Source: Deltaproteobacteria bacterium (lineage in GTDB: Bacteria > Bdellovibrionota > JACOXK01 > 2-02-FULL-40-11). From it: a stretch of DNA of 64,000 nt. How positions within the stretch are numbered: the first letter of the stretch is position 1; every line of letters begins with the position of its first letter. The stretch lies in the NCBI GenBank assembly GCA_016198185.1, contig JACQJD010000046.1, forward strand, positions 9,242-73,241, read 5' to 3'. The position numbers and the translations under genes are program-made. Of the stretch, positions 1 to 64,000 are shown piece after piece. The notes under the pieces were generated by a model. It ran no database searches. It had not been told where the DNA came from and saw only the letters and a list, made by a program, of their open reading frames with translations.

Positions 1-16
1 AAGTACACTATATAAA

Positions 17-790
17 ATGATGATGGAGCAGCAACAAAATTATATCCAAACACACGTCGTCCAAAAAAAAACACTCAGCCAAGCTTTGGCAATCCTTACC
101 TTAAAACCTTCTCACCCTTTTGAATTTAAACCAGGTCAATATTGCACCGTGGTCATGGATGAAATTGCCAGACCTTATTCTATTTGTTCCGCACCCCATG
201 AGGGGCTTTTAGAACTTTTTTTAGAAATCGTACCCGATGAACTTCGGCAAAGCACGTCATTGACACCAAAACTTTTTCACCTGAACATAGGAGATACTGT
301 TTTTATTCGGAAAAAAGCCAAAGGGCTTTTTCTCTTGGATCCCACGGCTTCCACCCACGTATTTGTCGCAACGGTCACAGGCATTGCACCCTTTATCAGC
401 ATGATTCGTTCCTATGTTCATGGGTATTACCAACCGATGCTGATCCAAGAGCCCTTCTACGTGTTTCAGGGAGCAAGTTATGGCGATGAGTTTGGCTACG
501 ATGCCCAATTAAAATCGCTCGAGACAACTGGCGTTCTTCGTTATATCCCCACCGTGAGCCGCCCGAACGAAGAACGCAATCAAAACTGGCATGGGAAAAC
601 AGGTCGTGTAAATTTAATTTTAGAACCTTATCTTGAGGAATTTAAGATTGGGCCTAAAAATACGATGATCTATTTATGCGGACATCGCGGCATGATTGAG
701 TATTTGGGCAATCATCGAGAAAAAAGCGGCAAACCTCTGGGAACACTCGTAAAAAAAGGGTACCAAACGAAAGAAGAGATTTATTTTTAG
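17..790 (+). CDS. Ferredoxin-NADP reductase-like FAD/NAD(P)-binding oxidoreductase
   Basis: 257 aa ORF. The 'ARPYSICS' segment resembles the RxYS FAD-binding motif of the FNR family, and length and domain order fit a plant-type FNR-like reductase. Confidence 0.55.
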   Translation: MMMEQQQNYIQTHVVQKKTLSQALAILTLKPSHPFEFKPGQYCTVVMDEIARPYSICSAPHEGLLELFLEIVPDELRQSTSLTPKLFHLNIGDTVFIRKKAKGLFLLDPTASTHVFVATVTGIAPFISMIRSYVHGYYQPMLIQEPFYVFQGASYGDEFGYDAQLKSLETTGVLRYIPTVSRPNEERNQNWHGKTGRVNLILEPYLEEFKIGPKNTMIYLCGHRGMIEYLGNHREKSGKPLGTLVKKGYQTKEEIYF

Positions 791-837
791 CATCCCATTC
801 ATTTATGAATAACGTTATTAAAGTTTATCCGAAGTTT

Positions 838-900
838 GGCCACTGCCAACATCTCTGTGGCTCGAAAGGCAATGCCGCCGCAGAGATGTTGGCAGTGGCC
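838..900. terminator. Perfect 20-bp-stem hairpin between two convergent genes (REP-like or terminator)
   Basis: ggccactgccaacatctctg ... cagagatgttggcagtggcc lies between the 3' ends of the FNR-like gene and pepP. There is no T-tract, so it may act as a bidirectional or REP-type stabiliser rather than a canonical terminator. Confidence 0.45.
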
Positions 901-968
901 CCACATCGTTCACCTTTCAGAAAACCAAACTATCTGTAGCGAAAATCTTTAGAACCAAGGGAAAGAGA

Positions 969-2315
969 TTATTTAAATGAACGTTTTCCGATGATATTTT
1001 CTAAGTCAGCAATTTCTTTAGGACAGTCGGCCGTTAAGTTCATGGGCTTGTGTGCCGTCACTTGAATATCGTCTTCAATACGAATCCCCCCGACAGAAAA
1101 CAAATTTTCCACCTTGGACCAATTCACCTCGGTTTTAAACTTCTTTCGATACTTAGGGTCATTGATTAAAGCTGGAATAAAATAAATTCCAGGTTCAATG
1201 GTCACCACACAGTTTTCTTGCAACAAAACATTGGAGCGAATTTTTTTGGATTTTTTGGTTTTGGGGACCGGCGCGCAATCATGCACATCCAGCCCCAAAG
1301 AATGCCCCAACCCATGTGGAAAAAACAATCGATCCAGCCCTGCTTCTTTCATGGAAGTGGCATTCCCTTTTAAATAACCCAACCCCATTAAGCCTTCCAA
1401 AAGCCCTACGGCCGCTTCCTCATGAAGCGTTCGAAACCAAATACCGGGTTTTAATCCCTCAATCGCTTTCTTTTGAACATCTAAAACCACTTGGTAGAGA
1501 TCTTTCTGTAACGAAGAAAATTTTCCAGACACGGGATAGGTTCTCGTGATATCCGCTGCATATCCTTCCACTTCACAAGCCGCATCAATGCAAAGAAAAT
1601 CATCTGGCATGAGTGTTCTTTGATTTTGAGTGTAATGTAAAATAGCAGCATTTTTGCCAGAGGCAACGATCGATCCATAAGCAGGTTGCCTTCCCCCTTG
1701 TTCCATAAATACTTGTTCTAAATAAGATTGAAGTTGATACTCTTTCACTCCCGCTTTAGAGGTTTGCATCGCCACCCGATGCGCCTTGGAAGAAATAAGA
1801 GCCGCTTTTTTCATTCGCTGTAATTCAAAATGCGACTTTTCAAACCGCATTTCAGAAAGAGCCGTATGCAATACCGCCATTCTTGGAAGTGTATCTTTTC
1901 TTTCCTTTCCATAGGCATGCGTTGGGTGTTCTGTTTTTAAAAAATAAAGAGGCTTTTTGGATTTCAGTCGAGCCTTTACCTTTTTTTCAAACTGCCCCAT
2001 TCCATAGACATGCTGCGCCCCCGCTCTCTCTTTAAGTTCATCGGCAGAAGTGACATCCCCTACCCAAACAATGTGTTTGGCATCAATCTCAGGAACAAAA
2101 AGCGTAAAAACATCTTCATCGAGGTCATACATAAAAGCGTAGCCTGGTTCACCAATACCGGTGAGATAGAGAAAGTGGGAATTTTGCCTGAAGGGAAATA
2201 CAACATCATGGTTGCGAATGACTTCACGATTGCCCACGGCGACCACACATCCGGTCTTTATTTTTTTTGCCAAGACCCCATGGCGCTTTTTAATCTCAGG
2301 AGCCCACGAATTCAT
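969..2315 (-). CDS. pepP: Xaa-Pro aminopeptidase (M24B metallopeptidase)
   Basis: 448 aa with an N-terminal AMP_N-like region and a C-terminal 'HGLGHSLGLDVHD' metal-binding motif typical of M24B aminopeptidase P. Confidence 0.8.
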   Translation of the reverse strand: MNSWAPEIKKRHGVLAKKIKTGCVVAVGNREVIRNHDVVFPFRQNSHFLYLTGIGEPGYAFMYDLDEDVFTLFVPEIDAKHIVWVGDVTSADELKERAGAQHVYGMGQFEKKVKARLKSKKPLYFLKTEHPTHAYGKERKDTLPRMAVLHTALSEMRFEKSHFELQRMKKAALISSKAHRVAMQTSKAGVKEYQLQSYLEQVFMEQGGRQPAYGSIVASGKNAAILHYTQNQRTLMPDDFLCIDAACEVEGYAADITRTYPVSGKFSSLQKDLYQVVLDVQKKAIEGLKPGIWFRTLHEEAAVGLLEGLMGLGYLKGNATSMKEAGLDRLFFPHGLGHSLGLDVHDCAPVPKTKKSKKIRSNVLLQENCVVTIEPGIYFIPALINDPKYRKKFKTEVNWSKVENLFSVGGIRIEDDIQVTAHKPMNLTADCPKEIADLENIIGKRSFK

Positions 2316-2378
2316 GCCAATGACTTTATCGTTTTATGAACATTTGTGCCATGAAAAAGTCATTGGCAGAAAAGGAAA

Positions 2379-3314
2379 ATGTCATTATCATCTTTCGGCA
2401 TGTTATTTTCTGAAACCTTAAAGAAGACACCACTTCCCCTCATGTATGAAGTCATTCCGGCGAGGCTCGATTGGCCAATGACCAAAGTGATTGCTTCCAT
2501 TCGCCAAACCTTGGACCCTATTTGCGACACAGGGGTCTTGTGTTTAAACATCCCCGAAATTTTAGATAGCCCCATTCCCAAGATGGAACCCAGACTCTAT
2601 GCCAAATTAATTCAAGAACAGAGCCCCATCCCCTTTGAAATGATTGTCAATCGTGTGGTGGTCCACGCACCCCTTTCTGAACAATTAACCTGGCTTTCCG
2701 ACACCCATCGCAACTTTCACATTGACACCTTTATTTTTGTGGGCGGAGCGAGCCAAGATGGACAGTATCCAGGCCCTTCCGTATCTCAATTAATGCAGCA
2801 CGCCCAAAAGTATTCTGTAGGAGGGATTCTCATTCCCCATCGGCTTGAAAAAGATTCTGGCATGGATGAAGCTCACCGCGTCATTCAAAAACAAAAGGCG
2901 GGCATTTCTTTTTTTACGAGCCAGGTACTTTACGACATAGAACCTCTCAAAAAGTTTTTATGGCAATATCATGAATTGCTCTGCCAAGAAAAACTTTCTC
3001 CCCTCCCTTTGTTTTTAAGTTTTTCGCCCATCAGCTCTGAACGCGATATTGCGTTCTATCAAAAACTTCAAGTGCTGATTCCCAAACACGTGCTCCAAAA
3101 CTTACGAAAACACCCCAAAGACATGGCCGCCTATTCTCTAGATGTGGTCGAGGCCCTCTTTGAAGAAATTTTTTCTTTCGTTCAAAAGTTTACACCTCAG
3201 ATGAGGCTGGGCATCAACGTGGAATACATTACGCACCACAACCGCTTACATTCTTACGAGCTCCTTCGGAAATTTTCTAAACGCACCTCGACCCTGGCTC
3301 GAGGGTCAGAATGA
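2379..3314 (+). CDS. Methylenetetrahydrofolate reductase-like (MTHFR family) protein
   Basis: 'FIFVGGASQDG...KQKAGISFFTSQVLYD' matches the MTHFR 'K..AGAdF.iTQ.fFd' region. About 310 aa. Translationally coupled (ATGA overlap) to the next gene. Confidence 0.4.
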   Translation: MSLSSFGMLFSETLKKTPLPLMYEVIPARLDWPMTKVIASIRQTLDPICDTGVLCLNIPEILDSPIPKMEPRLYAKLIQEQSPIPFEMIVNRVVVHAPLSEQLTWLSDTHRNFHIDTFIFVGGASQDGQYPGPSVSQLMQHAQKYSVGGILIPHRLEKDSGMDEAHRVIQKQKAGISFFTSQVLYDIEPLKKFLWQYHELLCQEKLSPLPLFLSFSPISSERDIAFYQKLQVLIPKHVLQNLRKHPKDMAAYSLDVVEALFEEIFSFVQKFTPQMRLGINVEYITHHNRLHSYELLRKFSKRTSTLARGSE

Positions 3315-4864
3315 ATTACGATTATATCATTGTGGGCGCGGGCATGAGCGGACTGACCGTTGGATCTCTGCTCGCCAAAGCTGGCAAACGTGTGTGTATT
3401 TTGGAAGCACATGAATATCCTGGGGGCTGTTGTCATAGTTTTAAAAAGGGGGAATACACGTTTTGCGCCTCCGTTCATTATATTTTTTTTGCAGGCGAAG
3501 GCCAACCCGTTCATAATTTCTTAAAAAAATTAGGCCTTGAAAAAGAAATCACCTTTGAACGATTGGATCCAGAAGGATACGACATTTTTTCTTGCCCTAC
3601 CGAAGGACTGCGTTGCGCTATCCCCAATGGACTTGAAAATTGGAGAGATCGGCTGATTGCAAATTTTCCAGAAGATCAAAAAGCACTTTCTCTTTTTTTT
3701 AAGATTATTTTTAATTTGGTAAAAGATTTTTACCACATGCCTTATGATATTTCCATAATCGGTTTAATGAAACTTGCTTACAAAACGCCGTCCATTTTTA
3801 AATTCCGAAAATGGACACTGCAGGATTTGTTTAATCATTGCGGGCTTTCTCTGCGTGTGCAAGCCGTCTTGGCCACGCAATTAGGTGATGTCGCCGAACC
3901 CCCCAAGCATATTTCCCTCATCATTTATGCCGCTCTCATTTGGAGTTACGGTCGAGGAGCGTATTATCCAACCAAACATTTCCATACCTTTATCGATACC
4001 ATTGCCAATACCATCGAAACCAGCCCCGGTTCCAAAATTCACTATAATACCGAAATTGTAAAAGTAGAACGAGAAGGCCACCAAATCAGCAAAGTAATTT
4101 CCAAATCGGGAGAATGTTTTCAAGCCCCAGTCATTATTTGCAATATGGACCCTCAAAAGTTTGTGAAAATGATGGATCAGAATGATCTTCCAACATCTTT
4201 TTCGAAGCGTGTTGATTATGATTATTCTGTCAGTGCCCTCACACTCTTTTTAGGAGTCCAAGGACTCAATCTCAGAGACTATGGATTTGGCAAAGGCAAC
4301 ATTTGGCATTATCCTCATTTAGATATCAATCGCATTTATGAGGGACAACACGAAAAGCGGAATCTCTCGGATCCTTGGTTTTTCATGTCAACCCCTACGT
4401 TGTATTCACCTGCGTCTGAACCCAGGATCGCACCCCGAGGGGAAGAAATTCTTGAAGTTGTCACCACCTGTCCTTATGAACTTTTCCGTCAGAAACTCAA
4501 TGAAAGTCACCAAGCATACGTTTTATTTAAAAATGAAATTCGGGATCGAATTTTAGATCTCATCGAGGCCCATTATATTCCCAATTTTAAAGAACATGTT
4601 GTTTTAAAAGTGGTTGGCACCCCAACAACCCATGAACGTTATCTCTGGGCGCCGCACGGGAATATTTACGGCTCCGCCCTCACACCGAAAAATGTAGATT
4701 TTTCGCGTCTTAAATTTCGCTCACCGATCAAGAATTTATTTTTCACAGGTGCCACTGTGGAATTTCCAGGCATTGGGGCGACCGTCATGGCCGGGACACG
4801 GCTCTACACCTATCTTACGAATGATGTTGTACATCCAGGGAAAAATTTTAACGATTTGATTTAA
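3311..4864 (+). CDS. FAD-dependent oxidoreductase (phytoene desaturase / CrtI-like amine-oxidase fold)
   Basis: N-terminal 'YDYIIVGAGMSGLTVGSLLAKAGKRVCILEAHEYPGG' Rossmann dinucleotide-binding motif; 517 aa. Confidence 0.6.
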   Translation: MNYDYIIVGAGMSGLTVGSLLAKAGKRVCILEAHEYPGGCCHSFKKGEYTFCASVHYIFFAGEGQPVHNFLKKLGLEKEITFERLDPEGYDIFSCPTEGLRCAIPNGLENWRDRLIANFPEDQKALSLFFKIIFNLVKDFYHMPYDISIIGLMKLAYKTPSIFKFRKWTLQDLFNHCGLSLRVQAVLATQLGDVAEPPKHISLIIYAALIWSYGRGAYYPTKHFHTFIDTIANTIETSPGSKIHYNTEIVKVEREGHQISKVISKSGECFQAPVIICNMDPQKFVKMMDQNDLPTSFSKRVDYDYSVSALTLFLGVQGLNLRDYGFGKGNIWHYPHLDINRIYEGQHEKRNLSDPWFFMSTPTLYSPASEPRIAPRGEEILEVVTTCPYELFRQKLNESHQAYVLFKNEIRDRILDLIEAHYIPNFKEHVVLKVVGTPTTHERYLWAPHGNIYGSALTPKNVDFSRLKFRSPIKNLFFTGATVEFPGIGATVMAGTRLYTYLTNDVVHPGKNFNDLI

Positions 4865-4866
4865 AA

Positions 4867-5165
4867 GGAAAGCCTCTAAATCTGGTTTTATCAGAGGAAA
4901 ATTTATTTACGTAAATCTAATAATTTTACTCCTTGGAGATTGACTGATAAACCACGCGGTCAAATGACCCTGCAAGTCATTTGCCGCTCAGCTCTCGGCC
5001 TCGCTCTTTTTTGTAAAGCCACAAGTGGCTGCGCACTTGTGGCTTTACAAAAAAACCATGCCCGCTCGGCCTGCGAGATGGGTTTATCAGTCAATCTCCA
5101 AGGAGCTACGTCATAGCTTATTTAAATAAATTTCCCTCTGATAAAACCAGATTTAGAGGCTTTCC
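4867..5165. repeat. About 300 bp nested (three-level) palindromic element between convergent genes
   Basis: Outer arms of about 44 bp (4867-4910 versus 5120-5165). Middle arms are a perfect 25 bp (ctccttggagattgactgataaacc / ggtttatcagtcaatctccaaggag). Inner stem is a perfect 18 bp (tttgtaaagccacaagtg ... cacttgtggctttacaaa). Confidence 0.6.
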
Positions 5166-6457
5166 TCACACTTTTTCAAGCACGGCTCGGCCTTGTGAAG
5201 CAGCACATTGGCTGCGTATTGACCCGTTAAAAAACTATCTTCTAGCCCACAGATATTGTGATCCCCAATGACAAAGAGGTTTTCTTGGGGATTCAAACAA
5301 TGCCACGAAGGACCCGATATCGTAATGGCGGATCTCCAATGCACTGCTTTTCGAATTTTAAAATTGCTGTAATATTTTTTGAGAGATTCAAACTGGGGTT
5401 TTAATTCTGTCTCGTACTTCCCGTTTTCTAAAATGGAAGGGTCCGCCGCTGATGTTGATAACGATCCTTTTACATAAACCGTGTCACTTCCATCGCGATT
5501 TTTCCATAGACATAATACGGGCTCATCTCGAGCGGTCATGACAATGCGAGCGTGCTCATAGATGGGCTTGCGTTCTCCTTCAACCGCAAGAACACAAACT
5601 GAACTTTCATGAAAAGGCTCTTCGGAATACACCCCAAAAGGGTTTGTTCGAAGTACCACTTCCTGCATCCTCTGTGGAACAACTCTGGGAATAACACCCG
5701 TCAACAACTTTTCAACGACTTTCACAGGGGTTGCCAAAACCACAGCCTCTGCTTCAAATCTTTCTTTGGGCGTCTGAACATAAAAACAGCCCCCCTCTTG
5801 GCCAATCGTCATTACGCGGTCATACCAGATTTGATTTCCAAATCCTTGACCAAGCTTAGATAGCGTTTCTGTAAAATCAGCTTCATAGGCACAAACCCAG
5901 GTTGGGAATAACGCCGATAAATAAAATAACGTATTCACTTCTTCTACAGTAACAAAAAATGTGGCTCGAAGGATGGGATGGATAAACTTTTCATGCAACT
6001 CACAAAGCCCCTGTTGTGCAACATAGTCTTTGGCCGGAAGCTTCATCCATCTTTGAATTAAAGGATAATCCTGTAAAACATGTTTTTGGCACTCACCCCT
6101 AGCTTGTTTTCTGAATTTTAGAAGTTCACAGCGAAGGCAAGCGACATCCCTTAGAACGTTCATCAACTTCGGAAAATTTTTTAACCCTCCCCTTCGAAAT
6201 AATGAAAATGGGCCGTTTACTGTTTCAAAATAAACATCTCGAATACGAATGGCAAGACCGTCATCACAAAATTTACGCACCTCATGATAATCTTTCGTAA
6301 TGTATTTGGCGCCCCAAGACATCCCAGACTCAGCATAGATTCTTCCGCCCAAGCGCTCTGTAATCATTACAAAAGAGCGACCCGCATCGTAAAGGGTGCG
6401 CGCACAGGCAAGCCCAGCAATACCACCGCCAACAATCACAATGGGTGTTTGCGTCAT
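5153..6457 (-). CDS. FAD-dependent oxidoreductase (amine oxidase / protoporphyrinogen oxidase-like)
   Basis: N-terminal 'IVIVGGGIAGLACARTLYDAGRSFVMITERLGGRI' FAD-binding motif; 434 aa. Confidence 0.55.
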   Translation of the reverse strand: MTQTPIVIVGGGIAGLACARTLYDAGRSFVMITERLGGRIYAESGMSWGAKYITKDYHEVRKFCDDGLAIRIRDVYFETVNGPFSLFRRGGLKNFPKLMNVLRDVACLRCELLKFRKQARGECQKHVLQDYPLIQRWMKLPAKDYVAQQGLCELHEKFIHPILRATFFVTVEEVNTLFYLSALFPTWVCAYEADFTETLSKLGQGFGNQIWYDRVMTIGQEGGCFYVQTPKERFEAEAVVLATPVKVVEKLLTGVIPRVVPQRMQEVVLRTNPFGVYSEEPFHESSVCVLAVEGERKPIYEHARIVMTARDEPVLCLWKNRDGSDTVYVKGSLSTSAADPSILENGKYETELKPQFESLKKYYSNFKIRKAVHWRSAITISGPSWHCLNPQENLFVIGDHNICGLEDSFLTGQYAANVLLHKAEPCLKKCEESL

Positions 6458-6523
6458 AGAACAAAACCATAAAGGATAAATAACCCCTTGCCAAGAATAA
6501 TGGATCCTTTATGAAGAAACCCC

Positions 6524-7258
6524 ATGAAGATCAAACTCGTCATTCACTATGATGGCACTCGTTTTATGGGCTGGCAACGCCAGCCTGGCAAATTAACCAT
6601 TCAAGGAAAGATCGAAGATGCTCTTTACAAACTGTATCATCGCAACCTTAAAATTTATGGCGCTTCACGAACCGATGCAGGCGTTCATGCCAAAGGGCAA
6701 GTGGCTCATTTTATAGCTCCCATCACTGGTGCACCTCCCAAAAATCTTGCACACAAGATCAATCCCTATCTTCCTTCGGATATTCGAATTCGATCTGCAG
6801 AGAAAGTGGCCGATGATTTTCATGCCCGCGAAAGTGCCCGTTCCAAACGCTATGAATACGTCATTTTGAATCATCCGCACGAAATATCAACCTCTCTCCA
6901 CCTCTGGTGGGTAACGCACCCTCTCGATATTGTTCCCATGAACGAAGCATGCCAGTACCTGCTGGGAAGTCATGATTTTAGTTCTTTCCAATCGAGCGGA
7001 AGTCATTCCCCTACGCCCATCCGAGAAATTTTTGAGGCTTTTTGGAAACGCGAAAAAGATCACGTCATCTTTACCATTCGTGGCAGTGGTTTTTTAAAAT
7101 TCATGGTAAGAAATTTGGTAGGCACCTTAACACTTGTCGGACAAAAAAAGATCACCCCCTTGGATTTTAAAGCTATTTTAGAAAAGAAAAATCGAAGTGA
7201 TGCAGGCGCCACAGCACCGGCCTGTGGCTTAACTCTGATCGAAATCTGTTACGCATAA
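6524..7258 (+). CDS. truA: tRNA pseudouridine(38-40) synthase
   Basis: 'IHYDGTRFMGWQRQPG ... RTDAGVHAKGQVAHF' is a classic TruA signature including the catalytic Asp in RTDAGVHA; 244 aa. Confidence 0.9.
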   Translation: MKIKLVIHYDGTRFMGWQRQPGKLTIQGKIEDALYKLYHRNLKIYGASRTDAGVHAKGQVAHFIAPITGAPPKNLAHKINPYLPSDIRIRSAEKVADDFHARESARSKRYEYVILNHPHEISTSLHLWWVTHPLDIVPMNEACQYLLGSHDFSSFQSSGSHSPTPIREIFEAFWKREKDHVIFTIRGSGFLKFMVRNLVGTLTLVGQKKITPLDFKAILEKKNRSDAGATAPACGLTLIEICYA

Positions 7259-7391
7259 ATTCATAAAAAAACTTGCGGTGTCTTTATCTTCATGTCATGA
7301 CACTTCCACTGTTAAAAATATTAAATGAATAGCCTCGCTATATTTACTTCCAAGGCTAGCCTCACAACATACGAACCGTGAAAGGAGTTTT

Positions 7392-7937
7392 ATGAAGAAA
7401 AACATATTCAGTATTTTTTTGGGGCTGTTTTTGTGCTCCACCTACAGCATGGCAGAAAATCATTTTCGAGGGGAAGAGGTTGAACATTTTTTTGGAACCT
7501 ATATCCTCTTTGAAGGCAATGCCTCCTTTTGTCCGATGAAACTTGAAATGCCCCCCCTTTTTGAAAATGACCAAAGTTCTTTGTCCGGGGTAAAGCTCAG
7601 TGGAAATTTAGTGGACTGCATCGTAAAGGACCAGAACAGTCCTTTTTTACATCAGTTTGATCTTTTTAAAAACATCAACGCCGGTCCTCGGGTTGAAATC
7701 GTTCGGCAATCGAACATCCTTCATAAAACGAAAGTGTCCTTGTACGGAAAAGAAGTATTATCCAAAGAATATGTAAGATTTTTGCGAAACACCTCCGAAC
7801 GTGTTCAAAAAACCGATGTCTATCTCACGCAAGAAGGCGTTCGCTACAGTTATGTGGTCCTGGACTATTTAAATCCAACCCAATCGCACTATTGGGCATG
7901 TGATTATGAAAAAGAGTCAGATGCCGAACGGCATTAA
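7392..7937 (+). CDS. Hypothetical secreted protein
   Basis: N-terminal signal peptide (MKKNIFSIFLGLFLCSTYSMA) and a Shine-Dalgarno 'aaaggag' upstream. No recognised domain. Confidence 0.4.
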   Translation: MKKNIFSIFLGLFLCSTYSMAENHFRGEEVEHFFGTYILFEGNASFCPMKLEMPPLFENDQSSLSGVKLSGNLVDCIVKDQNSPFLHQFDLFKNINAGPRVEIVRQSNILHKTKVSLYGKEVLSKEYVRFLRNTSERVQKTDVYLTQEGVRYSYVVLDYLNPTQSHYWACDYEKESDAERH

Positions 7938-8120
7938 AATGCGTCACGCTCAAAAACTAAAAAGAAAACTAAAAAGATTGACTTTTTTAGCCAATACGTT
8001 TAAATAGGTGCGTTTTGTTTAATACTGTTTGCATTTGACACGAGTTTTTATTCACTTCGACCGTCAGAAGAACAATATTGGACATGAAGCAATAACCCTA
8101 AAAAAAGGAGATACTAAATC

Positions 8121-8432
<312 letters not shown>

Positions 8433-8461
8433 ATCTAAAAGTTTTTTTAGATTAAATTAAT

Positions 8462-8497
8462 AAAAAGCCTTCTTGAAAAAGAAGGCTTTTTTATTTC
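8462..8497 (+). terminator. Rho-independent terminator
   Basis: aaaagccttcttg-aaaa-agaaggctttt followed by a T-run, directly downstream of the RRM gene. Confidence 0.6.
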
Positions 8498-8651
8498 CCA
8501 AGAGGCAATGCATCGTTTTCTGAAAGTTCAATAAATTTTGCATACACATGGAAAGAACATAGAAAAATACAACTTAAAAAAAATCCATTTCATTATTTCC
8601 ATACTCCTACCGAAGAAAGAAATCGTAAATTAGAAAACAACTTGATATTTG

Positions 8652-9800
8652 TCAAAAAGAAAAATGGGCTTTTTTTGACTTATTCATGGGGGGATCCTGA
8701 ATCTTGTACAGTTGCGATATTTTTTTCCACACATGATAATCTTCTGGAATCAGCAAACTCAATGCTTCCCCTGAAGCCCCTGCTCGAGCGGTTCTTCCAA
8801 TGCGATGCACATAATCTTCTGGCACAAGCGGTAAATCGTAATTAATCACGTGCTGTATGTGAAGAATATCTAATCCTCTCGCAGCAATGTCTGTGGCCAC
8901 CAGTATTCTACTTTTATTGGCTCGGAAATCTCGAATTGCATTCATGCGTTGCGATTGAGACAAGCCTCCATGAATTCGATCTACAGGTAATTTTTTCTCT
9001 CTTAAAAAGAATGCCAATCTATCTGTCCTGCGCTTTGTTCTCGTAAAAATCAGAACGGATCCATTTCTTTGACGTAATGCATTTAACAGGGTTTCATTTT
9101 TGGTGCTTGCAGTTGTTTGAATGGTAGATTGTTTAACTTCTTTTACGGGTTGTGAAGCAACCCCCACACTGACATACGTAGGATTCTTTAAATATTTTTT
9201 TGTCATCTGTTCAATATCACTTGGAAATGTGGCTGAAAAAAGAACCGTTTGCCTAGCATGCGAAAGATGTCGAAAAATCTCTCTAAGTTGTTGCGCAAAT
9301 CCCATGTCTAACATTCGGTCTGCCTCATCAAGTACCAAAAATTTAGTTTTGTGCACAAACAGAGTTTTCTGATTGAGATGATCAATGACCCTACCGGGCG
9401 TTCCAACGATAACACGTGGTCTTCTGGATAGGTCCCGAATTTGATTGCCCATCGATGCCCCACCGATCAGAAGAACTGTTTTGAGCTCCGCAAAAGGGGC
9501 TGTCATTTTTTTTAAAACCCCCATAATTTGAAAAGCCAACTCACGTGTGGGCACCAAAATAAGCGCTGACTGTTCATGGTTTTTCAATAAATGACAAATT
9601 AAAGGAATGCTGAAAGCAGCTGTCTTTCCTGTTCCAGTCTGAGCACATCCAATAAGATCTTTACCCGCTAAAACGTGAGGAATGGCTTTTTCTTGAATGG
9701 GTGTTGGAGCATAAAAATTCATTGCCTCTAAGGCTCCAAGAAGTTTTGGAGGCAACTCCATATGTTTAAAGTTATTCATAAGGGGGGCACTATAGCACAA
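8652..9800 (-). CDS. DEAD-box ATP-dependent RNA helicase
   Basis: Motif I 'AQTGTGKTAAF', motif II 'VLDEAD', 'SAT', and motif VI 'HRIGRTARAG'. Confidence 0.9.
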   Translation of the reverse strand: MCYSAPLMNNFKHMELPPKLLGALEAMNFYAPTPIQEKAIPHVLAGKDLIGCAQTGTGKTAAFSIPLICHLLKNHEQSALILVPTRELAFQIMGVLKKMTAPFAELKTVLLIGGASMGNQIRDLSRRPRVIVGTPGRVIDHLNQKTLFVHKTKFLVLDEADRMLDMGFAQQLREIFRHLSHARQTVLFSATFPSDIEQMTKKYLKNPTYVSVGVASQPVKEVKQSTIQTTASTKNETLLNALRQRNGSVLIFTRTKRRTDRLAFFLREKKLPVDRIHGGLSQSQRMNAIRDFRANKSRILVATDIAARGLDILHIQHVINYDLPLVPEDYVHRIGRTARAGASGEALSLLIPEDYHVWKKISQLYKIQDPPMNKSKKAHFSF

Positions 9801-9825
9801 CTATTTACAAAACGGGAAATAAAAA

Positions 9826-9965
9826 AGAAGCTTTCGATCTTATTCATTCCATTTGGCCAGCCGATGTTTCTGGAAAAAATAATTTTCTGACTGCCTATGA
9901 AGACGCACTAAAACAATCGAATTTTTATCCGGGGTTTGAAAAACAACTTAGGCTGTCACAATAAC
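9826..9965 (+). pseudogene. C-terminal remnant of a paralogue of the 13498..14373 secreted-protein gene
   Basis: Translates to AFDLIHSIWPADVSGKNNFLTAYEDALKQSNFYPGFEKQLRLSQ*, which aligns with the last 45 aa of the 13498..14373 ORF. No upstream coding sequence remains. Confidence 0.5.
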
Positions 9966-10025
9966 ATCATAGGCCTTGGAATGTTGTTCAATACGATCCA
10001 CTTGTTTATCGAAAACCTGACTCCT
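9948..10025 (-). pseudogene. C-terminal remnant of a paralogue of the 34727..35545 gene
   Basis: The minus strand encodes ...IEQHSKAYDVIVTA*, identical to the C-terminus of the 34727..35545 ORF. It overlaps the plus-strand remnant tail-to-tail, as in the intact locus. Confidence 0.5.
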
Positions 10026-11248
10026 CAGACAGAGAATTGAACCCCCGCTTTCGCCAGGCGAGCATACAGAATCAATCCCAACGCTGTCGACGGAGTCCAA
10101 AAACCACCCTTCAAACTCGAAAATGCATCGGCGTTTTCCACCAAACATAACGCGGACTCGCAGCTCAGCACTGCCGTCGCCTTGTTGCCCGGATCGCCCG
10201 GATACGACATCTCAAACTGCGAGACGAGCTCCTTGCCGCTGTAAGCATAAAACTGTGCGCGGAAAAATCCGTTTTCTTGAACGTCCGGCGAAGGACCCTG
10301 CCCTGACTTCACTCCAAATTTCTTTAAAAGTTTGAGGACCCACGGGTTGCGTCCCACGCGATAGAACGCTGCTGCGCCAGCCACATAGGCCCAGGCCTTT
10401 GCCGCAGAGGCGCCCTTAGACAAGCGCATAAGTTCGACGTACTGAAAAGATCCCTGATCTCCGGCTGTCTTCCCCAAACGCAAAGCCTGCGATCGATAAA
10501 CTACTTTGGAGTTGATCGGCTCCATGAAAAACGGAGGAGCTGTGACACCGGCGGCTGGAACCCATACTGGTTTTTTTACCTCGGGATAGTTAAACTTGAC
10601 GCGCGCGTCCTTTGGAACCAGGAGCGAAAGATTGCGCAACCGTTGCTGATCGTCGTTGCTCAATGCCAGCATATCCAGCATCGTTTCATACGTCCCGCCA
10701 TTGATTCCTCCGCGCACAGAAAACAGACTCACAACTTTAGTCACCGGACGCAAAGCATCCTTTTCGCGAGCCAGCTCCACGACCCACCAGGCACCCAGAT
10801 CCGATGGCACGGAATCGAAGCCTGAAAATGGGATCAGGATCGCTCCGCTTGCCGACGCCTGAGGCGCGTATTTTTCGATCATCCGCTCAACCCAGAGAGG
10901 CTCGCCGGTGATGTCCAGGTAGTGCGTCCCGAGCTTTGCACAGGCCGCGACGATGTTTTCTCCGGAACGTCCAAAGGGCCCCGCGTAGTTGATAGCGACT
11001 CGGGTCTGCGAGATCAGATTGTGCACGCCTTCCCCGTCTGCGTGATCCACGATCACATATTCAGCGGGCTGTGATTGGAAAGGACGAAGGACTTCCTTCA
11101 GACGATCCATTTTGTCTCGGCTTCGCCCTGCCACCGCCCATCGGACTTTTCCAGAAACATTTCGGGCGAAGTACTGGGCGGCTACCTTTCCTGCAAAGCC
11201 GGCCGAACCAAAAACGATCAAATCAAATTTACGGGAACTTTGTATCAT
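10025..11248 (-). CDS. Saccharopine dehydrogenase-like NAD(P)-binding oxidoreductase, on a GC-rich patch
   Basis: N-terminal 'FDLIVFGSAGFAGKVAAQYF' Rossmann motif; 407 aa. GC is markedly higher (about 55-60%) than the roughly 40% surroundings. Confidence 0.6.
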   Translation of the reverse strand: MIQSSRKFDLIVFGSAGFAGKVAAQYFARNVSGKVRWAVAGRSRDKMDRLKEVLRPFQSQPAEYVIVDHADGEGVHNLISQTRVAINYAGPFGRSGENIVAACAKLGTHYLDITGEPLWVERMIEKYAPQASASGAILIPFSGFDSVPSDLGAWWVVELAREKDALRPVTKVVSLFSVRGGINGGTYETMLDMLALSNDDQQRLRNLSLLVPKDARVKFNYPEVKKPVWVPAAGVTAPPFFMEPINSKVVYRSQALRLGKTAGDQGSFQYVELMRLSKGASAAKAWAYVAGAAAFYRVGRNPWVLKLLKKFGVKSGQGPSPDVQENGFFRAQFYAYSGKELVSQFEMSYPGDPGNKATAVLSCESALCLVENADAFSSLKGGFWTPSTALGLILYARLAKAGVQFSV

Positions 11249-11467
11249 TTGAAGTTGATAACACTACAGACATAAACTTAGAAGATTTATTCTGTTTTCT
11301 TTTGGTTTGAATATTTATCGCGATAAAAACCGAAAATATATAGTGTTCAAAATTTGAATCGGACCATGGAAAATAGCGGCTCTCTTTCCCCATAAATTGA
11401 CATCCTAGAATTTGTCGTCAATTTTTTCGATAGCTTAAAGTTAAGATGAATTATGCACTACGTGCAT

Positions 11468-11629
11468 AATTCCCCCGAGCCCTAAAAGGGCGAGAGGGGC
11501 CCCATGCGTTGGGGAAAGATTTTGAATATTGTCAGGATGGAAGGCAGCCCGTCATGCCGAGCGTTAGCGAGGCATCTCGGTGTTTAAGCCAAGGTAGTAG
11601 CGTCATTCCGAACGAAGTGAGGAATCTCT
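11468..11629 (+). repeat. Array of three CCGAG..CGAGG mini-palindrome variants (plus orientation)
   Basis: aattcccccgagccctaaaagggcgagaggggcccc; cgtcatgccgagcgttagcgaggcatctcgg; cgtcattccgaacgaagtgaggaatctct. Confidence 0.6.
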
Positions 11630-11674
11630 ACGCAAATAGAATGTAGTGACTGCCTTTTGGTAAAAAGAAATGCT

Positions 11675-12157
11675 CTATTCTCCTCCTCCATATTTCACTG
11701 ATGACTCTTTTATAGGACTTATCTTTTTACCTAAAAAATCACAGATATAAGCTGTTACAATAAATTCTCCAAAGGTCGTACTTTCCAAAAAAACTGGAAC
11801 ATGCATATTTTGATTTTCTTCCAAGAAAGAAAATTTATGTTTTTTTTCATAAAGTATTTCAATTTTATCTTTTACTTTCTTTTGAATTTTAATAAAAACT
11901 GAATCTGCCTTTGTTGATGTATTCTTATTCGCCTCTATAACGAATAATGTGCGATTTGATGGATGCTTTAGGCTTCCCTCTCCAATCGATGAATTCCATA
12001 TATTGAAATCCGGATTAAAGATATTTTCAGACCATCCCCCAACACCATGGTAATACAAAAAACCTTTGACAGATAAAATTTCTGGAACTTTCTCTTGCGC
12101 AGCGAATAAAGGAAAGGAAAAGAGAAAGAAAGTTAGAACAAGAAAATATGTTTTCAT
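11675..12157 (-). CDS. Hypothetical small secreted protein
   Basis: Signal peptide MKTYFLVLTFFLFSFPLFAAQ (start taken at the internal Met of the 172-aa ORF). Flanked by inverted mini-palindrome arrays. Confidence 0.45.
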   Translation of the reverse strand: MKTYFLVLTFFLFSFPLFAAQEKVPEILSVKGFLYYHGVGGWSENIFNPDFNIWNSSIGEGSLKHPSNRTLFVIEANKNTSTKADSVFIKIQKKVKDKIEILYEKKHKFSFLEENQNMHVPVFLESTTFGEFIVTAYICDFLGKKISPIKESSVKYGGGE

Positions 12158-12219
12158 CAGCGATTTATAGCAAAGCATATCGATATAGATCAATAATTTT
12201 TGAAGACTTCCAATTCACA

Positions 12220-12401
12220 GAGATTCCTCACTTCGTTCGGAATGACAATATTACTCTGGTATACATCGATGAGACCCCTCACTTGCGTTCGGGGTGACGT
12301 GTCTAAGCTTATCCTGGCTTGCAGCCCAGTCTTTCCCTGGTGCGGGGAGATCCTCTCGGCTCTTCGAGCCTCGGGATGAATTAGCGCACATGCGCTAATT
12401 C
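12220..12401 (-). repeat. Mirror-image array of CCGAG..CGAGG mini-palindrome variants plus a perfect 24-bp palindrome
   Basis: agagattcctcacttcgttcggaatgac (reverse complement of the copy at 11601), gagacccctcacttgcgttcggggtgacg, ggagatcctctcggctcttcgagcctcgggatg, then gaattagcgcacatgcgctaattc. Confidence 0.6.
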
Positions 12402-12530
12402 AATCTAACTATCCTTCCCCTCCCCAAAAACCTCAAAAAAAGCCCCTGTTTCTACCAGCCAGACTGTGACAATTGGCCTCGTATTTAAGCCCTTGCTGTT
12501 GGCCCATGGAGACCGAATTTTTCGATAGTC
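12385..12530 (+). repeat. About 140 bp conserved 'P' element (copy 1), candidate small RNA or mobile module
   Basis: Near-identical to 33318..33462 (...ctaactatccttcccc...gcccctgtttctaccagccagact...ggcctcgtatttaagcccttgctgttggcccatggagaccgaatttttcgata). Both copies sit about 30 bp upstream of a hairpin element. Confidence 0.55.
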
Positions 12531-12557
12531 CTGTAGAGGGTATTTCGGCCTTGATAA

Positions 12558-12645
12558 GGTGTTCGCGTAGCGCGCGGTGTGGCGGCCCAGGACGCGTGCT
12601 ACGCGAACACAACCAAGTCCTTAGAAATATTGACTTTTTCTTTTC
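12558..12645 (+). repeat. Hairpin element A (type-1 arm / core / type-1 arm / type-1 tail)
   Basis: ggtgttcgcgtagcgcgc - ggtgtggcggcccaggacgcg - tgctacgcgaacac, then the tail aaccaagtccttagaaatattgactttttcttttc. Confidence 0.7.
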
Positions 12646-12706
12646 AACTCTCTTATGAGCCATTATATTTACTGACACGAAATTATTCTTTTGTTAATTT
12701 TCACAT

Positions 12707-13510
12707 GTGGCTGGAATAAAATTTCCAAAAATTAAACTACCGAAACTAAAGTGGCCGGAAAAACCACGTCAAAAAACATCGAAAAAGACATCGTCAAAAG
12801 AAAAGAAAGTACATCCTTGGAGACTCTGCCCACTGGGCCAACATTGGGTGCGAACTCATCCCATGCACGTGCCTCCAAGCAAGAAAAATCCTGCAGGCTC
12901 TGTTACCTCTCGTAAAGAACATTGCGCAAGAAATCCAACAGGTAAAGATCAACTCTATCCCGACGAAATTCTTGAAATGACAGATAGACATTTTTCTAAA
13001 GCCACAGAACTCCCCTGCCCTTTTAATTTAGGATTTTCAAAAGGGAATGATTATGACTTATTAATTGCGGGATGGACACAATACTGGAATGAGATTCTTA
13101 AGTCTGAGATTCCCCTGGGAAAAAATCTGGTTAAAGCTTTGATCGCAAGTGAATCTGGCTTTGATCCCAAAATTTTAGCAAATAAAAAAGATTCTAATAG
13201 TGCTCGCGGACTGATGTAAATCACCAATGCCACGCGAAAAATATTAGGGAATGAAAAGGGCGAACTTAAAGAACATTATATTACTGTCACTAAGGAAGAT
13301 CTCAATAATCCAAATATAAATATATGCACCGGCATACGTTGGCTCTTTCATAAACAAAAATTGGCTTCAGCGAGATTAAGGCGAAATGCCTCATGGGAAG
13401 AGACTATTTTTGAATACAAAGGTGGCAGAAGCACTTCTTCATCTCGGGCCAATAAGTTAATGGACAAGTTTCGAGAATGTCTCGTAAAGTTTGAGATGTG
13501 TGTAAAAAAA
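12707..13510 (+). pseudogene. SLT-domain lytic transglycosylase disrupted by one in-frame TAA
   Basis: 'ALIASESGFDPKILANKKDSNSARGLM*ITNAT...NPNINICTGIRWL' is an SLT signature (catalytic ES..., GLMQ). TAA at 13217-13219 occupies the Q (CAA) position of GLMQ. The frame continues to 13510. Confidence 0.65.
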
Positions 13511-14373
13511 TAAAAAAATATTTTTTATTCTTTGGTTTTATTTTAAGTATTTTGCTGACCAGCGATACGGCCAATCTATTCAAGGTTGTTTACAAAGGAG
13601 ATCCGTTGTGTCAGGAAAATACAATATTGATAGAACAAAAGCATGACCATGGTTATGACATCACCGTCTCAAGAGCCGAAGACTGGATATGTCAATCCAT
13701 CGATATCAAAAAAAATGGAAAATTACTTTTCCATAATGAAGAAATTGGCGGTTACTATTTCTTAAGTGATAACTTCGAAGAACATGGCAACCCATTCTTT
13801 TTTTTACCCGGTAATATCAATCCCCATTTTGTATTTTCCAAATGGACAGGGGGCGCCCATTGCTGCTATTCCCTTCATATTTTTTCATTGGGTCAAGATT
13901 TTCGAGAAGTAGCCGCAATTGAGGGTGGAAACTCCCAACCCATTCTTAAAGACCTCGATGGAGATCACATTCCAGAAATTGAAGTTTTAGATGATTTTTT
14001 AGCCTACCTTTTTTCAAGTTTTGCCACCTCAGCTTACGGGGCTGTCATACTGAAATATTCTAATGGAAAATATTATGTAGCAGCAGACATTATGAAAAAA
14101 CCGCGACCCCATTCCAATCTCTGGAAATCTAAAATTTATTCTTGGAAAAATGACTTACGTAAAAAAGGTCCAGAATGGCCTCCCCCGTCTCTCATCCAAA
14201 CCATGACAGATTTAATATTTACAGGAAATAAAAAAGTAGCTTTCGATCTTATTCATTCGATTTGGCCACCCGAGGTTTCTGGAAAAAATGACTTTCTATC
14301 TGAGTATGAAAAAGCATTAGCACAGTCCAATTTTTACCCAGAATTTGAAAAGAAACTTAAGCTGTTACAATAA
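13498..14373 (+). CDS. Hypothetical secreted protein ('gene A' family, the intact copy)
   Basis: 291 aa with GTG start and N-terminal hydrophobic signal. The C-terminal 45 aa recur as remnants at 9826 and 34667. Confidence 0.45.
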   Translation: MCKKIKKYFLFFGFILSILLTSDTANLFKVVYKGDPLCQENTILIEQKHDHGYDITVSRAEDWICQSIDIKKNGKLLFHNEEIGGYYFLSDNFEEHGNPFFFLPGNINPHFVFSKWTGGAHCCYSLHIFSLGQDFREVAAIEGGNSQPILKDLDGDHIPEIEVLDDFLAYLFSSFATSAYGAVILKYSNGKYYVAADIMKKPRPHSNLWKSKIYSWKNDLRKKGPEWPPPSLIQTMTDLIFTGNKKVAFDLIHSIWPPEVSGKNDFLSEYEKALAQSNFYPEFEKKLKLLQ

Positions 14374-14451
14374 TCCAAACCATGGTTCCGCAGAAAGATC
14401 TCCTAGAAATATTTTTCTATCTTCTTCATCTGCGATTTTCTCTCCTAATAA

Positions 14452-14826
14452 TTAAGCACGATTTTTGAGCTCTTTGGCCTCTTTAAAATTTTTTAATAGT
14501 GCACTCGAGCGAGCCAATACTTCCCATTTATAAGCCTCATCAAAATCTTTTTTATCGGGGGATTCATCTGTGTATTTTTCACAGAGTTTTGCATGCTGCA
14601 ATGCCAAATTCGATTCACGCAAATGACAACAGATGCGACTTATTAACCAATGCCCTCTAGCCAAATGGAGTGCAGTTCCTCCACATTTTTTCCACAAATA
14701 AAAAGAGGCATAGGCAGATGCAAGCATTTCAAGATCTTCACCTAGATTCAACTCTTTCTTTTGAAGATAATTCCAAACCTGGTTATTGGCTTCTATGGCA
14801 AGTTTTTTTATTTCAGCGTTTTCCAA
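14452..14826 (-). CDS. Hypothetical protein
   Basis: 124 aa ORF with no recognisable motif. Lies between 'gene A' and hairpin element B. Confidence 0.35.
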   Translation of the reverse strand: MENAEIKKLAIEANNQVWNYLQKKELNLGEDLEMLASAYASFYLWKKCGGTALHLARGHWLISRICCHLRESNLALQHAKLCEKYTDESPDKKDFDEAYKWEVLARSSALLKNFKEAKELKNRA

Positions 14827-14854
14827 TACAATTTTTCCTTATTGTGAAACCTAG

Positions 14855-14941
14855 CATTTCGACCAGCGCGCGGTGTGGCGGCCCAGGACGCGCGCTACGC
14901 GAACACCACCAGGTCCTTAGAAATATTGACTTTTTCTTATC
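14855..14941 (+). repeat. Hairpin element B (type-2 left arm / core / type-1 right arm)
   Basis: gcatttcgaccagcgcgc - ggtgtggcggcccaggacgcg - cgctacgcgaacacc - accaggtccttagaaatattgactttttcttatc. Confidence 0.7.
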
Positions 14942-14953
14942 AACACCTCACTT

Positions 14954-16123
14954 TTACTTCAGTAAATAATCCTTATAGAAATCCAAGATCGGTAAAACTT
15001 TAATTCGTTGATCTATTTTTCTGGCCTTATCAAAAAGACCGATAACCAAAGCCTCTTTGCATGAATATTTTTCTAAAAAAGATTTTAATCCATTTAAATC
15101 TTTTGGATGAAGCGTTGAAGAAAATTTAAACTCACATGCCAAAAGCCCCTGAGGCGATTCCCAAACCAAATCCACTTCTACGCCTCCGTGTGTACGCCAA
15201 TAATACAATTCCCCTTTTTTCTTTTGATAATGTAACTGCTTAATAATTTCCAAAATCATGACATTTTCAAATAGACGCCCTTCATCAATTGGTTTCTGTG
15301 CTAAAGCTTGCGCAACCCCTACATCAAAAAAATAAAATTTATGCCCCGTAAAAAGTCGTTCACGTGCTTTTTTTAAGTATGGATCTAGGCGGTGAACAAT
15401 GAGTGTATCCTCTAAAATTTCATAATAACTTTTAATGGAGGGGGGACTTAGACCCACATCTCGTCCCAATGTAGAATATTGAATAAGCTGACCTAATTCT
15501 TCTGCAGCCAATGATAAAAAATGAACAAACGCAGCTCAATTTCGAGTATTGGCTTCGGCCTCTATTTCTTCTTTTAAATAAATATCTGTGTAATATTTTA
15601 GTTCCTCCTCTGGCTTTTCGGTACGAATAACCCCTGGTAAAAGCCCCTCCTTAAAAACCCTTCTTAATGCCTCAAATCCAACATTATTCTTTTCCAGTAA
15701 ACCTAACTCCACAAAAGATAATGGAAATAATTTCGCGCTGTGAATCCGACCTGGGAGTAAATTTACTTTTTTTTGTCTTAATTTCCTTGCGGAAGATCCT
15801 GTAATGAGCGGAATCAAAGCATTTTTATGCTTATCTAGTAAAACTTGAAGATCATCCAATAGCTCTGGAAATTTTTGAATTTCATCAAGAAAAAGATAAA
15901 GGAATTTATGCTTGTCTAATGCCGCCTCTATTTCTTCTGAAAAAAGAGAAGCTTGTCTTTGCAGTCGTAAATATGTCGCTCGACTATTAAAATTGTAAGA
16001 AAGCACGTTCCCCTTTTCTTTTAAAAATTGCTCGATAAGGTACGTTTTACCTACCTGCCTAGGACCTAAAAGAAAAAACCCCTTCTTAAACCTTGAAATG
16101 TCAATCTGACGCTTAAAATCCAT
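14954..16123 (-). pseudogene. AAA+ ATPase (AAA_14 + DUF4143 type) interrupted by a single in-frame TGA
   Basis: Walker A 'LLGPRQVGKTYL' in the upstream part (15536..16123) and a DUF4143-like C-terminal part (14954..15511) lie in the same frame, separated only by TGA: ...EANTRN*AAFVHFLSLAAEELGQ. Confidence 0.65.
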
Positions 16124-16321
16124 ACTTTCATTTTACATAAGTAATTTAAAATATCAACTTGAATTATTTTACGGGAAATGGTTGACATTAGGCATTTATT
16201 AGGCTAACAAAGATTTTTATTGTAGATATTGAACAATATCCATGGGTGGTTCCATTTAGAGAAACAAAAACAGAAATCTTTTTAATTACAGCATTTCCTG
16301 ACAGAAGATTAAAGGAGGAAT

Positions 16322-16645
16322 TTGGTTATGAAAACTAAATTGACAATATATGAAAAACAAATTTCTAAAGATATTTCTGAAAAAAAATATCAATCTCTAC
16401 CAAAGTCTGTTCAAAAACAGTATGCTCAAATGGCAAAAGAAGATATTCAAAGAAGAAAAACGGTAAGAAAGGAAGCCAGAATTAACATCAGACTTGTCCC
16501 TGAGGAACTCGAATCACTCAAAGAAGCAGCAGAGTCAGAGGGAATTCCTTATCAAACGCTCGTTTCTAGTATTATTCATAAATATTTAACAGGTACTTTA
16601 ATTGATTTAAAAAATGCTGCCGCATTAAAAAAAATAATGAAATAA
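16322..16645 (+). CDS. BrnA-like ribbon-helix-helix antitoxin
   Basis: 'RINIRLVPEELESLKEAAESEGIPYQTLVSSIIHKYL' matches the BrnA/CopG antitoxin core. No BrnT partner is found upstream. Confidence 0.5.
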   Translation: MVMKTKLTIYEKQISKDISEKKYQSLPKSVQKQYAQMAKEDIQRRKTVRKEARINIRLVPEELESLKEAAESEGIPYQTLVSSIIHKYLTGTLIDLKNAAALKKIMK

Positions 16646-16649
16646 AAAC

Positions 16650-16790
16650 TAACAGCAGCTTACCTTTATTTGAAAGTTAATAATTGATCGACCTCCATTA
16701 AACTCTCTTTAAGTCTTTTATAAGACGACGCAGAAAAAATAGCATGCCCTATTCTACCTCAATAATCGACAGCCTCAGGAATAGGTTGAT
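16650..16790 (-). pseudogene. 3' fragment of an ATP-grasp paralogue
   Basis: Shares the ...cctattct(a/g)cctc(a/g)ataatcgacagcctcaggaataggtt... segment with the 3' end of the 21174..22403 ATP-grasp gene. Confidence 0.4.
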
Positions 16791-16794
16791 GCGG

Positions 16795-16890
16795 GGCAGA
16801 CAGATCTGCTATGAATTATACCTTCAAGCTACTACAACACGTAAGGGCGGAAAATGGCGCCCTCAAATGATCAAAAGAATACTTGATCGA
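16795..16890 (+). pseudogene. Last about 30 codons of a serine-recombinase-like gene (copy 1 remnant)
   Basis: RQICYELYLQATTTRKGGKWRPQMIKRILDRP*, matching the C-terminus of the 35583..36023 ORF. Confidence 0.4.
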
Positions 16891-16935
16891 CCATGATCGA
16901 TCTGTTGATTTCAGCAAGAAAAACGCGATATTGTT

Positions 16936-17101
16936 TTATTGATGAAAACCAAAGAAGAAAAACGCCCCAAAGATATTGCGTATTTGGATACAAACGTTAT
17001 CAGTTTTTATTTTGACACAAGACCCGCGATTCAATTGATGCGCGATGCCACTCGTCAGTGGTGGGAAGAGAAAAGCAACGCTTATTATTTGTGTACTTCC
17101 T
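16936..17101 (+). pseudogene. PIN-domain gene with internal deletion (copy 1)
   Basis: MKTKEEKRPKDIAYLDTNVISFYFDTRPAIQLMRDATRQWWEEKSNAYY... aligns to the N-terminus of 36046..36576 but stops after about 55 codons. Confidence 0.5.
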
Positions 17102-17119
17102 ATGCTTAGGAGAATGCAC

Positions 17120-17384
17120 GATGAAGACAAAAATAAAACCAAAAAAATTGGTCATGGGAAGACATGAAAATCCAGTTGACTTCTTTAGACGTGTAAGAAT
17201 GGCCATTATGGAAGAGTTTGATAACGATATTTATAAATATGGCGCCTATTTAAGAGAAAGAGAAAAAGAGCACAAAGACCGGTTGGTGGATGTCGAAAAA
17301 CTACGAAAGCTTGGAATTATCTCAACTCAAATTTACACAATATATTTTACACCACCATCTTTTCAGCATACGTTTATTGTTTGA
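17120..17384 (+). CDS. Small conserved partner protein of the PIN module (copy 1)
   Basis: ...PVDFFRRVRMAIMEEFDNDIYKYGAYLREREKEHKDRLVDVEKLRKLGIIS is about 80% identical to 36573..36794. Confidence 0.5.
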
Positions 17385-20300
17385 ATTCTTCTTGGAAATA
17401 TTTGAGTTTACTAGGCCAGATATAAGAAGATTCATAGGTACATCTGATTGTACGCGTACCATAGGTATAGGTGCGTTTATATACTTTTTTTCTTGCATAA
17501 CCAAAGTAGCATTCGCCATCTGTGGGTGTATCTTGTATGCTGATGACTCCATGGAGGGAGACAGTGGCTGGAACCTGTATATATCCTTCTGTGGCGATCT
17601 GAAGAGACAGCGCTGGAATTCCAAATTGAGAAACATCTATGGTTTGATATTCATCTCCATCGTACAAATACTCTGCGTATTCATATGTGCCGCCGCCGGA
17701 GGGATAAGAGAGTGTTCCTTTACAGACGTTTCTTGCTTTTAAAATTTTTAATGGGTGTCTTTCCCATGCGTCACAATCTAAGCACTCATGCCCTCCACCC
17801 GGTAGAAACTTATAGGTAACTGCGGTTGGCAATGGAGGCACAGCTTTCTGGTCGTTGTCTTCATAAAAATATCCTCCTCCAGATTCAAATTCTGCGCTTG
17901 CATAGGTGCAGGAATTTTTAGGTGAAAATGTCACATTAAATGGATTTTGTATGAGCGACTGTGTAATTTCTTGATCGGGCTCGGGTTGAGAAGATGTGGG
18001 GGGGGCAACCGTTGTTTCTTCCTGTTCTTCTTCTGCAGGTGCCTCTTCTTTACACTTGATTTTTAAATTTTTGATAATTTCCTGCGTTTCATTTGCACTT
18101 TCCCATAATGCCTGTGCTTTTAGGACAGGCAGCTTGGAAACGGAAAAGGTAGATTCCGAAAGTTCGGTATTACAGTTTATCTGTGTTGCTGCAAGAGCTT
18201 GATCCAAATTTTTACGTGCTTCAATCAAAGCTTGTTGTAAGTTTTCTCCAAGTGTTTTTATGTTTTCTCTCATCTGAGATTCTGCCGCTTGATAATCCTT
18301 TACAGAGCTCTCAAAGTTTTTAAGAGCTGGTGCATCTTTGTTGGTGCAGCCCATTCGCGTGTAAGTTTCTATTTCAGCATCTTCTCTCTGTATTCTTTTA
18401 GAGCACGTATCTGCATCAAACATTTCAATACAGGCCGCTTTCACAGAATCGTGCGCCATGTCTACTTTGAATTCTTGCATTTTACATTCTGACTTAAATT
18501 TATCATATTCTGTTTGAGCCTGTTTGAGATCTTCTTCAAATCCAAAGGTAATTTCTTTTTCCTTCTCGATATCCGTTTCGTATTGGTGTTGAAGCGTTTT
18601 TACGAAGTTTTCATATTCTTGTTTGTGCGCCAGACGTATATCCACAGAAAATTCTCGTCTACGTTGTATAGCGCCTTCTACTTCTTTAATTTTTGGATCT
18701 ATTTCATTGAGTTTACGTTTGGTATACTCTCTGAGAAGTGTTGATTCAATAATTAAGGTGCGAAGTTCAGCAGCTTTCGAATTGGTTTTACTCAAATTCT
18801 TTTCGAACGCTTTGATCATCTGATCATGAATGTCATCTACCATATTTTGCAGGCTGCCTAATCCGAGACCCGCACCAATACCTCCTAATGTACTGATATG
18901 ACCTTGAGCTTGCACTTTTACTTTTGCTGCCTTTAAGACAGCAATAAGTTTTAGAATGCCACTTGCGGCTTTTGTCCCAAAGAGTTTGGCCCATTTATCA
19001 TGTGAAAAGTTCAACAATGCGACAGCTTGATCTATCATTTTAGAGATAAATATAGGTTTGGCGGCAGCTACAACTATTACAGCTTTTGTTGCTCCTTCGG
19101 CAACCAACATCGAAATTTTAGGCATAATCGCGGCCACTGTGATAATCGCACTGATAGCGGTAGTGGCAGTGGTTATCGCTAAATAGTTTGTATCTTCAAA
19201 GGTTGTTCCATTTTTTAACATCCTTTCTTCTTTTTCTTCTAAAGATTTGAGCTCAGGAATTGCTGATATAAGATCCATCGATAGGGAGTGGTATAAATTT
19301 ACAATTCTTGATCTTAGTTTTGTGAGAGCAGACAAATCTTTGTATAATGTACAAGCATGTTCATCATTTTTGAGGGCTACTGTTTCGCAAACCGAATTTT
19401 CCTTCATCAAGCGGCCTTGTTGAGAAAAAATTTCTTGCATGGCCGTATTAATCTCAACAATCGTGTCTTCTACAAAATTATTATCTGCGTTTGCCATGGC
19501 TTCCTTAAAGTTCGCAACGGCCGCTTCACTTCCTTTAATTTCACCCTCTTCCAATAAAATATTAATAATGTTATTTGCAGATTTTATTTGTTTTTCTGTA
19601 AGTTCTGCGTTTGTCCCCAGAATATTTTCTTGTGCATATGCTTTCGAAATAAAAGGGGTCTTTAAGAAACGGCCTGAAGTCTGACTTTCTAGGAATCTTA
19701 TATGAACAGTTGGGGTTAAAATTAATGCCCCCGCGTTTAGGGGATTCTGCTCTACATCTTTAATATAAAATATAATCTGAGGGTCGGCCTGGATTTCGAA
19801 GTCTGGATAAAAAATGGCCACTTGATCGATGATCATATCTGCTGTTTGAGCTGTGGTATTGGGTGGAAGATACACAGTTTTATAAATAGCTTTGTCATAG
19901 GTATTTAAATCGATATCAGGAAGATTTAAAAAAGAAGCCGCTTCATTTAGAGATATATTTTTAAGCCCCAGCTGACCTTGAAAATTTAAAACCAGAACTC
20001 TTTTTTTTGTTTTCTGAAGAGGTTGAATGACAATGGGAGGTTGGATGCCATTTTGGTTAGGCCACATTAAACTTTTAAACACCGCATCGTTTTTAAGATC
20101 TACAAAATATCGCCAATAATAGTAAAGATTGTCAATTTCTTGTGGTGTGAGTGTTTGGAAAAAATGGGGTTTTAAAATATTTAAATAATCTTTAAAATTA
20201 ATGACGCCATCAGCATTGCGATCCAAAATGCCTTGCTGTGTAGGTAAGTTTTTGGACACAGTTTCTAATGTATTTACTAGCTGTGTTTGTTCATCTTCAG

Positions 20301-20766
20301 AAAGAGGCGTAAAATTTTCTAGATTGTTTATATCTAAATCATTCATTTCTGAAATCTTCTTTTGAATATTTTCTGAAATATGTTTTTGAAAAAAGGAAGT
20401 TGTATCAAAAAAGGTTCCCACGGCCAGACCGTTTCCGAAAATTTTCTGAATCAAATATTCACGTTCAGGGGTTGTAAATGTTTCCCCTTTATCTGTTAAA
20501 TATTTATCGATGAGTATATTTGCTTGATCTCGTGTCAATGAATCGGTTTGGGATGGAAAGTACTTTTTAAGATCCTTAAAAGAGAGAGTTTGTATTTCTA
20601 TTATTGATTCTTGAAGTTTTTCCTGATCCAGTTCAGAGGGTACAATTTGTGTTTCTTGAGTGGGAGAAGTTTGTGTTACGGATGAGTCACCCCCTCCGCC
20701 TCCACCGCCGCCGCATGCAGTGATAAAGACACAGCCAGCCCCAATCAAAAAGGATTTTTTTAACAT
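17374..20766 (-). CDS. Large lipoprotein (about 1130 aa) with coiled-coil regions, a central hydrophobic helical hairpin and a Cys-rich C-terminal domain
   Basis: Lipobox ...LIGAGCVFITAC followed by a G8 linker. Hydrophobic hairpin 'ITTATTAISAIITVAAIMPKISMLVAEGATKAVIVVAAAKPIFI'. Long charged heptad-like stretches. The C-terminus has many Cys and GGG motifs. Confidence 0.6.
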   Translation of the reverse strand: MLKKSFLIGAGCVFITACGGGGGGGGDSSVTQTSPTQETQIVPSELDQEKLQESIIEIQTLSFKDLKKYFPSQTDSLTRDQANILIDKYLTDKGETFTTPEREYLIQKIFGNGLAVGTFFDTTSFFQKHISENIQKKISEMNDLDINNLENFTPLSEDEQTQLVNTLETVSKNLPTQQGILDRNADGVINFKDYLNILKPHFFQTLTPQEIDNLYYYWRYFVDLKNDAVFKSLMWPNQNGIQPPIVIQPLQKTKKRVLVLNFQGQLGLKNISLNEAASFLNLPDIDLNTYDKAIYKTVYLPPNTTAQTADMIIDQVAIFYPDFEIQADPQIIFYIKDVEQNPLNAGALILTPTVHIRFLESQTSGRFLKTPFISKAYAQENILGTNAELTEKQIKSANNIINILLEEGEIKGSEAAVANFKEAMANADNNFVEDTIVEINTAMQEIFSQQGRLMKENSVCETVALKNDEHACTLYKDLSALTKLRSRIVNLYHSLSMDLISAIPELKSLEEKEERMLKNGTTFEDTNYLAITTATTAISAIITVAAIMPKISMLVAEGATKAVIVVAAAKPIFISKMIDQAVALLNFSHDKWAKLFGTKAASGILKLIAVLKAAKVKVQAQGHISTLGGIGAGLGLGSLQNMVDDIHDQMIKAFEKNLSKTNSKAAELRTLIIESTLLREYTKRKLNEIDPKIKEVEGAIQRRREFSVDIRLAHKQEYENFVKTLQHQYETDIEKEKEITFGFEEDLKQAQTEYDKFKSECKMQEFKVDMAHDSVKAACIEMFDADTCSKRIQREDAEIETYTRMGCTNKDAPALKNFESSVKDYQAAESQMRENIKTLGENLQQALIEARKNLDQALAATQINCNTELSESTFSVSKLPVLKAQALWESANETQEIIKNLKIKCKEEAPAEEEQEETTVAPPTSSQPEPDQEITQSLIQNPFNVTFSPKNSCTYASAEFESGGGYFYEDNDQKAVPPLPTAVTYKFLPGGGHECLDCDAWERHPLKILKARNVCKGTLSYPSGGGTYEYAEYLYDGDEYQTIDVSQFGIPALSLQIATEGYIQVPATVSLHGVISIQDTPTDGECYFGYARKKVYKRTYTYGTRTIRCTYESSYIWPSKLKYFQEEFKQ

Positions 20767-21044
20767 ATTTTGAATCTTTTCAGTATACGTTCCGGTTTGC
20801 CATCCCCGCGAAGGGCGAGGATCTTTTGTTCTTTGTTTTAATTTTACCATAGATTTCGAAGAAGAAAGAGTGTTTTAAATTAAAATTGGATGAGAAAATT
20901 TTTGCAGTTTATCTCCTCCCTATTTAAGTATTTTTTCTAATTCTCGGCAGTCTATTTTACGGTTATTCGTGTAAGTCAAAATAAGATAGGCTTAGGGTAC
21001 ACATTCAAAGAACCCACAAAATCCATCGATTGGGATCATAAGCT

Positions 21045-21143
21045 GGCTTTGGTCAGGTGTTCGCGTAGCGCGCGGTGTGGCGGCCCAAGACGCGCGCTGG
21101 TCGAAATCTCTAAGGCCGTGTTAAATCTACGTTTTTTCTTCTC
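21045..21143 (+). repeat. Hairpin element C (type-1 left arm / core variant 'caaga' / type-2 right arm and tail)
   Basis: gctttggtcaggtgttcgcgtagcgcgc - ggtgtggcggcccaagacgcg - cgctggtcgaaatctctaaggccgtgttaaatctacgttttttcttctc. Confidence 0.7.
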
Positions 21144-21173
21144 GGCGCTCTAGATAACGCTGATCTACTGCAT

Positions 21174-22403
21174 TTATTTAAAAATTAAACAACGATCTGC
21201 TTGCATTAAATTATTTTTAAGTTTTTCATAGGATGATGCAGAAAAAATAGAATATCCTATTCTGCCTCGATAATCGACAGCCTCAGGAATAGGTTCATGG
21301 GGTGCAATATCGAGATGATATTCTTCGAGCCCTTCTAGTTTTTTTAAAGCATCTATCCCATGAACTGAGTTATAAGATCGAAGGCCGTCCCTGATAAAAT
21401 AAATAATACCCGCTGTTTTTTTAATTTTTGGCGGAGAATACTGCAAAACTGAGATTGGCATATTCAAATAATTCTGAATCATGATTTTTCTTAAATCTAT
21501 CTTTTTTGAGATATGAATAAGATCTATGATGTGATCACCCGCAAGACGCGCAGCAATTTCAATCAGAATAGGCTCTTCTTGATCGAGACGTATTTCCATG
21601 TGAAATGGCCCCAGATTTATCTTCATAACAGTTATAATTTTTTTAACATATTGAAAAATTTTATCTCGAACACGCTGATTGAGATGAGCCTCAACGATAT
21701 GCCCTCTTTCAACGAAATAGGGATGGGGCCCTAAAATTTTCTCCGTAACACTCACAATTTGTGCTTCACCATTCTCAACAAAGCCTTCAATGCTAAATTC
21801 CGGCCCTTCTATATATTGTTCAATAATAGCTGCCCTTTTCAGAGAATACCCACAAAGATAATCTTCCAATGAAAGCGCTGTTTTAAGCGATTTTGCTAAC
21901 TCCTTGGGATTGCTCGCAAGAGACACAGCAACGCTCCCGGCATAATTTACAGGCTTTATCACGCAAGGAAATCCTACTTTTTCAATAATAGCAGGTATTT
22001 CTGTGAAATGCTGTGCCACAAAGTAGCATATATTTTTTAAACCCGCTTCATCGAGTACCTTTCTCATTTCATTTTTAAGTTTTACAGTGGGCCAACAGTT
22101 TTGATGAAGTCCTGGTAAACCCAAATCTCTGTTGGCTTGATTCGCCAATAGAACAGACAATTCACCTCCAGGAAGAATGGTCTGCATTTTTAATTTCTTT
22201 TGGTATTTTTGTACCTGATCTAAAAAAATATTTTCTTGATTCGTTGGAAGGTCGATGACTTCACATTTTTCTTTTATACTTTCTGGTAATGGAAGATGAT
22301 TAGAAAGATTCTTCAGAATAACCACTTTATAACCCAGCTCAATAGCAGCAGTAACCAATCCCAGCCCTGACGAATAAGGCTCTATAATACCGATCGTTTT
22401 CAT
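21174..22403 (-). CDS. ATP-grasp domain ligase (locus 1)
   Basis: 409 aa with an ATP-grasp fold layout ('CVIKPVNYAGSVAVSLASN', 'EQYIEGPEFSIEGFV', 'MEIRLDQEEPILIEIAARLAGD'). Paralogue of 25510..26730. Confidence 0.65.
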   Translation of the reverse strand: MKTIGIIEPYSSGLGLVTAAIELGYKVVILKNLSNHLPLPESIKEKCEVIDLPTNQENIFLDQVQKYQKKLKMQTILPGGELSVLLANQANRDLGLPGLHQNCWPTVKLKNEMRKVLDEAGLKNICYFVAQHFTEIPAIIEKVGFPCVIKPVNYAGSVAVSLASNPKELAKSLKTALSLEDYLCGYSLKRAAIIEQYIEGPEFSIEGFVENGEAQIVSVTEKILGPHPYFVERGHIVEAHLNQRVRDKIFQYVKKIITVMKINLGPFHMEIRLDQEEPILIEIAARLAGDHIIDLIHISKKIDLRKIMIQNYLNMPISVLQYSPPKIKKTAGIIYFIRDGLRSYNSVHGIDALKKLEGLEEYHLDIAPHEPIPEAVDYRGRIGYSIFSASSYEKLKNNLMQADRCLIFK

Positions 22404-22981
22404 ACTTGAACCCCAGACTTCTTTCTAAAGTATTTGACCTCTCCAAAAATCGTCGCTGAGATTAAGAGCAAGCCTGATAAGATACAGACACTTCTCGGCT
22501 CTGGGTAAAGTCCCATTCCTTCCCCAACGGCACCCGTGGCCCAAAAAACACCTGAATGACGCGCCCGCTGCGTTGAATCTTTTAAAAAATCAGCTGCAAA
22601 ATAATAATAAGAAGGACCCGAAATAAATTCACCCAAACTCAATAAAATAACAGCAATAATGACTATCCGATAATCTGTCGCAAACCCGACTAAGAACATG
22701 CTGATCACAAATAAACTCATGCCAATTTTAATTTTAAGCCAGTGAGAACTTATTTTTTTGATCCGACCATTCAACAGAAGAAAACCCAATACAATTGTTC
22801 CAGCATTGAGAGCAACCCAGATATTACCTTCTGACTCAAATCTCAACTGACTGGAAATGGAGGGAATGCTTGAAAAAATCATCGTATAACAAGCCCAAAA
22901 TCCAGAGATAATTAAAAGATAAACAAGATCTGGATGAAGATGAAGGTTGAGAGTCGATAAGTGTACCACGTTGCTCCTCAC
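22400..22981 (-). pseudogene. MFS transporter C-terminal half (truncated paralogue of 26727..27863)
   Basis: 193 aa that align only with residues about 215-404 of the MFS protein at locus 2 (LSLGEFISGPS.. versus LSLGELILSPT..). No N-terminal half lies upstream. Confidence 0.5.
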
Positions 22982-23164
22982 ATTGAAGCAAAAAGAAACA
23001 AAGAACGATAATAAAATAATTCTTAAAATGAAAATTCATATAAACAACTCATTTTCAAGGGATATGAGCAATTATACCCTAAGCACAAAGAAAAAGAAAA
23101 GTTTTTTGTTTGTGTTTTTAATAATTTTTTAATCCATTTTTAATTTTCCTATTTAAAAAAATTC

Positions 23165-23215
23165 TGAAAAATTCTGGGGGGAAATTCTGGGGACACGATA
23201 CTTAATTCATCTTTG
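23165..23215 (-). repeat. Inverted copy of the 'gataagtattgtgtcccc(a/c)gaattt' repeat
   Basis: The reverse complement reads gatgaattaagtatcgtgtccccagaatttccccccagaattttt. Confidence 0.45.
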
Positions 23216-23334
23216 CTGAAATCGGGGGATTCCGATTACCGCGCTGTGTAATATGATGTGGCATCCCCTTTGCCACGACTCTTGGAATTCTTGCCATGCG
23301 TTTTTTTAATGCTAAAAAAGAGTGGGATTAAGAG

Positions 23335-23365
23335 ATAAGTATTGTGTCCCTCGAATTTTGCTGGC
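23335..23365 (+). repeat. Direct copy of the 'gagataagtattgtgtccc' repeat just downstream of AbiEii
   Basis: gagataagtattgtgtccctcgaatttt. Confidence 0.5.
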
Positions 23366-23372
23366 ATGCAAT

Positions 23373-24164
23373 TTATTCCAATCTGGAAATGAGCTGATCT
23401 TTAACGACTTGCACAGCCATTTTTGGATCATACTTGACAGAGGGTAAAATAAGGCCATCGATATCTTTTAGAAAATCTAAAGAATTCATTTTCTTGTCTA
23501 AGTTTTCGATAAAATCTTTTTGTGAAATCTTTACTTTTTGAAAATTTAAATATTTTTGAAATGCTAAATTAATTTTATCTGGCATTGCCTTTCCCATGGT
23601 TAATCCTGCCCATAAATCAAAAAGATCTCGCCCTTTTCTTCGTTGATAAAGCGCGCGTAATTTCGTTCCCAAAAGCTCCTCCAGTGAATAAGTCAAAACA
23701 TCAACCTTTCCTTGATACCAACGTGACTGAACACTCAAAGGATATTTCATAAATCCAAAAACCGAAAAATGTTCACGGCAATTCATTTCAATTTTAAGCC
23801 TCAGAGGCACAATTGGAGGTCCTTCTGAGTTAAAGCGATAAATCAAATTTACTGTTCCTTTTTTGTGATTTCTTTGAGGGGTTCCCAGCCATGGATCCAA
23901 TACCGCCCTTAAAGCAGTAAGCGGGAGACCAATGGGTTCTGATTTTATTTGAACAAGATCAATATCCTCGGAATAGCGTGCACTCTTTTTTAAATATAGC
24001 TTGGAAAGAGCAGTCCCTCCCCTAAAAGCAAATGTTTTTGAAAGTTCGGGATGTTTATAAATTTCAATTAAAGCTCGAGAAACAATTAAATCCTGTTCAA
24101 CCTGTGCATCGGATACCCAAGGTGTAAATTTTCGCCACTCTGTAATGAAATCTTTAGGAATCAT
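23373..24164 (-). CDS. AbiEii-like nucleotidyltransferase toxin (DUF1814)
   Basis: 'FAFRGGTALSKLYL...RYSEDIDLV' is a DUF1814 nucleotidyltransferase signature. Overlaps the upstream AbiEi gene by 4 bp. Confidence 0.75.
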   Translation of the reverse strand: MIPKDFITEWRKFTPWVSDAQVEQDLIVSRALIEIYKHPELSKTFAFRGGTALSKLYLKKSARYSEDIDLVQIKSEPIGLPLTALRAVLDPWLGTPQRNHKKGTVNLIYRFNSEGPPIVPLRLKIEMNCREHFSVFGFMKYPLSVQSRWYQGKVDVLTYSLEELLGTKLRALYQRRKGRDLFDLWAGLTMGKAMPDKINLAFQKYLNFQKVKISQKDFIENLDKKMNSLDFLKDIDGLILPSVKYDPKMAVQVVKDQLISRLE

Positions 24165-24967
24165 AGATCAGCCTCTATTTTCATATTTATCAGTATTTTC
24201 CATTTATCATTAGGCTTGGCCCCTTTTTTAGAAGCTGAAGGGACCAAGGGAACAAATGCTTTTACTCTCTTTTTTATGACATTAAAAAGGGGCAAGGCAA
24301 ACTTTTTTTTCTTTAAAATGGAATCGAATAAAAATCCCAGCCTTTGAAGAGAAGATAATTCTGACACAAACTGGGTGGCTAAAATCATTTTTTGTGCGTC
24401 CATTTTTTCTAGTAATTCATAAAGAATCGTTACAACATTATTGAGCCCCCCTACATATTGAGGATATGAGACAAGATCCAATGCGGTTGCCTCAGGAGAG
24501 GAAATCGCCACAAATCCACGAGGCGTTTTAATATCAAGTTTTGGAATATCTTTAACAAATTGTCTTGCAATGAAATGTATTAGAACTGATCCACATTTTA
24601 TTTTTTTTCTGTTTTTTGGAACAACTACTTGAAATTCTTGTGGCTTTTGATGACTCGCCCCATGAAACTGGGCCGCCGTTAATAATCCCACATAGTATGG
24701 CTGTTTGAGAAAATTCATTAAATCTGGAATGAATTGTTCTGGCGGGAGACACCCCAGGCTTTGATACTCCGGAGGTATAATGATATGAAATCCACGAACT
24801 GGAGAGACAATAAATCCTTTGGATTTGAAGCGACGAACAGATGCTCGAACGGCTACAGTACTCTTTTTTAAGGCTAAAACAGCATCTTTTGTCGTAAAAA
24901 AATACCTTCCCTCCGCCTGAAGTTTCCGAATCCATAAATCAAGGTTCTTTTTTAGCTTGGCAGTCAC
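24161..24967 (-). CDS. AbiEi-like antitoxin / transcriptional regulator
   Basis: The N-terminal part ('YFFTTKDAVLAL...') resembles the AbiEi winged-helix family. 268 aa; operonic with AbiEii. Confidence 0.7.
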   Translation of the reverse strand: MTAKLKKNLDLWIRKLQAEGRYFFTTKDAVLALKKSTVAVRASVRRFKSKGFIVSPVRGFHIIIPPEYQSLGCLPPEQFIPDLMNFLKQPYYVGLLTAAQFHGASHQKPQEFQVVVPKNRKKIKCGSVLIHFIARQFVKDIPKLDIKTPRGFVAISSPEATALDLVSYPQYVGGLNNVVTILYELLEKMDAQKMILATQFVSELSSLQRLGFLFDSILKKKKFALPLFNVIKKRVKAFVPLVPSASKKGAKPNDKWKILINMKIEADL

Positions 24968-25261
24968 TTTACAAAAGTAACACTTTTAGTTATCTTTGTA
25001 AAGTTTTAACCCACGATGGATAAACTGGCCTTACCCCAGTTTTGAGGTGAGAAGATAAGCAATAGGTTGCAATACGATGTAAAGCCATACGTACTGGAAA
25101 GTCTTTTCTGTAGCTTAACTCATGGCATAAAAATGAGGTTAAAATAAGTGAGTAAAATAAGAAGATTTTTTAGTAAAAACTCAGAATTATGTAGAGAAAA
25201 AATAGCCTCCCCCTTAAAGTTAATTTTTCATCTAAACCAAAAGAAGGAGGCAAAAATGACA

Positions 25262-25335
25262 GTTAGAGATAAGTATTGTGTCCCCCGAATTTCCCCCCCG
25301 AATTTTCCCGAATTTTCATCCCCCGAATTTCTTCA
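25262..25335 (+). repeat. Direct copy of the 'gagataagtattgtgtccc' repeat with a tandem (c)ccgaattt expansion
   Basis: gagataagtattgtgtcccccgaatttcccccccgaattttcccgaattttcatcccccgaattt. Confidence 0.5.
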
Positions 25336-25509
25336 GAAATCTCAGACCTCAAGATGTTGCAGCTGCTGCTGCTCTTCATTAAATCTTCATGATCAGTGTA
25401 ACTGCCTCTGAATCATGATAATGACTTTTTTGGCTATCTCTTTTTAACTCGCTTTTTCCAAAAAATTGATTAATAAGTTAGAGCTCATTAAGGAGGCCAC
25501 AAGACGATT

Positions 25510-26730
25510 GTGTTACTGGAACCCGGCTTTGGTGGCTTAGGGTACATCGAAGCTGTCAAAAAAAGAGGGCATGAACTTCTCGTATTGACACAACGAGAAG
25601 AAAATCCACAAGAACGAGGATATGCCCATCTTTTGACAGATAAAATCGTTGTAGACTTTGAAGATTTCAAAACCCTTGTCAACACACTCAAAGCTAATCA
25701 ACATTTTTCAAAAATTAAGGCCATTCTGCCAGCTATGGATGAAAATACGCACACCGCATCTCGCCTAGCGGGCTCTCTAGGTTTTCGTGCTGCTCCCTAT
25801 GAAGCAATTATGGCGGGGAGATACAAAGACATAGGCCGAAAAGTTTGCAAAGAAAAAAACATTCAAACACCTCAATCCATTAAAGTACGCACAGAAAAAG
25901 AAGCCCGTGCAGCAGCCCATGCGCTTGGCTATCCGGTTATTCTTAAACCTGCCGATGGCGCAGGAAGCGCACATGTGACATTGCATAACACTGAAACATC
26001 ATTGCTAGAAGAAGTTAACCTGCTTTCAACGGTGAAGACAAATTATGGGTATCCGGTGAATGGAGAATTTTTGATTGAGGAGTTTATAGACGGTCAGGAA
26101 TTTAGCGTGGAGATTTTTATGTGGGATTCACAGGTCAAATTTGCAAGCGTGACAGAAAAACACACCACACCGCCTCCGTGTTTTGTAGAGACGCTCCATG
26201 TTGTTCCAACGGCCCTTTTTAAAGAAGAGATTCCTGAAATCATTCATTTTGCTGTTTCCGCACTCACAGCTATTGGTTATTCGGATGGGCCTGCGCATGT
26301 TGAATTAAAATTGTCAACTTCCGGACACTATTTTCTCATTGAAATAAATCCGCGCATTGGGGGTGACATGATCTCTACTGATTTACTTCGAATTTCTTTT
26401 GGGATGAATATGCATGACGCCCATATCTGTTGGGCTCTGGAAGAGCCCTATCCATTTCCCTCTTCACAAGCACTCTGCGCAACGGCCATTTCTTTCTTAT
26501 TGGCACCCACAAAGGGGCGATTGCTAAAAGTAGCGGGATGGGAAAATCTCTCTCAACAGGCAGGCATGGTCAAACATGCTCTCTTTCATAAAATAGGTGA
26601 ATGCGTTTTTCCACCAACTGAAAATGCTGAACGATTAGGATACCTTATTTGCAAAGGGGACACACCTCACATTGCGAAAGAACATGTAAAGAGTGCACTC
26701 GAGAGCTTAAGCATAGAAATTTCTTCATGA
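25510..26730 (+). CDS. ATP-grasp domain ligase (locus 2)
   Basis: 'VILKPADGAGSAHVTL', 'EEFIDGQEFSVEIF' and 'HVELKLSTSGHYFLIEINPRIGGD' give the ATP-grasp (carboxylate-amine ligase-like) topology. Confidence 0.65.
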   Translation: MLLEPGFGGLGYIEAVKKRGHELLVLTQREENPQERGYAHLLTDKIVVDFEDFKTLVNTLKANQHFSKIKAILPAMDENTHTASRLAGSLGFRAAPYEAIMAGRYKDIGRKVCKEKNIQTPQSIKVRTEKEARAAAHALGYPVILKPADGAGSAHVTLHNTETSLLEEVNLLSTVKTNYGYPVNGEFLIEEFIDGQEFSVEIFMWDSQVKFASVTEKHTTPPPCFVETLHVVPTALFKEEIPEIIHFAVSALTAIGYSDGPAHVELKLSTSGHYFLIEINPRIGGDMISTDLLRISFGMNMHDAHICWALEEPYPFPSSQALCATAISFLLAPTKGRLLKVAGWENLSQQAGMVKHALFHKIGECVFPPTENAERLGYLICKGDTPHIAKEHVKSALESLSIEISS

Positions 26731-27863
26731 GAAAACCATCGCAATTAGCATTGATACTGCAATTTCTAGATAAACTTCTTTATTTTGCCATTGTTCCCAA
26801 CATTATCCTGCTCGTGCATCGTGCGGAGATGCTCAGCCTTTCAGATTTAGCCTTTTTCTTTGCCATTCATATTATTCCCTTAAGAGGCCTACCTGTCATC
26901 ATTGGATATTATGTAGATCGAGCCCATTTAAAACAGGCACTTTTGGGTGGATTTATATTACAAGCTTTCTTTATAATCTCGCTGTGTTTTGTATCACATC
27001 GTTGGTTATTTTTACTGTGCGGATTGGGCGCAGGGATGGGCGGTGGTATATTAGCGCCTGTTTTTAATAAAATTCTTGCAGATGGGCAACAACACCATGA
27101 AGAAAAACAAAATTTTCTATATCAATTTTTAGGAATTAATATTGCAGCTGCGGTGGCATCGCTTTTAGCATGGCCTTATCTTTCGCTGTATACACTTCTT
27201 TTTTTTATCCCCGCATGTGTCAGCCTGATCTTAATGGTAAAAAACTTAGATCCCATTACAAGAATGGCAGCTGATGAAGTTCATCCAAATTTTTTTAGAT
27301 CTTTAACTCACATTTTAAAACATGCCCCTGCGCTTAAAATATTAATTTTACTCTCATGCGAATGGGCCATGTATACAATGCTCATGAGTGGCATTCCTGC
27401 AATTGCGGTATCCATTAATGAAAAAATCAATGGCAATCTGTGGATAGGACTCAATGCCGTTACATGCATCCTGGGTTATTTTATTTTCATTCAAAAATTA
27501 AAAGACATGTCCAGAGATCACGTACGCTTGCAACAGGGAATGGTTCTATCCTCCATTGGCATGGTAATTATTGCCTGTGCACCTTCTTTGTTTTTTATTT
27601 TTTTGGCAGTGGTTGTATTTAGCTTAGGAGAATTGATTCTTTCCCCGACGGGAGCTCGCTCTTTAGCCAAGCTTGCTCATCCCAGTATGCGAGGTCAATA
27701 TGTCTCTTCGCTGCTGCTTGCGGGAAGTCTTGGAGAAGGTGGCGGTCAACTTTTTTTAAGCCTCTATCCTCACCCTAGAATGGTTTGCTTTATCGTAGGC
27801 ATCGTAAGTTTATTTTTCACCTGGTATTTGATGCACGCTACGCGAACACCACCAAATCCTTAG
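26727..27863 (+). CDS. MFS-type transporter
   Basis: Multiple TM helices; the start ATG overlaps the ATP-grasp stop (ATGA). The C-terminal codons are supplied by the right half of hairpin element F. Confidence 0.6.
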   Translation: MRKPSQLALILQFLDKLLYFAIVPNIILLVHRAEMLSLSDLAFFFAIHIIPLRGLPVIIGYYVDRAHLKQALLGGFILQAFFIISLCFVSHRWLFLLCGLGAGMGGGILAPVFNKILADGQQHHEEKQNFLYQFLGINIAAAVASLLAWPYLSLYTLLFFIPACVSLILMVKNLDPITRMAADEVHPNFFRSLTHILKHAPALKILILLSCEWAMYTMLMSGIPAIAVSINEKINGNLWIGLNAVTCILGYFIFIQKLKDMSRDHVRLQQGMVLSSIGMVIIACAPSLFFIFLAVVVFSLGELILSPTGARSLAKLAHPSMRGQYVSSLLLAGSLGEGGGQLFLSLYPHPRMVCFIVGIVSLFFTWYLMHATRTPPNP

Positions 27864-27912
27864 AAACATTGACTTTTTCTTTTCCACCCCTCTCGATGAT
27901 CTGGCTCTTTTG
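27834..27912 (+). repeat. Hairpin element F (right half only: type-1 arm and tail, fused to the MFS 3' end)
   Basis: cacgctacgcgaacaccaccaaatccttagaaacattgactttttcttttccacccctctcgatgatctggctcttttgg. The tail matches element E. Confidence 0.6.
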
Positions 27913-28024
27913 GACTTTTTCTTATCCTCCACGCGTCATCTTTGCTGAAATCGGGGGTTTATGACATACTAAATCAGTGATCAATGCTTCTATGCGTTTA
28001 TGAACAAAAAAATGAGAGGGTCAT

Positions 28025-29416
28025 TTGAAAAATAAAATTGTTGTGGTTCTTTCCATTTTTCTTCCCTTCGTTTTCTTCCTAGGTCATCTGCCAGAGTTAT
28101 CTATTCCTCTCGCATTTGCCAAAGAAAACCATTTTCTGATTTCCAAGGAAGAATTTCTCGCAAGTGATTTTTCGAAACATTTTAAAAAACGGGAATTCGG
28201 CAAAGCTCTAAATACTTTGGATAAGCTTATCAAAAAATATCCGAATGATCCGCTGATCCTGCGGTATCGCGCACTGACGCTCGACAGGCTGAGTCGTCGC
28301 AAGGAAGCCATCGCCGAATATAAGAAAATCCTTTCCAAAAATCCGAATCATGTTCCCACACGTCTTTTTTTAGGATTGGCTTATGCCCGCGACAAGCAGC
28401 CTGATCAGGCTGTCAAGGAGCTTCGCTGGGTGGTAAAACACAGCACATCAGAAAAATACCGCCATTGGGCCCAAGCACAGCTTACGCGTGTTAAGCGTGG
28501 CGGCAAGAAGGTGGAAAAACCCGTCAGAAAGAAACCTTATCTTCTAGGCAAGATCGGTGCCTATTATGACAGCAACCCTCTTCTTATTCCCAATGCAGAG
28601 AATCTTTCATCCCAGTCAAAAAAAGACGGCATGGATTTTCCGATTAATTTAAATGTTGGATATCCTTTGATACTCAAAAAAGAATTCCGGCTAGATGTGA
28701 TCTATGTAGGACAAACGCTCCTACATGATAAAGGGACAGATGATGTGGATTTTACGTCTCAAGGTGTCGCGCTAGATGCCAAAAAACGTGTGTTTTTTGG
28801 AGACCGCGCGGCTCTCATCGGCGGACGATATGATTTTAAGGCAAATTTTCTGAGGAGCGATCTCTTTGCTGTCATCAATCGCTTTCTTTTGAGCATGGAC
28901 ACTTCCTTTTGGAAAAAAACAAGAACAAGATTTTATGGGAGGTTGTCTTATTCCAATTATGGACCTGATGGCTCCAACCCACCGGTGACTTCGCGTGACG
29001 GCTTTCGCGAAGGCTTGGGAATCGTTCAAACATTTTTCCTCGCCAAAGACTTTAGAACGCATTTTTTCGCGAAACAGGAAATCAGTCTTGCCAATACACG
29101 GGGCGAGAATTTTAACCGTAAAGGGTCGCTCACCCGGCTTGGTATTCACGCGCCTTTGGATTTTCTTGGCCCGATAGACTTAGACGGCTCAACGGGATTC
29201 GACTATGGTACGTATCCTGAGTTTTCGTCTCTTTCGGTGTTGGATCTCAATGAACGTCGGGACATGCGTACGGACGCGTACACCGCGCTGACCTACCACT
29301 GGAAACCGAACTTTGCGACAAGAGGCCTTTACCGTTACATCAATTCTAACAATGATAACGATTTCTACGAGCGCGACCGGCATATTGCCGGTATGGAGGT
29401 TATATTCTCTCTATGA
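28025..29416 (+). CDS. TPR-repeat protein with signal peptide and a C-terminal beta-rich region
   Basis: N-terminal signal, then TPR-like repeats (ALNTLDKLIKKYPNDPLILRYRALTL... AIAEYKKILSKNPNHVPTRLFLGLAYAR). Confidence 0.45.
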   Translation: MKNKIVVVLSIFLPFVFFLGHLPELSIPLAFAKENHFLISKEEFLASDFSKHFKKREFGKALNTLDKLIKKYPNDPLILRYRALTLDRLSRRKEAIAEYKKILSKNPNHVPTRLFLGLAYARDKQPDQAVKELRWVVKHSTSEKYRHWAQAQLTRVKRGGKKVEKPVRKKPYLLGKIGAYYDSNPLLIPNAENLSSQSKKDGMDFPINLNVGYPLILKKEFRLDVIYVGQTLLHDKGTDDVDFTSQGVALDAKKRVFFGDRAALIGGRYDFKANFLRSDLFAVINRFLLSMDTSFWKKTRTRFYGRLSYSNYGPDGSNPPVTSRDGFREGLGIVQTFFLAKDFRTHFFAKQEISLANTRGENFNRKGSLTRLGIHAPLDFLGPIDLDGSTGFDYGTYPEFSSLSVLDLNERRDMRTDAYTALTYHWKPNFATRGLYRYINSNNDNDFYERDRHIAGMEVIFSL

Positions 29417-30189
29417 AAAACCGAATTTCAGTTTATTTCATCACATTTTTTTTTACTATCGGGCTAACATCATTAACTTTTGCCAATAATGTGGATCCAA
29501 GAGAAACGGCAATAGACTTGGCTGTCGGCGGAATGGAAGAAGGAAGTCGTCCTCTGTCATCTGAAAGCGGAGAAGATAAAATTCCAGGAGCCAATTTAAG
29601 TCCGGGCATGGACACGTCTGTGAAGGCTGTGGTCCCGGGACCAGGTGCTTCTGCCTTGGGTTCGGCGTCGGACACCGGTACGCCTGGCGGCGCGCCAGAA
29701 CAAGAGCCAGTCTCCGAACCCTCAGAATCAAGCGGAGCAAATTTGGATGATGTGACAAGTGGACTCGAAGCAGGCACAACCATTGAAACCGGCCCTTCGG
29801 ATGAAGGGGTTTCCGAGCCAACGGCTCCGGATAACGACAGAAGCATCATCGAGGCTGATGCCACCGTAGATACAACGGGCGGCACGCCCACAGTTGATAC
29901 TGATGTCTCGCTTGATACAAGCGCCGAAGGTGGTCTCATTGACGCCGATGCGGCCACAACCGCCGATATAGTTGACCAGGAGCTCACATCCGATGCGGGC
30001 GTACAGATTGATATGGGAGACAGCACCACCCTTTTGGAATCAACGCTTGGAAACGAGATCGGTACAAGCACCGCCCCCCCTGATGCTGAGGCTGACGCCG
30101 GCCTTGAAGCAGATGTCGAAGGCACGGGTTCTGGCGACGATGTGGCCGCAGATCCGGCTGACGGGCTCTCGGCTACGCCATCTCTTTAA
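29413..30189 (+). CDS. Acidic low-complexity secreted protein (D/T/G/S/E-rich), on a GC-richer patch
   Basis: Signal peptide MKNRISVYFITFFFTIGLTSLTFA; ATGA overlap with the TPR gene. Confidence 0.4.
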   Translation: MKNRISVYFITFFFTIGLTSLTFANNVDPRETAIDLAVGGMEEGSRPLSSESGEDKIPGANLSPGMDTSVKAVVPGPGASALGSASDTGTPGGAPEQEPVSEPSESSGANLDDVTSGLEAGTTIETGPSDEGVSEPTAPDNDRSIIEADATVDTTGGTPTVDTDVSLDTSAEGGLIDADAATTADIVDQELTSDAGVQIDMGDSTTLLESTLGNEIGTSTAPPDAEADAGLEADVEGTGSGDDVAADPADGLSATPSL

Positions 30190-30624
30190 TGGCAAAAAAC
30201 TGTGGGGAATACTGATCAACATTAGATTTAATTGTCCATACAGTGCTCTTAAAATTTCACTGTTCTATATCGGTGCCAGCTTACCTGCTCAAACGTCCAA
30301 ATGCAAAAGTGGCTCGACACCATTTACAAGAGATAATCACACTTTTGGGCTGCCAACTCTGGCAGCCCATTCCCACCTTTTTTAAAAGGTTTTTTCATTC
30401 CACGCCCTTTATTTTTTTTCAAAAAAGACACTCTTTCACCGTAAATTGACACCCTAGAATTTATCGTTACTTATTTTTTCAGCTTAAAGTTAAGATGTAA
30501 CCTTGAATATCGCTCCCATTCCAAAGTCTAGGCAGATCGTTTGGAAAATTAAAGTACGTGTAACAACCTTCAAGAAGATAGTTATTGAGAAAAATATTTT
30601 AAAGAGAGTGAGCCAAAACAATAA

Positions 30625-31629
30625 TCAAATTCTGATTTCTTTTTCTAACCACGGAATATGCTCATGCTTCCGCTTCCACCACAAATCCTCCCAAATATAA
30701 TGTACAGCAAGCTGTTTGTATTTCCCGTATCGCTCAAAATGTTTGAGAAGTTGTGAGACTGGAACAGGATTTTCAGGATTCCGATTGAAGAAAAGTTTGG
30801 AGTAAATTTTCTGTTCCCACGGCGAAACATGGTTGAAAAAGTCCAAATGGTGAAAAACGTCAAAGAGCAAATACCATACAGTTGCAGGGCCAACGCCATA
30901 CAATTTCAGCAATTCTGTCATTTGTGCTTCGCGGTCTTGTTTTCTCAATTTGTATTCGTCAATTAGGCCCTGCGAAAAATTATCATCCATTTTTCTAATT
31001 GATTTAGCGCGATAACCAACTTTGAGAGTGCGTAAATCATCTATGCTTACATTTTGCAATCTTCCCGGACTCCAAAAACACCAGAGTTTTTTGTCGTCAA
31101 ATTCCAGCAAAGTCCCGTAATTTTCCAAAAGTGCCTTGAACATTTGAACGGATCGACGCACCGAAGCATTTTGCAAGACAATCCCAATAATCAAATACTC
31201 ATAAAGTGAACTTGGATGTCCGGGGCGCATACCGCGCCATTTTTTAAAAATAGGGCCAAGAACGGAATCTTTGCTAAAGCTTTTGTAGAAATCCTCAAGG
31301 TCGAGATTAAAGTTATAGCGATATTGAATTTCTTCGATGAGTGAGTCTACGAATTCTGCTAATAATTTCTCCTTTGCGTAAACCTTAATCTCGATAAGCG
31401 GATTTGCGATAGTTCCTTTGCTGGAAAATTTGATACCAAGACATTTTTTCCGCCAATTCCAAGTTTGCCAGCGAATGCCTGGCTCCCAGTAATTATCGCC
31501 TGAAGTGAAATGGTCGGGTTTATGAAAAGTGGGGTCAAAAGCAAATGGTTTCGTCGGTTTTACTTGTGCTGTTTTTTGAAGTTTAAGCTTGATTGTTTTT
31601 TTCATTTTTTTACTGGATAAATCCGCCAA
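30625..31629 (-). CDS. HhH-GPD superfamily DNA glycosylase (OGG/AlkA-like)
   Basis: Helix-hairpin-helix 'LLKLYGVGPATVWYLLFDVFHHLD' with a downstream Asp, plus an N-terminal beta-domain-like region; 334 aa. Confidence 0.5.
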   Translation of the reverse strand: MADLSSKKMKKTIKLKLQKTAQVKPTKPFAFDPTFHKPDHFTSGDNYWEPGIRWQTWNWRKKCLGIKFSSKGTIANPLIEIKVYAKEKLLAEFVDSLIEEIQYRYNFNLDLEDFYKSFSKDSVLGPIFKKWRGMRPGHPSSLYEYLIIGIVLQNASVRRSVQMFKALLENYGTLLEFDDKKLWCFWSPGRLQNVSIDDLRTLKVGYRAKSIRKMDDNFSQGLIDEYKLRKQDREAQMTELLKLYGVGPATVWYLLFDVFHHLDFFNHVSPWEQKIYSKLFFNRNPENPVPVSQLLKHFERYGKYKQLAVHYIWEDLWWKRKHEHIPWLEKEIRI

Positions 31630-31790
31630 TAAGAATAGAGGATAAACTAATCAGAAAACCAAAATCGTGCATTGAAGTACAATACCATAACCAAAAAATG
31701 TTTCAATTGATCCCAATTGCAAAAATAACGAAAATATAGGCGTATGAAACAAACTTGACACAAATATTATTTTGAGTCAAAATAGTTTCA

Positions 31791-32366
31791 ATGAAGAAAT
31801 CTATACCTAAAAAGCTTTTAAATAGGCCCTTCTTAGTGAAAGAGGCTTTGGCTTGTGGCTTAAGCAAGGTCTATCTTACTCGCATGGTCAAATCTGGAGC
31901 GCTGGAACGCCTAAGCCGGGGGGTTTATCAAGTGAGTGGAGTTGATCAAGGCACCCCTGAAGAACTTTATAGAGTTGCCACACTTCGGTGCGGAATGCCG
32001 TCAGCGATATGTCTTTTGTCAGCACTAGACTATTACCATGTGACAGATCAAATTCCTAAAAAGACATGGGTCCTTGTTCCTCAACGTAAACGTGTATCAT
32101 CAAAGGATTTAAAGCTTATTCGATCTCGTAATCCCCTATGGAAAATTGGGATTGTAAAAACAAAAGACTACTGGATTACAAACCTAGAGCGTACTCTTGT
32201 TGAGTGTCTGATATACAAGAGATGGATCGGCAGCCAAGTGGCACTTCTTGCACTGAAACAGGCACTATCAGAAAAAAAAGTGAAACTGAGCAATGTATAC
32301 GATGTGGCTAAAAAGATGGGTGTCCAACACAGAATTTATTCTTATATTGAGGTATTGACGTCATGA
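31791..32366 (+). CDS. AbiEi-like antitoxin (pair 2)
   Basis: 'FLVKEALACGLSKVYLTRMVKSGALERLSRGVY' winged-helix region; 4-bp overlap with the downstream DUF1814 gene. Confidence 0.65.
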   Translation: MKKSIPKKLLNRPFLVKEALACGLSKVYLTRMVKSGALERLSRGVYQVSGVDQGTPEELYRVATLRCGMPSAICLLSALDYYHVTDQIPKKTWVLVPQRKRVSSKDLKLIRSRNPLWKIGIVKTKDYWITNLERTLVECLIYKRWIGSQVALLALKQALSEKKVKLSNVYDVAKKMGVQHRIYSYIEVLTS

Positions 32367-33220
32367 ATCGCGAAAAGGAAAAACAAATACATCGTTCTAT
32401 GAAAACCCTTGTGAAAAAAGATCCTCGTTTCAATATTAACGAGGTTCGAATTATCGTTGCCTTAGAACGTGCCATTGCTCGGTTATCACAAAATAAAGAT
32501 TTAGCTGAGCATCTTATATTTAAGGGAGGCTTTGTACTTCTCAAAAATTATGAGAGTCTGCGTTTCACAAGGGATGCGGATGCCTTGGCCACGGCCATTT
32601 CCAAAGATAAATTAAGAGATTTTGTCTGTAAGGCTTTAGAGAGGGATTTGGATGACGGTCTGTGGTTTGGTGATGTTCAAGTTCAAGAACTAACCGAACA
32701 GGGAGAGTATGGGGCTTATCGTTTTGATTTTGCTTTCCAAATCGGAGAACCTGATCTTAAAAAGATTCATAAACTCTCACGAATTCACATTGATGTTGGT
32801 TTTAGCGATAAGCTCCCAACAAAGCCACAGAATCAACTCATGCCTTCGGTTTTAGAATATGAAGAACCCATTACCTGGAAAATCTATCCTATCGAATATA
32901 TTGTTGCTGAAAAAATTCAGACCTTCTTTGATCGAGGTTCTACAAACTCTCGGGCAAAAGATATTTACGATTTAATTTATCTTTTTCCACGTTGTCAAAA
33001 TCAATATGAGCTTATACGAGCCATTGAAAATACATTTAAGAACCGGGGAAGCATTCTTCCAGAATCATTCGTGAATGAGGCCAGTCAGCTCGATATAACG
33101 TTTCTCACTCATGCTTGGCCAGGCGTGCGTATTCTTGAAAATAAGCTAGACTTTAACGAAACATGGAAATTGTTGATAGAATTTTTCAGAAAAATAGATC
33201 TCATGCGAACGGGAAAATAA
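32363..33220 (+). CDS. AbiEii-like nucleotidyltransferase toxin (pair 2, DUF1814)
   Basis: 'LIFKGGFVLLKNY...RFTRDADAL' DUF1814 signature; 285 aa. Confidence 0.7.
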   Translation: MNREKEKQIHRSMKTLVKKDPRFNINEVRIIVALERAIARLSQNKDLAEHLIFKGGFVLLKNYESLRFTRDADALATAISKDKLRDFVCKALERDLDDGLWFGDVQVQELTEQGEYGAYRFDFAFQIGEPDLKKIHKLSRIHIDVGFSDKLPTKPQNQLMPSVLEYEEPITWKIYPIEYIVAEKIQTFFDRGSTNSRAKDIYDLIYLFPRCQNQYELIRAIENTFKNRGSILPESFVNEASQLDITFLTHAWPGVRILENKLDFNETWKLLIEFFRKIDLMRTGK

Positions 33221-33317
33221 CATAAGAAAAAACATCGTTAACAACTCCTGATTTTGTGGAAAATTACCGAAATTGGAGAGCCTGCTTCCACTGAAAATTC
33301 AGACTGTGGAATGATGA

Positions 33318-33462
33318 AGTTCAATCTAACTATCCTTCCCCCCTCCCAAAAAATCTCAAAAAAGCCCCTGTTTCTACCAGCCAGACTATGGCAATCGGCC
33401 TCGTATTTAAGCCCTTGCTGTTGGCCCATGGAGACCGAATTTTTCGATATGTACCTATGAGG
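33318..33462 (+). repeat. About 140 bp 'P' element (copy 2)
   Basis: About 90% identical to 12385..12530, again followed by a hairpin element. Confidence 0.55.
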
Positions 33463-33473
33463 GTAACCTATTG

Positions 33474-33572
33474 CTTTGGTCAGGTGTTCGCGTAGCGCGC
33501 GGTGTGGCGGCCCAGGACGCGCGCTGGTCGAAATCTCTAAGGCCGCGTTAAATCTACGTTTTTTCTTCTCAA
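33474..33572 (+). repeat. Hairpin element D (type-1 left arm / core / type-2 right arm and tail)
   Basis: Near-identical to element C (...gctttggtcaggtgttcgcgtagcgcgcggtgtggcggcccaggacgcgcgctggtcgaaatctctaaggccgcgttaaatctacg...). Confidence 0.7.
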
Positions 33573-33746
33573 CTCAATAATATAATGTGCATACGCCTAT
33601 CCACTGTAAAACTTGGTATGCTTTTTTATAAGAATCTGCTTAATCTTCTCAATAAACTGTTTTGTCTCTTCTAAAAACTCTTCACACTCTGTATTTGAGA
33701 TTGAACCAGCATAATCATAGTCAGTCAAATTTCTTTTATTTCGACA

Positions 33747-34043
33747 CTAATCAAAATAGATGGCCTCATCTTTAAACTCGCCCTTATTGTAATGACGTAA
33801 AAAGAGAAACGTATTGGCATGATGCCCATAACCACTGATTCGGTATCCCTCACAATGTAGCAGAGCTGTTACCGTTTGAAGAGCAGCATTGTAAATGATC
33901 GCAAAACGTCGATCCGCACTTAAATCTTTAATGGCAGCATCTTCCAGGTCTCTGTCAACGATACTAAAAAGATCATAGATTTCCTTTTCAGTCGTTTGAT
34001 GTGTTTTAAGAACGCCTTTATTTAATAAATCTTTTAAACTCAT
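33747..34043 (-). CDS. HEPN-domain toxin-like protein (HepT-like)
   Basis: 98 aa with an R-x5-H motif (RISGYGHH). Overlaps the upstream MNT gene. Confidence 0.45.
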   Translation of the reverse strand: MSLKDLLNKGVLKTHQTTEKEIYDLFSIVDRDLEDAAIKDLSADRRFAIIYNAALQTVTALLHCEGYRISGYGHHANTFLFLRHYNKGEFKDEAIYFD

Positions 34044-34671
34044 CTTCCTTCCCTATTAAATAAACTTTCTTACCTAAGGCAACCTGTCTAACGAAATTAT
34101 CAGACTTCTTAAATTTATCCAAAAACTCTTTTTCAGAATACAAATGGGCGTTGATTTCTCGCCCTGTTTTTTCTGATATCTTTTGCGTCGTTGATGACAA
34201 AAGCTTTGCCCCTACAGAGCCTATAATCATGAGATCGATATCACTTTGGGGCATATCTTTACCTGTCGCCAATGAGCCAAATATAAATGAAAACCTAACC
34301 TTCCCCAACTTCATCAGATGCTCTTGAATAAGTCCCCCAATGGCTTCTGTTTTAAGGATGATTTTCTTTAATTCATTAAAAAGCATGAAGTCTTGGTTCG
34401 CCTTAAAATAGACCCTATTCCCAGACCGGGTAGAGGCTAGAAAACCGATACTGACAAGCTTTTCAATCTCTTGCTGAATAGCCCGAATCGGAACCCCTAA
34501 AAGGCGCTCCAGCTCTCTTTGATAAAAGGATTTTTCAGGAGACATGACAAACAAGGACAAAAGCTTAACCCTCGTTTTTGAAGAAAATAATGTATCTAAC
34601 GCAGTGCTCATATATGTATATATTTTATAGTCAATTGTATATAAAACATAGTCATTGTCAAGGGGAATCAA
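34018..34671 (-). CDS. Minimal nucleotidyltransferase (MntA-like) with an N-terminal wHTH
   Basis: 'FIFGSLATGKDMPQSDIDLMIIG' is the MNT GS..D.D motif. The N-terminal 'KTRVKLLSLFVMSPEKSFYQRELERLLGVP' is an ArsR/MarR-like wHTH. Confidence 0.6.
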   Translation of the reverse strand: MIPLDNDYVLYTIDYKIYTYMSTALDTLFSSKTRVKLLSLFVMSPEKSFYQRELERLLGVPIRAIQQEIEKLVSIGFLASTRSGNRVYFKANQDFMLFNELKKIILKTEAIGGLIQEHLMKLGKVRFSFIFGSLATGKDMPQSDIDLMIIGSVGAKLLSSTTQKISEKTGREINAHLYSEKEFLDKFKKSDNFVRQVALGKKVYLIGKEDEFKRFIK

Positions 34672-34745
34672 GACGCGCTATGAAGTATTAAACAATCGAA
34701 TTTTTATCCAGAGCTTGAAAAACAACTTAGGCTGTCACAATAACA
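34667..34745 (+). pseudogene. Third remnant of the 'gene A' C-terminus
   Basis: ...aaacaatcgaatttttatccagagcttgaaaaacaacttaggctgtcacaataa matches the end of 13498..14373 but is frame-disrupted. Confidence 0.45.
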
Positions 34746-35545
34746 TCGTAGGCTTTGGAATGTTGTTCAATGCGATAGGCTTGTTTACCAAAAAATTCCA
34801 TCAATGTGCATTCGGTATTGTTTTTGAAATATTCGAGATTTTCTGTCTTTAAGACCACTGCCAAAAAAGGAGACTCTTTTTTGTAAGAAACATCTCCCAA
34901 TGTTGCACGCGCTGTATCAGTGATCCAGATTTTACTTTGATCATGAAGCGTTATCTCGCCATGATGATTTTTACGCTCAAGAAGCTCTTCTAAAATAGGA
35001 CCCAATTTTTGTGACCGATCCCATAAAACAATACCTAAAACATGGGTGCACTCATTGTCATGTTTTAAGCTTAAACGACTTTTTCGCTCTCCCAAAACGG
35101 GGTCCGTTTCATACTCTGTAAACCAAATTTCAATCCCAGGATACAAAGGTTTCCTAAAAAAAATAAAATTCCAACCCGGGAGAGATGCCGTCGAATTATT
35201 TTTCCAATCATAGTTTTTATGTACGTATTGAATATCGTATTTCTTAAAAGAGGCTTCTTTTTTAGTGAAGAAATTCTTTAGATTTTTGTTCACTCGAAAA
35301 GACACGCCTGTCGGATATGGCTGTTGGCCAATTTCTTTTTGCGTTTTCAAAAAAACGTCATCATTTTTAATTTCCACAAATTCAAGATATTTCTTATCCC
35401 CGATGGCTAAAAATCGACACAGTTGCCCACCTTCGTGTTCAACGACATGTTCAGACTGAGTAGAAAATCCTAATTTTTTAAAACGCTCATACTGTTCACA
35501 TGATATCCATCGTGAAAATGCATGGTCATATCCAAATTCAAACAT
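34727..35545 (-). CDS. Hypothetical protein ('gene B' family, the intact copy)
   Basis: 272 aa. The C-terminus ...RIEQHSKAYDVIVTA recurs at 9948..10025. Convergent 3' overlap with 'gene A' remnants. Confidence 0.45.
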   Translation of the reverse strand: MFEFGYDHAFSRWISCEQYERFKKLGFSTQSEHVVEHEGGQLCRFLAIGDKKYLEFVEIKNDDVFLKTQKEIGQQPYPTGVSFRVNKNLKNFFTKKEASFKKYDIQYVHKNYDWKNNSTASLPGWNFIFFRKPLYPGIEIWFTEYETDPVLGERKSRLSLKHDNECTHVLGIVLWDRSQKLGPILEELLERKNHHGEITLHDQSKIWITDTARATLGDVSYKKESPFLAVVLKTENLEYFKNNTECTLMEFFGKQAYRIEQHSKAYDVIVTA

Positions 35546-35559
35546 AAAGTCAGTTTCTC

Positions 35560-35676
35560 CAGGTGTTCGCGTAGCGCGCGGTGTGGCGGCCCAGGACGCG
35601 CGCTACGCGAACACCACCAGGTTCTTAGAAACATTGACTTTTTCTTTTCCACCCCTCTCGATGATCCAGCTCTTTT
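35560..35676 (+). repeat. Hairpin element E (type-1 / core / type-1, long tail)
   Basis: aggtgttcgcgtagcgcgc - ggtgtggcggcccaggacgcg - cgctacgcgaacacc - accaggttcttagaaacattgactttttcttttccacccctctcgatgatccagctcttttgg. Confidence 0.7.
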
Positions 35677-35699
35677 GGGTTTTTTATACAACAATCAAG

Positions 35700-36023
35700 G
35701 ATTATCTGCATCTCGTCGCCCATAGTTTCAACCATTCAAAATCATTCGTGCTGGGCCTGCTCAAGCAATATAAAATTTCCCTAAGACCAAAACATGATAA
35801 CGTTGGCAAGAACCCCAATCAGCCTTTCGGCTATCAGATTTACCACGGAAAAAGATGCAAAGATAAAAATAAACAAAAAACCATAGATCTAATCCGAAAT
35901 CTTCACACAGCAGGACAATCCTTCAGACAGATCTGCTATGAATTATACCTCCAAGATATTACAAGGCGTAAGGGTGGAAAATGGCACCCTCAAATGATCA
36001 AAAGAATACTTAATCAAGCATGA
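35700..36023 (+). pseudogene. Truncated large-serine-recombinase-like gene (C-terminal 'recombinase' segment only)
   Basis: '...LIRNLHTAGQSFRQICYELYLQDITRRKGGKWHPQMIKRIL' matches the '...G.S.R.IA..LN..GIPTPRGGKW..STV.RIL' segment that follows the catalytic domain of serine recombinases. The catalytic N-terminus is absent, and the ORF N-terminus is made of hairpin-element sequence. Confidence 0.5.
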
Positions 36024-36045
36024 TCGATCTGTTGATTTCGGCAAG

Positions 36046-36576
36046 ATGAATGCGATATTGTTTTATTTGATGAAAGCTAAAGAAGAAAAACGTCCCAAAG
36101 ATATTGCATATTTGGATACCAACGTTATCAGTTTTTATTTTGACACAAGACCTGAAATTCAATGGATGCGTAACGCTACCCGTCAATGGTGGGAAAAAAG
36201 AAAACAGGATTTTTACGTATGCACATCGGAGGCTGTTGTCGGCGAACTGGAAGATGGAGGTTATTTGCATCAGCCAGAAGCCGTTAAGCTCGTAAAATCC
36301 ATTGCAGTTTTGCCAGGAAACGACTCAGTAGACAACATTGCCCAATATTATATTGAGCACTATTTAGCGCCGAAGGAAAATATCCAACGTTTTCGTGGAG
36401 ATGCAATTCATCTGGCAATTTGCGCTTTCTATCATGTCGATTATTTGCTAACATGGAATTTGAAACATTTGGCGAATGTAAATAAATTCAGACAACTTAA
36501 AATTATGAATGCTCGCATGGATTTATCAACGCCAATTATTACAACACCAGCACAACTTTTAGAGGAAACTATATGA
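36046..36576 (+). CDS. PIN-domain (VapC-like) protein
   Basis: 'IAYLDTNVIS', 'CTSEAVVGELE', 'GDAIHLAICAF' and 'LLTWNLKHL' give the conserved acidic quartet layout of PIN nucleases. Confidence 0.6.
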   Translation: MNAILFYLMKAKEEKRPKDIAYLDTNVISFYFDTRPEIQWMRNATRQWWEKRKQDFYVCTSEAVVGELEDGGYLHQPEAVKLVKSIAVLPGNDSVDNIAQYYIEHYLAPKENIQRFRGDAIHLAICAFYHVDYLLTWNLKHLANVNKFRQLKIMNARMDLSTPIITTPAQLLEETI

Positions 36577-36794
36577 AAGCAAAAAAACAAAAATCTCAAC
36601 TAGCAATACGTCAAGGAGAAGACCCCATTGAACATCTGAGACGCGTTAGAGCGGCCATTCTTGAACGATTTGATAATGATGTCTACAAATATGGCGCCTA
36701 TTTAAGAGAGAAAGAAAAAGAACACCAGGATCGGTTGGTGGATGTCGAGAAACTTAGAAAGTTGGGAATTATATCAACCAAGAAAATACCATAA
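36573..36794 (+). CDS. Small conserved partner protein of the PIN module (copy 2)
   Basis: 73 aa; ATGA overlap with the PIN gene; conserved in copy 1. Confidence 0.5.
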   Translation: MKAKKQKSQLAIRQGEDPIEHLRRVRAAILERFDNDVYKYGAYLREKEKEHQDRLVDVEKLRKLGIISTKKIP

Positions 36795-36859
36795 GTTTTT
36801 TTGTGAAAAAACTTCCAGGATAACAAATTATCGCTACCCTGGAAGTCAATGATATTTTT

Positions 36860-37813
36860 TTAATTACCCGACAGCAATTTACCAAAACGACGCCAACGTA
36901 TACCGGTTTCAGAAGATCTGGAAAACCAAATTTGTTTCGCCTTGGCAGTTACATCTCTCAAAGGAACCGTCCCGAAATGCCTTGAATCATGCGCATCATT
37001 CCGATTGTCACCCAAAACGAAAACCTGTCCATCAGGAACAACAACAGAAAAACTTTCTTGTTTCATGTCCTTCTTCCAGAGAACCACATAGCTGGCACTG
37101 TTGCCTCGCTCAAGATAGGCAATGTAATCTTCAAGTAACTTATTCATATCGGGAGCATCTAAAGAGGTCACCTTTTCTCCTCGAATCGATTTTCCATTTA
37201 CAAAGATTTCATCTCTCCTCCCCTCTATCGTATCACCTGGAAGGCCAATGATGCGTTTGATATAGACACTGTTTCGATTGTTTGGATAGACAAAGATCGC
37301 CAGATCTCCTCGCTGAACTTTGTATTTACACCCTGGACAGTTAATACGTTTATCAACAAAAAAATGGTCCCCAGGTAACAGAGCTGGAATCATGCTCTTG
37401 GTCGGAACTTTATACGCCTCTAATAACTGATCCTTACAGTATGAGGTAAACGCACTCAAAACAAAGAAGTACCCAAAGAAAAACAAGGCAACATATACAT
37501 AAGCTTTATTATAGGATTGTACGGCATAGGTATAAGAAAGCATGCGCGCTGATTTAAAAGCATCAACGATTGAAAAAATATAGACTGCAAGGGCCATCAG
37601 AACGCCTAGGAACACGATGGCGGATAAGGCAGAATCTGGCGCATAAAGTCCCAGAAGTATTGACGCAGGAATAAGAAAAGAAAACATGAGAAAAAATGGC
37701 ACTCCTTTCATAAGCTGTCCAGTATAGACATGCCCTAATCCAGGCATGATCATGCCTAATACCAATGCTAGCCATGGCTTCCTCGGTTTGTTTTGTTTTA
37801 TTGATTGATTCAT
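36860..37813 (-). CDS. lepB: Signal peptidase I with an N-terminal multi-TM extension
   Basis: S26 motifs 'RGDLAIFVYP', 'IKRIIGLPGDTI' and 'VFVLGDNRNDAHDSRHFG'. Start taken at MNQSIK, which has a perfect aaggag RBS. Confidence 0.75.
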   Translation of the reverse strand: MNQSIKQNKPRKPWLALVLGMIMPGLGHVYTGQLMKGVPFFLMFSFLIPASILLGLYAPDSALSAIVFLGVLMALAVYIFSIVDAFKSARMLSYTYAVQSYNKAYVYVALFFFGYFFVLSAFTSYCKDQLLEAYKVPTKSMIPALLPGDHFFVDKRINCPGCKYKVQRGDLAIFVYPNNRNSVYIKRIIGLPGDTIEGRRDEIFVNGKSIRGEKVTSLDAPDMNKLLEDYIAYLERGNSASYVVLWKKDMKQESFSVVVPDGQVFVLGDNRNDAHDSRHFGTVPLRDVTAKAKQIWFSRSSETGIRWRRFGKLLSGN

Positions 37814-37883
37814 TTTAAGTCTCCTTTCAAGAGTTTGTTGTTCATATAGAAATACAACTCGGGAGAGCAATAGGTTCCCACAC

Positions 37884-38264
37884 TTATGCAATCGATGGGA
37901 TCACTATAGACAAGACAAACCGATACACGTTTCCAAGCGCAAACATAAGACTTGCAGTTACAAACCCGACTTGCATAGCAGGCACCTGAAATAGCTTAGT
38001 GAATATGGTCTGAATTCCTATGAACCTACTTTTTTCATGTAATTCATTCGGATCGTTGATTTTATGCATGATTCGATCCACAAAATTACTCGGAACTTTC
38101 TGATCCAAGCTTTCTAATAACGAATTCAGTTCAGAAAATTCGGAGGCAATGGCATTACAAGACTGACATGAAAGAATATGCAATTGATGAGCCCTACTCA
38201 GTTTTTTATTCCATGCAATCTCTTCCTGTACCAAATTACAATCGAATAATAAATTTTCTTTCAT
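37884..38264 (-). CDS. Zinc-finger anti-sigma factor (ZAS-like) with a C-terminal TM segment
   Basis: 'HQLHILSCQSC' H-x3-C-x2-C motif; a 4-bp overlap with lepB downstream and with the sigma gene upstream. Confidence 0.55.
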   Translation of the reverse strand: MKENLLFDCNLVQEEIAWNKKLSRAHQLHILSCQSCNAIASEFSELNSLLESLDQKVPSNFVDRIMHKINDPNELHEKSRFIGIQTIFTKLFQVPAMQVGFVTASLMFALGNVYRFVLSIVIPSIA

Positions 38265-38815
38265 ATAACCCCCTCAGTTATAAGTTTTTTTCTAAGAAGA
38301 TTTTTTCCGCGAAAAATTCGAGATTTCATTGTGCCAATAGCAACATTTTCTATTGCAGCCGCGTCTTCGAGCTCTAGCTCATCAATACAGCATAAATGAA
38401 TCGCATTTTGAAAGACTAAGGGAAGCACTGCTATCGCTTCTCGAAGTCTTTGCACTTTTTCCTTTTTTGAAATTTGATCTCCGAGACTTACAGCTTCAGA
38501 TACAGCAACAACCTGCTCAAGCCGTTCCATCGGCTGCTCATTTGTCCGATATTTTCTTTTTACTTCGTTTAGGGCTAAGTGCTTTGCAATAATAAATAGC
38601 CATGATGAAAATGAACCCTTGTTCGAATCAAAACTTGCAATTGAATGATAGCACTTCAAAAAAGCCTCCTGCGCTAAGTCTTCAATGTTTTGCGGAGGGA
38701 ATCCAAAACCAGATAGGAACTTAAATAACGGCCTCTGATAACGCAAAATAAGAAACCGATACGCATTTTTGTTTCCCTGCTTTACTTGTTCAACCAGAAA
38801 TAGATCATCCATCAT
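38261..38815 (-). CDS. ECF-family RNA polymerase sigma factor
   Basis: Sigma-70 region 2 ('DLAQEAFLKCY') and region 4 ('ELEDAAAIENVAIGTMKSRIFRGKNLLRKKL'). Confidence 0.75.
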   Translation of the reverse strand: MMDDLFLVEQVKQGNKNAYRFLILRYQRPLFKFLSGFGFPPQNIEDLAQEAFLKCYHSIASFDSNKGSFSSWLFIIAKHLALNEVKRKYRTNEQPMERLEQVVAVSEAVSLGDQISKKEKVQRLREAIAVLPLVFQNAIHLCCIDELELEDAAAIENVAIGTMKSRIFRGKNLLRKKLITEGVI

Positions 38816-38987
38816 AAGATACCTGTAGTATCGTCTTACTTAGAAATACAACTGAAAATGGAATAGGTTCCCACGAAGTTCTAGTCTCGTCCGCATATCC
38901 CGACCGTGCGCTAGACGAACACCAAAAAAACCTAATATTTTCGCGGGAAAATTGTCACAGCGGAGGTCAAAAGTTCGTGAAAAAATG

Positions 38988-39064
38988 TGGCGGGACCGAC
39001 GAGACTCGAACTCGCGACCTCCTGCGTGACAGGCAGGCGTTCTAACCAACTGAACTACGGTCCC
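38988..39064 (-). tRNA. tRNA-Asp (GTC)
   Basis: The reverse complement GGGACCGTAGTTCAGTTGGTTAGAACGCCTGCCTGTCACGCAGGAGGTCGCGAGTTCGAGTCTCGTCGGTCCCGCCA folds as a cloverleaf, with anticodon loop CTGTCAC and an encoded CCA. Confidence 0.9.
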
Positions 39065-39127
39065 ACTTCCATTTAAGGCCCTCGCTCAGTTGGTTAGCAC
39101 TCATTATATCGGGCGCCTTCGCGCCCT

Positions 39128-39150
39128 TTGGCCAACTGAACTACGGTCCC
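39128..39150 (-). other. Partial duplicate of the tRNA-Asp 5' end (acceptor plus D-arm, about 22 nt)
   Basis: ccaactgaactacggtcccac is repeated 64 bp upstream of the intact gene. A GC hairpin (gggcgccttcgcgccc) and a D-arm-like 'gctcagttggttagcac' lie on the opposite strand in between. Confidence 0.5.
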
Positions 39151-39221
39151 ACTTAAATAAAAAATGTTTATAAATCAAACTGGGCAATAAAAACAAGCCT
39201 ATTTGTACCTTCGGAGCTGTT

Positions 39222-40328
39222 TTAACAACCCTTCGTTTTGAAAATGAAGTCTTCGGTCATTTGATAAGCAATATCATCTGGAAACTGCCTTGGAGGATGT
39301 TTCATAAAATAAGCGCTCGGCCCCTCTAACACACCCGCTTCCCCTCGCATCAAGGCAAGCTTACAACACCGAATCGCATCAATCACCACCCCCGCTGAAT
39401 TCGGAGAATCTTCAACAGACAAACGAAGTTCCAAATTCATGGGCACGTCTCCAAACAACCGCCCTTCCATCCGAATGAACGCAATTTTATTATCATTTTG
39501 CCAAGGAACATAATCGCTGGGCCCAACATGAATATTTTCATCCACCAAACGCTCCACCGCAATGGATTGCACCGCTTCTGTTTTTGATTTTTTCTTCGAA
39601 GAAAGTCTCGCGCGATTGAGCATATTCAAAAAATCTGTATTGCCCCCGGTATTTAACTGATACGTGCGATCCAACTTAACCCCTCGCTTCTGAAACAAAT
39701 TAACAAGAGTCCGATGGGTGATGGTTGCCCCACACTGCGCTTTAATGTCATCGCCCACAATTGGTAATCCTCGTTCTTTAAATTTCATTGCCCATTCTGG
39801 AGAACTCGCAATAAAAACCGGCATATTATTAATAAACCCCACATTCGCTTCCAAAGCACATGTTGCATAAAATCGGGTGGCCTGTTCTGACCCTACCGGT
39901 AAATAATTTAATAAAATTTCCGCCCGAGATGATTTTAAAATTTGGACAACTTCTTCTTGGCAAGATTGTTTCGCTGCACTTACCACAAAACTTCGATCCA
40001 CCGAATAGTCTTTCATATGCTCAGAAACCCCATCCAATATCTTTCCCATTCGAACGGGAACCTTCATCCAAGGGATATCTTTGCAAAAAACAGCCGTACA
40101 ATTGGGGGGGGCAAAAATAGCTTGTGAAACATCTTTTCCGATTTTGCGATCATCCACATCAAAGGCCGCAACCACTTCAATATCGCAGGCTCGAAAGTCA
40201 CCCATGACCGGATGCATCAGTCCAATGACCTCACGCCCTGAACCTTGAGAATAATAATAAATTCCTTGGATAAGCGAACTGGCACAATTTCCAACACCTA
40301 TAATGGCAATTCTTATTTTTTCCATCAT
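39222..40328 (-). CDS. myo-Inositol-1-phosphate synthase (bacterial/archaeal type)
   Basis: 'IRIAIIGVGNCASSLIQGIYYY' N-terminal NAD-binding signature; about 365 aa, typical of prokaryotic MIPS. Confidence 0.7.
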   Translation of the reverse strand: MMEKIRIAIIGVGNCASSLIQGIYYYSQGSGREVIGLMHPVMGDFRACDIEVVAAFDVDDRKIGKDVSQAIFAPPNCTAVFCKDIPWMKVPVRMGKILDGVSEHMKDYSVDRSFVVSAAKQSCQEEVVQILKSSRAEILLNYLPVGSEQATRFYATCALEANVGFINNMPVFIASSPEWAMKFKERGLPIVGDDIKAQCGATITHRTLVNLFQKRGVKLDRTYQLNTGGNTDFLNMLNRARLSSKKKSKTEAVQSIAVERLVDENIHVGPSDYVPWQNDNKIAFIRMEGRLFGDVPMNLELRLSVEDSPNSAGVVIDAIRCCKLALMRGEAGVLEGPSAYFMKHPPRQFPDDIAYQMTEDFIFKTKGC

Positions 40329-40556
40329 CTACACCCAAATAGCAGTAAACATTTAATAAAAAATAGACTACTTAAGATTTTTGGCAGGCGCAACGAATTT
40401 AATCCACCGCTCAACCTCAATATTTTCATTAAATTTTAATTGTTTCAAAAAAATCTTAAAAATTGAAAGAAAAGGGCTTCCATCTTAAAAATCTGCTGTT
40501 ATACTGATGATAGAACGTTTGTTGTGAAATAATTCAGAAAATATCAAGGAAGGTTT

Positions 40557-41180
40557 ATGGCGGTTGTTCAATGTAAAAAATTATTACTCATGGGGGGTAT
40601 TCTGTGCATAGGACTTTTAACGTTTAGGTGTGCACCCCCGGCTGCAAAAAACGAAACCCCGTTTACAACAACCTCAGAAAATCCAACAACCGATAATACC
40701 ACCACACCCACCCCCACCCCCCAAGCAACACCCCTAAGCGCACATGTTGAAATCTGTGTCGACCAATCTGGAAGTGCCCCTGCTGGATCACAATTGGTTG
40801 TTTATTTAGAGGTCGCTCTACCACAACAAGATTTTCCGAATCTCATCGCTCAGCCAAATTCAACAACAGCTCAAACAAGTATCAATAGCATGCAATTTGC
40901 GTTTGCAATGAATCACTTCAACCCCAGACCCGGATACAAGGAAGAATATTATTTAAGCTTTTTGAAAGACGATACAACGCTGGCGTTCTATAAGCTGAAC
41001 GAAGGCCAATCCGTTGACCTTCGCATGAACAAAATTGAAATATCAGTCGGCAGCGCAAAACTCATTACAACTGGCGCACTCCCAACCTATCGACTCTTGG
41101 CACCTCTAACCCCGTGCCTTCAATCCAATGGGGATAAAGATGTGGCTCGATTTATAAAACAAGATATCACTCTTCAGTAA
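40557..41180 (+). CDS. Hypothetical lipoprotein/secreted protein with a Thr/Pro-rich linker
   Basis: Signal ...LLTFRCAPPAAKNETPFTTTSENPTTDNTTTPTPTP. The CAPPxAK N-terminus is shared with 46704..48017. Confidence 0.45.
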   Translation: MAVVQCKKLLLMGGILCIGLLTFRCAPPAAKNETPFTTTSENPTTDNTTTPTPTPQATPLSAHVEICVDQSGSAPAGSQLVVYLEVALPQQDFPNLIAQPNSTTAQTSINSMQFAFAMNHFNPRPGYKEEYYLSFLKDDTTLAFYKLNEGQSVDLRMNKIEISVGSAKLITTGALPTYRLLAPLTPCLQSNGDKDVARFIKQDITLQ

Positions 41181-42756
41181 GACTGTCCCTGGAACGGTTG
41201 TGATCCATCCATGAACCGATGCCAATCGGCAGTGCAATATGATGACCAAACTCCCAAAAAGCCCAACAAGGCATAATAAACATCGCTTTCAGTTTATTTT
41301 GCTGTGCCCACACAAAAAGATGAGACAATCCTGCATCTGCCGCTCCTTCGGTGAGCGTTGCAAATCCATATCGTTCCAGAACCTGCAAAGCCTTGGGACT
41401 TCCCTGGGATAATACCCTCAATGACATTCCTAAAGCGGTTTGGCTCTGCGAAAGCCGCAAAAGCCAAGGCTGCACCTCCAGCATATATTTTAACCCACGG
41501 CTCCCATGACTTAAAACTTGAGCACTTTTGAGACAAACCCAAGGCCCCATAAAAAAAGTAGCATAAATAAATAAATTAAGCTGCCCCGTCACAGAAATAC
41601 CCGGCTCCACAAAGTCTATTGGAAACTCAAGCCCTAACGTACTCAAAGAAGGCCAAGATCGATACCGTCCTTTCTGCATACGATCTTTATAAATTTTATC
41701 TTTATGTAAAATTTCTACAAAACGTGAATTCAAAAATCGATCCAACACCTGAGGATATTCTCTTTGAAAGGTCAAAAAAGAATTCATCATTCGCACCAGA
41801 GAACCCTCTGTCTTGCGTTCATCGATCACAGATTGCCATTCACTGCTGTTTCTAGCCAAATGCGTTAATTCTTCGAATGAAAATCCTCCCACCGTCATAA
41901 AATAAATAAAATATCGAATCAAAAAACGATATCCCACCAATATCTGCTCTTGATCTGCCCAGGCAGTTTGTAATTTTTTTGCTCCACCAAAAAAGACACG
42001 ATAATAATTCGTCGTATTCAAAACAAATTGATAGATATCTTGAAGCCTTGAATATGCGAAAGAGGTGTCACCCCCAACCCCTTCCATGTCCAAATATCGC
42101 CATACCCCCGCTTCATCATAAGCTTTCAAATAGGGTTTTAAAATCAGCTCGTCTATGGCTGCCAACATAAACACCTGTGAAATCTGATTGATGAGAGAAT
42201 CTTTCCGGCCTGAAAACATCAAAGCCTGGGTTAAATGATACTTTTCGAATGCCACGTCGGAATCGCTCAAGGCCAAATACAAATGAAGTTTTGATCGAAT
42301 GGGATGACTGCTTACAGAAGCAATCGATCGAAAAACACATTCTCGGTGGCCCGCAACCATACAAGCACGTGCAAGATTATCATAGAACGAAGATGTTTTT
42401 TCAGGTTGGCGTTCCATGGCGTATAGATCCTGATAAATGCCAGGTATCCGATCCCAATGATCCCCCGAAAAGATTTCTGGTGCATGACGAACGAGATGGT
42501 ACAGTCGTACCCATTCAATGACTTGCGGCTGTTCGTTCTGAGGTCCAGAAATTTTATAATCTGTCAAAATAGAAAATTCAAAATGCTGATCTCTGACGGA
42601 TAAAAAATACTTTTTTTGAGATTCATCTATGCCAAAAGCAAGCCACTCTTCGGCAAACCCCATTTGCGAATAGGACACAACCACACCCCCTATTCCAAAA
42701 ACAATGCTCAGAAAGATGAGAACTGGCTTTATTATGAAATTGATAGTTAATTTCAA
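41167..42756 (-). CDS. Hypothetical protein with an N-terminal TM/signal
   Basis: 529 aa, no recognised motif. Confidence 0.4.
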   Translation of the reverse strand: MKLTINFIIKPVLIFLSIVFGIGGVVVSYSQMGFAEEWLAFGIDESQKKYFLSVRDQHFEFSILTDYKISGPQNEQPQVIEWVRLYHLVRHAPEIFSGDHWDRIPGIYQDLYAMERQPEKTSSFYDNLARACMVAGHRECVFRSIASVSSHPIRSKLHLYLALSDSDVAFEKYHLTQALMFSGRKDSLINQISQVFMLAAIDELILKPYLKAYDEAGVWRYLDMEGVGGDTSFAYSRLQDIYQFVLNTTNYYRVFFGGAKKLQTAWADQEQILVGYRFLIRYFIYFMTVGGFSFEELTHLARNSSEWQSVIDERKTEGSLVRMMNSFLTFQREYPQVLDRFLNSRFVEILHKDKIYKDRMQKGRYRSWPSLSTLGLEFPIDFVEPGISVTGQLNLFIYATFFMGPWVCLKSAQVLSHGSRGLKYMLEVQPWLLRLSQSQTALGMSLRVLSQGSPKALQVLERYGFATLTEGAADAGLSHLFVWAQQNKLKAMFIMPCWAFWEFGHHIALPIGIGSWMDHNRSRDSLTEE

Positions 42757-42802
42757 TAGGGGTCAAACTTACTTGTTTTGACTTCGAGATGTCAAGGAAG
42801 AT

Positions 42803-43453
42803 TCACTTTTCACAGACGTTCAGTGTTGATACAAAAGGCGCCACATGAAAATCGGTGATGACAACACCACGAATCATTGAAATTCTTTTCCATTCCCAAA
42901 AATTGGGTTCATGTACATAAAACGTCCGCAAGCGGATGGTCAGTGGGAGTTTTGTTTGAGCGGTGTAGAAATCTGAAAGTTGATTGAGGGAGTCTACATC
43001 TTCGCGAGAGGGGTAGAACTCATGAAGAATTTCAATACCGTTCCATTTATTTTTTAAAAGGATTTCGACAATCTCAAAAATATCTTCTTTACGCTGGGGG
43101 GCTCCATACCTTAAGAAAAAATTTTGGCGATAGGCATCCATTTCTTCTTCTGCATGAATATTGTGAACCACGCGTTGAACCGCTGTGATGACAACACTAT
43201 TTTCATGCCCCAAAAGACGTCCTAACGTTGTAAGCACTCTCTCTCTTTCTTCTTTGCCTTGGTCCGCCAGACAGGCCAATTTCATCGCTGCCACATAACG
43301 GGCTCTACGTCCTCGCGGTCCTATCTTCGTCATGTCCCAATCCAATTGTTGAATAACGGCCTCGACGTCCGAAGGGATAGCCGCATGGCTTTTTAAGACC
43401 CAGAACACAAAGAAAAAACAAATACTCAGTAAAATCGCAATTGAGGATTTCAC
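42803..43453 (-). CDS. Hypothetical secreted protein
   Basis: Signal peptide MKSSIAILLSICFFFVFWVLKSHA. Confidence 0.4.
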   Translation of the reverse strand: MKSSIAILLSICFFFVFWVLKSHAAIPSDVEAVIQQLDWDMTKIGPRGRRARYVAAMKLACLADQGKEERERVLTTLGRLLGHENSVVITAVQRVVHNIHAEEEMDAYRQNFFLRYGAPQRKEDIFEIVEILLKNKWNGIEILHEFYPSREDVDSLNQLSDFYTAQTKLPLTIRLRTFYVHEPNFWEWKRISMIRGVVITDFHVAPFVSTLNVCEK

Positions 43454-43508
43454 AACAACACCTTAATCAAAACCCTAGCACGAACTTTTTTTAAAATACA
43501 ATCTTTTT

Positions 43509-45416
43509 TTAATCTCCAGGTCGTGCACTCGTTCTGAACTTCGGCAATGGAACATAGGAATTCATATCTACCGGAGAAAGGGGTTCTCTCACCAAACGAA
43601 AACCTTGATCAGAATCTCTCTTAAGCGGATTACGGGGCCTGCGGTGATGGACAGCGCATTGCTCGGCACTTTCCAAATAACTGCCCCCTCTCGTTATCCG
43701 TGACATCAATGAATCGGAAGTTTCATGGCAAGGGTTCATCGCATAATCTGTTGTATACGCAATTTCATGATCTTGGCACCATTCTGAAACATTGCCATGA
43801 ACATCAAACAATCCAAATCCATTCGGTTTTAAATTCTTTACTGGGTGCGTATGACATTCATACCGGGCGGCCATACCTTCAGAACGATACCAAGTGTAAT
43901 CAGGCAATAATTCTGGATCATCCCCGTAGGCGTACACTTTTTCTTCCAACCCACCTCGAGAAAAATATTCCCATTCTGCTTCTGTCGGCAATCGATAGCG
44001 ATACCATTTTTGAAATTCATTGACCAGTGCGATAAACCGATCCACCACCTCAAACCAAGAAACGGTCTCTGCTGGATATTCTGAACAAATTTGAAACATA
44101 GGATCATACTCCTCGTGACATTGGTTTTCTTGTTTAAAATAAAAAGGGCGCTCTCCCAACACCAAAAACCATTGAAGCTGCGTTGCTTCTGAACGTTGGA
44201 CTTCAATCGGACTCACAATGGTCACGCGATGAACAGGTACAGCCTTCAAAGCATGAGACGCATTCCCCATCAAAAATGACCCACAAGGAATTTTAATAAA
44301 GTCCTCGGAAAACACCAGGTCGTTGAGATCTTTTAACTGCCATGTGGCTTTTAATTCTTTCGTCATTCGTTTTTTTTCTAATACATTCCCAAAAAGATCA
44401 AACACCAGTACAGCGTCTTCCCCCACACCTGGCACCAGCACAATTTTATCTACAATACGCACGAGTTGCGGGCCATAGATAGGAGATGAAAAAACATGGG
44501 GTAATAATTTAAGATCGTAAATCTTTTTTTGGACTTTTCGACTTGAAACATTGCTCTCCCCTTCATGGGTTTGCGCAAAAGAAATTTGAAGCTCATAGTC
44601 TGTTTTCCACAAACCATCTTGTTTTGGAATCAAACGATAAGAAGTGCCATCTGAAAGTGTAAGCCCCTCTTTGGCGGAAACACTTTTTTGCTCAAAAAAA
44701 TGAATCCCATGGCCCCCCTCAATCCAACGCATTTTTCTTTCAACTTCTGGCGAAGGACTCCAAGAATAATCTCGGACCAGTCGATACAATCCATAGGCTT
44801 GCAGAAAATAACCTTGGGTAACAAAATCATTTGCAATTTTTTGAATCCAAAAAGCCCCCTCTTGCGTGGCAAGATACGGAAAAAGTTCCCAAATCAATCC
44901 CATAAAAAACCAAGGCGCATAAGAATTTAAAGAGTCTTTACGCGCCGTTCTGTAAAATTCATTAAATTTATAATGGAGAGACCGCATTTCATCTAAAAGG
45001 AATTTAGAAAAAGCTTGCCCTTCCGATGTTGGTTGGCCCAAAAAAGTTTGCTGCAATATTTTCATGCCATGCCAAGCTTTGATACGAGCAGACTCCTCAT
45101 CGTTAGAAAAAATATTCACAAGTTCTTCGGGTACTTGACGCTCAATGTCGATATAGAGCCGCCATGCATGAACTGGATCTGTCTGTGAAAATTTTTCGGC
45201 CTCTCGAAAAAGACCTTTGACATAATCACAGATAGCCCCTCCCTGCTGTGTTCGCACCTGACGCACCTCTTGCCAGCCCTGTTCAATCACATGATGTGGG
45301 GCAGCACCTATGACATTCCACTTAAAAAAGGAGAGAAACAGAATAAACATAAGACCTGTTTTTTTCATGAGCATTCCCTTCTGTTTACAAACTTTCAAAA
45401 AGTGGCAGCACGCCAT
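43509..45416 (-). CDS. Formylglycine-generating-enzyme (SUMF1/EgtB/PvdO) family protein, secreted
   Basis: The C-terminal domain carries 'FGLFDVHGNVSEWCQD' and 'RITRGGSYLESAEQCAVHHR', which are FGE-sulfatase fold motifs. The N-terminal roughly 350 aa are unknown. Confidence 0.6.
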   Translation of the reverse strand: MACCHFLKVCKQKGMLMKKTGLMFILFLSFFKWNVIGAAPHHVIEQGWQEVRQVRTQQGGAICDYVKGLFREAEKFSQTDPVHAWRLYIDIERQVPEELVNIFSNDEESARIKAWHGMKILQQTFLGQPTSEGQAFSKFLLDEMRSLHYKFNEFYRTARKDSLNSYAPWFFMGLIWELFPYLATQEGAFWIQKIANDFVTQGYFLQAYGLYRLVRDYSWSPSPEVERKMRWIEGGHGIHFFEQKSVSAKEGLTLSDGTSYRLIPKQDGLWKTDYELQISFAQTHEGESNVSSRKVQKKIYDLKLLPHVFSSPIYGPQLVRIVDKIVLVPGVGEDAVLVFDLFGNVLEKKRMTKELKATWQLKDLNDLVFSEDFIKIPCGSFLMGNASHALKAVPVHRVTIVSPIEVQRSEATQLQWFLVLGERPFYFKQENQCHEEYDPMFQICSEYPAETVSWFEVVDRFIALVNEFQKWYRYRLPTEAEWEYFSRGGLEEKVYAYGDDPELLPDYTWYRSEGMAARYECHTHPVKNLKPNGFGLFDVHGNVSEWCQDHEIAYTTDYAMNPCHETSDSLMSRITRGGSYLESAEQCAVHHRRPRNPLKRDSDQGFRLVREPLSPVDMNSYVPLPKFRTSARPGD

Positions 45417-46452
45417 CTATGGATTCCAAAATTAAAAGGACCATGGCTGTTGCATACACAGACCCTTCGTCATAAAGATCTAACATTTGCCAGTAAAAAT
45501 GGCCTGGCTTTGTTTGTCTCATATCTTTATAAATCCTGTCTTTCAGGGATTCAAAATAAAGTTCTTTTTTTTCTGTTTCAAAATAATGGTAGACTTGCAC
45601 CAAATAAAAATGCCTGAACAACACATTCCCTTGCAAAGAAAGAATCTCTTTAAAATGATCTTCTTGCTCTAACAGCGAGAGCGTACGCTCATGAAATTTA
45701 TTCACATTGAACTGTTGAGCCCATAAATCAATGAGGAGTCCCGCAGCTGTGATATCGAAGCTGACCTTATCGTCTTTCCCGGTAATGTGATATTGGAAGC
45801 CACCCTGATTTCGTCTGGCTCGATCCATAAAATGAATCGCTTGATCGAATGTCACTGCTGGAATTACAAAGCCATTTTTGGTAGAGGCCAATAACGCTTG
45901 AATTTGGACAATCGATACAGCAAATTCCGCTTCCCAAGCAGCAGGGGTATAATTCCATCCCCCCGAAGCATGCTGGGTTTTCACCAAAAGCCCAATGGCT
46001 TCTTTGATAGCAGTTTCAATCTGCGGATTGGGATCCATTCCATAAATTTGATTTAAAAACAGTAACGCAAACCCGTGCCCAAACATGGGCTTAATCTCAA
46101 GCTCATAATGGGTCATCACAAAAAGTCCATCAGAACGTTGGGCTGACATCAAACAGTCCGTCACGTTTTGCAAAGCTTCTCGATAAGGCCCCCGATGGGG
46201 TGTATGTCCTGCCCCTAAAATCGCAAGCCCTGCCAAAGCCGCAAAAGCAGTTGGATATTGCTTTTCCTCCCAACACCCCTGCCGATTTTGATGATCAACG
46301 AGATAGCGAATGCCGCCCTCAATGAGCTCCTGGGACGATCGTCTACTTTCATCTCCAGATGCACTTACGCTGGCTGCGTTTGCATATAAAACCACCATCG
46401 CCCCAAGGGCATAATAATAATAATATTTATAAAGCTGTTTACCCACCCCCAT
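45385..46452 (-). CDS. Prenyltransferase/squalene-oxidase-repeat (terpenoid cyclase fold) protein
   Basis: Repeated 'QxxDGGW'-like units (RQGCWEEKQY, RSDGLFV, ASGGWNYT) suggest an alpha-alpha toroid. At 355 aa it is too short for a full squalene-hopene cyclase. Confidence 0.5.
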   Translation of the reverse strand: MGVGKQLYKYYYYYALGAMVVLYANAASVSASGDESRRSSQELIEGGIRYLVDHQNRQGCWEEKQYPTAFAALAGLAILGAGHTPHRGPYREALQNVTDCLMSAQRSDGLFVMTHYELEIKPMFGHGFALLFLNQIYGMDPNPQIETAIKEAIGLLVKTQHASGGWNYTPAAWEAEFAVSIVQIQALLASTKNGFVIPAVTFDQAIHFMDRARRNQGGFQYHITGKDDKVSFDITAAGLLIDLWAQQFNVNKFHERTLSLLEQEDHFKEILSLQGNVLFRHFYLVQVYHYFETEKKELYFESLKDRIYKDMRQTKPGHFYWQMLDLYDEGSVYATAMVLLILESIDGVLPLFESL

Positions 46453-46703
46453 AACAGCTTAAAAAGTGTGCAATTTTGATACCAACACTGAAACTTCCAA
46501 TCTAGTTGAATTTACAGGATTTTTTAAATCCCAATGGTCAGCGTTATTGTAGATATTTTAAACACTGTCAATAATTAATCACTTTAACGAAGCCATGGCC
46601 ACTGAGGCTGTCCGAAAATGTTTTAATTAAAAACTCATCCAAATTTAATGTTTCGCCCTCTAGGCAATTAAAATTTATCTGATAAACTATATCAAGTATC
46701 GTT

Positions 46704-48017
46704 ATGGGTGTTTTAAAAAATCATAAGACCTTTAAAAAAACTCTTTTTTATAGCGCCATCGTGTGGATAGCTGTGGGGACGAGTTGCGCGCCGCCGAGTG
46801 CCAAAGATCCCCTTCCCACGAAATCGACTTCACAAACTTCAACACAATCGGGTTCCAGTTCTGGAAGCATTCCAACGCAATCACCCAATCCATCACAACC
46901 CATCATTACATCACCGGCACCAGATAATACGGTACCGCCCCCAAATTCTGGATCTGGAGGCGACTCTGGGTCAACTTCAGGAAGTGGTTCTGGTTCAGCA
47001 GGTAGCTCTGGCTCAGGAAGTGGTTCTGGTTCAAGTACTGGAACAGTCCTCCAAACATTTACAGGACCCCAGTATGAATTTACGTTCGGTGATTTTTATG
47101 CAAACTCTGCAGGAGTTCGAGGCGTAGATGGCAAAGAAGATTTTATCGTTATCAAAAAACATGGCACCGGTTCTCAAAAAACGGAAGTCGAAGTTTATAA
47201 TGCGGCAGTGGTATTTGCAGGCTCTGTTGTCGGGCGCCACCCCACGACCTTAGATCAAACTGGTTCAGACTATCATTTTGCATTTGGAAAATATTCAAGT
47301 GATACCAATCAAAAATATATCTATGTCGCGCACTATAAACCCAATACAGAACTTTGGATTGGCGTTCTTAAATTGGCCACTGCACAATTCGAATGGGTGC
47401 ATCCACTTACCCTGAGCAGATCTCTTTCCATACCCAATGTTCAAATTGTTAAAATTGGGACCTTAGACTACAATCAAGATGGTTACGATGATCTTTTGGT
47501 ACTCGCCAAATTTTCCAATGCCATTCAAGTTATGGTGTTTAACGCAAACGATGATTTTAAACAAATAGCAGGGGCTTTTCCATTGGTTGGAAACATAGGC
47601 TCTGCCGTTAATCTTTCAGATTATGACTTTGCAGTTTGTGATCAAAACATTGATGAGAAAAAAGATATTGTCATGTTTAAGAATTCCGGAAATGCTGCCG
47701 GGATTACGATTTTTGATGGCGCAGATTTGATTGCAAGAACATCGACGAGCAGCGGACCATCTTACCCTCGGAAACTTTCAGATGAAACACAGTTGCTCTT
47801 AGATTCTGCTTTTTCAAATTATAAATTTGGCTGTGGTCACATGGGAACAGTCACCTATTCAAGCCATCCTTTACCCATGCCCGATATTTTAGCGATCCAA
47901 ACCAAAAATACAGGCGTCGGTAAAGTAAAAATCCATCAATATAGGGGTTTGATGCGGTATTACTTATCTCGTGTCAATAACTTCGGCCTCACCACAGACC
48001 TACCAGAAATACCTTAA
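46704..48017 (+). CDS. Hypothetical lipoprotein with an S/G-rich linker
   Basis: ...AVGTSCAPPSAKDPLPTKSTSQ... followed by a long SGSGS tract; possible FG-GAP-like repeats (LDYNQDGYDDLLV). Confidence 0.45.
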   Translation: MGVLKNHKTFKKTLFYSAIVWIAVGTSCAPPSAKDPLPTKSTSQTSTQSGSSSGSIPTQSPNPSQPIITSPAPDNTVPPPNSGSGGDSGSTSGSGSGSAGSSGSGSGSGSSTGTVLQTFTGPQYEFTFGDFYANSAGVRGVDGKEDFIVIKKHGTGSQKTEVEVYNAAVVFAGSVVGRHPTTLDQTGSDYHFAFGKYSSDTNQKYIYVAHYKPNTELWIGVLKLATAQFEWVHPLTLSRSLSIPNVQIVKIGTLDYNQDGYDDLLVLAKFSNAIQVMVFNANDDFKQIAGAFPLVGNIGSAVNLSDYDFAVCDQNIDEKKDIVMFKNSGNAAGITIFDGADLIARTSTSSGPSYPRKLSDETQLLLDSAFSNYKFGCGHMGTVTYSSHPLPMPDILAIQTKNTGVGKVKIHQYRGLMRYYLSRVNNFGLTTDLPEIP

Positions 48018-48020
48018 GGA

Positions 48021-49172
48021 CTATTTTTGAACCATAGCGATATCAACCAACCCTTTTTTTCCTTCGGCCAACTGCGGATTTTCGAGAAGCTGGTCTTGGT
48101 CATTTCGTAAAGAATTTGCTTGGATCGCATAATCAAAAACTTCTTTCCAACTTAATTGTTGATCTTCATTAAAATCTGCCTGAGCTTCCATGCCTTCCGG
48201 AGTAAACCCTCTTAAAGCTGATATCCCATGGTAAGCAAATTCGTCATAAGACCCAATCCCCTGACATTCAGAATCGCACGCCAATGACGTTTTATCTGCC
48301 GCAGCGGCGGAAATTACAAGTGTTCTTTCATCTAAAAGATCGTCGATAAAGCCACCCCCATAACAGGTTTGAAGCCAAATAACCTTTTGGGCGGGAATAG
48401 ATTTTAACCACAAGGCCAGTTCTTGATCCAAAAGGTGTTCCCCTTTCCATAAACAGATTTGACTATGCTCGCCACACCTTTGCCCATGATCCGTCACAAA
48501 AACAAACAGCGTATCTTCACCGCTTAAATTTGAAAATTGAGAAAATACAGGCTTCATCTCTTCTTGAACAGCAGCCCCACGCACATCGCTCTGCCCATCT
48601 AAATCCAAATCGATTGGGGAACTCACTTGTAAAGACGCTTCTTCTAAGTAGACCGGCCCAGATCGATATCGTTTCGAAGACATAACGCCTGTCACAGAAG
48701 GCCCGACCACAATCTGATGAGAACGCGTCACGCGTTTATAAACCATGTCAACTTCGGCATCAGCGCCATCTGCATTAAACACAAAAATCTGGGAGGCCGG
48801 AACCTGTAGAGAACGAAGGGTGGTATACATCCAAGAAAGATTGTTCCAAAACCGAAAATGATTGTCGTAAAGATTAAATCCACCATTCACCAACACGGCA
48901 TAGAATTTTCCCGGTTGAAGCAAACGATGCCGCCCCTCATTTAAATATTTCAAATGAGGATGAACCTCTTCTTCTAATGACCCCAACAATACTTCAATCC
49001 CTCGCTTTGTAAGAATATCGTCATATAAAGAAGAAACCGGATTTGCATAGACAGAATTGAAAAATAAGACCGCTTCTACGCTCATGCCCATTAACAACAA
49101 GGAAATAGCTTTGATACATGCATGGAACAAAAACTTTTCACCCCAAAATACCTTCACACACCTCCCGTTCAT
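48021..49172 (-). CDS. Peptidase C13 (legumain-like) family cysteine peptidase
   Basis: 'FYAVLVNGGFNLYDNHFRFWNNLSWMY' resembles legumain 'WAVLVAGSNGYYNYRHQAD'. His in 'FVFVTDHGQ' and Cys in 'WLQTCYGGGF' give the C13 catalytic dyad spacing. Confidence 0.6.
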   Translation of the reverse strand: MNGRCVKVFWGEKFLFHACIKAISLLLMGMSVEAVLFFNSVYANPVSSLYDDILTKRGIEVLLGSLEEEVHPHLKYLNEGRHRLLQPGKFYAVLVNGGFNLYDNHFRFWNNLSWMYTTLRSLQVPASQIFVFNADGADAEVDMVYKRVTRSHQIVVGPSVTGVMSSKRYRSGPVYLEEASLQVSSPIDLDLDGQSDVRGAAVQEEMKPVFSQFSNLSGEDTLFVFVTDHGQRCGEHSQICLWKGEHLLDQELALWLKSIPAQKVIWLQTCYGGGFIDDLLDERTLVISAAAADKTSLACDSECQGIGSYDEFAYHGISALRGFTPEGMEAQADFNEDQQLSWKEVFDYAIQANSLRNDQDQLLENPQLAEGKKGLVDIAMVQK

Positions 49173-49189
49173 AAATTGTAAGCAACTTT

Positions 49190-50194
49190 TTAGGGCGTCA
49201 CAATCCGTCGTAAACCTGTTCTAAGGGCTCTTATAAAAAAGGGTTTGGCCGCATTTGCACTGATCACCCCAGTTTGCCCCAGAGATGCAAGCACCGTTGG
49301 ATCCATCAAATAAGTGGGGTCAATCCTTTCTGCCACGGACGCATTAATACGATGATAAATGACCATCAGATGAAGCCCCCCCTCTTCTTGTTCCATTGCT
49401 CCCGTTAATTCATCGGCAATATCCTCTATGGCCCATCCAATTTGCTTAACCTCTGCGTCATCGAGTGCTCGTGTCTTAAAGCCAATCACTTTGTCTCCAC
49501 TGCTATCTTCTCTCGCCAATACTTCTATTTCTTCAGGCGGAGCTTCAGCAGATCCCCAGGCCTCAGTCAAAACCGACATAGCCCTTGTTTCAAATGCTCC
49601 CATAATCTCGTTCAAATCTGCACCCCAAGAACGTGCTGTTGTTTCAAATTGATCTTGATCAACTTCAGACAATGTTTCTTGTATTTTGACTTCAGGAGAA
49701 ACCTTAAGATCTTCTCCTTGTGGAAATACCGATTTTTCTGATACGAGTCGATGCCCATCACCCTCTTCTTTAATCTTTCCTTTCCCAAAAATATCTTTTC
49801 CGCCAACAGATGCATTAAATTCCCATGACGCCCAAGATCCATTTTCAAATCTTAATTCACCTGTAAATTCATCGTCCGAAGGATCCACCATCCGGAATGT
49901 AGTTCCTTCCTGTTGGGCCAATGACACACATCCGATATGCAGATGATGGGTTAGGCCTACTCTCATCCTTTGTATAGATACCAATCGAACTGTCCTATCT
50001 TCAGGATTAACCATTCGCATAACCAAGGCTTCTGCTTGCACACGTCTCAGACTCATGTGAATTTCGGCTGTCCCTTGATAATACTCAATCAAAACTTGGG
50101 CTTGAAGAGGTGATGATTTAAAAAAACAAATCCAGAAAAAAAAGGCTGCCGCAATGTGGAAAAAATTTTTATAATTACAAAACACTAACAACAC
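49190..50194 (-). CDS. Hypothetical secreted protein
   Basis: N-terminal hydrophobic signal ...FFWICFFKSSPLQAQV. Confidence 0.4.
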   Translation of the reverse strand: MLLVFCNYKNFFHIAAAFFFWICFFKSSPLQAQVLIEYYQGTAEIHMSLRRVQAEALVMRMVNPEDRTVRLVSIQRMRVGLTHHLHIGCVSLAQQEGTTFRMVDPSDDEFTGELRFENGSWASWEFNASVGGKDIFGKGKIKEEGDGHRLVSEKSVFPQGEDLKVSPEVKIQETLSEVDQDQFETTARSWGADLNEIMGAFETRAMSVLTEAWGSAEAPPEEIEVLAREDSSGDKVIGFKTRALDDAEVKQIGWAIEDIADELTGAMEQEEGGLHLMVIYHRINASVAERIDPTYLMDPTVLASLGQTGVISANAAKPFFIRALRTGLRRIVTP

Positions 50195-50282
50195 TTATGG
50201 CTTTAGTAACGCAACAGGAAATTGTAAGCAAGAATATTTTAATTGAAACAAATCTTATCTTTTCATTTTAGAAATCTTTTCC

Positions 50283-50372
50283 CCTTATCCTAAAGATCTT
50301 CTCTCCAGGGAGTTGGAACGAGGAGTCTATATTTCCAACTCCCTGGAGAGAAGATCTTTAGGATAAGGGGAC
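50283..50372. repeat. Perfect 38-bp inverted repeat in a divergent promoter region
   Basis: ccccttatcctaaagatcttctctccagggagttggaa ... ttccaactccctggagagaagatctttaggataagggg, with a 14-nt loop. Confidence 0.6.
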
Positions 50373-50491
50373 TTGAAATCATGAAAACGCATAATCATAT
50401 AAGCCATTGATATTATTATATTTTTTATAATCCATTTAGAACTGTTTTTTTTTAAAATCATTTCAGGTATTCTATTATATAAGGCGTCGTT

Positions 50492-51559
50492 ATGAAAAAT
50501 AATTTTAAATTAGGAGTTAAAAGTACGTTCACGTTTTTTTGTTTCGGTATCGCCATGATCATTTCTCAAAATATTTTTGGCGAACCCGAATTGCCCGTTT
50601 TTTTATGTAAAACAACGAACTTGACCGATGACGAATGGGGGAGGGGCTATTTGGTTATTACCCCCACTTCCTTACCCAAAAAAAATCTTGAGTCAGCACC
50701 TTTTTATTTTAAAAATACAGTAACGCCGGGCATTACCCTAGACGAAAAAAAATTATTTCATGATTTAAGAAATGCCCTTTCCAATGAGCAAACCTTTGAA
50801 ATACAATTTTATAAAAAATTTGAACCGCCTGGGCGAAGGCTCATCCAGAGACGCCCCCTACAACACACACAAGATTTATCCCAAATCACCCCTCATGGAA
50901 AGAGATCGTTTTTTGTATTTCCATTAACAACGTCTCAAGAAATGGCTGCACAACAAATTGAATATTCTCCGAATCCTCAAGACCTGATTTATCAGGTGGC
51001 CATGACAGATTTAAAATACCCTGAGGAAGAACGCCAGCTCAAGTTGGAAAGATCCATTAAAACTTTCCATCCCAGCTCTCTTTCTCTAGATGAGATTAGG
51101 CGCGTTTCCAAACCATTTCCAGGAGATCCGCTAGAGCCAGAAGTCATAAGCCCGTCTTATCAAATGAAGACCACGAATTGGAAATCTGTCGACCACATTA
51201 ATACTTGTTACACCCTGCCTAGAAATTACGATGAAAAAACATTGGAATACGCTTTGATGATGGCTGAAGAATTACCCAAACTCAAAAAAGATGACTCCCC
51301 TTACGAATATCTGTGGGAATGTGCTATTCCTAAAATTCGAGAATCCCAAGAAGTTCAAGATGCTTATGCTTGCCAATTTATATCAAATTTAGCGATAGAA
51401 AAATCTCAACAAACAATGGTGTGCCAACAACGATTTTCTGAGCTTTCTCGATTTCATTTTGGAATCTACCGCGAGTTAACCGGCCCCGAAATAAAACGCT
51501 GCGCCCAAATAAAGCATGAACTCGAAACCCAGCCGGCAGTATCTTTACGTTGCCAATAG
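50492..51559 (+). CDS. Hypothetical secreted protein
   Basis: The N-terminal TM/signal FFCFGIAMIISQNIFG precedes a 355-aa protein with no recognised motif. Confidence 0.4.
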   Translation: MKNNFKLGVKSTFTFFCFGIAMIISQNIFGEPELPVFLCKTTNLTDDEWGRGYLVITPTSLPKKNLESAPFYFKNTVTPGITLDEKKLFHDLRNALSNEQTFEIQFYKKFEPPGRRLIQRRPLQHTQDLSQITPHGKRSFFVFPLTTSQEMAAQQIEYSPNPQDLIYQVAMTDLKYPEEERQLKLERSIKTFHPSSLSLDEIRRVSKPFPGDPLEPEVISPSYQMKTTNWKSVDHINTCYTLPRNYDEKTLEYALMMAEELPKLKKDDSPYEYLWECAIPKIRESQEVQDAYACQFISNLAIEKSQQTMVCQQRFSELSRFHFGIYRELTGPEIKRCAQIKHELETQPAVSLRCQ

Positions 51560-51594
51560 AAGTCATATTTATTATAAATGCGCAAATATGTATT

Positions 51595-51672
51595 AGGCGG
51601 GTAGCTCAGCCATAGGGCGTGCTTGCCACGCCCGTTAGAATCGAATGTACCAACTGAGCCAACGATGTGAGA
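51595..51672 (+). other. Pseudo-tRNA: tandem duplicate of the tRNA-Val promoter plus first 16 nt, then unrelated sequence
   Basis: ...tattataaa...gtattaggcgggtagctcag is duplicated 127 bp upstream of the intact gene. The downstream part does not fold as a tRNA, and the opposite strand carries a D-arm-like 'ggctcagttggta'. Confidence 0.45.
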
Positions 51673-51724
51673 AGTAATGATTGAGATGCTACACCATATT
51701 TATTATAAACTTTGATCGTGTATT

Positions 51725-51797
51725 AGGCGGGTAGCTCAGTTGGTAGAGCTTCGCCCTTACAAGGCGGAGGTCGCAGGTTCGAGTCCTGTCCCGCCTA
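51725..51797 (+). tRNA. tRNA-Val (TAC)
   Basis: AGGCGGGTAGCTCAGTTGGTAGAGCTTCGCCCTTACAAGGCGGAGGTCGCAGGTTCGAGTCCTGTCCCGCCTA forms a cloverleaf with anticodon loop CTTACAA. CCA is not encoded. Confidence 0.85.
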
Positions 51798-51841
51798 TTT
51801 TTTGAAAAAAAATAGGCCTTATAAAAAGGGCCACACCCTAT

Positions 51842-52207
51842 ATGTTACGGTTTTTTTTAAAATCTAAAATTCACCATGCAACTGTCACCGAGGTCGATCC
51901 CCATTATGAAGGATCGATTGGCATAGACCAAGCACTCCTTGAATCTGCAGATATTCTGCCTTCTGAAAAAGTAGATATTTATAACATTACCAATGGCGCG
52001 CGTTTTTCAACCTATGCTATCCCCTTACAACCCCTTTCTGGAAAAATTTCACTCAACGGTGCTGCCGCACGACTTTGTTTACCCGGGGACCTCATTATCA
52101 TTGCAAGTTACGCCCTGCTCTCTGAAGCTGAATTCCAAAAACATACTCCCAAAGTCATCCTCTTAGACGCTAAAAATTGTAAATTATCTGAAAAATTAGC
52201 TTTCTAA
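51842..52207 (+). CDS. panD: Aspartate 1-decarboxylase
   Basis: 'KIHHATVTEVDPHYEGSIGIDQALLE...NGARFSTYAI...NGAAARL' aligns closely to PanD, including the Gly-Ser self-cleavage site context. Confidence 0.85.
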   Translation: MLRFFLKSKIHHATVTEVDPHYEGSIGIDQALLESADILPSEKVDIYNITNGARFSTYAIPLQPLSGKISLNGAAARLCLPGDLIIIASYALLSEAEFQKHTPKVILLDAKNCKLSEKLAF

Positions 52208-52247
52208 AATGTAGTTTTTCTACCAAAAAAGTGAGAAAAATAATAGG

Positions 52248-54677
52248 TCAGGCGGTGCCACTCACATGGGCGCGGGTCAGATAAAATGGCTTTTTATAGG
52301 TTTTCCCGGAAACTTTTTTGTCGATTGAAAATAAACTTTCAGGGTGTTTTAAATCCAGAGCTCGTTTTAAAACCTCATCCATGTGATCCACGGGAATGAC
52401 TTTGAGCTTCTTTAAAACCTTACTCGGAACATCTTTCAAATCCTTCTCATTTTCTTTGGGAATCAACACCGTTTCAATACCACTGCGATAGGCCGCCAAC
52501 ATTTTTTCCTTGAGCCCCCCGATGGCCAGCACCCGGCCCCGCAACGTTACTTCCCCTGTCATCGCCACCGTTTTTCGAACAGGAACCCGAATGAGCGCAG
52601 ACGTTAAACTGGTTGCCATCGTAACCCCCGCCGAAGGACCGTCTTTGGGAATGGCGCCTTCGGGCACATGAATATGAATGTCTACTTGTTGATAAAAATC
52701 TCTCGCCAACCCCAGCATTTCTCCTCGAGAACGAACATAGCTTAACGCCGCTCTGGCAGACTCTTTCATGACGTCTCCCAACTGTCCGGTAATGGTAAGG
52801 CTTCCTTTTCCTGGCATAATGGCACATTCCACCGCCAATAATTCTCCACCCATTTCCGTCCAAGCCAACCCATTCGTCAACCCAATTTCGTGAATTTCCT
52901 CAAGTTGAACGGGCATATATTTTTCCACACCCAACAATTCTTTCACCGTTTTTTCAGAAACCAAAACAGCTTCTTTTTTCTTTTGTTGGTTTTCTACTAT
53001 TTTTTTCGCAAGTTTTCTAAAAATGGTGGAAATCTCTCGCTCTAAGTTTCGAACTCCCGCTTCTTTGGTATACCGATGAATGATGTACAAAATGGCTTCA
53101 TCTTGAAAGGTGATGGGGTAGTCTTTCAGCCCATGCATCGACTTTTGTTTGAGCACTAAAAATTGTTTGCTGATGTGAAGCTTTTCTTCATCCGTATAGC
53201 CTGGAAGTCGAATGACTTCCATTCGATCCAAGAGCGGACGTGGAATATTGTGAAGCGTATTGGCTGTCGCAATAAAGAGCACTTTGGATAAGTCGTAGTC
53301 TACTTCTAAATAATGATCTGAAAACGTTGAGTTCTGCTCTGGATCTAATACTTCAAGCAGCGCTGCTGCTGGATCTCCTCGGAAATCCATGGCCATCTTA
53401 TCCACTTCATCCAACAGAAAGACAGGGTTTGAAGAGCCTGCTTTTTTAATCGATTGAACGATTTTACCGGGTAAAGACCCAATGTAGGTTCGGCGATGCC
53501 CTCTGATTTCAGCTTCATCGCGTACCCCTCCCAGTGAAGATCGCACAAAATTTCTTCCCAAGGCTCTGGCAATGGACCGCGCCAAAGAGGTTTTTCCCAC
53601 TCCCGGAGGCCCCACAAAACACACAATCGGCCCACAAATTTTTTGAGACAACGTTTGAACCGCAATGTGTTCTAAAATTCGATCTTTAATGGCTCCCAAC
53701 CCATAATGATCCTCATCCAACACTTTTTGTGCTTGATGAATATCTGTATTGTCCGTTGTATAGCAACCCCATGGCAATGAAATCACCCAATCCACATAAT
53801 TTCGAATCACTGTCGCCTCGGCAGACATCGGAGACATCATTTTTAATTTTCGAAGTTCTTTTTTTATTTTTTTAGCGGCTTCTTCTGATAATTTTTTCTT
53901 TTTAATCGTTTTTTCAATGTCCTGAATTTCAGCCCGAAACTCATCACGCTCACCCAATTCTTTTTGAATCGCATGCATTTGTTCGTTCAAATAATACTCT
54001 TTTTGGGACTTCTCCATTTGCTTTTTCACGCGCGTGCGAATCTTTTTTTCGATTTGTAAAATTTCAATTTCTTTTTGAATAACGCGAAGCAGCTCTTCCA
54101 AACGAACCTTGGCATCTGTGATCTCAAGCATTCTTTGTTTTTCTTCTATTTTAAGAGGAATGTGCGCCGCAATCGTATCTGAAAGCTTGGCACCGGACTC
54201 AATGGAAGTCACTGTCATCAGAATTTCAGGTGGAATTTTTTTATTAAGCTGAACGTAACTTTCAAAAGCTTCTTTAATACTTCGAATTAAGGCTTCAGAT
54301 TCACGATTTTTTTCTTCGGTTTCGGTCAGAGGTTCTACCAACGCTTCATAAAATCGCCCTTCTTTTTTAAATTGCAAGAGCCGAACGCGTTTTCTTCCTT
54401 CAATGAGCACCTTAACGGTACCATCGGGAAGCCTCAAGAGTTGAATAATCGCCCCCAAAACCCCGATCCGATACACATCTTCTTCGGTTGGGTCATTGGT
54501 TTTGGCTTGTTTTTGCGCAATGAGCAAAATATCTTTCTTTTGCCCAAGCGCTTCTTCCAACGCGTTAATCGATTTTTCACGCCCCACAAACAAGGGAACA
54601 ATCATATGCGGAAATACAATAATGTCCCGCAAGGGCAGCAGTGGCACAATTAATTTTTTTTCTGACGCATCTGCCAT
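52248..54677 (-). CDS. lon: ATP-dependent Lon protease
   Basis: Walker A 'GPPGVGKTS', the Lon N-domain, and the C-terminal protease domain with '[13 protein letters not shown]'; 809 aa. Confidence 0.95.
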
Positions 54678-55996
54678 TAGGCATTCTCCGCTTTCTTCAA
54701 TATCTTTTTAGGGGTCTCCTCTTCTTTTTCCGTTGGACCCACCTCTGATTCCGCTCCGCTATAAATTAACAAGGGCCTTTCATGTTTTAAAACCACATCT
54801 TCACTGATCACACATTCACTTACTTCTTTTAAGGAAGGTAATTCATACATCACTTCCATCATCGCCTGTTCTAAAATCGCACGCAACCCTCTGGCACCTG
54901 TCTTTCTTTTCAATGCTTCTTTGGCAATGGCACTTAACCCAGACTCCGTAAACTTCAGTTTCACATTCTCAAACTCAAACAACTTGGCATATTGTTTGGT
55001 GAGCGCATTGCGAGGGGTTACCAAAATTTCAATTAACGCCTCCTGCGATAGCTCATGAAGCGCTGCAATAATGGGAACGCGCCCTACAAATTCTGGAATC
55101 ATCCCATACTTTAACAAATCTTCGGGTTGCACACTTTGAAGGGCATCCGATAACCTTTTTTCAGATTTCGGACGAACTTCCGCGCCAATACCCATCATGC
55201 GAGAGTCCAAGCGACTTTCAATGATTTTTTCCAATCCCACAAAAGCGCCCCCACAAATAAAGAGAATATTGGTGGTATCGACTTGTAAAAATTCTTGCTG
55301 GGGATGTTTCCGCCCCCCTTTGGGTGGAATGTTGGCCATGGTTCCTTCCATGAGCTTTAAGAGAGCTTGCTGAACGCCTTCTCCCGAAACGTCTCTTGTA
55401 ATAGAAGGATTTTCACCTTTACGCGCAATTTTGTCGATCTCATCAATGTAGACAATACCCTTTTGTGCTCTTTCGACGTCAAATTCTGCATTCTGCAACA
55501 GATATAAAATAATATTTTCGACATCTTCTCCAACATACCCTGCTTCGGTGAGCGTCGTTGAATCCACCATGGTAAAAGGAACTTTCAAAACTTTCGCCAA
55601 GGTTTGGGCCAGTAAGGTTTTTCCACAGCCGGTTGGCCCTAACAGTAAAATATTGCTTTTTTGAAGCTCGACATCACTTTGTTTTTTACTGTTGATTCGC
55701 TTGTAATGATTGTAAACCGCAACCGAAAGAATTTTTTTGGCCTGCTCTTGGCCAATCACATACTCATCTAAAATGGCTTTAATCTCAGCTGGCTTTGGAA
55801 GATTTTTAAGGGCAACGCCTGCTTCTTCCTTGGTGCCTTCTTCTGCAATGATGTCATTACACAGATCTATACACTCGTCACAAATGTAAACGGTCGGCCC
55901 GGCAATCAATTTTTTAACTTCTTTTTGGCTCTTGCCGCAAAAAGAACAATAAAGATTTCCGAATTCGTCTCCTCGTCTTCCACCTGTATGTGACAT
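54677..55996 (-). CDS. clpX: ATP-dependent Clp protease ATP-binding subunit ClpX
   Basis: N-terminal zinc-binding '[27 protein letters not shown]', Walker A '[11 protein letters not shown]' and 'IGF' loop region. Confidence 0.95.
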
Positions 55997-56026
55997 GAAG
56001 GTCGCCTCCGTTCCGAACTTCGTTTA

Positions 56027-56626
56027 TTACTTTTGTACTTTAATTTTTCGAAGCTCAATTTTATGATCGATTAAGCCATACTTTACAGCATCTTCACTTG
56101 ACATATAATAATCACGATCGGTATCTTTTTCAATGGTCTTAATGCTCTGCCCTGTGTGCGATACCAAAATGTCATTGAGCTTTTTTCGAAGCAATAAAAT
56201 TTCTTTCGTTTGAATTTCAATGTCTGCCGCTTGCCCCTGAAAGCCTCCCATGGGTTGATGAATCATCATCCGCGCATGCGGCATCGCAAACCGCTTTCCT
56301 TTAGAACCTGCTGCAAGTAATAACGCCCCCATGCTGGCCGCAAGCCCCAGACAATACGTCGCAACATCCGGCTTAATATATTGTAAGGTATCGTAAATCG
56401 CGAGCCCCGCCGTCACACTCCCCCCAGGAGAGTTAATATAAAAACTAATGTCTTTTTCAGGATCTTCCGCTTCCAAAAATAAAAGTTGGGCAATAATTAA
56501 ATTGGCAATTTCATCATTGACCGGCGATCCTAAAAAAATGATTCGGTCTTTGAGCAAACGAGAGTAAATATCATAAGCTCGCTCGCCTCGGTTCGATTGT
56601 TCAATAACGATGGGAATCAGTGGCAT
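56027..56626 (-). CDS. clpP: ATP-dependent Clp protease proteolytic subunit
   Basis: Catalytic Ser in 'GLAASMGA', plus His/Asp context; 199 aa. Confidence 0.95.
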
Positions 56627-56681
56627 ATATAAAAGTATAAGAAATAATATTGTTTACTTCAACTCTTTTTAAGTGTGGGGG

Positions 56682-57986
56682 TTATTTTGAAGGTTTGACT
56701 TCGGTAACCTTTGCGGCAGAGATTAAAAAATCCATGGTCTTTTTTTGCCGAACCTGCCACCTGATTTGAGACAATAGCCCCGCTTTTCGATAGTGATCGT
56801 GAATTTGTCCAAAAGTCATGCCTGATCGATCGGCAATGTTTTTTAAATGCTGGTCAATCTCCTCTGGCGTCACCCCGATTTTTTCTTGATCTGAAATCAC
56901 CTCTAGCAACAAAATAAATTGAACATCAAAAATCGCTCTTTTTTTAAGGTCTTCTTTCATTTTTTCAAGATTTTCTTTGATGAGGGCCTGAGGCATTCTG
57001 AAAGACTCCAACCGTCGCTCAGCATCATCCATTAAATACGCCTGCTGCCTTTCAACCATGGTGGGCGGCGGCGTCAAAGGATTGCCTTTTACCAATGCCT
57101 CTGCAAGCTGCACTTCTAGTTTCTGTTCTGAGCGTTCATCGTTGTGTCTCTGGAGCTCTTCTTTTAATTTTTTTTCTAAATCAGCCAGCCCCGTGCAGCC
57201 ATCCCATGTTTTGGCAAGCGCATCGGTAAGCTCAGGGATTTGTTTTTCCTTAATTTCGCAAAGCGTGATTTGAAAAATAGCCAATTTGCCCGCTACGTTT
57301 TTTTCAGAAAAATCTTTTGGAAAGGTTACTTGAATTTCTTTTTGTTCACCTTGCGTCATGCCCAAAAGGCCCTGCTCGAAATCCGCCACCAAACGACCAG
57401 AGCCAAGCTCGTAGAGAAAATTTTTAGCCTCGCCCCCTGCAAATTTTTTACCCTCGAGCGTTCCCACAAAATCAATCACCACAAAATCTTTTTTTTGGGT
57501 CACACGCTTTTGTTCCACCTTCTTTAATTCTGCCTTGCGTTCTTGAAGATCTTTTAACGCTGCTTCAACCTCTTTTTTCGTTACGTCGACCTTTTCTTTT
57601 TGAACCTCCAACCCTTTATATTTTTTAAGGTCAATCTTGGGTTTTACTTCAATCGTCACGGTATAGGAGAAGGACTTACCTTCTTCAAAGGGCTGGGCTT
57701 CAATTTTGGGAGACGCCACTGGAAAAAGAGAATGATCCGTCAAGGCTTGCGTATAAGAACTTTCAATGAGGTGCGAAACAATCTTTCGTTGCACATCGGC
57801 TGAAAATCGAGTGCGAACCAACTGCAACGGTGCCTTTCCAGCCCGAAATCCGGGCAATTTTACATCACGTGCCAGCTCTGCATAATACGTTTGAATTTGA
57901 TGTTGAATTTCATCTGGCGGAATTTCAACCGAGAGCTTCTTTTCGACATCTGAAAGGTCTTCAACTTTTACTTTGGCCGCTGACAT
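56682..57986 (-). CDS. tig: Trigger factor
   Basis: N-terminal ribosome-binding 'GFRAGKAP' motif, central FKBP-like PPIase region and C-terminal domain; position upstream of clpP-clpX-lon. Confidence 0.85.
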   Translation of the reverse strand: MSAAKVKVEDLSDVEKKLSVEIPPDEIQHQIQTYYAELARDVKLPGFRAGKAPLQLVRTRFSADVQRKIVSHLIESSYTQALTDHSLFPVASPKIEAQPFEEGKSFSYTVTIEVKPKIDLKKYKGLEVQKEKVDVTKKEVEAALKDLQERKAELKKVEQKRVTQKKDFVVIDFVGTLEGKKFAGGEAKNFLYELGSGRLVADFEQGLLGMTQGEQKEIQVTFPKDFSEKNVAGKLAIFQITLCEIKEKQIPELTDALAKTWDGCTGLADLEKKLKEELQRHNDERSEQKLEVQLAEALVKGNPLTPPPTMVERQQAYLMDDAERRLESFRMPQALIKENLEKMKEDLKKRAIFDVQFILLLEVISDQEKIGVTPEEIDQHLKNIADRSGMTFGQIHDHYRKAGLLSQIRWQVRQKKTMDFLISAAKVTEVKPSK

Positions 57987-58083
57987 AAGGCGGGACCTTA
58001 TCAATTATAAGGTCAGAAAGCAACTTCTGGTGGCGCATATCTAGAACAAGATGGTCGAGTTCTAAGGCCTGTTGAAAAAGGCC

Positions 58084-59742
58084 TTAAGGAAGGGTAAAGA
58101 CGCCGAGTTCTTTGGCAGTATTCAAATAAAAAACCTTGAGCTTGCCGCGTTCACGAAAAATTTGAACTTTTTGAAAAGGGCCACTGATCCCAGGCAATGT
58201 CGTTGGCGATGAGGTGATCCCCCCTGAAGCAAAGAAGGAGAGCAAGGAACTGGCAGTCTCGGCAATGACCGTAGCCCCGCCACAAGGCAAAGCATAGGCC
58301 GTCCAATCTTGGAGACCAGACATCGTCCACGTACGGGTGGCAGACCACAGACCCCCACCATCCCTTGAAATGCGCAAATGAAATTGATCCCCACTCCCTT
58401 TCCATAGAACAGCGATGGAACCATCTTCTTCACTGGAAATAATTTTGGGTGAGAAAGCCCCATTGGCACTCATGCTCAATTTGGTCATCGTGGGAACCCA
58501 AACGCCTTGCTGTTTGCGCATGAAAAAAAGCTCGCTTTGATTCGAAATAAAAACAACCCGGGCCGATCCAAAATGTGTATCAAGATCAAAAGCCTGTGGC
58601 GAAGCAAGCTCGACACCTCCCACTTCCTCTGCCACAGCCCCCTTGGCGGGATCGATGGAAACCACTTTTAAACGCAAGCGCTGCTCACCCACATCTGGCT
58701 GATTGGAATTGGGATAAGCCATCGTGGCACCGAGAGCAATATAAGCAACGCCACTGGCATCTTGCCCAGATTTTACAATTTTATGGGCTGGAATACTTTG
58801 AAAAATAGGCACTTCTATAAATTTTGACGTTTGTGGATCTGTAATAAACCCCTCTGTAATTCCAGAAGAAAGGTTGTGTTTAAAGGCGTATAAACTGAGG
58901 GTGTCTTTTTTCGTGCCATCGGTTTTAAAATTTTCGGATAACGCTACGACAATGGGAATACCATCTGACAATTGAAATCCATAAATTTTGCGTATCGCAA
59001 GCTTCCGGCTGGAATCAAAAAATGAAACACGACTTCCTTGGGCATTAAAGACACCATAACTGAGCCGATCTTCATTTTGAGCTTGCGTTCTGCCATATCC
59101 AATTAAGAATCCTTGTCCTTGCCGATCTGAAAAAAGACGTGCTTGCGCAATCGAAGCAGAGGCAGATTCAATATGAAAAGAAGGCTGATACAGTGTATTG
59201 AGCGTGGCGCCTTCCAATAAATGAAATTGAGAACCGGTGGTAAGCCCATAGACTGTTTTTTGATCCGCCAAGAAGAGTTGGTCCACAGAAAAATCTTCCA
59301 CGTTCGTTCGAATCACCCTCTTTGAAAAGGGCTGCGTCCGCACCGTCAAACGTGCATAGGCTTCCATCTGCCCTCGGTGAATGGAAAATGCTTTGAGTTT
59401 GATCAGGGTAGATCCTGCGCCTAAGGCTTGAACACAACCGTTGGGCTCTAAAGAAACCACCGGGTTTTGAGCATTTTCATCAACCACGCTGAATTCGACA
59501 TCTTTTAAAAATTCACTTTTGGAGGCTTCTCCCAAAAAGTGTTCCCCAGTCGAAGAACTCACAAAAACACCACCATATAACCGATGGGTCATGCCAACTT
59601 GGAGATCCAATTCATCAATCACATCTCCTTCAAAGGCTTGAATGGCAATGGAAGAAGGCTTGACCCCTTCGTAATTCATACTGCAGGCAGAAAAAAGGGC
59701 CACCCCAACCATAAAGAAATTTAGTCTCTGAATCACTTTCAT
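58084..59742 (-). CDS. Hypothetical lipoprotein
   Basis: Lipobox ...GVALFSAC. At 552 aa it is probably beta-rich. Confidence 0.4.
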   Translation of the reverse strand: MKVIQRLNFFMVGVALFSACSMNYEGVKPSSIAIQAFEGDVIDELDLQVGMTHRLYGGVFVSSSTGEHFLGEASKSEFLKDVEFSVVDENAQNPVVSLEPNGCVQALGAGSTLIKLKAFSIHRGQMEAYARLTVRTQPFSKRVIRTNVEDFSVDQLFLADQKTVYGLTTGSQFHLLEGATLNTLYQPSFHIESASASIAQARLFSDRQGQGFLIGYGRTQAQNEDRLSYGVFNAQGSRVSFFDSSRKLAIRKIYGFQLSDGIPIVVALSENFKTDGTKKDTLSLYAFKHNLSSGITEGFITDPQTSKFIEVPIFQSIPAHKIVKSGQDASGVAYIALGATMAYPNSNQPDVGEQRLRLKVVSIDPAKGAVAEEVGGVELASPQAFDLDTHFGSARVVFISNQSELFFMRKQQGVWVPTMTKLSMSANGAFSPKIISSEEDGSIAVLWKGSGDQFHLRISRDGGGLWSATRTWTMSGLQDWTAYALPCGGATVIAETASSLLSFFASGGITSSPTTLPGISGPFQKVQIFRERGKLKVFYLNTAKELGVFTLP

Positions 59743-60017
59743 GGATAATCTTTTTTAGGATCGTTACTCTGTTACGTTCTTTTTTTAGATCCTTATTTCA
59801 TTATAACCGCCGACGGAAAAAGGTCAATTTTTAATTTTAAAAATTCATACTTCTTTGGGCAATACAAACCCAAAATGGCCCCCAGTGACACAAAACGTCA
59901 CTTCTCAAAACGCTGGCGAACGAGCGTTCCCAACCCATTGAAGTAACTCATTTTCTATAGTATACAATTTGGCATTCTTTTTGCTCCTCTTTCTGTAGGG
60001 AGGGTGTCGAATAAGTC

Positions 60018-60083
60018 ATCCCGAGAGCCGAAGGCTCGAGGGATCTCATCGTAGATTCCTCGCACGTTGTGCTCGGAATGACA
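60018..60083. repeat. Pair of oppositely oriented CCGAG..CGAGG mini-palindrome variants upstream of the giant ORF
   Basis: gtcatcccgagagccgaaggctcgagggatc, then gattcctcgcacgttgtgctcggaatgac (reverse complement of the gtcattccgagc...gaggaatc consensus). Confidence 0.55.
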
Positions 60084-60113
60084 GTTTTTCGACAGCCTCT
60101 CTGTAAGGAACAC

Positions 60114-63100
60114 ATGAACGACCGCCTCGCTAAACGTTTGTTTTATTGGGTGCCAAAAATTGTCACTCAGGTTATCGGTTTGAGTCTCCTGCCAATAGCT
60201 CTGGGGCTCGAACTTCAATGCCGCCTCAGAGCTATTGGCAGGGGACTCACGTTGCTTCCCTTTGACCTTGCTACAGTTTGTATCTTAGGGATGACTGCTG
60301 TATCCGCTTTTGCAGAGCCTCTCGTGTGCTCCGTAGAAAATCGCTATTCGCCAATGAGCTTCCAAGAGTTTGTTCTGCAAGGAACGCCTTCATTTCCGCT
60401 CTTTTCCAATCAAGAGCTCAAAGAATATTATTCACCTCAAGAGCTCTCTGACTTTGAAAAGGTCCTTTCAGCCGTTTATCTTTTTCCACAAGATTTAGAT
60501 ATTGATCATCTTTTTTTAGAAAATTTAGCGGTAGAAGATATTTCTTCTTTGGCCCAAGAATTTTTTGACGCGGAAGGTCTTTCTTCAGCGAAAGAATCAA
60601 GTGAATTTAAAGAAGCCCTTTTGGGATGGCAAGCATTTGGCGTTGATCCCATTCTACTCATCAATACCTGGCAGGTTACAAAACTAGAACTCGCAGATGC
60701 TGAATTTATTTCTTGGCTTCATGAAACAGATTCTTTTTCGGATGAAGATTTAAAAGCTTCGCCTTCTACACTTTCCAAAGAACGAAAATATCATTTGATT
60801 AAAGAATATAAAATTGAACCTTTGATTTTAGAAATTCTTACCCAACGAATGATTTTAGCCATGATGGCAGTCTGGCAAGAAGAAGGGAAAGTGGATTTAA
60901 CCGAGTCTAATCTTTTGCATGAAAAATTACTTTCTTATCAAAAAATGCAACCTCCACTGGTTGACTTAGAAGATGTCCAAAAACAAAAAGAAAAGATTTT
61001 AAAGGAAGTAAAAGCCCAAAAGAAAGCGCTTTTAGCTTTCATCCCAAAAATGGAAGAAAATGCTTTGGTAGAATTCTTTAAAAGTTTCCCACGAATGATG
61101 GAACGAGCGCTTAATCTCTCCCTTGCCAATATTGCTTACTGGGATGGAAAGCTCTGGGGAGCGGCTTTTGGCAAGAACTGGGATTGGTCAGATGTAGGCG
61201 CAGATATTATTAATTTTAACAGAGAGATGATGAATAATTATGGAGGTGGTTCTTATTTGGGAAGCGATTTAGAATTTGCAAACGTAGCACGAGAAAAGAA
61301 ATTCTTTGGATTGAATCTAGAAAAAACATTTGGGCAAGAGGTTGAGAAATTCTATGCAGAGCATGTCAATTTGGAACTTGCCGCAGAATCTTTTAATGTT
61401 TTTGAACCTGTCGGAAGAGCTTTGGCCCCCATAGCCCAACCTATCCTCAATTATCTTTATGAAAAGAAAAAAGATTATGACCTTTGGGTCACTGGTTTAA
61501 CAGAAAAACAATATGAACGGGCTCTTCAAGAAGATAGGTACTTGCAACTGGGACAATTGGGATTGGATGCAGCCCTTACTTCGCTTGAGCTACTTGCCTT
61601 TCGAGGAACGAGAATTTCTTCCCAAAGACTGGCCAGACTCTCAAAACTAAAGAGAGCCACCCCTTCTAGAATACGATTTGTAAAAAGACAAAGGACGTGG
61701 AGGGCATTTCAACCGCTCATCGTTGCAGGAGTTTTGGGAGGGGCTTCGTCGCTGGGGGCAGAACTCTATCAAGTCGGAGAAAACAAGAAATCATTTAGTT
61801 TCTTTAGACTGCTGCATCAAACAAATCTTTCAACAGAAGGCAGTCTTATATTTATGAAGATGACCCAAGCCCTCAGTAATCTTGTAGCAAGACAAGGGGG
61901 ATTTACACCGAAAGCTGTAGAACACGCCAAAGTACTTTCAAAGAGTCTCGATTTCACAGAAGGTTCACTCGATATTCCAGGAACGATTGCGATGATAAAG
62001 AAAGCCCGAAGTAATCTGGGACTGCTTGGAAGCTCACTTATTTTGGGAGCCAATATTTTTGATACGACAGATGTTTCGGTGTCTGGGGTGCTTCATTCTT
62101 TGAAAGCCCTGATACCAGGCAAATCAAAAGCTATTCCGAGTGAACACGTCATTCCGAATGAACTTGTCATTCCGAGCGAACACGTCATTCCGAATGAACA
62201 CGTCATTCCGAGCGAAGCGAGGAATCCCATCGATTCAGCTGATTACAACGCCACCCTTGCAAAAGCCCGTCTTGTCTTGGGACAAGACATCCCAGATCGG
62301 CTTGCAGAGCTCATTTACGCCTCCCACCGCGTTGGGTACGCAGAACCAGGAAAAGATGGATCTCCTGCGTGCATCGGAAATTACACCGATCTTCAACTCA
62401 TTGAAAAAACAAAAATCCTCACCCTCGCCGTGGAAGAAGGCTGGATCACCTACCCACAACTTAAAAAACTCATCCAAGAAGGAGTGGTGGGATCTCAAAT
62501 TGCTCCCATCATCCGACCTGGCGAAATGCGAATTCCACCCGAAATCAAAAAGGCTATTGAAGAAGGAGAAGGCAAGCGCGATTTCATAGCCTACGTGACC
62601 CAAATCTGGGGAAAAAAGTTTAAAGCGGCTGTCACCGCCAAAGCACTTTCTGATGCGCATCAAATTCTAAACACCTACGAAACCATGGTAAAAGAGCCTG
62701 CGATCCTCAAAGACAAAAAAGCAGAAGCTGCGCTCATTGAAAAAGTTGTAGCCTTGGGAAAACGACGAGCACCTATTTTAGATCAGACCTTCGTTCCTCA
62801 AATCGAAAGATTATATCGAGAATCTTCTATCGACGACCGATTCCAACCCCACCATCAATGGCGAATGATTGACCTCTTACGACAAATGGACACTGCCGAA
62901 GCCGCGACATCACTCGTCACCCTGCTTTCAGAAGAAAGAGATGACGACATGGTCCAACCTTTCAAACGTGGCCTGCTTCGAATGAAATCCGCCAAAGCTG
63001 TGATTCAAACCAAAGCTGTAACATCTTCGGCGTCACAACCTGTCAAAGACTTAGCGGAATTGTACCGAAAGGCCGAAGAAAGTCCGTCTGGTCTCCTCAC

Positions 63101-64000
63101 GCAACTACAAGAAGCATTGAAACAGCAGAAGCACTCCCAAGATAGTTTTGATACCCATGAGGGTTGGATACTTGTCCTGAGATGGTCTTCTGATCCCAAC
63201 TTGGTCATCACAGCTTTCTTGGGTCACCTTCCCACGGCAGACCGGTCTTCTATGAACAGAAGACACGTTAGACCGCTGCTGATGGTTTTAGAATCATTTG
63301 GAAAAGAGTCTGCGCACTTTAGAACCCTTGCCCCTGCACTGATGGAAGTACTCAGAAAGGTAGTAAGAAACAATCGCCCATGGAAAAAAGATCTTGCCTT
63401 TATCCTTGTTGAAATCAAAGCCTTGCCACGGATCCCAGACTACATCACGCGCATTTGTCTTTTGATTCCCGAAGCAGATCAGGCACAAGCCTGGGTGGAA
63501 ATCAACAAAAGACGCTTGGGATTAAAACCAGGCTGGACAATACTCAATTGGCATGAACACTTAAACTACCACTCACAAGCAACCCATATATTAGGCGATT
63601 ATTTTGAACTTCTCGATGCCAATTTACGAAGTCTTTTCGACCAGCCCAAAAAGAGACAATCAAAAGAAAAAAAGGAACCCTTTTTTGAGACAGATCTTTT
63701 GGATAATGTTTTTCATCAGGAAGATACCGTCATGCCCCCAGAAACCCTTGTCCTAATAGGAGATAGACAAATTCCAGTGCTCTATGAACAAGATGCGATG
63801 GATGAAGTCGGGTTTGATCCTCACGAATACGACCCCCTTTGGATGGCAGAGTTGTTTGATGATGATGTTATCGTTCGACAACGTGCTGCCCTGAGGTTGC
63901 ACGGCTATATCATCCGCTGGCGAATACGTTATGTGCTTTCTAAAGAAGCAGAGGGTCAAGAAGAGCAATTTGAAAGCGCCAGAGCACTTTTACAATTTAC
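60114..64000 (+). CDS. Very large protein (at least 1295 aa, runs off the window end) with an internal HVIPSE pentapeptide repeat; function unknown
   Basis: ATG at 60114 has an aaggaa RBS 7 nt upstream. Read by eye, the frame has no stop to position 64000. It is absent from the ORF track, presumably because no stop lies in the window. Only short ORFs exist in the other five frames across these 3.9 kb. Confidence 0.65.
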   Translation, partial: MNDRLAKRLFYWVPKIVTQVIGLSLLPIALGLELQCRLRAIGRGLTLLPFDLATVCILGMTAVSAFAEPLVCSVENRYSPMSFQEFVLQGTPSFPLFSNQELKEYYSPQELSDFEKVLSAVYLFPQDLDIDHLFLENLAVEDISSLAQEFFDAEGLSSAKESSEFKEALLGWQAFGVDPILLINTWQVTKLELADAEFISWLHETDSFSDEDLKASPSTLSKERKYHLIKEYKIEPLILEILTQRMILAMMAVWQEEGKVDLTESNLLHEKLLSYQKMQPPLVDLEDVQKQKEKILKEVKAQKKALLAFIPKMEENALVEFFKSFPRMMERALNLSLANIAYWDGKLWGAAFGKNWDWSDVGADIINFNREMMNNYGGGSYLGSDLEFANVAREKKFFGLNLEKTFGQEVEKFYAEHVNLELAAESFNVFEPVGRALAPIAQPILNYLYEKKKDYDLWVTGLTEKQYERALQEDRYLQLGQLGLDAALTSLELLAFRGTRISSQRLARLSKLKRATPSRIRFVKRQRTWRAFQPLIVAGVLGGASSLGAELYQVGENKKSFSFFRLLHQTNLSTEGSLIFMKMTQALSNLVARQGGFTPKAVEHAKVLSKSLDFTEGSLDIPGTIAMIKKARSNLGLLGSSLILGANIFDTTDVSVSGVLHSLKALIPGKSKAIPSEHVIPNELVIPSEHVIPNEHVIPSEARNPIDSADYNATLAKARLVLGQDIPDRLAELIYASHRVGYAEPGKDGSPACIGNYTDLQLIEKTKILTLAVEEGWITYPQLKKLIQEGVVGSQIAPIIRPGEMRIPPEIKKAIEEGEGKRDFIAYVTQIWGKKFKAAVTAKALSDAHQILNTYETMVKEPAILKDKKAEAALIEKVVALGKRRAPILDQTFVPQIERLYRESSIDDRFQPHHQWRMIDLLRQMDTAEAATSLVTLLSEERDDDMVQPFKRGLLRMKSAKAVIQTKAVTSSASQPVKDLAELYRKAEESPSGLLTQLQEALKQQKHSQDSFDTHEGWILVLRWSSDPNLVITAFLGHLPTADRSSMNRRHVRPLLMVLESFGKESAHFRTLAPALMEVLRKVVRNNRPWKKDLAFILVEIKALPRIPDYITRICLLIPEADQAQAWVEINKRRLGLKPGWTILNWHEHLNYHSQATHILGDYFELLDANLRSLFDQPKKRQSKEKKEPFFETDLLDNVFHQEDTVMPPETLVLIGDRQIPVLYEQDAMDEVGFDPHEYDPLWMAELFDDDVIVRQRAALRLHGYIIRWRIRYVLSKEAEGQEEQFESARALLQF

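Follow-up and report, generated by a model that had tools for sequence, protein, structure and literature searches.

A 301-bp foldback palindrome, possibly a MITE- or REPIN-like insertion, at the junction of two convergent oxidoreductase genes in a Bdellovibrionota bacterium

How did a long hairpin-forming palindrome come to occupy the gap between two convergent oxidoreductase genes, and what might it do there? The locus lies in a 64 000-nucleotide stretch of contig JACQJD010000046.1, from a Deltaproteobacteria bacterium placed by GTDB in the Bdellovibrionota; this whole stretch is referred to here as the window. An earlier note, made from the sequence alone, described a nested palindrome at this place and suggested that it was either a MITE-like foldback insertion or a bidirectional terminator/attenuator. 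The palindrome is indeed present, spanning 301 bp (4866-5166) by inspection of the sequence and by repeat finder. Its neighbours are an MTHFR-like gene, the two oxidoreductases (hereafter AO on the left and DAO on the right) and truA; AO overlaps the upstream MTHFR-like gene by 4 nt. The features of the locus are as follows.

3311-4864, + strand: AO, 517 aa, FAD-dependent amine-oxidase/phytoene-desaturase-like oxidoreductase (Pfam Amino_oxidase and NAD_binding_8)
4866-4914: left outer arm, GC 0.31, perfect over 4866-4897 with 3 mismatches at the inner end; carries GGTTTTATCAG
4915-4928: left unmatched patch, 14 nt, ATCTAATAATTTTA, an internal loop within the long stem
4929-4953: left middle arm, 25 nt, perfect; carries CTGATAAACC, the inverted form of the outer-arm motif GGTTTTATCAG
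4954-5006: left core spacer, 53 nt, GC 0.60, with its own small hairpin (4956-4987) and the first CTCGGCCT (4994-5001)
5007-5054: inner hairpin, perfect 21-bp stem (5007-5027/5034-5054) and 6-nt loop GCTGCG, arranged T6-stem-loop-stem-A6(7)
5055-5080: right core spacer, 26 nt, GC 0.69, with the second CTCGGCCT (5065-5072) and a weak 5-bp hairpin on the - strand
5081-5105: right middle arm, 25 nt, perfect; also in the independent contig L003
5106-5117: right unmatched patch, 12 nt, CTACGTCATAGC; also present in contig L003
5118-5166: right outer arm, holding the final four codons and stop codon (5153-5155) of DAO; seen in L002 and L003
5153-6457, - strand: DAO, 434 aa, FAD-dependent oxidoreductase of the DAO/amine-oxidase type (from the open reading frame, Pfam and homologues)
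5167-5206, - strand: lineage-specific DNA of the DAO tail outside the palindrome, 40 nt, VLLHKAEPCLKKC, with the third CTCGGCCT (5186-5193)

The outer arms are 49 nt long and 94% complementary by repeat finder, with the terminal 32 nt perfect. The earlier note had put them at 44 bp, abutting both stop codons; the length needs correcting, and on the left the arm begins 2 nt past the AO stop codon (TAA, 4862-4864). On the right, the arm does not merely abut the DAO stop codon but contains it, together with the final four codons (EESL*). The middle arms (4929-4953/5081-5105) are a perfect 25 bp, as had been described, and the inner stem is perfect too, though over 21 bp rather than the 18 bp given for it; the T6/A6 tract contributes 6 of these 21 pairs. 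Symmetry is centred at 5016 and 5017 for the outer and middle arms and at 5030.5 for the inner hairpin, 13.5 nt off. Because the outer and middle arms have a common centre, the palindrome is better described as one interrupted inverted repeat with arms of ~87 nt than as three nested palindromes. Each of these arms consists of 32 perfect nt, a diverged stretch with the 12-14-nt unmatched patch, and 25 perfect nt; the core between them is 127 nt long, GC-richer, and holds the off-centre 21-bp hairpin. GC content in the arms ranges from 0.30 to 0.44, the AT-rich outer arms lying at ~0.30.

The spacers are asymmetric (14 versus 12 nt and 53 versus 26 nt) and have no mutual similarity in inverted orientation, while the unmatched patches at 4915-4928 and 5106-5117 are related in neither orientation. 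The perfect arm blocks contain no G-U pairs, every pair being Watson-Crick, which points more to copying at the DNA level than to selection on RNA pairing. The palindrome holds four copies of the motif GGTTT(T)ATCAG, which between them take both orientations, and none lies outside it. The longest open reading frame within it, at 58 aa, has no relative among 5.8 billion proteins.

The history of the junction was approached through relatives in which AO and DAO homologues are adjacent. There are six of these, five with the genes convergent and one (L006) in tandem. All are distant rather than strains of the same organism; in the nearest, L011, the left gene is 74% and the right gene ~40% identical. 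The closest homologue of DAO is 36% identical to it, and that of AO 74%, with the next at 56% or below. The arrangement and the distance from stop codon to stop codon are given below, with the identity of each AO to that of the window.

Window: AO and DAO convergent, +288 nt
L011: AO 74% identical, convergent, -50 nt
L009: AO 52% identical, convergent, -18 nt
L014: AO 54% identical, convergent, +7 nt
L012: AO 54% identical, convergent, +11 nt
L013: AO 56% identical, convergent, +41 nt
L006 (6001-8703): AO 35% identical, tandem, stop and start codons of the genes 3 nt apart

The palindrome is absent from the AO-DAO junction of all five convergent relatives. A region of similar length without symmetry in relatives, which the earlier note had named as the observation that would argue against a mobile element, does not occur among them: their junctions run from -50 to +41 nt. 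Three further candidates for this comparison (L004, L005 and L008) were dropped, as their left-gene family does not lie beside the right-gene homologue. The persistence of AO and DAO as neighbours across distant lineages suggests that the two may take part in a shared, uncharacterised pathway.

L011 allows the limits of the new DNA to be placed. The alignment, for which a near-zero gap extension was used to accommodate a large gap, runs ungapped at 74-77% nucleotide identity through the final codons and stop of AO (...GATTTGATTTAA), and the AO C-terminus (...NDLI*) is kept to the final residue. Homology restarts at window position 5207 (69% nucleotide identity), where DAO encodes its conserved AAN motif. 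Window 4863-5206, about 344 nt, has no counterpart in L011. Because these 344 nt between aligned flanks are unmatched, the lineage-specific DNA is, by this alignment, the 301-bp palindrome plus 40 nt predicted to encode a new DAO tail. The L011 homologue of DAO has an apparent frameshift at an A-run (~1728-1745), which means either that the gene is a pseudogene or that a homopolymer was misread in this low-coverage metagenome contig; given this frameshift, its C-terminal frame was assigned via the strongly conserved IGDHNICGLEDS motif.

The DAO tail extends beyond the conserved core of the family, and on the predicted reading frame DAO now ends at a stop codon supplied by the arm. When exactly 4866-5166 is removed in silico, AO remains intact and DAO ends ...KKCV*, with the two stop codons overlapping in TTTAAA; an overlap of this kind is within the range seen in the relatives. 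The comparison strongly supports a lineage-specific insertion at a convergent junction that was ancestrally free of any gap. Since even the nearest relative is distant, several events could separate the two states, and the databases searched held no relative closer than L011 that might show intermediates.

Folding of the RNA in both directions, as the earlier note had proposed, gave energies of -170 kcal/mol for the + strand and -182 kcal/mol for the - strand, and -109 kcal/mol when the sequence was folded as DNA. Against dinucleotide shuffles, these correspond to z-scores of -20.8 and -19.6 (RNA, + and - strands) and -20.6 (DNA). At -0.50 kcal/mol per nt, the gap is the most structured intergenic region of the window, the runner-up reaching -0.38, and a transcript would offer perfect duplexes of 32, 25 and 21 bp. 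At the gathering threshold, Rfam recognized only two tRNAs in the window, both outside the palindrome. A search of Rfam 15 at a permissive E-value yielded only sub-threshold matches of the inner hairpin to plant-miRNA hairpins (24-26 bits against cut-offs of 80-111).

The reading that we favour, at roughly even confidence, is that the palindrome is a MITE- or REPIN-like insertion, a small palindromic repeat element. This lineage would have gained foldback DNA where the conserved convergent pair meet 3' to 3', and it would have arrived as mobile or repeat-type DNA: either a non-autonomous element of the MITE kind or, as in REPINs, an inverted doublet of a unit of ~87 nt. The other interspersed hairpin repeats carried by this genome also favour such an origin. 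We infer the mobile origin of the DNA from several features. That there was an insertion, one half of what the earlier note had proposed, is strongly supported by the empty sites of the five convergent relatives (-50 to +41 nt versus +288 nt here). The other half, the likeness to a MITE, is one of resemblance: this is a non-coding palindrome of 301 bp that folds very stably, with AT-rich arms and long terminal inverted repeats but no target-site duplication.

The general features of prokaryotic MITEs (PMC10969869) provide a point of comparison. QMITE2 of Coxiella, Correia elements of Neisseria and ERIC of enterobacteria measure, like the palindrome, a few hundred bp, end in inverted repeats and encode no transposase. 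The likeness extends to AT-rich arms, an intergenic place, a stable stem-loop in the transcript and an altered end of a neighbouring open reading frame. Of the features expected of a MITE, the palindrome thus has the terminal inverted repeats, the small size without a transposase gene and a site that is empty in relatives, while the flanking direct repeats are lacking. It differs further in having unusually long arms (49 nt, or ~87 nt if the interrupted part is included), in showing no sequence similarity to elements in Rfam, plasmids or phages, and in that no second copy was found in the window or in collections that do not contain the source genome.

The architecture can equally be compared with REPIN-like inverted doublets (PMC3116915). 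The palindrome consists of inverted units at 4866-4953 and 5081-5166 with 127 nt between them; it resembles REPINs and BIMEs in this, in the lack of a target-site duplication and in lying in a window that holds REP-like hairpin families. REP-type elements favour gaps between convergent genes (PMC3116915, PMC3337134, PMC3184786). In contrast to REP units, which are 20-40 nt long, GC-rich and of high copy number, the unit here is ~87 nt and AT-rich, with no further copies in the window and stems that lack a GTAG or CGTC tag at their foot. Precedent for nested repeat structures comes from the pneumococcal SPRITE, BOX and RUP repeats (PMC3049150, PMC10969869, PMC3184786). These are multi-copy Firmicutes families with a defined consensus, to which the palindrome has no sequence relationship, and in place of their nesting it is better read as an interrupted inverted repeat with a core hairpin.

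Searches for further copies and for marks of transposition bear against a mobile origin within their scope. Within the 64-kb window, the only match to each arm sequence is its partner, where chance would predict 0, and blastn-short of the palindrome and of its separate parts returned nothing from the remainder of the window beyond chance-level matches of 11-16 nt. In exact scans, an outer-arm 23-mer was absent from species-representative genomes, JGI metagenomes and viral contigs, and a middle-arm 22-mer from viral, genome and metagenome contigs. The source genome is outside these collections, as is evident from the absence there of a 23-mer of the window's own. A 24-mer of the inner hairpin was absent from viral contigs, and a distant blastn of the palindrome against plasmids and phages found no match. 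Since the genome is rich in interspersed hairpin repeat families, a singleton in 64 kb is unremarkable. No target-site duplication of 2-10 nt was found at the outer, middle or inner boundaries or at shifted boundaries, and the sequences flanking the palindrome (...GATTTGATTTAAA and CACACTTTTTC...) have 0 bases in common. None of the 14 window proteins scanned is a transposase. Two observations stand against a single clean insertion of 301 bp: the lineage-specific DNA runs 40 nt past the right arm, and one of the three CTCGGCCT copies lies outside the palindrome.

These observations lead to the alternative that survives best, although we consider it rather unlikely: that duplication of the DAO 3' end, with serial template switching or inverted duplication, enlarged the spacer locally and first made, then perfected, the arms, all as single-copy DNA that was never mobile. 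Template switching creates, homogenizes and expands inverted repeats (PMC8794818, PMC8604942, PMC13100816). The core (4954-5080) resembles the DAO 3' end (5176-5221) in direct orientation, and all three occurrences of CTCGGCCT in the 64 kb (4994, 5065 and 5186) are on the + strand and within 200 nt of one another. When all chunks of the window are ordered by similarity to the core, the right flank falls within the best 0.1-1.3%; the converse comparison places the core 3rd to 5th among 1,960 chunks. Growth in place would also be in keeping with the lack of a target-site duplication and of any other copy in the window and in collections without the source genome, and perfect arm blocks beside unrelated spacers are the expected residue of separate template switches. 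Hairpins made by template switching are similar in having perfect reverse-complement blocks of 20-50 nt, close together, with unrelated sequence between them (PMC8794818, PMC10710096, PMC8604942).

The difficulty is one of raw material. Template switching needs existing DNA, and the documented cases copy local DNA, whereas here the ancestral site had almost none: relatives have only -50 to +41 nt at the junction and neither arm. The arms show no similarity to either flanking gene, and ~200 nt of template and spacer would be without a source. An ancestral state with the template arm but without the copied arm was not seen among the relatives, which lack both arms and nearly all of the intergenic DNA. 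The similarity to the DAO tail is itself marginal; derivation of the core from the DAO 3' end has p ~0.002-0.01 against a real-sequence background in which unrelated chunks reach equal scores, and the initial choice of region had been made by eye. A fuller version, in which a single-copy element was born in place, DAO 3'-end duplications pushing apart the originally overlapping pair and template switches then building a 300-nt nested hairpin that now gives both mRNAs a shared 3' structure, strikes us as unlikely. On this version the locus would show a large structured 3'-end element arising de novo in a bacterium, and the three CTCGGCCT repeats would be surviving traces of the DNA from which it was built. 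As single-copy and locally generated DNA, it would record a large bidirectional RNA structure arising from nothing between genes.

A selected bidirectional terminator/attenuator acting on both convergent genes, the other suggestion of the earlier note, we regard as improbable. The placement exactly between convergent genes and the equal folding of both strands would suit it, as would the presence of a long hairpin in another convergent gap of the window (791-968); SPRITE and REP families also combine a terminator-like shape with a bias to convergent gene ends (PMC3184786). As in bidirectional intrinsic terminators, the outermost stem (AGGAAAGCC...GGCTTTCCT) is A-rich on its 5' side and T-rich on its 3' side; the weak U-rich stretches that come after it are CACACUUUUU (+ strand) and UUUAAAU (- strand). 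A terminator scan of the gap found no canonical terminator on the + strand and, on the - strand, a weak 5-bp hairpin followed by a U-run (5077-5061). Against this, the canonical features are missing. On either strand the inner hairpin runs U6-stem-loop-stem-A7; the U-run precedes the stem and the A-run comes after it, opposite to the order in a terminator, and neither direction has a U-tract behind the hairpin. The five convergent relatives do without a hairpin and with a minimal spacer or none, and there is no match in Rfam. The symmetry does exceed what a terminator needs, as had been claimed: the bidirectional terminator at 8462-8491 in the same window has a 13-bp stem, whereas the palindrome has 95 paired positions and is about ten times the normal size. 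Judged on its sequence, the palindrome does not look like a canonical intrinsic terminator, and would at best provide weak terminators on the outermost stem and at 5077-5061.

Less probable still is a DNA-level site for binding or recombination, serving a site-specific recombinase or a dimeric regulator, with GGTTT(T)ATCAG and CTCGGCCT as putative sites. The four occurrences of the former, in both orientations and confined to the palindrome, the three direct copies of the latter and the resemblance of the window's R2 repeats to mosaic recombination sites speak for such a role, but the locus has no adjacent recombinase or regulator gene, no similar site elsewhere in the window and no switch in GC skew of the kind that marks a replication origin or terminus.

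Independent assemblies from three sequencing runs reproduce both gene-to-arm junctions. Contig L003 is identical to the source contig over 5060-5166, a stretch that takes in both of the asymmetric spacers on the right; for 4883-5059 the source contig is the sole support. Contigs built at k=31 from three separate runs end inside the palindrome, because a 32-nt perfect inverted repeat disrupts such a graph. The junction is not chimeric, because the AO and DAO families adjoin in six distant relatives too. A mis-join by the assembler at inverted repeats, creating the palindrome or its centre, is hardly credible: the k=31 breaks and the single support for the centre would fit it, but such breaks are the expected behaviour of this repeat, the perfect arms (32 nt at most) are far below read length and are resolved by assemblers using larger k, L003 independently gives 5060-5166 exactly, the two halves bear different unique spacers and so form no simple fold-back chimera, and the flanking genes are conserved neighbours.

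Several other identities were tried for the palindrome. A retron, an integron attC site, a ribozyme and a telomere-resolution site were rejected, the required neighbour genes or Rfam matches being missing; an IHF-like consensus beside the palindrome and a promoter-like site at 4950-4923 were set aside because neither rises above chance.

The window contains a variety of other repeats. A modular hairpin repeat family has at least five copies between 12 and 36 kb: interspersed mosaic repeats of ~100 nt, which occur at 12548-12645, 14844-14941, 21046-21143, 33473-33570 and 35552-35649, with a partial copy at 27830-27920. They have a common GC-rich core (GCGCGCGGTGTGGCGGCCCAGGACGCGCGC), preceded by a left half-site of type A (GGTGTTCGCGTAGC) or B (ATTTCGACCAGC) and followed either by A' (GCTACGCGAACACC) and a tail containing TTGACT or by B' (GCTGGTCGAAAT) and a different tail; the combinations A..A', A..B' and B..A' are all found. 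By its composition, this family looks like hybrid recombination sites or BIME-like mosaics. A two-copy hairpin family (830-908 and 60181-60249) has a conserved loop, CTCGAA...CAATGCCGCC, and stems that differ by compensatory changes (CAACATCTCTGTGGC versus CAATAGCTCTGGGGC, the opposite side of each stem being altered to match). The family, REP-like or a structured RNA, has no match in Rfam, and one of its copies lies in another convergent gap. At 50280-50371, a hairpin with 39-nt perfect arms and a 14-nt loop, single in the window, occupies a gap between divergent genes.

The region from 9800 to 36800 has a lower GC content (0.36-0.39 versus ~0.42 elsewhere) and dispersed direct repeats of 100-170 nt with 78-91% identity, among them 16665-17326 versus 35924-36778, and 9812-10015 versus 14221-14373 and 34690-34794. 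It holds two paralogous ATP-grasp/L-amino-acid-ligase genes, and none of the ten proteins scanned in it is a transposase or integrase. About five tandem copies of the 18-nt repeat ATTCCGAGTGAACACGTC occupy 62133-62222, and a related sequence, GTCATTCCGAACGAAGTGAGGAATCTCT, forms an inverted pair at 11589-11629 and 12219-12259, with the arms 589 nt apart. A stretch of 2.4 kb (59743-62139) is without an open reading frame of at least 100 aa or a match in Rfam, and includes one of the conserved-loop hairpins. Finally, an exact 23-nt direct repeat (39046-39068 and 39132-39154) has one copy within tRNA-Asp (38988-39064) and may be the attachment-site duplication of an integrated element.

On the favoured reading of the palindrome as a MITE- or REPIN-like insertion, its role today would be passive. 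It would have pushed apart two genes that once overlapped, and both mRNAs would terminate in, or continue through, a highly stable hairpin. Such a hairpin could block 3' exonucleases, offer RNase III perfect duplexes of 21-32 bp and hinder read-through into the opposite gene, and ribosomes completing DAO would have to unwind the outer stem over its first 14 bp. Roles of this kind have been reported for repeats of the REP, ERIC, Correia and SPRITE types (PMC3184786, PMC10969869). If this reading is true, the palindrome would account for the assembly breaks at short k at this locus, and it would carry a warning for annotation, the C-terminus of DAO being derived from the element. It would be a further small palindromic repeat element, from a lineage that is poorly sampled, and a clean example of an insertion that has separated overlapping convergent genes and re-terminated one of them.

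Follow-up and report, generated by a model that had tools for sequence, protein, structure and literature searches.

A gene for a predicted secreted protein (A) and a gene for a cytoplasmic protein (B) converge tail to tail, and traces of their junction occur three times in the window, a stretch of 64,000 nucleotides from a metagenome-assembled contig of a groundwater bacterium. A preliminary description of this DNA took A and B for a module that is present in three states of decay. The locus therefore raises two questions: how the three copies are related and arose, and whether A and B form a module in the first place.

Gene remnants at three A/B junctions

The 18-nt junction motif CTTAGGCTGTCACAATAA is found exactly at positions 9947-9964 and 34726-34743 and with 2 mismatches at 14356-14373, giving three occurrences compared to an expectation of 0 from shuffles. 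Similarity extends in frame far past this motif, rather than the short 3' motif alone being shared. The A tail of locus 1 aligns to the end of the intact gene at locus 2 (9812-9964 and 14221-14373, 83% over 153 nt, E 2e-35), and in tblastn searches A residues 237-291 match 9797-9961 with 71% over 55 amino acids (E 5e-20). The junctions of loci 1 and 3 are 89.5% identical over 105 nt (9911-10015 and 34690-34794). Allowing for a 9-nt indel, this homology covers 9897-10015 and 34667-34794, past which identity falls to 6/25. The B tail of locus 1 matches intact B over 27 amino acids at 70% (E 2e-6), the final 13 being identical, and tblastn similarity reaches weakly to 10031. Because the in-frame similarity runs well past the short motif, the three loci are, as judged by their alignments, true homologous gene fragments. 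The shared tail-to-tail junction proposed in the preliminary description thus holds up in a three-locus alignment and against shuffles.

The states of the two genes were also described correctly for the most part (Table 1). A is whole solely at locus 2, and B is whole solely at locus 3, where an A-tail relic sits between the start of the HEPN/MNT operon and the B stop. A signal-like N-terminal helix is predicted for A and none for B, consistent with a secreted and a cytoplasmic product. Locus 1 holds both genes merely as overlapping in-frame tails of 55 A codons and ~22 B codons. This locus had been placed at 9826..10025; the tails stand, but the start does not, as the A relic begins at 9797-9812. 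The relic lacks a start codon, and its left end is ~20 nt upstream of where the helicase gene starts. The convergent overlap of the 3' ends is conserved as claimed, being 17 nt long and identical at the junctions of loci 1 and 3 (9948-9964 and 34727-34743). At locus 2, the last 17 nt of A still encode IIVTA and a stop on the minus strand, where B ends in VIVTA and a stop, and local alignment with shuffles found no significant B relic past the stop of intact A. The last five codons and stop of B are thus kept inside A with no detectable B relic beyond them, which is the pattern expected if selection preserved A while the rest was replaced. Comparisons of the locus-1 A relic gave nonsynonymous:synonymous codon changes of 16:9, 11:5, and 10:6, compared to 8:14, 7:14, and 3:10 for intact A genes among themselves. 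By this measure the relic is under relaxed constraint.

Beside locus 1 lies a gene that had been described as GC rich and saccharopine-dehydrogenase-like, and both attributes were confirmed. The ORF contains the N-terminal NADP-binding domain Sacchrp_dh_NADP (Pfam PF03435, E 1.3e-13, 51.8 bits against a cutoff of 25.1). Its GC content is 54.6% and its GC3 58.8%, compared to a GC3 of 30-41% in neighboring genes, and the GC steps coincide with both ends of the ORF. By composition, the gene is foreign. Plasmid-borne relatives are only distant (about 33% identical), and a search for the donor did not find one; no solved structure related by sequence was found. The B remnant was said to end exactly at this gene. 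The close abutment stands, but the exactness does not, since the homology stops at 10015, ~10 nt before the dehydrogenase stop codon.

Table 1. Positions of the features discussed, in window coordinates
Feature	Position	Strand	Basis or remark
Locus 1, A relic: final 55 codons of an A paralog, stop included	9797..9964	+	tblastn; nonsynonymous excess
Locus 1, B relic: last ~22 codons, including the stop	9948..10015	-	Nucleotide identity; 17-nt overlap with the A relic
Saccharopine-dehydrogenase-like oxidoreductase gene	10025..11248	-	Pfam PF03435, GC, GC3
Paralogous unit 2	11382..17366		Anchors 11382-11448, 12399-12650, 14312-14373, 14858-14949, 16723-17126, 17121-17366; blastn and tblastx self-comparison
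Palindromic ~100-nt repeat, left flank of the unit-2 SLT-A block	12548..12650	+	
Other copies of the palindromic repeat	14844-14949, 21046-21143, 27830-27920, 33473-33575, 35552-35657		
SLT lytic-transglycosylase gene, interrupted	12707..13513	+	Pfam SLT; 16-nt overlap between its stop and the A start
Locus 2, intact A, 291 aa, N-terminal signal-like helix	13498..14373	+	
Paralogous unit 3	30431..36818		Anchors 30431-30497, 33320-33575, 34683-34743, 35566-35657, 35850-36259, 36573-36818; blastn and tblastx self-comparison
HEPN-like/MNT nucleotidyltransferase pair	33747..34671	-	Pfam Polbeta, NTP_transf_2; NCBIfam MntA
Locus 3, A relic: last ~19-25 codons	34667..34743	+	tblastn with A residues 273-291, E 0.005; alignment to locus 1
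Locus 3, intact B, 272 aa, predicted VOC/glyoxalase-like fold	34727..35545	-	
Serine-recombinase fragment, 146 aa	35583-36023		

Colinear units and the origin of the three loci

The preliminary description had missed that the junction copies of loci 2 and 3 are each embedded in a longer duplicated segment and that the two segments are colinear. These units share six ordered anchors that are roughly 80-91% identical (most about 83%), with the A tail at the same relative place in both. They are now 19-21 kb apart, with 13 kb of other DNA between them. Judged by position relative to the anchors, the HEPN/MNT pair of unit 3 occupies the place of the SLT gene and the body of A. The setting is a variable, toxin-antitoxin-rich island of 27 kb that is flanked by housekeeping genes, with a DEAD-box helicase gene at one border; at the other stands a signal-peptidase gene, after which come an ECF-sigma gene and a tRNA-Asp. 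The island has lower GC and carries two AbiE pairs, the HEPN/MNT pair, BrnA-like and PIN-like genes, a recombinase fragment, and split genes. An Rfam scan of the window found two tRNAs only, and the palindromic repeat, which forms a hairpin (fold z = -6.2), matched no Rfam family. Integron attC sites have the order R''(RYYYAAC)...R'(GTTRRRY) and are accompanied by an IntI integrase. We rejected an integron reading of the palindromic repeats, as their arms run GTT...AAC in the reverse order, the putative cassettes would be 2-7 kb long with genes on both strands, and there is no IntI-type integrase among the scanned island ORFs.

The three loci are probably paralogous leftovers of one ancestral SLT-A-B block that underwent ordinary duplication and gene decay in an unstable region. 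In the block that we infer, SLT was followed by A, and B converged on A with a 17-nt 3' overlap. This block would have been multiplied within a larger segment, perhaps through recombination between the palindromic repeats of ~100 nt on either side of it, giving two colinear units and a third copy that was almost wholly erased. Redundant copies would then have lost different parts through deletion and insertion. Copy 2 would have kept A, while its SLT gene gained a stop codon and B was replaced by unrelated DNA right at the A stop; copy 3 would have kept B, with SLT and most of A giving way to the HEPN/MNT pair. In copy 1, two overlapping tails would be left, now serving as spacer between the helicase gene and the GC-rich oxidoreductase gene, itself presumably acquired horizontally. 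The homology and the colinearity are observed, as are the relaxed constraint on the locus-1 relic and the absence of A-B linkage at the loci surveyed elsewhere; the ancestral order, duplication as the means of copying, and the order of losses are our reconstruction. Since the search turned up no genome in which A and B are both intact, the ancestral block is itself reconstructed rather than observed, and since locus 1 is without flanking anchors, its place in a third unit is deduced from the junction alone. The A tails of loci 1 and 3 differ from the intact A of the window at 12/54 and 11/54 nt, respectively, and from A genes of other genomes at 5-7/54 nt. Being no closer to their own intact A, the copies may be old or may have arrived separately, as opposed to being recent duplicates in place. 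The order of the paralogs is not resolvable from 54-168 nt of tail. The relics themselves most likely do nothing.

A second explanation, which we consider unlikely, is that mobile elements inserted at the A/B 3' junction carrying their own copy of the gene tail, so that the orphan tails are att-type direct repeats bounding an insert. Duplication of a target-gene 3' end by integrating elements is known for icd with e14 and phage 21 in E. coli and for tRNA-gene islands; prophage e14 integrates at icd and brings its own copy of the gene tail. Similar to the icd/e14 case, all three A tails of the window are in direct orientation, the orphan tails lie near the island borders, and almost the entire island lies between loci 1 and 3, beyond which core genes follow. 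In one close relative (L008), a tyrosine-recombinase-like gene follows A, converging on and overlapping the A stop, and in every close relative the sequence changes 0-19 nt past that stop. Unlike in icd/e14-type integration, however, the direct repeats are not confined to the target end, as the similarity between units 2 and 3 continues through ordered anchors to either side of the A tail. Furthermore, no integrase gene adjoins any copy in the window, where there is only the serine-recombinase fragment; the shared tails measure 168, about 80, and 62 nt and so are unequal; and, for insertion into A, locus 1 is on the wrong side of the intact gene, namely 5' of it.

A and B in other genomes

Very improbable, in our view, is the reading of A and B as two genes that function as a module, with the convergent overlapping 3' ends as one example of how they could be coupled, and that are multicopy and decaying. 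The identical 17-nt overlap at two junctions argues for it, as does a four-codon C-terminal extension of A that covers the overlap and is kept throughout the close clade; most A homologs, however, end before this extension. By scanning genome contigs with an A profile, we gathered 80 A loci in other genomes, none of which has a B homolog within 6 kb (0/80). Likewise, neither A nor SLT lies within 4-5 kb of B at any of five B-family loci. The search of related genomes for intact A+B pairs that had been proposed found none, whether around the nearest homologs of A (L008, L009, L010, and L011) or at the five B homologs, and the junction pattern had 0 matches in metagenome contigs. Both genes are intact together at no locus found anywhere, and each persists without the other in the genome of the window. 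What follows A is not constant even in the nearest relatives: besides the tyrosine-recombinase-like gene of L008, in the closest genome (L011) it is a split methyltransferase, and in L009 a different sequence follows the A stop. L011 does keep ~8 B-tail codons after A before diverging, and thus the A-B junction predates the split of the L011 and window lineages. The claim of a module is therefore not borne out; A has a conserved partner in SLT, and the adjacency of A and B appears to be a lineage-specific accident of neighborhood. For annotation, a common junction alone does not prove a module. Least credible of all is that the common sequence is a non-coding repeat (terminator-like or a structured RNA) or an assembly artifact: although the exactly identical core is short and the contig comes from a metagenome bin, protein similarity runs in frame over 55 A codons and 22-27 B codons, the junction folds no better than shuffles on both strands (z -0.15 to +0.09) and is thus a pair of coding relics, a terminator scan finds no such site within it, and the copies differ by 10-20% and so are not collapsed or duplicated reads.

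SLT, not B, is the probable functional partner of A. Directly upstream of A, about 33 loci carry an SLT lytic-transglycosylase gene; in those examined, the SLT stop and the A start overlap. The preliminary description had missed that in the window this gene is itself broken beside the "intact" A: in the assembled contig, a TAA at 13217-13219 interrupts the SLT frame at a codon that is CAA in relatives and encodes the Q of GLMQ. With this stop read as Q, the gene matches PF01464 with 42.4 bits against a cutoff of 21.3, and it contains the motif IASESGFDP with the catalytic Glu-Ser. Its ortholog in L011 is 87% identical and has GLMQ intact.

A is an uncharacterized, predicted secreted, beta-plus-helical protein, and SLT-A may be a candidate pair of an enzyme and its periplasmic inhibitor. 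It is tentatively conceivable, at somewhat low probability, that in Bdellovibrionota SLT and A make up a mobile module of enzyme and protector, in which a lytic transglycosylase that lacks a signal and has a conserved N-terminal motif rich in His and Cys is followed by a translationally coupled periplasmic A that neutralizes it through a new inhibitor or immunity fold. If true, this would explain why A often survives beside a broken SLT gene and in unrelated neighborhoods. We dropped a phage lysis-cassette reading, as no A relatives were found in viral contigs. A literature search for a self-protection pair of Bdellovibrio lytic transglycosylases returned nothing on the A family.

Comparison with known systems

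Pairs of a peptidoglycan hydrolase and a periplasmic protector are known from the lysozyme inhibitors PliI, PliC, PliG, and Ivy, from type VI Tse3-Tsi3, and from Bdellovibrio Bd3459-Bd3460. For SLT-A these pairs serve as a lead only, and A belongs by sequence to no inhibitor family. A far exceeds PliI in size and carries an additional helical domain; it does not match Pfam PF16743 (PliI), to which 1/36 A-family members has a match at E 0.061, and a profile search against PDB sequences found nothing. With a confident model now available, A represents an uncharacterized family tightly linked to an SLT enzyme in relatives of predatory bacteria, and the two genes make a candidate pair of cell-wall enzyme and protector that is open to direct testing.

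B matches no Pfam or NCBIfam family, and in a family of about 60 members it is the most divergent (about 30% identity), with two insertions. Pfam PF13468 (Glyoxalase_3) is matched weakly by 10/38 of its relatives (best E 0.0017), and residues H37, E55, H109, E144, and E146 are invariant in the family alignment. The AF2 model (pLDDT 90.1, pTM 0.89) shows the paired beta-alpha-beta-beta-beta modules of the VOC fold. A Foldseek search against the PDB returned 205 matches with E <= 0.001, the top ones all being VOC proteins; one match is 3p8a (E 2e-8, probability 1.0, TM 0.62), and 4-hydroxyphenylpyruvate dioxygenase (HPPD) and extradiol dioxygenases are among the further matches. B is thus predicted to adopt a two-module VOC (glyoxalase-like) fold, sharing the architecture of these proteins but only 8-12% sequence identity with solved members. 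Like A, it now has a confident model and represents an uncharacterized family.

The three loci have little significance in themselves but offer a clean example of complementary decay of duplicated island segments. They illustrate that short in-frame gene stubs can end as intergenic spacers and that a single foreign gene can directly adjoin one of them. Compared to segmental duplication with reciprocal loss in bacterial islands, the copies in the window are old (about 10-20% diverged) and separated by other DNA, the third is reduced to 220 nt, and copying may have occurred in place or by separate acquisitions. They resemble such islands in having two colinear segments in which each gene survives in one copy beside truncated relics, within a setting rich in toxin-antitoxin genes, repeats, and split genes.

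Gene junctions and duplicated segments

The secreted-type gene A (intact at locus 2) and the cytoplasmic gene B (intact at locus 3, beside an A stub) share a homologous 3' junction at three loci, as the preliminary description had observed; at locus 1 both genes persist only as tails (Table). An 18-nt motif marks all three copies and had a count of zero in shuffled sequence, and beyond it the homology is evident at both the nucleotide and the protein level, with locus 1 matching the A protein at 71% over 55 amino acids (E 5e-20). The convergent overlap from A stop to B stop is 17 nt and is the same at the junctions of loci 1 and 3.

Self-comparison revealed two colinear paralogous units, unit 2 (11.4 to 17.4 kb, containing locus 2) and unit 3 (30.4 to 36.8 kb, containing locus 3), with anchor identities of about 72% to 91% (mostly about 83%) and offsets of 19.0 to 20.9 kb. 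Between the anchors, unit 2 holds A, its upstream lytic-transglycosylase gene SLT in a copy broken by TAA, and an uncharacterised 124-aa ORF, and unit 3 holds a HEPN/MNT pair, the A stub, and B. In both units, the first anchor from the left is a 67-nt direct repeat (84% identity) that each time comes after a GC-richer gene. A GC-rich palindromic repeat of about 100 nt flanks the block in both units, recurs twice more, and lies at the edges of gene blocks that differ. It has a perfect 18-bp stem (GTGTTCGCGTAGCGCGCG / CGCGCGCTACGCGAACAC) and a fold z of about -6; the repeat has no Rfam family, was absent from about 90 other loci, and does not fit an attC identity. Upstream of SLT, the locus of a close A relative, L011, has a different GC-rich palindrome in the same spot.

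The island at 9.8 to 36.8 kb, bounded by locus 1 on the left and unit 3 on the right, is lower in GC than its flanks of housekeeping genes. It contains two AbiE pairs, HEPN/MNT, BrnA-like and PIN-like genes, a serine-recombinase fragment, a split ATPase gene, and an inverted duplicate ATP-grasp/MFS pair, the copies of which surround one AbiEi/AbiEii pair. The split AAA_14 and DUF4143 ORFs, which usually make up a single ATPase gene, probably represent a pseudogene produced by a frameshift; this ATPase type is also found downstream of A in two other genomes (L017 and L036). A small secreted ORF is bracketed by a 190-nt inverted repeat, and self-complementary stretches occur outside the island.

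Coordinates of junctions, paralogous anchors, and accompanying features in the window
Feature	Position	Paired position	Remark
Locus 1, A and B tails	9797-10015
Intact A (locus 2)	13498-14373(+)
A stub (locus 3)	34667-34743
Intact B (locus 3)	34727-35545(-)
18-nt motif, exact	9947-9964	34726-34743
18-nt motif	14356-14373		2 mismatches
A 3' end / locus 1	14221-14373	9812-9964	83% over 153 nt
Locus 3 A stub and B tail / locus 1	34690-34794	9911-10015	89.5% identity
Same, allowing 9-nt indel	34667-34794	9897-10015	6/25 identity just outside
Anchor 1, unit 2 / unit 3	11382-11448	30431-30497
Anchor 2	12399-12650	33320-33575
Anchor 3 (A tail)	14312-14373	34683-34743
Anchor 4	14858-14949	35566-35657
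Anchor 5	16797-17126	35924-36259
Anchor 6	17121-17348	36573-36799
Palindromic repeats	12548-12650, 14844-14949, 21046-21143, 27830-27920, 33473-33575, 35552-35657		all one orientation
SLT	12707-13513		in-frame TAA at 13217-13219
GC-richer genes before 67-nt repeat	10025-11248(-)	28025-30189
Split ATPase (14954-16123(-))	15536-16123	14954-15511	AAA_14 / DUF4143
190-nt inverted repeat	11439-11629	12219-12410	68% identity
Small secreted ORF	11675-12193		172 aa, no family
ATP-grasp ligase/MFS transporter pairs	21174-22981(-)	25510-27863(+)	first MFS copy truncated to 193 aa
AbiEi/AbiEii pair	23373-24967
1158-aa ORF	17374-20850(-)		no Pfam match
Self-complementary stretches	4866-5166	50280-50371	each complementary to itself: ~300 nt at 71%, 92 nt at 90% identity

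Most likely, SLT and A, together with a B gene converging on A, formed an ancestral block that was copied within a larger segment, possibly by recombination between the flanking palindromic repeats; the redundant copies would then have decayed in complementary ways. Some support exists for an integration-site model in which elements inserting at the A 3' end leave duplicated tails, as the A tails are all in direct orientation, a recombinase gene lies at the A stop in L008 (the locus of another close relative), and the DNA immediately past A changes especially often. However, this model leaves unexplained why ordered anchors flank the tail on either side, why no integrase gene sits beside any copy in the window, and why one tail lies upstream of the intact A gene. 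Separate acquisition of related blocks is a possible alternative to in-place copying, since at loci 1 and 3 the A tail resembles A genes from other genomes at least as much as it does the local intact A.

Protein families and the partner of A

A and B match proteins HY390_03640 and HY390_03745 exactly, both encoded on a 73.4-kb contig assembled from a groundwater metagenome and labelled "Deltaproteobacteria bacterium." They belong to two uncharacterised families with relatives labelled mostly Bdellovibrionota, Bdellovibrionales, or Bacteriovoracaceae, which would place the host in that group. A (291 aa) has a signal-like N-terminal helix and no match among Pfam and NCBIfam models; its family comprises at least 50 proteins and 80 genome loci, with WTGGAHCC and DDFLAYxFSSFA among the invariant motifs. 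Its confident structure model (pLDDT 88.7) has a beta-rich N-terminal half and five helices in the C-terminal half. B (272 aa, without a signal peptide) is also modelled confidently (pLDDT 90.1) and is predicted to adopt a two-module VOC fold, with 3p8a (E 2e-8), HPPD, and extradiol dioxygenases as top matches. Among its roughly 60 relatives from profile search, one carries the UniRef name "Glyoxalase-like domain-containing" and 10 of 38 weakly match Pfam Glyoxalase_3; B diverges more than any other member of its family (about 30% identity, two insertions).

That A and B form a module, as first proposed, is contradicted by co-occurrence: no B homolog lies within 6 kb of A at any of 80 A loci in other genomes, and neither A nor SLT lies within 4 to 5 kb of any of five B-family loci. 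The gene that A actually pairs with is the conserved SLT, which is directly upstream in about 33 loci, with stop/start overlap in the loci examined. In 279 of 300 locus pairs, the sequences on either side of SLT-A are otherwise unrelated, suggesting that the two genes form a mobile unit. DNA 3' of A differs even among the closest relatives: L011 has a split methyltransferase gene there, and the 19 nt past the A stop are common to L009 and locus 2 and differ from the others. A tyrosine-recombinase-like gene of L008 (960-1607(-) of that locus), convergent on A and overlapping its stop by 9 nt, points to the A 3' flank as an insertion hot spot.

The TAA in the window SLT replaces the Q of GLMQ, where L011 has CAA, so that the partner of the "intact" A would be broken, unless the TAA is a consensus error. 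Truncated, frameshifted, or stop-containing SLT genes stand beside full-length A in about 10 of 33 loci in other genomes, some possibly through MAG assembly errors. Across the SLT-A loci (L004-L048 and window 12707-14373), SLT homologs lack a signal peptide, and their basic N-termini share a conserved HPWRxCPxGxHW...H.C motif that is possibly metal binding; a signal-like N-terminus is found in all A homologs. Together with the broken SLT genes, these sequence features suggest that SLT and A could be an enzyme and its periplasmic protector.

Decay and age of the copies

Junction fold energy is about that of shuffles on both strands (z, -0.15 to +0.09); a short terminator-like motif alone is thus not what the loci have in common, and the shared stretches are coding relics. 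Both this statistic and the in-frame similarity contradict a non-coding repeat. Over the final 56 codons of A, synonymous:nonsynonymous counts of altered codons were 14:8, 14:7, 12:8, 10:4, and 10:3 between intact A genes and 9:16, 5:11, 6:10, and 10:11 between locus 1 and intact A genes, and the locus 1 pattern is as predicted by relaxed constraint. At locus 2, the minus strand inside the A 3' end keeps IIVTA*, the last five codons and stop of B (VIVTA* in B itself), with no significant B relic past the A stop, as expected if selection kept A and all beyond was replaced. L011 retains about 8 B-tail codons past its A stop; therefore, the A-B junction is older than the split of the window and L011 lineages, and B has since disappeared from L011, L008, and locus 2. 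The original observation is confirmed and its interpretation partly supported: the described gene decay in three states is real and involves larger duplicated segments, without the A-B module.

The GC-rich ORF at the edge of locus 1 (10025-11248(-)) has a saccharopine-dehydrogenase NADP-binding domain, a GC3 of 0.59 versus 0.30 to 0.41 in neighbouring genes, and GC steps matching both its ends. The data are consistent with the proposal that this gene took the place of the B body; B homology ends about 10 nt short of the stop codon of the dehydrogenase-like gene. The simplest reading of that gene is a horizontal acquisition followed by flank trimming; no donor was identified.

Dating of the copies is loose: units 2 and 3 diverge by about 16% at the anchors, the overall difference between loci 1 and 3 is about 10%, with 3 changes in the final 54 nt of A, and four-fold sites of SLT-A differ by 0.27 to 0.35 between the window genome and L011 or L009. 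As a whole, the phenomenon is an ordinary one.

Follow-up and report, generated by a model that had tools for sequence, protein, structure and literature searches.

The BIMEs of E. coli and the BOX elements of pneumococcus consist of a few short hairpin modules in fixed order and alternating orientation. Rickettsia palindromic elements (RPEs) are short palindromes of repeated occurrence, some of them inserted into coding sequences without loss of the reading frame, and Correia elements and IS630-derived MITEs (Nezha) duplicate a TA target. A GTAG head is typical of REP sequences. REPINs and MITEs are usually viewed as empty passengers. REPINs are described as pairs of inverted units with a short spacer between them, lineage-specific and vertically inherited (PMC3337134, PMC3116915). 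Mobile insertion cassettes (MICs) carry passenger genes that differ between copies and are thought to be trans-activated by a cognate transposase (PMC3129680). The locus described here, at positions 11442-12407 of the 64-kb stretch of DNA that was analysed as a whole (the window), is a hairpin-armed foldback cassette of 966 bp with one gene inside (Table 1).

Anatomy of the cassette and its gene

The two arms are inverted copies of each other. A global alignment of 11442-11632 with the reverse complement of 12216-12407 scored 126, against a mean of 15.2 (sd 5.1) for shuffled controls (z = 21.8), and 139 of 179 aligned bases were identical; the alignment in direct orientation scored 31, and no direct copy of the arms is present. 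Apart from the universal unit U, the arms of the window are only about 70 % identical. Their similarity stops on the inner side at GGAATCTCT, thus the centre of 589 nt is unique. Measured between the innermost U units, the centre has 589-597 nt and holds the gene. Each arm is composed of an outer module P, which comprises a terminal palindrome and two hairpins, and of two inner U units. The left P begins with the terminal TAAGAT, followed by the palindrome, hairpin 1, hairpin 2 and then AAAGATTTT..CAGGATG. As single-stranded DNA, the left arm forms a chain of local hairpins (-32.2 kcal/mol, z = -3.3). The covariance model R1 located two copies of P in the window, this mirrored pair only. In the inner stem of P hairpin 1, three of four pairs are altered on both sides (double changes).

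Table 1. Coordinates of the cassette, its flanks and further U units in the window
Feature	Position	Strand	Remark
Flank module A, outside arms	11382..11441	+	TTGACA box; 84 % identical to 30431-30497
Left arm (LE)	11442..11629	+	inverted copy of 12219-12407
Outer module P, left type	11442..11539	+	covariance model R1 108.5 bits
Left palindrome	11448-11472	+	GAATTATGCAC-TAC-GTGCATAATTC
Left hairpin 1	11473-11499	+	CCCC-GA-GCCC-TAAAA-GGGC-GAGA-GGGG
Left hairpin 2	11500-11514	+	CCCCA-TGCGT-TGGGG
U unit, ATGCC stem, GTTA loop	11551..11578	+	middle unit, left arm
U unit, canonical GTCATTCCGAACGAAGTGAGGAATC	11602..11629	+	innermost left; 28 nt identical to 12219-12246
Cargo gene, 160-aa secreted beta-sandwich protein, function unknown	11675..12157	-	signal-peptide ORF
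Right arm (RE)	12219..12407	-	inverted copy of left arm
U unit, canonical	12219..12246	-	innermost right, tail-to-tail with 11602-11629
U unit, ACCCC stem, GCAA loop	12272..12298	-	middle unit, right arm
Outer module P, right type	12319..12407	-	covariance model R1 68.4 bits
Right hairpin 2'	12335-12348	-	CCCC..GGGG hairpin
Right hairpin 1'	12350-12377	-	cctctcgg..cctcggg
Right palindrome	12378-12401	-	GAATTAGCGCA-CA-TGCGCTAATTC
Right terminus AATCTA	12402-12407	-	end of right-type P
Flank module B1, outside arms	12408..12556	+	89 % identical to 33320-33480
Tail-to-tail U doublet	60015..60082	.	32 nt upstream of unrelated large ORF
Four truncated 18-nt half-units and one full U	62147..62227	+	in frame inside large ORF

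The first-pass annotation had described three repeat variants on the left, their reverse-complement mirror image on the right and a perfect 24-bp palindrome at the right end. All three variants are present (11473-11499, gtcatgccgagcgttagcgaggcatc at 11551-11576 and gtcattccgaacgaagtgaggaatc at 11602-11626), and so is the palindrome (12378-12401). The variant with ttcc, reported as nearest to the gene, is indeed innermost on both sides, with its right copy at 12221-12246, and the two innermost units are identical over 28 nt. The mirror image holds for the arms overall, but not for the stems of the middle units (ATGCC left, ACCCC right). The left boundary had been placed at 11468, a position within the left palindrome 11448-11472, and was corrected to 11442; this palindrome is the overlooked counterpart of the one on the right, and an additional CCCC..GGGG hairpin per side (11500-11514 and 12335-12348) had also been absent from the description.

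The secreted-protein gene is the only ORF between the arms. Its product is identical to the NCBI MAG protein HY390_03630, and the earlier assignment as a signal-peptide gene was borne out: the ORF is a real gene, with a hydrophobic, signal-like N-terminal helix, and has one close relative, on the metagenome contig L001 (78 % protein identity, 83 % DNA identity, dN/dS = 0.225). Judged from this gene pair, the cargo gene is under purifying selection. A sensitive search yielded 80 cluster representatives, while a Pfam search of the protein gave no family match. The AF2 model consists of the signal-like N-terminal helix and a confident beta-sandwich (pLDDT 91.6); matches to known folds were only weak (TM ~0.45) and comprised PDE6D/UNC119/NPC2/Wzt-C sandwiches.

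The surroundings of the cassette form an accessory island, in which toxin-antitoxin pairs and decayed genes are found. Flank modules A and B1 occur a second time, again as a pair, at 30.4 and 33.3 kb, where they surround three other genes. Around these genes, no more than the terminal TAAGATG and TTCAATCTA is retained and hairpin arms are missing, a recurrence left unexplained by the cassette model. A sequence similar to A also precedes the left end in the metagenome contig L135. A conserved module with the TTGACA box faces the left end at three places, namely in the window element, at 30.4 kb and in L135. The first-pass annotation had suggested a check for target-site duplications at 11468 and 12401. 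None was present there or at 11442 and 12407: only TA is common to both ends, on their outer side, and may itself belong to the element. A direct repeat of 11 nt, TTTTTCGATAG (11423 and 12518), was rejected as such a duplication, being at chance level and missing from the second A/B copy.

Related contigs with the same ends and other genes

Left-type P copies with 89-93 % identity to that of the window were found on five metagenome contigs (JGI), and between the right P of the window and the right end of contig L131 identity is about 81 %. By comparison, the cargo gene and its L001 relative reach only 83 % in DNA. The right-type terminus TAGATTGAATyA is common to the window, L131 and L134. The instances agree with one another in their left-type ends (TAAGAT-GAATTATGCAC..) and likewise in their right-type ends (read in reverse complement, TAGATT-GAATyAGCGCA..), yet the left and right ends of one element differ by about 30 %; the two types therefore differentiated before the copies spread. 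Mirror symmetry beyond chance was also observed in L131 (z = 4.8) and L134 (z = 9.2), which enclose genes for a GNAT acetyltransferase (PF13302) and a DUF2007 protein, respectively. The innermost U(+) and U(-) stems match within each element, as ATTCC in the window, ATCCA in L131 and ATCCT in L134.

Complete instances number only three, two of them from one metagenome. Three more left ends had no visible partner, two of these on contigs that end too soon; for the left end of L122, no right partner was present within 2.1 kb. In a metagenome pattern scan, 10 of 15 matches were chance matches lacking P. P was absent from viral contigs, where U occurred in only 15 stretches, and plasmid records gave no match to the element. 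Gene-enclosing hairpin cassettes were found here only in uncultured lineages.

The enclosed genes also exist without arms. The first-pass annotation had suggested a search for such homologues, and they occur on L001, in P0203, there among tightly packed genes, and on L171. The same cassette was sought in a second context by way of the L131 cargo: on accessible contigs this cargo has no close relative, and its 47 % homologues carry no arms. The homologue on L001 abuts a tRNA-Thr gene. In L135, a tRNA-Ser gene lies about 290 nt from the left end. A tRNA hotspot as a general setting was rejected, because the window element and the other contigs have no tRNA nearby.

The U unit and a candidate partner enzyme

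The architecture of U is GTCA-stem-GA-minihairpin-GA-stem'-TC, and all copies have the GTCA head. Seven full units are present in the window. Genomes of more than ten phyla contain the exact 25-mer, and loci of other genomes, 866 kb in all, yielded 237 units. Among the adjacent unit pairs of these genomes, 62 of 96 are tail-to-tail, with centres of 5-60 nt. Some copies are located inside coding sequences: the large ORF with in-frame units in the window extends from 60114 to beyond 64000, and a ThiC-like ORF of L131 also contains U, so that both orientations relative to transcription are represented. Peptides such as VIPSEARNL or SLRSE in 'hypothetical' proteins would derive from in-frame units, which makes the insertion relevant for annotation.

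A covariation test that fixes only the unpaired letters of U gave 191 matches, against about 1.7 expected. In the 44 units with non-canonical stems, 42-44 were paired at each stem position through T-A, C-G and G-C alternatives, and the loop was GNA in 178 of the 191 matches. The hairpins are under selection. Hirao and co-workers reportedly described GNA triloops with a closing C-G pair and flanking tandem G-A, as in d(GCGAAGC), as very stable DNA mini-hairpins. A literature search with the repeat sequence returned primer coincidences only.

A gene for a small GIY-YIG nuclease (~100 aa) was flanked by U units in eight of eight loci examined (L027, L074, L137, L147 and L167-L170, from other phyla), six of them on mutually related contigs; as the only background, 16.5 % of the ORFs in unit-selected loci have a unit no more than 150 nt away. 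In a rough screen with an approximate query sequence, four RAYT-like (Y1-like) ORFs turned up in such loci; they were flanked by different palindromes of their own, with U 640-3900 nt away. The screen detected no Y1-like ORF in the window or the related contigs. The small GIY-YIG family is very abundant (at least ~7,900 homologues) and functionally uncharacterised, and our literature search found no link between GIY-YIG proteins and extragenic palindromes. The candidate partner enzyme of U is the small GIY-YIG nuclease, not a RAYT. Tentatively, and with considerable doubt, we suggest that the U hairpin and the stand-alone GIY-YIG protein may form a pan-bacterial counterpart of the REP/RAYT pair with another catalytic fold, spread horizontally, for which a matched U(+)/U(-) pair would define the copied or exchanged segment. 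One system would then yield empty doublets, nuclease-carrying units and gene-carrying cassettes with lineage-specific P ends; gene cassettes bounded by hairpins in this way would be a class not described before. U also poses the question how a 25-nt hairpin stays identical across more than ten phyla and whether the GIY-YIG nuclease is its partner.

Origin of the cassette and comparison with known systems

Since the same ends enclose different genes and include a REP-like unit found in many phyla, the cassette can be seen as a gene-carrying relative of miniature mobile repeats. The explanation that we favour, and to which we give about an even chance, is that of a foldback cassette of the MIC/REPIN kind, which is non-autonomous, carries interchangeable cargo and is mobilised in trans. 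The original proposal of a foldback element with cargo is supported in part, by the foldback, the unique centre with its single gene, the recurring ends and the homologues without arms, while target-site duplication, empty site and transposase did not turn up. Neither an empty site nor, on the contigs that could be compared, an identical element in two contexts was found, and genes for a transposase, RAYT, integrase or GIY-YIG protein were missing from the window and from about 34 kb of related contigs; for these reasons we only infer the mobility. The cassette would have been moved or exchanged as a unit, now or formerly. Probably, its single-stranded hairpins would be recognised by an enzyme supplied in trans, in the manner of MITEs, MICs and REPINs. 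Another possibility is that the cargo is swapped by homologous exchange, for which the conserved arms would serve. The innermost U units pair tail-to-tail, as is usual for this repeat family, around a centre of gene size in place of the normal 5-60 nt. The outer P is lineage-specific, and the inner U, with two copies per end, is the REP-like component.

An independent accumulation of generic REP/BIME-like clusters beside the gene, with the symmetry reflecting an orientation preference at gene ends, is unlikely. It would suit the wide dispersal of U, which recurs in the window as the doublet at 60015-60082 and in the coding-sequence tandem at 62147-62227, and the intergenic regions of the window, a mosaic of many repeated modules; the missing duplication and enzyme fit as well. 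The first-pass annotation had named abundant arrays around unrelated genes, lacking mirror symmetry, as the mark of such clusters. This pattern was found for the mini-palindrome unit, but not for the arm. The arms are alike as a whole, spacers and P included, with an equal order on both sides, P occurs nowhere else in the window, the left and right end types are conserved on other contigs around other genes, and the innermost stem types match in three of three elements. Only U, and not the arm as a whole, is a generic repeat of the REP kind.

It is improbable that the gene lies on an invertible segment, flipped by a recombinase or by RecA at the inner units, which are identical over 28-41 nt, and thereby brought into sense or antisense orientation to a promoter outside the segment, e.g., the TTGACA box of flank A. 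A gene-sized segment between inverted repeats and a conserved TTGACA module facing the left end are consistent with such a switch, and serine-recombinase fragments occur in the window; these are, however, decayed-looking and 23 kb distant from the cassette. A consensus scan recognised no promoter at flank A, and the limited identity of the arms outside U also argues against inversion. The cargo orientation relative to the ends is reversed in the window and forward in L131 and L134, but the orientations are not comparable as two states of one locus, because the cargos differ between the instances.

Even less can be said for a function at the RNA level, with the hairpin chains acting in the 5' and 3' UTRs to stabilise or insulate the message of the enclosed gene, like REP sequences in E. 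coli, and the two UTRs possibly pairing with each other. The hairpins covary, the arms are located at the would-be UTRs of the cargo, and units are tolerated within coding sequences. Against this stand the flipping of the cargo relative to the asymmetric ends and the presence of U in both orientations relative to transcription. No T-tail terminators were found, and promoter-like matches were fewer than expected from shuffles. With Rfam 15 at the gathering score, the window had no match besides two tRNAs elsewhere, and at E<=1 the region 11250-12720 gave only a chance miRNA match. The GNA triloop, the C-G closure and the tandem G-A also speak against RNA, being characteristic of very stable DNA mini-hairpins.

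A one-off local inverted duplication, in which template switching at a palindrome copied a repeat cluster across the gene, is already disfavoured and highly improbable: palindromes make such events more likely, and each arm forms one contiguous block, but the left and right end types of the window accompany other genes in L131 and L134, and the left end of the window is nearer to the left ends of other contigs (~90 %) than to its own right end (~70 %). An integron-type gene cassette with the arms as attC-like recombination sites was rejected, with hardly any probability left to it, although small ORFs without assignment, GNAT and toxin-antitoxin neighbours resemble chromosomal integron arrays and the window ends read GTTAAGA and ATCTAAC, near the core-site consensus GTTRRRY and RYYYAAC: these letters are confined to the window copy and not conserved in L131 or L134, a single attC at one end would be expected instead of two mirrored arms, the arms are chains of short hairpins rather than one long imperfect hairpin, and neither an integrase nor any tyrosine recombinase was found in the window.

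The favoured foldback cassette with exchangeable cargo shares features with several described systems. Like BIME and BOX elements, its arms are composites of few hairpin modules; those elements are compact (~40-300 bp), enclose no genes and are unrelated in sequence. The in-frame location of U, at 62147-62227 of the window and in the ThiC-like ORF of L131, recalls the RPEs, which differ in size and range (100-150 bp in one genus, against ~25 nt and a pan-bacterial occurrence for U). Inverted ends and a possible TA at both junctions are reminiscent of Correia and Nezha elements, but a duplication cannot be demonstrated for the TA of the cassette, a search for an IS630-type transposase found none, and Correia and Nezha elements carry no genes. 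Integron cassettes with attC sites are similar as small, promoter-poor accessory genes bounded by repeats that fold as single strands, with a similar cargo spectrum; two mirrored ends, unconserved core-site letters and the missing integrase separate the present cassette from them.

The REP/REPIN-RAYT system is closer. U is likewise a short imperfect palindrome dispersed mostly between genes, it occurs usually as inverted pairs with a short spacer, its stems covary, and its units enclose a single enzyme gene, in the case of U a GIY-YIG gene. In contrast to REP sequences, its head is GTCA instead of GTAG, the 25-mer is identical in more than ten phyla and not lineage-specific, the RAYT-like genes of the sampled loci bear other palindromes, and the candidate partner is a GIY-YIG nuclease and not an HUH/Y1 enzyme; in the cassette, moreover, a gene occupies the centre of the doublet, and both ends are capped by P as a second, outer module. 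MICs differ in having the inverted repeats of a known IS family as ends, flanked by direct repeats, whereas the cassette ends are hairpin chains of 100-190 nt, with no known parent IS and no target-site duplication seen. As in MICs and MITEs, the cassette is non-autonomous, transposase-free and bounded by two inverted ends, and its passengers differ among the window, L131 (GNAT) and L134 (DUF2007). A family with hairpin ends around interchangeable single genes would provide a small, integrase-free route for the shuffling of accessory genes.

Mirrored arms and their end types

The segment at 11442-12407 is best interpreted as a non-autonomous foldback cassette with an interchangeable accessory gene. 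All motifs listed in the first-pass annotation were found at the locus and its mirror-image flanks were confirmed: 11442-11632 aligned with the reverse complement of 12216-12407 at a score of 126 (139 of 179 aligned bases identical; shuffle control 15.2 +/- 5.1, z = 21.8), and the arms had no similarity in direct orientation. The similarity stops at GGAATCTCT on the inner side of both arms, leaving a unique centre of 589 nt. The left boundary, previously set at 11468, fell inside a left palindrome that had been missed; the limits are 11442 and 12407. Of the foldback element with a cargo gene proposed earlier, the mirrored ends and the single gene in a unique centre stood. The suggested check for target-site duplications found none: only TA is common outside both ends. 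This TA is present in 3/3 elements and could be part of the element.

From the outside inward, each arm presents a terminal TAAGAT (left) or AATCTA (right), a palindrome of 24-25 bp, hairpin 1 in the frame CC-GA-[stem-loop]-GAGA-GG, hairpin 2 (CCCC..GGGG), AAAGA followed by a spacer with CAGGAT at its end, and two REP-like units, termed U (GTCA-[5-bp stem]-GA-[R-C-G-loop-C-G-Y]-GA-[stem']-TC). The outer ~100 nt constitute the module P. Both arms fold as single-stranded DNA into chains of local hairpins (z = -3.3 and -2.7).

Features of the window and of related contigs
Feature	Position	Remarks
Left palindrome	11448-11472	GAATTATGCAC-TAC-GTGCATAATTC; counterpart of right-hand palindrome
Cargo ORF	11675-12157	(-); 160-aa protein
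Flank module A	11382-11441	outside left arm
Flank module B1	12408-12556	outside right arm
Tail-to-tail U doublet	60015-60082	directly upstream of large ORF
Four truncated 18-nt half-units and one full U	62147-62227	in frame within same large ORF
13-bp-stem hairpin repeat, copies 1-3	12557-12648, 14865-14949, 21045-21143	
13-bp-stem hairpin repeat, copies 4-6	27830-27920, 33473-33570, 35561-35685	
L131 element		888 bp; GNAT acetyltransferase, 187 aa; arm symmetry z = 4.8
L134 element		592 bp; DUF2007 protein, 72 aa; arm symmetry z = 9.2
Left end type		TAAGAT-GAATTATGCAC
Right end type (reverse complement)		TAGATT-GAATyAGCGCA
RAYT-like Y1 transposase ORFs	L063 193-702; L154 1170-1817; L046 1-387; L155 1410-2165	

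The main rival explanation is independent accumulation of generic repeat clusters on both sides. A generic nature of the repeats, named earlier as a refutation, applies to U, which repeats elsewhere in the window and in many phyla, but not to the whole arm: a covariance model of P detected two mirrored copies only across the 64-kb window. A metagenome scan revealed left-type P on five JGI contigs (89-93 % identity), and in two of these, L131 and L134, the full mirrored architecture surrounds other genes. Alignment of all arms yielded two end types, each kept across instances. Identity between the left and right ends of an element is only about 70 %, whereas left ends from different contigs share about 90 %. 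Judged by these identities, the copies spread after the end types had diverged, and a one-time inverted duplication is thereby ruled out. The cargo of the window is directed toward the left end, that of L131 and of L134 toward the right end. An invertible segment is a reading of low probability. Neither transposase, RAYT nor integrase was present in the window. In every element the innermost U(+) and U(-) have a matching stem type, and this pair would be the counterpart of the usual tail-to-tail doublet of the family.

Distant homologues of the L131 GNAT have no arms. Beyond the remaining three left ends, toxin-antitoxin genes or the contig end follow, and no right end is recognisable. Contig L133 (883-1107) carried two P modules in direct tandem with a U unit between, then an AbrB/PIN toxin-antitoxin pair, so P is not confined to the mirrored arrangement.

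Enclosed gene and accessory surroundings

For the cargo protein, an identical sequence annotated as hypothetical exists in an NCBI MAG labelled Deltaproteobacteria bacterium. Its predicted hydrophobic N-terminal helix is typical of a signal peptide, as annotated at first pass. A sensitive search provided 80 cluster representatives of 150-170 aa, and the AlphaFold model built with these is confident (pLDDT 91.6), a beta-sandwich with a weak resemblance to lipid- or glycan-binding sandwiches (TM about 0.45). The suggested search for the gene with and without flanks returned one relative (78 % identity, dN/dS = 0.225), on a JGI contig of 1.1 kb (L001), where hairpin flanks are absent and the DNA similarity spans ATG to stop. 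Its neighbours are an adjoining tRNA-Thr(CGU) (666-737) and an alanine-racemase-like gene. On another contig, L135 (1147-1239), a left end lies about 290 nt downstream of tRNA-Ser(GCU). Both may be tRNA-proximal accessory hotspots; tRNA proximity was not seen at the other copies.

The region around the element, 10-37 kb, is an accessory island with two AbiEi/AbiEii pairs, further toxin-antitoxin-like genes, split genes, duplicated serine-recombinase fragments and one 55 %-GC gene. The latter, saccharopine-dehydrogenase-like and directly left of the element (10025-11248; background about 40 % GC), was probably acquired horizontally. The fragments, from a large serine-recombinase gene (PF07508; 35583-36800, partial duplicate 16797-17326), are 82-89 % identical, 19 kb apart and enclose much of the accessory region. 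Gene decay was suggested by an AAA_14/DUF4143 ATPase broken into two ORFs (14954-16123), an SLT-like ORF ending immediately past the catalytic motif (12707-13219) and an intergenic 153-bp copy (9812-9964) of the 3' end of ORF 13498-14373. No empty site of the element was found, plasmid records gave no match to it, and P was absent from viral contigs.

The flank modules recur as a pair (11382-11448 resembles 30431-30497, 12399-12556 resembles 33320-33480). The second pair encloses 2.8 kb with three genes, a weak HhH-GPD-like gene and an AbiEi/AbiEii pair, and retains the terminal TAAGATG and TTCAATCTA; hairpin arms are absent. These modules may form a larger frame, mark a preferred target or belong to an outer end. 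A different repeat occurs six times in the 64 kb. Its copies consist of a 13-bp-stem hairpin, GTGTTCGCGTAGC..GCTACGCGAACAC, and an about 40-nt tail; all are intergenic, 90-98 % identical and mosaic with other modules.

The U unit and a candidate enzyme

At least 120 GTDB genome stretches carry the exact 25-mer GTCATTCCGARCGAAGYGAGGAATC of U; judged by record titles, among the matches listed were Acidobacteriota, Chloroflexota, Bacteroidota, Planctomycetota, Nitrospirota, Gemmatimonadota, Armatimonadota, Verrucomicrobiota, Patescibacteria, Desulfobacterota, Bdellovibrionota and Pseudomonadota, with two cultured isolates. The flanking sequence is not conserved, and U did not occur in the literature searched. 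A full unit is recurrently preceded, immediately upstream, by a stack of truncated 5' half-units. Tail-to-tail inverted doublets make up 62 of 96 neighbouring pairs, their centres being mostly 5-60 nt long. A pattern fixing the unpaired letters alone had 191 matches, about 1.7 being expected by chance; in the 44 with non-canonical stems, pairing is kept in 42-44 per position via several pair types. The loop is GNA in nearly all matches. The very stable DNA mini-hairpins d(GCGNAGC) are recognised by such a GNA triloop, closed by C-G and flanked by tandem G-A pairs. By this analogy a DNA-level structure is the favoured, likely form. No arm hairpin is followed by a T-tail, and Rfam families did not match at the arms. 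An action at the RNA level is improbable.

The large ORF of the window (60114 to past 64000; at least 1295 aa, no Pfam match) contains U as an in-frame repeat insertion, like RPE, translated as ..VIPSEHVIPNELVIPSEHVIPNEHVIPSEARNP.. A second in-frame case, with the opposite orientation to transcription, occurs in L131, where a TPP riboswitch (1520-1619) is followed by a ThiC-like ORF whose N-terminal part includes a half-unit plus full U (about 1745-1800; ..DPSLSLRMTNEPLRMTNE..).

Among loci selected for U units, a Bacteroidales contig (L027, 6472-7094) has a long-centre doublet around a 102-aa GIY-YIG nuclease gene (PF01541), and a 49 %-identical homologue in Dehalococcoidia (L074, 4617-5160) is likewise enclosed; there, the 5' end of the gene is duplicated in tandem along with one U unit. 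In six loci selected by the GIY-YIG gene (L137, L147, L167-L170, around 1100-2100), U was directly beside the gene in 6/6, mostly as U(+)..gene..U(-), once with the stop codon within the unit. The small (about 100 aa) stand-alone gene was thus U-flanked in 8/8 loci from at least two phyla; as background, 16.5 % of ORFs were <=150 nt from a unit in unit-selected loci. From this gene arrangement, the small nuclease could be the partner enzyme of the U family. Mobility of the cassette and an enzyme acting on it are inferred. The GIY-YIG family is very large (at least about 7,900 matches), many members being on very short contigs. Roughly 98 kb of the window's lineage held no GIY-YIG gene, which is uninformative if one copy exists per genome; the literature searched contained no link of such genes to extragenic palindromes. 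Four RAYT-like ORFs in unit-selected loci had their own different palindromes, e.g. GCGGCGCTTAAGCGCCGC or GGCGCAGGCTTCCAGCCTGTGGG, with U 640-3900 nt away in a rough screen with an approximate query; U therefore shares these genomes with classical REP/RAYT systems.

Relation to known systems

In the proposed cassette, hairpin-chain ends of differentiated type (P plus U units) would enclose an exchangeable accessory gene. Mobile insertion cassettes and MITEs differ from the element, which has no target-site duplication and for which no parent IS was found. U differs from REP/RAYT systems by the absence of a RAYT (rough screen) and of a GTAG head, and it is not lineage-specific. Closest in function are the mobile insertion cassettes and MITEs (PMC3129680) and REPINs (PMC3337134, PMC3116915).

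Follow-up and report, generated by a model that had tools for sequence, protein, structure and literature searches.

A co-oriented family of dyad elements

The 64-kb stretch of DNA analysed here (the window) comes from an uncultured Bdellovibrionota-like MAG. It has no near relatives, since for one flanking gene the next-best homologues reach at most 73% identity. A low-GC island within it carries an array of elements in which a constant core is flanked by mirrored arms (Table 1). Five are full elements of about 98 nt and one is a right half, all on the + strand and all within 12.5-35.7 kb. A search of the window located the core, GGTGTGGCGGCCCAGGACGCG, exactly at 12576, 14872, 33501 and 35580 and with one mismatch at 21074, again always on the + strand; shuffled sequences give 0 expected matches, and a profile search of the 64 kb found no further copies. 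Co-orientation alone gives a p of about 0.03, as does clustering alone (hand calculation).

The arms come in two types. L1 is GGTGTTCGCGTAGCGCGC and R1 is its reverse complement (18/18 positions mirrored), whereas L2, (GC)ATTTCGACCAGCGCGC, and R2, GCGCGCTGGTCGAAATCT, mirror each other at 16/18. Left arm types differ at 6 inner-arm positions and right arms differ correspondingly, in a mirrored way, so hybrid sites have arms mirrored at 12/18 only. In each dyad, arms of 18-27 bp surround an asymmetric centre of 18 bp. Written as left/right arm type, the copies are 1/1 (A), 2/1 (B), 1/2 (C), 1/2 (D), 1/1 (E) and -/1 (F); L2 occurs in element B only, and the 2/2 combination is absent among the six window copies. 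C and D are 98% identical across 98 nt and have unrelated flanks, the element alone being common to them.

An earlier interpretation of the window (the sequence-only reading) had described six co-oriented hairpins with a constant core and two arm types combined as 1/1, 2/1 and 1/2. The shared orientation, the two types and all three combinations hold, but the core is present in five copies, F having none beyond its last bases, and the left arm of B is GCATTTCG, not GAGATTTCG. On folding, the long hairpin forms only in the 1/1 copies (z = -5.9 and -8.2), and the hybrids retain only a GC apex of about 9 bp. Element F is, as had been described, a right half fused to the 3' end of an MFS gene (ORF 26649-27863), where it supplies the final 10 codons and the stop.

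Neither the exact core nor a skeleton pattern had a match in genome, metagenome and viral collections, and when the element was translated and compared with 5.8 billion proteins, no ORF came up that overlaps another copy. A second hairpin family, in which the centre is likewise constant and the arms co-vary, lies in core DNA of the window, at 834-904 and 60181-60249.

The segments between sites are 2-7 kb long and multi-gene, with genes on both strands, and they contain the toxin-antitoxin (TA) genes, pseudogenes and scrambled duplicates that had been pointed out before, together with defence genes. Cargo of the array includes AbiE (twice), PDC-M05, a split PDC-S01, BrnA and a PIN-like gene. 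Segment B-C holds the split PDC-S01 ATPase pseudogene, the BrnA-like antitoxin, an HTH-PIN remnant and a 1158-aa protein; segment F-D holds a TPR protein, an acidic secreted protein, an ogg-like gene and AbiEi/AbiEii.

Table 1. Elements, flanks, segments and associated genes of the array (window coordinates)
Feature	Position	Strand	Composition or remark
Flank X copy 1	12399..12547	+	150 nt left of L1 in A
Element A	12548..12645	+	L1/core/R1 + tail 1; R1 with 2 substitutions
Element B	14844..14941	+	hybrid L2/core/R1 + tail 1
Segment B-C	14942..21045		6.2 kb, between 2/1 and 1/2 sites; candidate single integrated unit
Degenerate second module copy	16723..17330	+	HTH gene 3' part, PIN-like gene, 73-aa ORF
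Element C	21046..21143	+	hybrid L1/core/R2 + tail 2; core G to A at one position
Element F	27830..27885	+	right half only (core's last bases, R1, tail 1)
Segment F-D	27886..33472		5.6 kb; candidate integrated unit
Flank Y copy 2	27886..27920	+	after F; 32/36 identical to 35650-35685
Flank X copy 2	33320..33472	+	left of D; homologous to copy 1
Element D	33473..33570	+	hybrid L1/core/R2 + tail 2
Element E	35552..35649	+	L1/core/R1 + tail 1; perfect 19-bp stem
Two-HTH 'recombinase-like HTH' gene	35615..36023	+	frameshifted; without catalytic domain

Homology between copies breaks at the centre

A and D share their left flank (128/156 identical) and L1 plus core (43/46), have unrelated right sides, and lose the homology of flank X within the core. 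E and F share R1 plus tail (48/52) and the right flank (32/36), and their left sides are unrelated. B (2/1) and C (1/2) are reciprocal hybrids on either side of one 6.2-kb segment, a pattern that resembles the outcome of a Campbell insertion, and segment F-D starts with R1-tail-Y and finishes with X-L1, the halves seen separately at E and A. Together with the five foreign loci described below, these breaks support the earlier proposal that the sites mark DNA exchange at the constant centre, although rare homologous exchange across the 30-bp identical centre could provide an alternative route. The truncation of F lies 11 nt right of the proposed crossover, which makes F a deletion product rather than a clean junction. 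The order of sites along the window (1/1, 2/1, 1/2, -/1, 1/2, 1/1) is also unlike that of simple accretion (2/1, 1/1..., 1/2), so nested events or later rearrangements are needed.

The gene beside element E

Element E ends 11 nt before ORF 35661-36023, whose 120-aa product matches PF07508 'Recombinase' at 26.7 bits. A frameshift parts this ORF from the N-terminal part of its gene, read in the frame 35615-35725 (...FFFSTPLDDPALLGFLY...). The 5' end of the gene consists of tail 1 and flank Y (35650-35685), and the copy of flank Y after F is a remnant of the gene's first codons. The ORF had been taken for a truncated serine recombinase; its position and the PF07508 match stand, but we reject that identification, since it has no catalytic domain and its C terminus is not truncated. 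Its family consists of stand-alone two-HTH proteins of 100-160 aa without a catalytic domain, and its nearest relatives are complete at 110-160 aa, end at the same final residue and lack a Resolvase domain, whereas some family members (about 222 aa; P0154, P0156) join a Resolvase domain to the same HTH. The window ORFs that were scanned with Pfam or NCBIfam yielded no Resolvase domain and no recombinase of any class.

A PIN-like ORF comes after the HTH gene in the window. The module at 35850-36794 has a degenerate second copy, which adjoins no site and is joined leftward to a 3' fragment of an ATP-grasp gene (16665-16798 resembles 21173-21306).

Right half-sites in unrelated loci

Orthologues of the E-side ORF occur in five unrelated metagenomic loci (L007, an NCBI MAG; L008; L010, one short Logan contig; L011; and L012). 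In all five, a homologue of the right half-site lies just upstream of the HTH gene orthologue. The homology begins exactly at CGGCC, the dyad centre, and spans the R arm and the tail; the left arm, and with it the palindrome, is absent from every one of these loci, and their left flanks are mutually unrelated. CGGCC and CGAAC are invariant in an alignment of L007, L008, L010, L011 and E, with no conservation leftward, and L012 keeps TGGCGGCC and has a shorter, divergent arm (GATCGGAAC). A profile derived from the window detects L007 at E = 1e-12 (nhmmer), and a second profile, for which only the five foreign loci were used, recovers six of six window copies (E = 1e-10 to 1e-3), on the + strand only, and nothing else. 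The five loci support placing a junction at the dyad centre.

The gene that follows the HTH gene varies. In L008 it is a DUF4160 pair, and in L010 it is an ORF fragment, cut by the contig end, that matches Pfam Phage_integrase at 25 bits, below the gathering cut-off, and PDB 4a8e (XerA/XerC-like) at E = 4.7e-7 with the box-I arginine region aligned. Among catalytic recombinases, only this Xer-like gene, seen in L010 alone, was found in linkage with the site family. From this one locus we infer that the recombinase would belong to the tyrosine class and not, as had been suggested as a possibility, to the serine class.

Proposed origin and alternatives

We consider it moderately probable that the elements are att-type junctions of small integrating units and that the island is a decayed, integrase-less tandem array with defence and TA cargo. 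The array is best read as CIME-like accretion, and neither as an integron or shufflon nor as a REP family. Each unit would start midway in the constant core (…TGG|CGGCC…), cross the R arm to reach the 5' end of the two-HTH gene and finish with an L arm that is an inverted copy of the R arm. Head-to-tail units would then form the long L-core-R palindromes of A and E, A being a putative palindromic attP-type junction, and units of different but related arm types would meet in hybrid junctions (B, C and D). We envision an array of at least five such units within the window, decayed and without a recombinase, loaded with abortive-infection, toxin-antitoxin and candidate defence genes. A site-specific recombinase presumably cut within or beside TGGCGGCC; to judge from the one related locus, autonomous units may encode it as a Xer-like tyrosine recombinase just after the HTH gene, and the enzyme would have to act on this array in trans unless the array is a fossil. 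The HTH protein probably serves as an accessory factor that binds the site.

An unlikely alternative is that the elements are REP- or MITE-like dispersed palindromes of two subfamilies, with chimeras arising by homologous recombination across the 30-bp centre during segmental duplications. The GTAG beside the GC stem in L1 is a REP trait, scrambled duplicates are abundant in the region, the other hairpin family in core DNA likewise combines a constant centre with co-varying arms, and exchange between types 1 and 2 would be confined to the shared centre under any mechanism. The main objection is that the right half alone, from the dyad centre, stands beside the HTH orthologue in five other loci: half-site conservation with unrelated left flanks is not predicted by a free-standing repeat family. 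Moreover, the window's 41 kb of core DNA contains 0 copies, every copy is co-oriented, hybrids have lost the hairpin, the scanned window ORFs include neither a RAYT nor a transposase, the element ends show no target-site duplications when the sequence is read, and the protein-scale search produced no ORF that overlaps another copy.

We give slightly less credence to the idea that the palindrome is an operator of the two-HTH protein in an autoregulated HTH-toxin operon, spread with 5' gene fragments by duplication and deletion and with no dedicated recombinase. HTH proteins of the antitoxin type often recognise palindromes located ahead of the genes that encode them, and the conserved pairing of the site with this gene, the position of the tail and flank Y at the gene's 5' end and the PIN-like ORF downstream would all suit such a role. 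However, the foreign loci have the right half and no dyad, the downstream partner changes between L010 (tyrosine recombinase) and L008 (DUF4160 pair), and the dyad, with its 18-27-bp arms and its asymmetric centre of 18 bp, far exceeds usual operators in size. Two mirrored arm types with reciprocal hybrids around a segment would be left unexplained, as would a flank X common to A and D without an HTH gene.

The sequence-only reading had envisaged an active integron- or shufflon-like platform run by a serine recombinase, with the E-side ORF as a truncated copy, which we now regard as improbable. Co-oriented sites do bound cassette-like segments, the adjacent ORF matches PF07508, the relatives of about 222 aa carry a Resolvase domain, and the dyad centre reads as a non-palindromic GG, as in serine-recombinase crossovers. 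Yet TTCG/CGAA are equidistant from the centre in both arm types, a geometry unlike that of attP and attB in large serine integrases, and the closest relatives of the ORF, the domain scans and the one linked catalytic gene all argue against a serine enzyme. In the strict sense the array is not integron-like, having no IntI, attI or attC architecture, and a shufflon is ruled out because every site is a direct repeat and inverted sites are absent.

Least probable of all, and very improbable, is an apparent arm and flank mosaic produced by metagenome mis-joins: the source is a MAG contig, repeats are possible mis-join points and Logan contigs of the same organism stop inside repeat X, but point substitutions between copies and shared flanks only 82-90% identical indicate diverged paralogues rather than collapsed reads, the 1/2 hybrid is present twice with different flanks, usual assemblers finish with k-mers longer than the 30-bp shared centre, and independent assemblies contain homologous half-sites.

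Comparison with known systems

Accretion of att-bounded units, the reading we prefer, matches published accretion/CIME arrays (PMC5704250; PMC3146451). In the ICESt1/CIME system of Streptococcus thermophilus, integrative and cis-mobilizable elements accrete in tandem (PMC5704250); there as here, direct-repeat att sites bound neighbouring segments, most segments retain junction sites while having lost the genes for integration, the junctions inside the array are of attP-like or hybrid type, and the cargo is accessory and defensive. Unlike those arrays, the window has long dyads of two mirrored types as sites, no anchor at the 3' end of a conserved gene such as one for a tRNA, a two-HTH protein instead of an integrase beside the site, and no autonomous partner within view. 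Short direct repeats also bound the tandem small islands at Dehalococcoides ssrA and in staphylococcal SCC composite islands (PMC3146451), which share with the array an integration module at one edge and some units without it; no serine recombinase domain is present in the array, and the linked catalytic gene of a relative is tyrosine-type.

REP/BIME elements with RAYT resemble the family in being GC-rich, imperfect intergenic palindromes in modular combinations, but the window copies are clustered and co-oriented without a RAYT, and the half-site is conserved beside one specific gene across genomes.

Integron cassette arrays (attC sites, IntI), among them sedentary chromosomal integrons, which are stores of defence genes (bioRxiv 10.1101/2024.07.02.601686), likewise place co-oriented, structured palindromic sites between mobile modules, many of them TA or defence modules, and their recombinase may work from a distance. 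In contrast to attC, the window sites have no R''/R' boxes (RYYYAAC...GTTRRRY), extrahelical bases or variable centre: the centre is constant, the arms vary and exchange would occur at the apex, not the base. The 2-7-kb multi-gene segments on both strands, and the absence of intI, attI and Pc, set the array further apart.

In the Xer-dependent dif modules of Acinetobacter plasmids (PMC6449649, PMC13141974), each pdif site spans 28 bp (11-6-11) and those that flank a module have alternating orientations, whereas the window sites are about 75-98 nt long, of single orientation and unrelated in sequence. The pdif modules are nevertheless small, site-bounded and often carry TA or resistance genes, and they are shuffled by a tyrosine recombinase encoded elsewhere; the enzyme of the L010 relative is likewise Xer-like.

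Repeat elements and arm types

The window holds five full copies of the repeat (elements A–E), each composed of a left arm, a constant 21-nt core, a right arm and a tail, together with one right half (element F). The arms come in two types, L1/R1 and L2/R2, and are given here as left/right combinations. The common orientation of the copies, their shared core and the free combination of two arm types, all proposed in an earlier sequence-only reading, were confirmed: the core occurs exactly at 12576, 14872, 33501 and 35580 and with one mismatch at 21074, always on the + strand, the arms are as described, and shuffled window sequence contained no core match. Neither repeat finding nor profile search revealed additional copies in the 64 kb. 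Element F, as had also been noticed, is fused to an MFS gene and supplies the last 10 codons of its ORF.

Positions and arm combinations of the repeat elements in the window
Element	Position	Strand	Extent and arms (left/right)	Method
A	12548	+	~98 nt, 1/1	repeat finding + profile search
B	14844	+	~98 nt, 2/1	repeat finding + profile search
C	21046	+	~98 nt, 1/2	repeat finding + profile search
D	33473	+	~98 nt, 1/2	repeat finding + profile search
E	35552	+	~98 nt, 1/1	repeat finding + profile search
F	27830-27885	+	right half only, -/1	repeat finding + profile search

L1 mirrors R1 at 18/18 positions and L2 mirrors R2 at 16/18, whereas the hybrid combinations are complementary at just 12/18. 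When the copies were folded, the hairpin that had been ascribed to all of them was long in A and E only (z = -5.9 and -8.2), where the 1/1 stem is perfect and without bulges; the hybrid elements keep the GC apex as their sole structure. The 32 bp that stay constant allow a 13-6-13 reading centred on GCGGCC (10/13 inverted), and geometry of the 13-6-13 type is usual for tyrosine recombinase core sites. Rfam searches with the elements, at gathering and permissive thresholds, returned generic hairpin noise only. Consensus scans called no intrinsic terminator among the elements, and the one promoter-like call touching any of them (12641–12669) is weak (9 of 12) and overlaps the final bases of the tail of A. 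An 8-mer scan for repeated arm-type motifs gave nothing convincing in common between the tails and flank X, the DNA left of A and D.

Fainter resemblances occur elsewhere in the window. A sequence resembling an R1 half-site lies at 38903–38933 (+), at a distance of 65 nt from the tRNA-Asp 3′ end; it matches at 15/18 arm positions and is non-significant (nhmmer E = 0.2–5), and if it is a real half-site it would be an old junction at the island edge. At 61757–61776 (+), a 15-nt exact match (CCAGAACTCTATCAA) to the right arm of a foreign locus, L007, is followed by loosely tail-like sequence, with a non-significant profile E-value; it sits in a 4-kb stretch (59.8–64 kb) without any ORF >150 aa, which also contains an 18-bp tandem repeat (x4.7) at 62133–62216.

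Exchange at the constant centre

A and D share their left flank (128/156 over 150 nt) and L1 plus core (43/46) and are unrelated beyond the core. Conversely, E and F share R1 plus tail (48/52) and a 36-nt right flank, flank Y (32/36), with no shared sequence on their left sides, and C and D have the element alone in common. B (2/1) and C (1/2) are reciprocal hybrids bounding a 6.2-kb segment, which is the pattern expected from a circle carrying a type-1 site inserted into a type-2 site. The segment from F to D starts with R1, tail and Y and ends with X and L1, the same halves that occur apart at E and A, and a fragment left of A (11382–11448) matches its interior. DNA has been exchanged several times at the constant centre.

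Taken alone, these flank and arm patterns fit site-specific and homologous exchange alike, and for the in-window pattern alone a REP- or MITE-like repeat family undergoing homologous exchange is a possible explanation. In its core DNA, the same genome does contain a second family of hairpins, whose centre is constant and whose arms co-vary. REP/BIME repeats occur genome-wide in many intergenic copies, in both orientations and with a RAYT (Y1 transposase); within the window, the copies have one orientation, are absent from the 41 kb of core DNA (zero copies) and are accompanied by no Y1_Tnp match among the scanned ORFs. Against a MITE, no target-site duplication is visible at the 98-nt element ends, and the tail, present on just one side, makes the element asymmetric. 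However, a REP- or MITE-like family would leave unexplained the joint conservation of half-site and gene in other genomes (see below). The second hairpin family, unrelated to the first, lies at 834–904 and 60181–60249 (+), in the same orientation and 59 kb apart in core-genome intergenic DNA; the 22-bp arms of the two copies differ through compensatory changes, its conserved asymmetric centre reads GCTCGAA..CAATGCCGCC, and Rfam returned generic hairpin noise only.

The two-HTH gene beside element E

The ORF that follows E (35661–36023), annotated as a 'recombinase family protein' and previously taken for a truncated serine recombinase, matches PF07508 at positions 2–51 only, that is, over its first half. 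An exhaustive HMMER search of 1.84 billion representatives returned 195 relatives, most of them 100–235 aa long, in which the match runs to the protein's own C-terminus. The closest, P0122 (114 aa, 49% identity) and P0124 (121 aa, 40%), are complete small proteins with an N-terminal HTH and a 'recombinase-like HTH' and without a Resolvase domain. More generally, the nearest relatives are complete at 110–160 aa and have no PF00239, and a Resolvase domain is added only in family members of ~222 aa. Because these relatives are complete without that domain, we rejected the identification of the ORF as a truncated serine integrase. This corrects an annotation trap: when a small 'recombinase family protein' matches no more than the first half of PF07508, it is a DNA-binding protein and not a broken serine integrase. 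A word-indexed protein search with the ORF gave a self-match only, and a protein search with the six-frame translation of the element gave no matches.

In a translated comparison, the N-termini of several homologues align with the translated element tail and flank Y (for example, P0126 ...RNLIYFFSTPIDNPSLLKSLY...), and therefore the tail and Y are the 5′ end of the HTH gene. The corresponding N-terminal part in the window (...RNIDFFFSTPLDDPALLGFLY...) lies in a different frame from the annotated ORF, so the gene is frameshifted here. F, and more severely A–D, retain just its first bases.

Half-sites in foreign loci

We compared five loci with homologues of the HTH gene: L007 (NCBI GCA_016193105.1), L008 and L010 (Logan; L010 from SRR22388198), L011 (JGI) and L012 (ENA). 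In 5/5, a homologue of the element's right half lies directly upstream of the HTH gene and starts at CGGCC, the dyad centre (ATGGCGGCCCAGACCGCGCGCT... in L007, GTGGCGGCCTCGGCCGCGCGCT... in L010, GTGGCGGCCGATCGGAAC... in L012, GACGGCCCAGAAC... in L008 and TTCGGCCCAGAG... in L011). CGGCC and CGAAC are invariant in an alignment of L007, L008, L010, L011 and E, with no conservation leftward; L012 has the same centre and a shorter, divergent arm. A left arm or palindrome is absent at all five loci, and the left contexts differ: one is a glycosyltransferase gene, another is the stop codon of an MscS gene, and a third, a stretch following a BrnT gene, resembles a putative transposase C-terminal end.

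The window-derived profile matched L007 at E = 1e-12 (nhmmer), and a profile built from the five foreign loci only recovered 6/6 window copies (E = 1e-10 to 1e-3), all of them on the + strand, with no further matches in the window. No such site lies upstream of P0125, a more distant HTH homologue (L009). The exact core had two chance matches in genome_contigs, in coding DNA of GC-rich genomes and without arms, and was absent from metagenome_contigs and viral_contigs, as was the skeleton TTCG-N3-AGCGCGC-N18-GCGCGCT-N3-CGAA; both patterns are too strict for the foreign half-sites, whose arms vary and which lack a left arm.

The conservation of half-site and gene next to unrelated left-hand DNA in different genomes marks a conserved unit end bounded at the dyad centre; this boundary looks like an attL-type junction and would not be expected from a stand-alone repeat family or from a simple operator. 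The right half-site and HTH gene together offer a search key for related units, autonomous ones included, in metagenomes. A role of the palindrome as operator of the HTH gene does not explain the half-sites without dyads, the reciprocal hybrids or flank X, and an assembly artefact is unlikely because the copies have diverged and the half-sites recur in independent assemblies.

Just left of the L011 half-site, at about 325–365, lies a tRNA-like acceptor/T-arm motif on the complementary strand (TGGAGGTTGCCGTGATCGAACCTGTGACC), for which ARAGORN made no tRNA call. If this motif is a tRNA remnant, some units of the family would integrate at tRNA genes.

A candidate recombinase

In L010, a putative Xer-like tyrosine recombinase gene directly follows the HTH gene, its ORF cut by the contig end. 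The partial ORF scores 25 bits against Phage_integrase (Pfam cut-off 27.1) and matches archaeal/bacterial Xer-type tyrosine recombinases (PDB 4a8e, E = 4.7e-7) in an alignment spanning the box-I region (...RDRLFISILSTSAMRVGEL...). The partial ORF bears no relationship to the PIN-like ORF found behind the window's HTH gene, so the cargo downstream of the HTH gene varies. L008 has other genes in this place, no recombinase was found in the ~480 nt after the L011 HTH gene, and the L007 and L012 contigs end too soon to show a downstream gene.

Within the window, tblastn found no remnant of an L010-type integrase, ORFs scanned with Pfam or NCBIfam contained no recombinase, transposase or RAYT domain and no Phage_integrase match, ORFs scanned with Pfam had no PF00239 match, and PHROGs and NCBIfam revealed no hidden recombinase among the island ORFs of unknown function. 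From the single L010 locus, we infer that an autonomous unit may combine its site with an HTH gene and a tyrosine recombinase, and that integrase-less remnants of such units may be what the window holds.

Comparison with known systems

The region had initially been read as an integron- or shufflon-like cassette system, possibly worked by a serine recombinase; what survives of that interpretation is recombination junctions bounding mobile modules. Shufflons place inverted sites around invertible segments, whereas here 6/6 copies lie on the + strand. Large serine integrase and Ccr/Dsi type elements have a PF00239 gene linked to their sites, and no PF00239 match was found among the window ORFs scanned with Pfam. 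A strict integron is likewise not supported: its array adjoins the gene of a tyrosine recombinase (IntI) with the IntI-specific insertion, whereas ORFs of the window, which covers all but about 9 kb of the source contig, gave no Phage_integrase match when scanned with Pfam or NCBIfam. In attC sites, R'' (RYYYAAC) and R' (GTTRRRY) lie at the foot of an imperfect hairpin that has extrahelical bases and a centre that varies; here, the arms read GTGTTCG...CGAACAC, with GTT before AAC and therefore in the wrong order, and it is the centre that is constant and the arms that vary. Integron cassettes are mostly single promoterless ORFs co-oriented with their attC sites, whereas the elements here are spaced 2.1–6.8 kb apart, with several genes, on both strands, in between.

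Xer/dif modules use 28-bp XerC-6-XerD sites in alternating orientation (PMC6449649), and the window sites differ in size, in sequence and in their uniform orientation. The closest concept is the tandem accretion of integrative elements with integrase-less CIMEs (PMC5704250); the features of such tyrosine-recombinase arrays, namely directly repeated att junctions that separate neighbouring segments, a common core and flank homology broken at the core, are all found in the window. Dehalococcoides ssrA islands and SCC composites are close analogues based on serine recombinases (PMC3146451), and functional parallels exist in integron cassette arrays serving as stores of defence genes (bioRxiv 10.1101/2024.07.02.601686), as well as in Xer-dependent dif modules (PMC6449649, PMC13141974). 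The window differs from these systems in its sites, long dyads that come in two mirrored types around a constant centre, in the two-HTH gene at the site and in having no conserved target gene.

Proposed mechanism

We envision that units would integrate via recombination in or beside TGGCGGCC, and that repeated integration into existing junctions would build a head-to-tail array. The L-core-R palindromes would then be attP-like junctions between units, hybrid sites would be the meeting points of units with different arm types, and the HTH protein could be an accessory factor that binds the arms. The array has decayed, as seen in the frameshift, the fragments and the truncated F, and it may now be a CIME-like fossil or be mobilised in trans. 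Nested events or rearrangement at a later stage are needed to account for the sequence in which the site types occur, so the exact history cannot be retraced.

A broader proposal, which we advance only tentatively and consider rather unlikely to hold as a whole, is that the small integrating units form a hitherto undescribed family, present in uncultured bacteria including Bdellovibrionota-like ones, which would serve defence genes as a functional counterpart to integrons or dif modules. Each unit would combine a long dyad core site, constant at its TGGCGGCC centre, with a two-HTH 'recombinase-like' accessory protein next to the site and an Xer-like tyrosine recombinase; stacked head to tail, the units would form exchangeable arrays of defence and toxin-antitoxin modules; and one crossover sequence with two arm specificities would let different unit types recombine. 

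If the mechanism described first, of att-type junctions between integrated units, is right, the window would provide a clean natural case of a defence island built by stepwise unit addition at a shared recombination site. The site architecture with its adjacent two-HTH protein is not in current mobile-element catalogues, and apart from the hairpin noise and chance matches noted above, no Rfam, plasmid, phage or exact-pattern matches were found.

Genomic setting and cargo

The source is an uncultured MAG labelled 'Deltaproteobacteria bacterium', and its nearest relatives are Bdellovibrionota MAGs with protein identity <=73%. Ordinary chromosomal genes make up the window flanks (truA, a DEAD-box helicase, tig-clpP-clpX-lon, two tRNAs and ino1), and the element-bearing stretch has a GC content of 36–41% versus about 42–47%. 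This low-GC stretch carries abortive-infection, toxin-antitoxin and candidate defence genes (two AbiE pairs, a PDC-M05 pair, a split PDC-S01 ATPase, a BrnA-like antitoxin and a PIN-like ORF), along with two distant ATP-grasp/MFS pairs and numerous fragments in scrambled order; its 291-aa and 172-aa ORFs look secreted. Plasmid BLAST with the element and with the 24.5-kb island gave no matches, synteny was not conserved in the nearest long contig (flanking gene 55% identical), and exact-protein look-ups of island genes returned only short Logan contigs, ending at repeat X.

The PDC-S01-type candidate defence ATPase (14954–16123, -; AAA_14 + DUF4143) falls into two separate ORFs (195 and 185 aa) and is therefore probably a pseudogene, and the PDC-M05B partner (33747–34043) is also short, with 98 aa where the profile has about 146. 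Short repeats stand on either side of the AbiEi/AbiEii pair at 23.4–25.0 kb (23148–23358 and 25252–25330), including CCCGAATTT-type motifs in inverted arrangement (23158–23204 versus 25270–25316, 89%). An identical 21-nt string, CATCTTTGCTGAAATCGGGGG, occurs at 23208 and 27937, the second copy 50 nt past element F.

Left of element A, the 230-nt gap between the DEAD-box helicase and a saccharopine-dehydrogenase-like gene (9797–10031) contains the 3′ ends of homologues of two island genes, the 291-aa ORF 13498–14373 and the 272-aa ORF 34727–35545, so island debris reaches beyond A. To the right, tRNA-Asp (-; region 38988–39160) has an exact 23-nt duplicate of its 5′ end upstream, at 39132–39154, with a tRNA D-arm-like fragment on the + strand (about 39078–39105) between the two; duplicate and fragment may be what is left of a rearranged tRNA cluster located at the right border of the island. 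Further on, a perfect 39-bp inverted repeat with a 14-nt loop (50280–50371) lies between the divergent ORFs 49190–50194 (-) and 50492–51559 (+).
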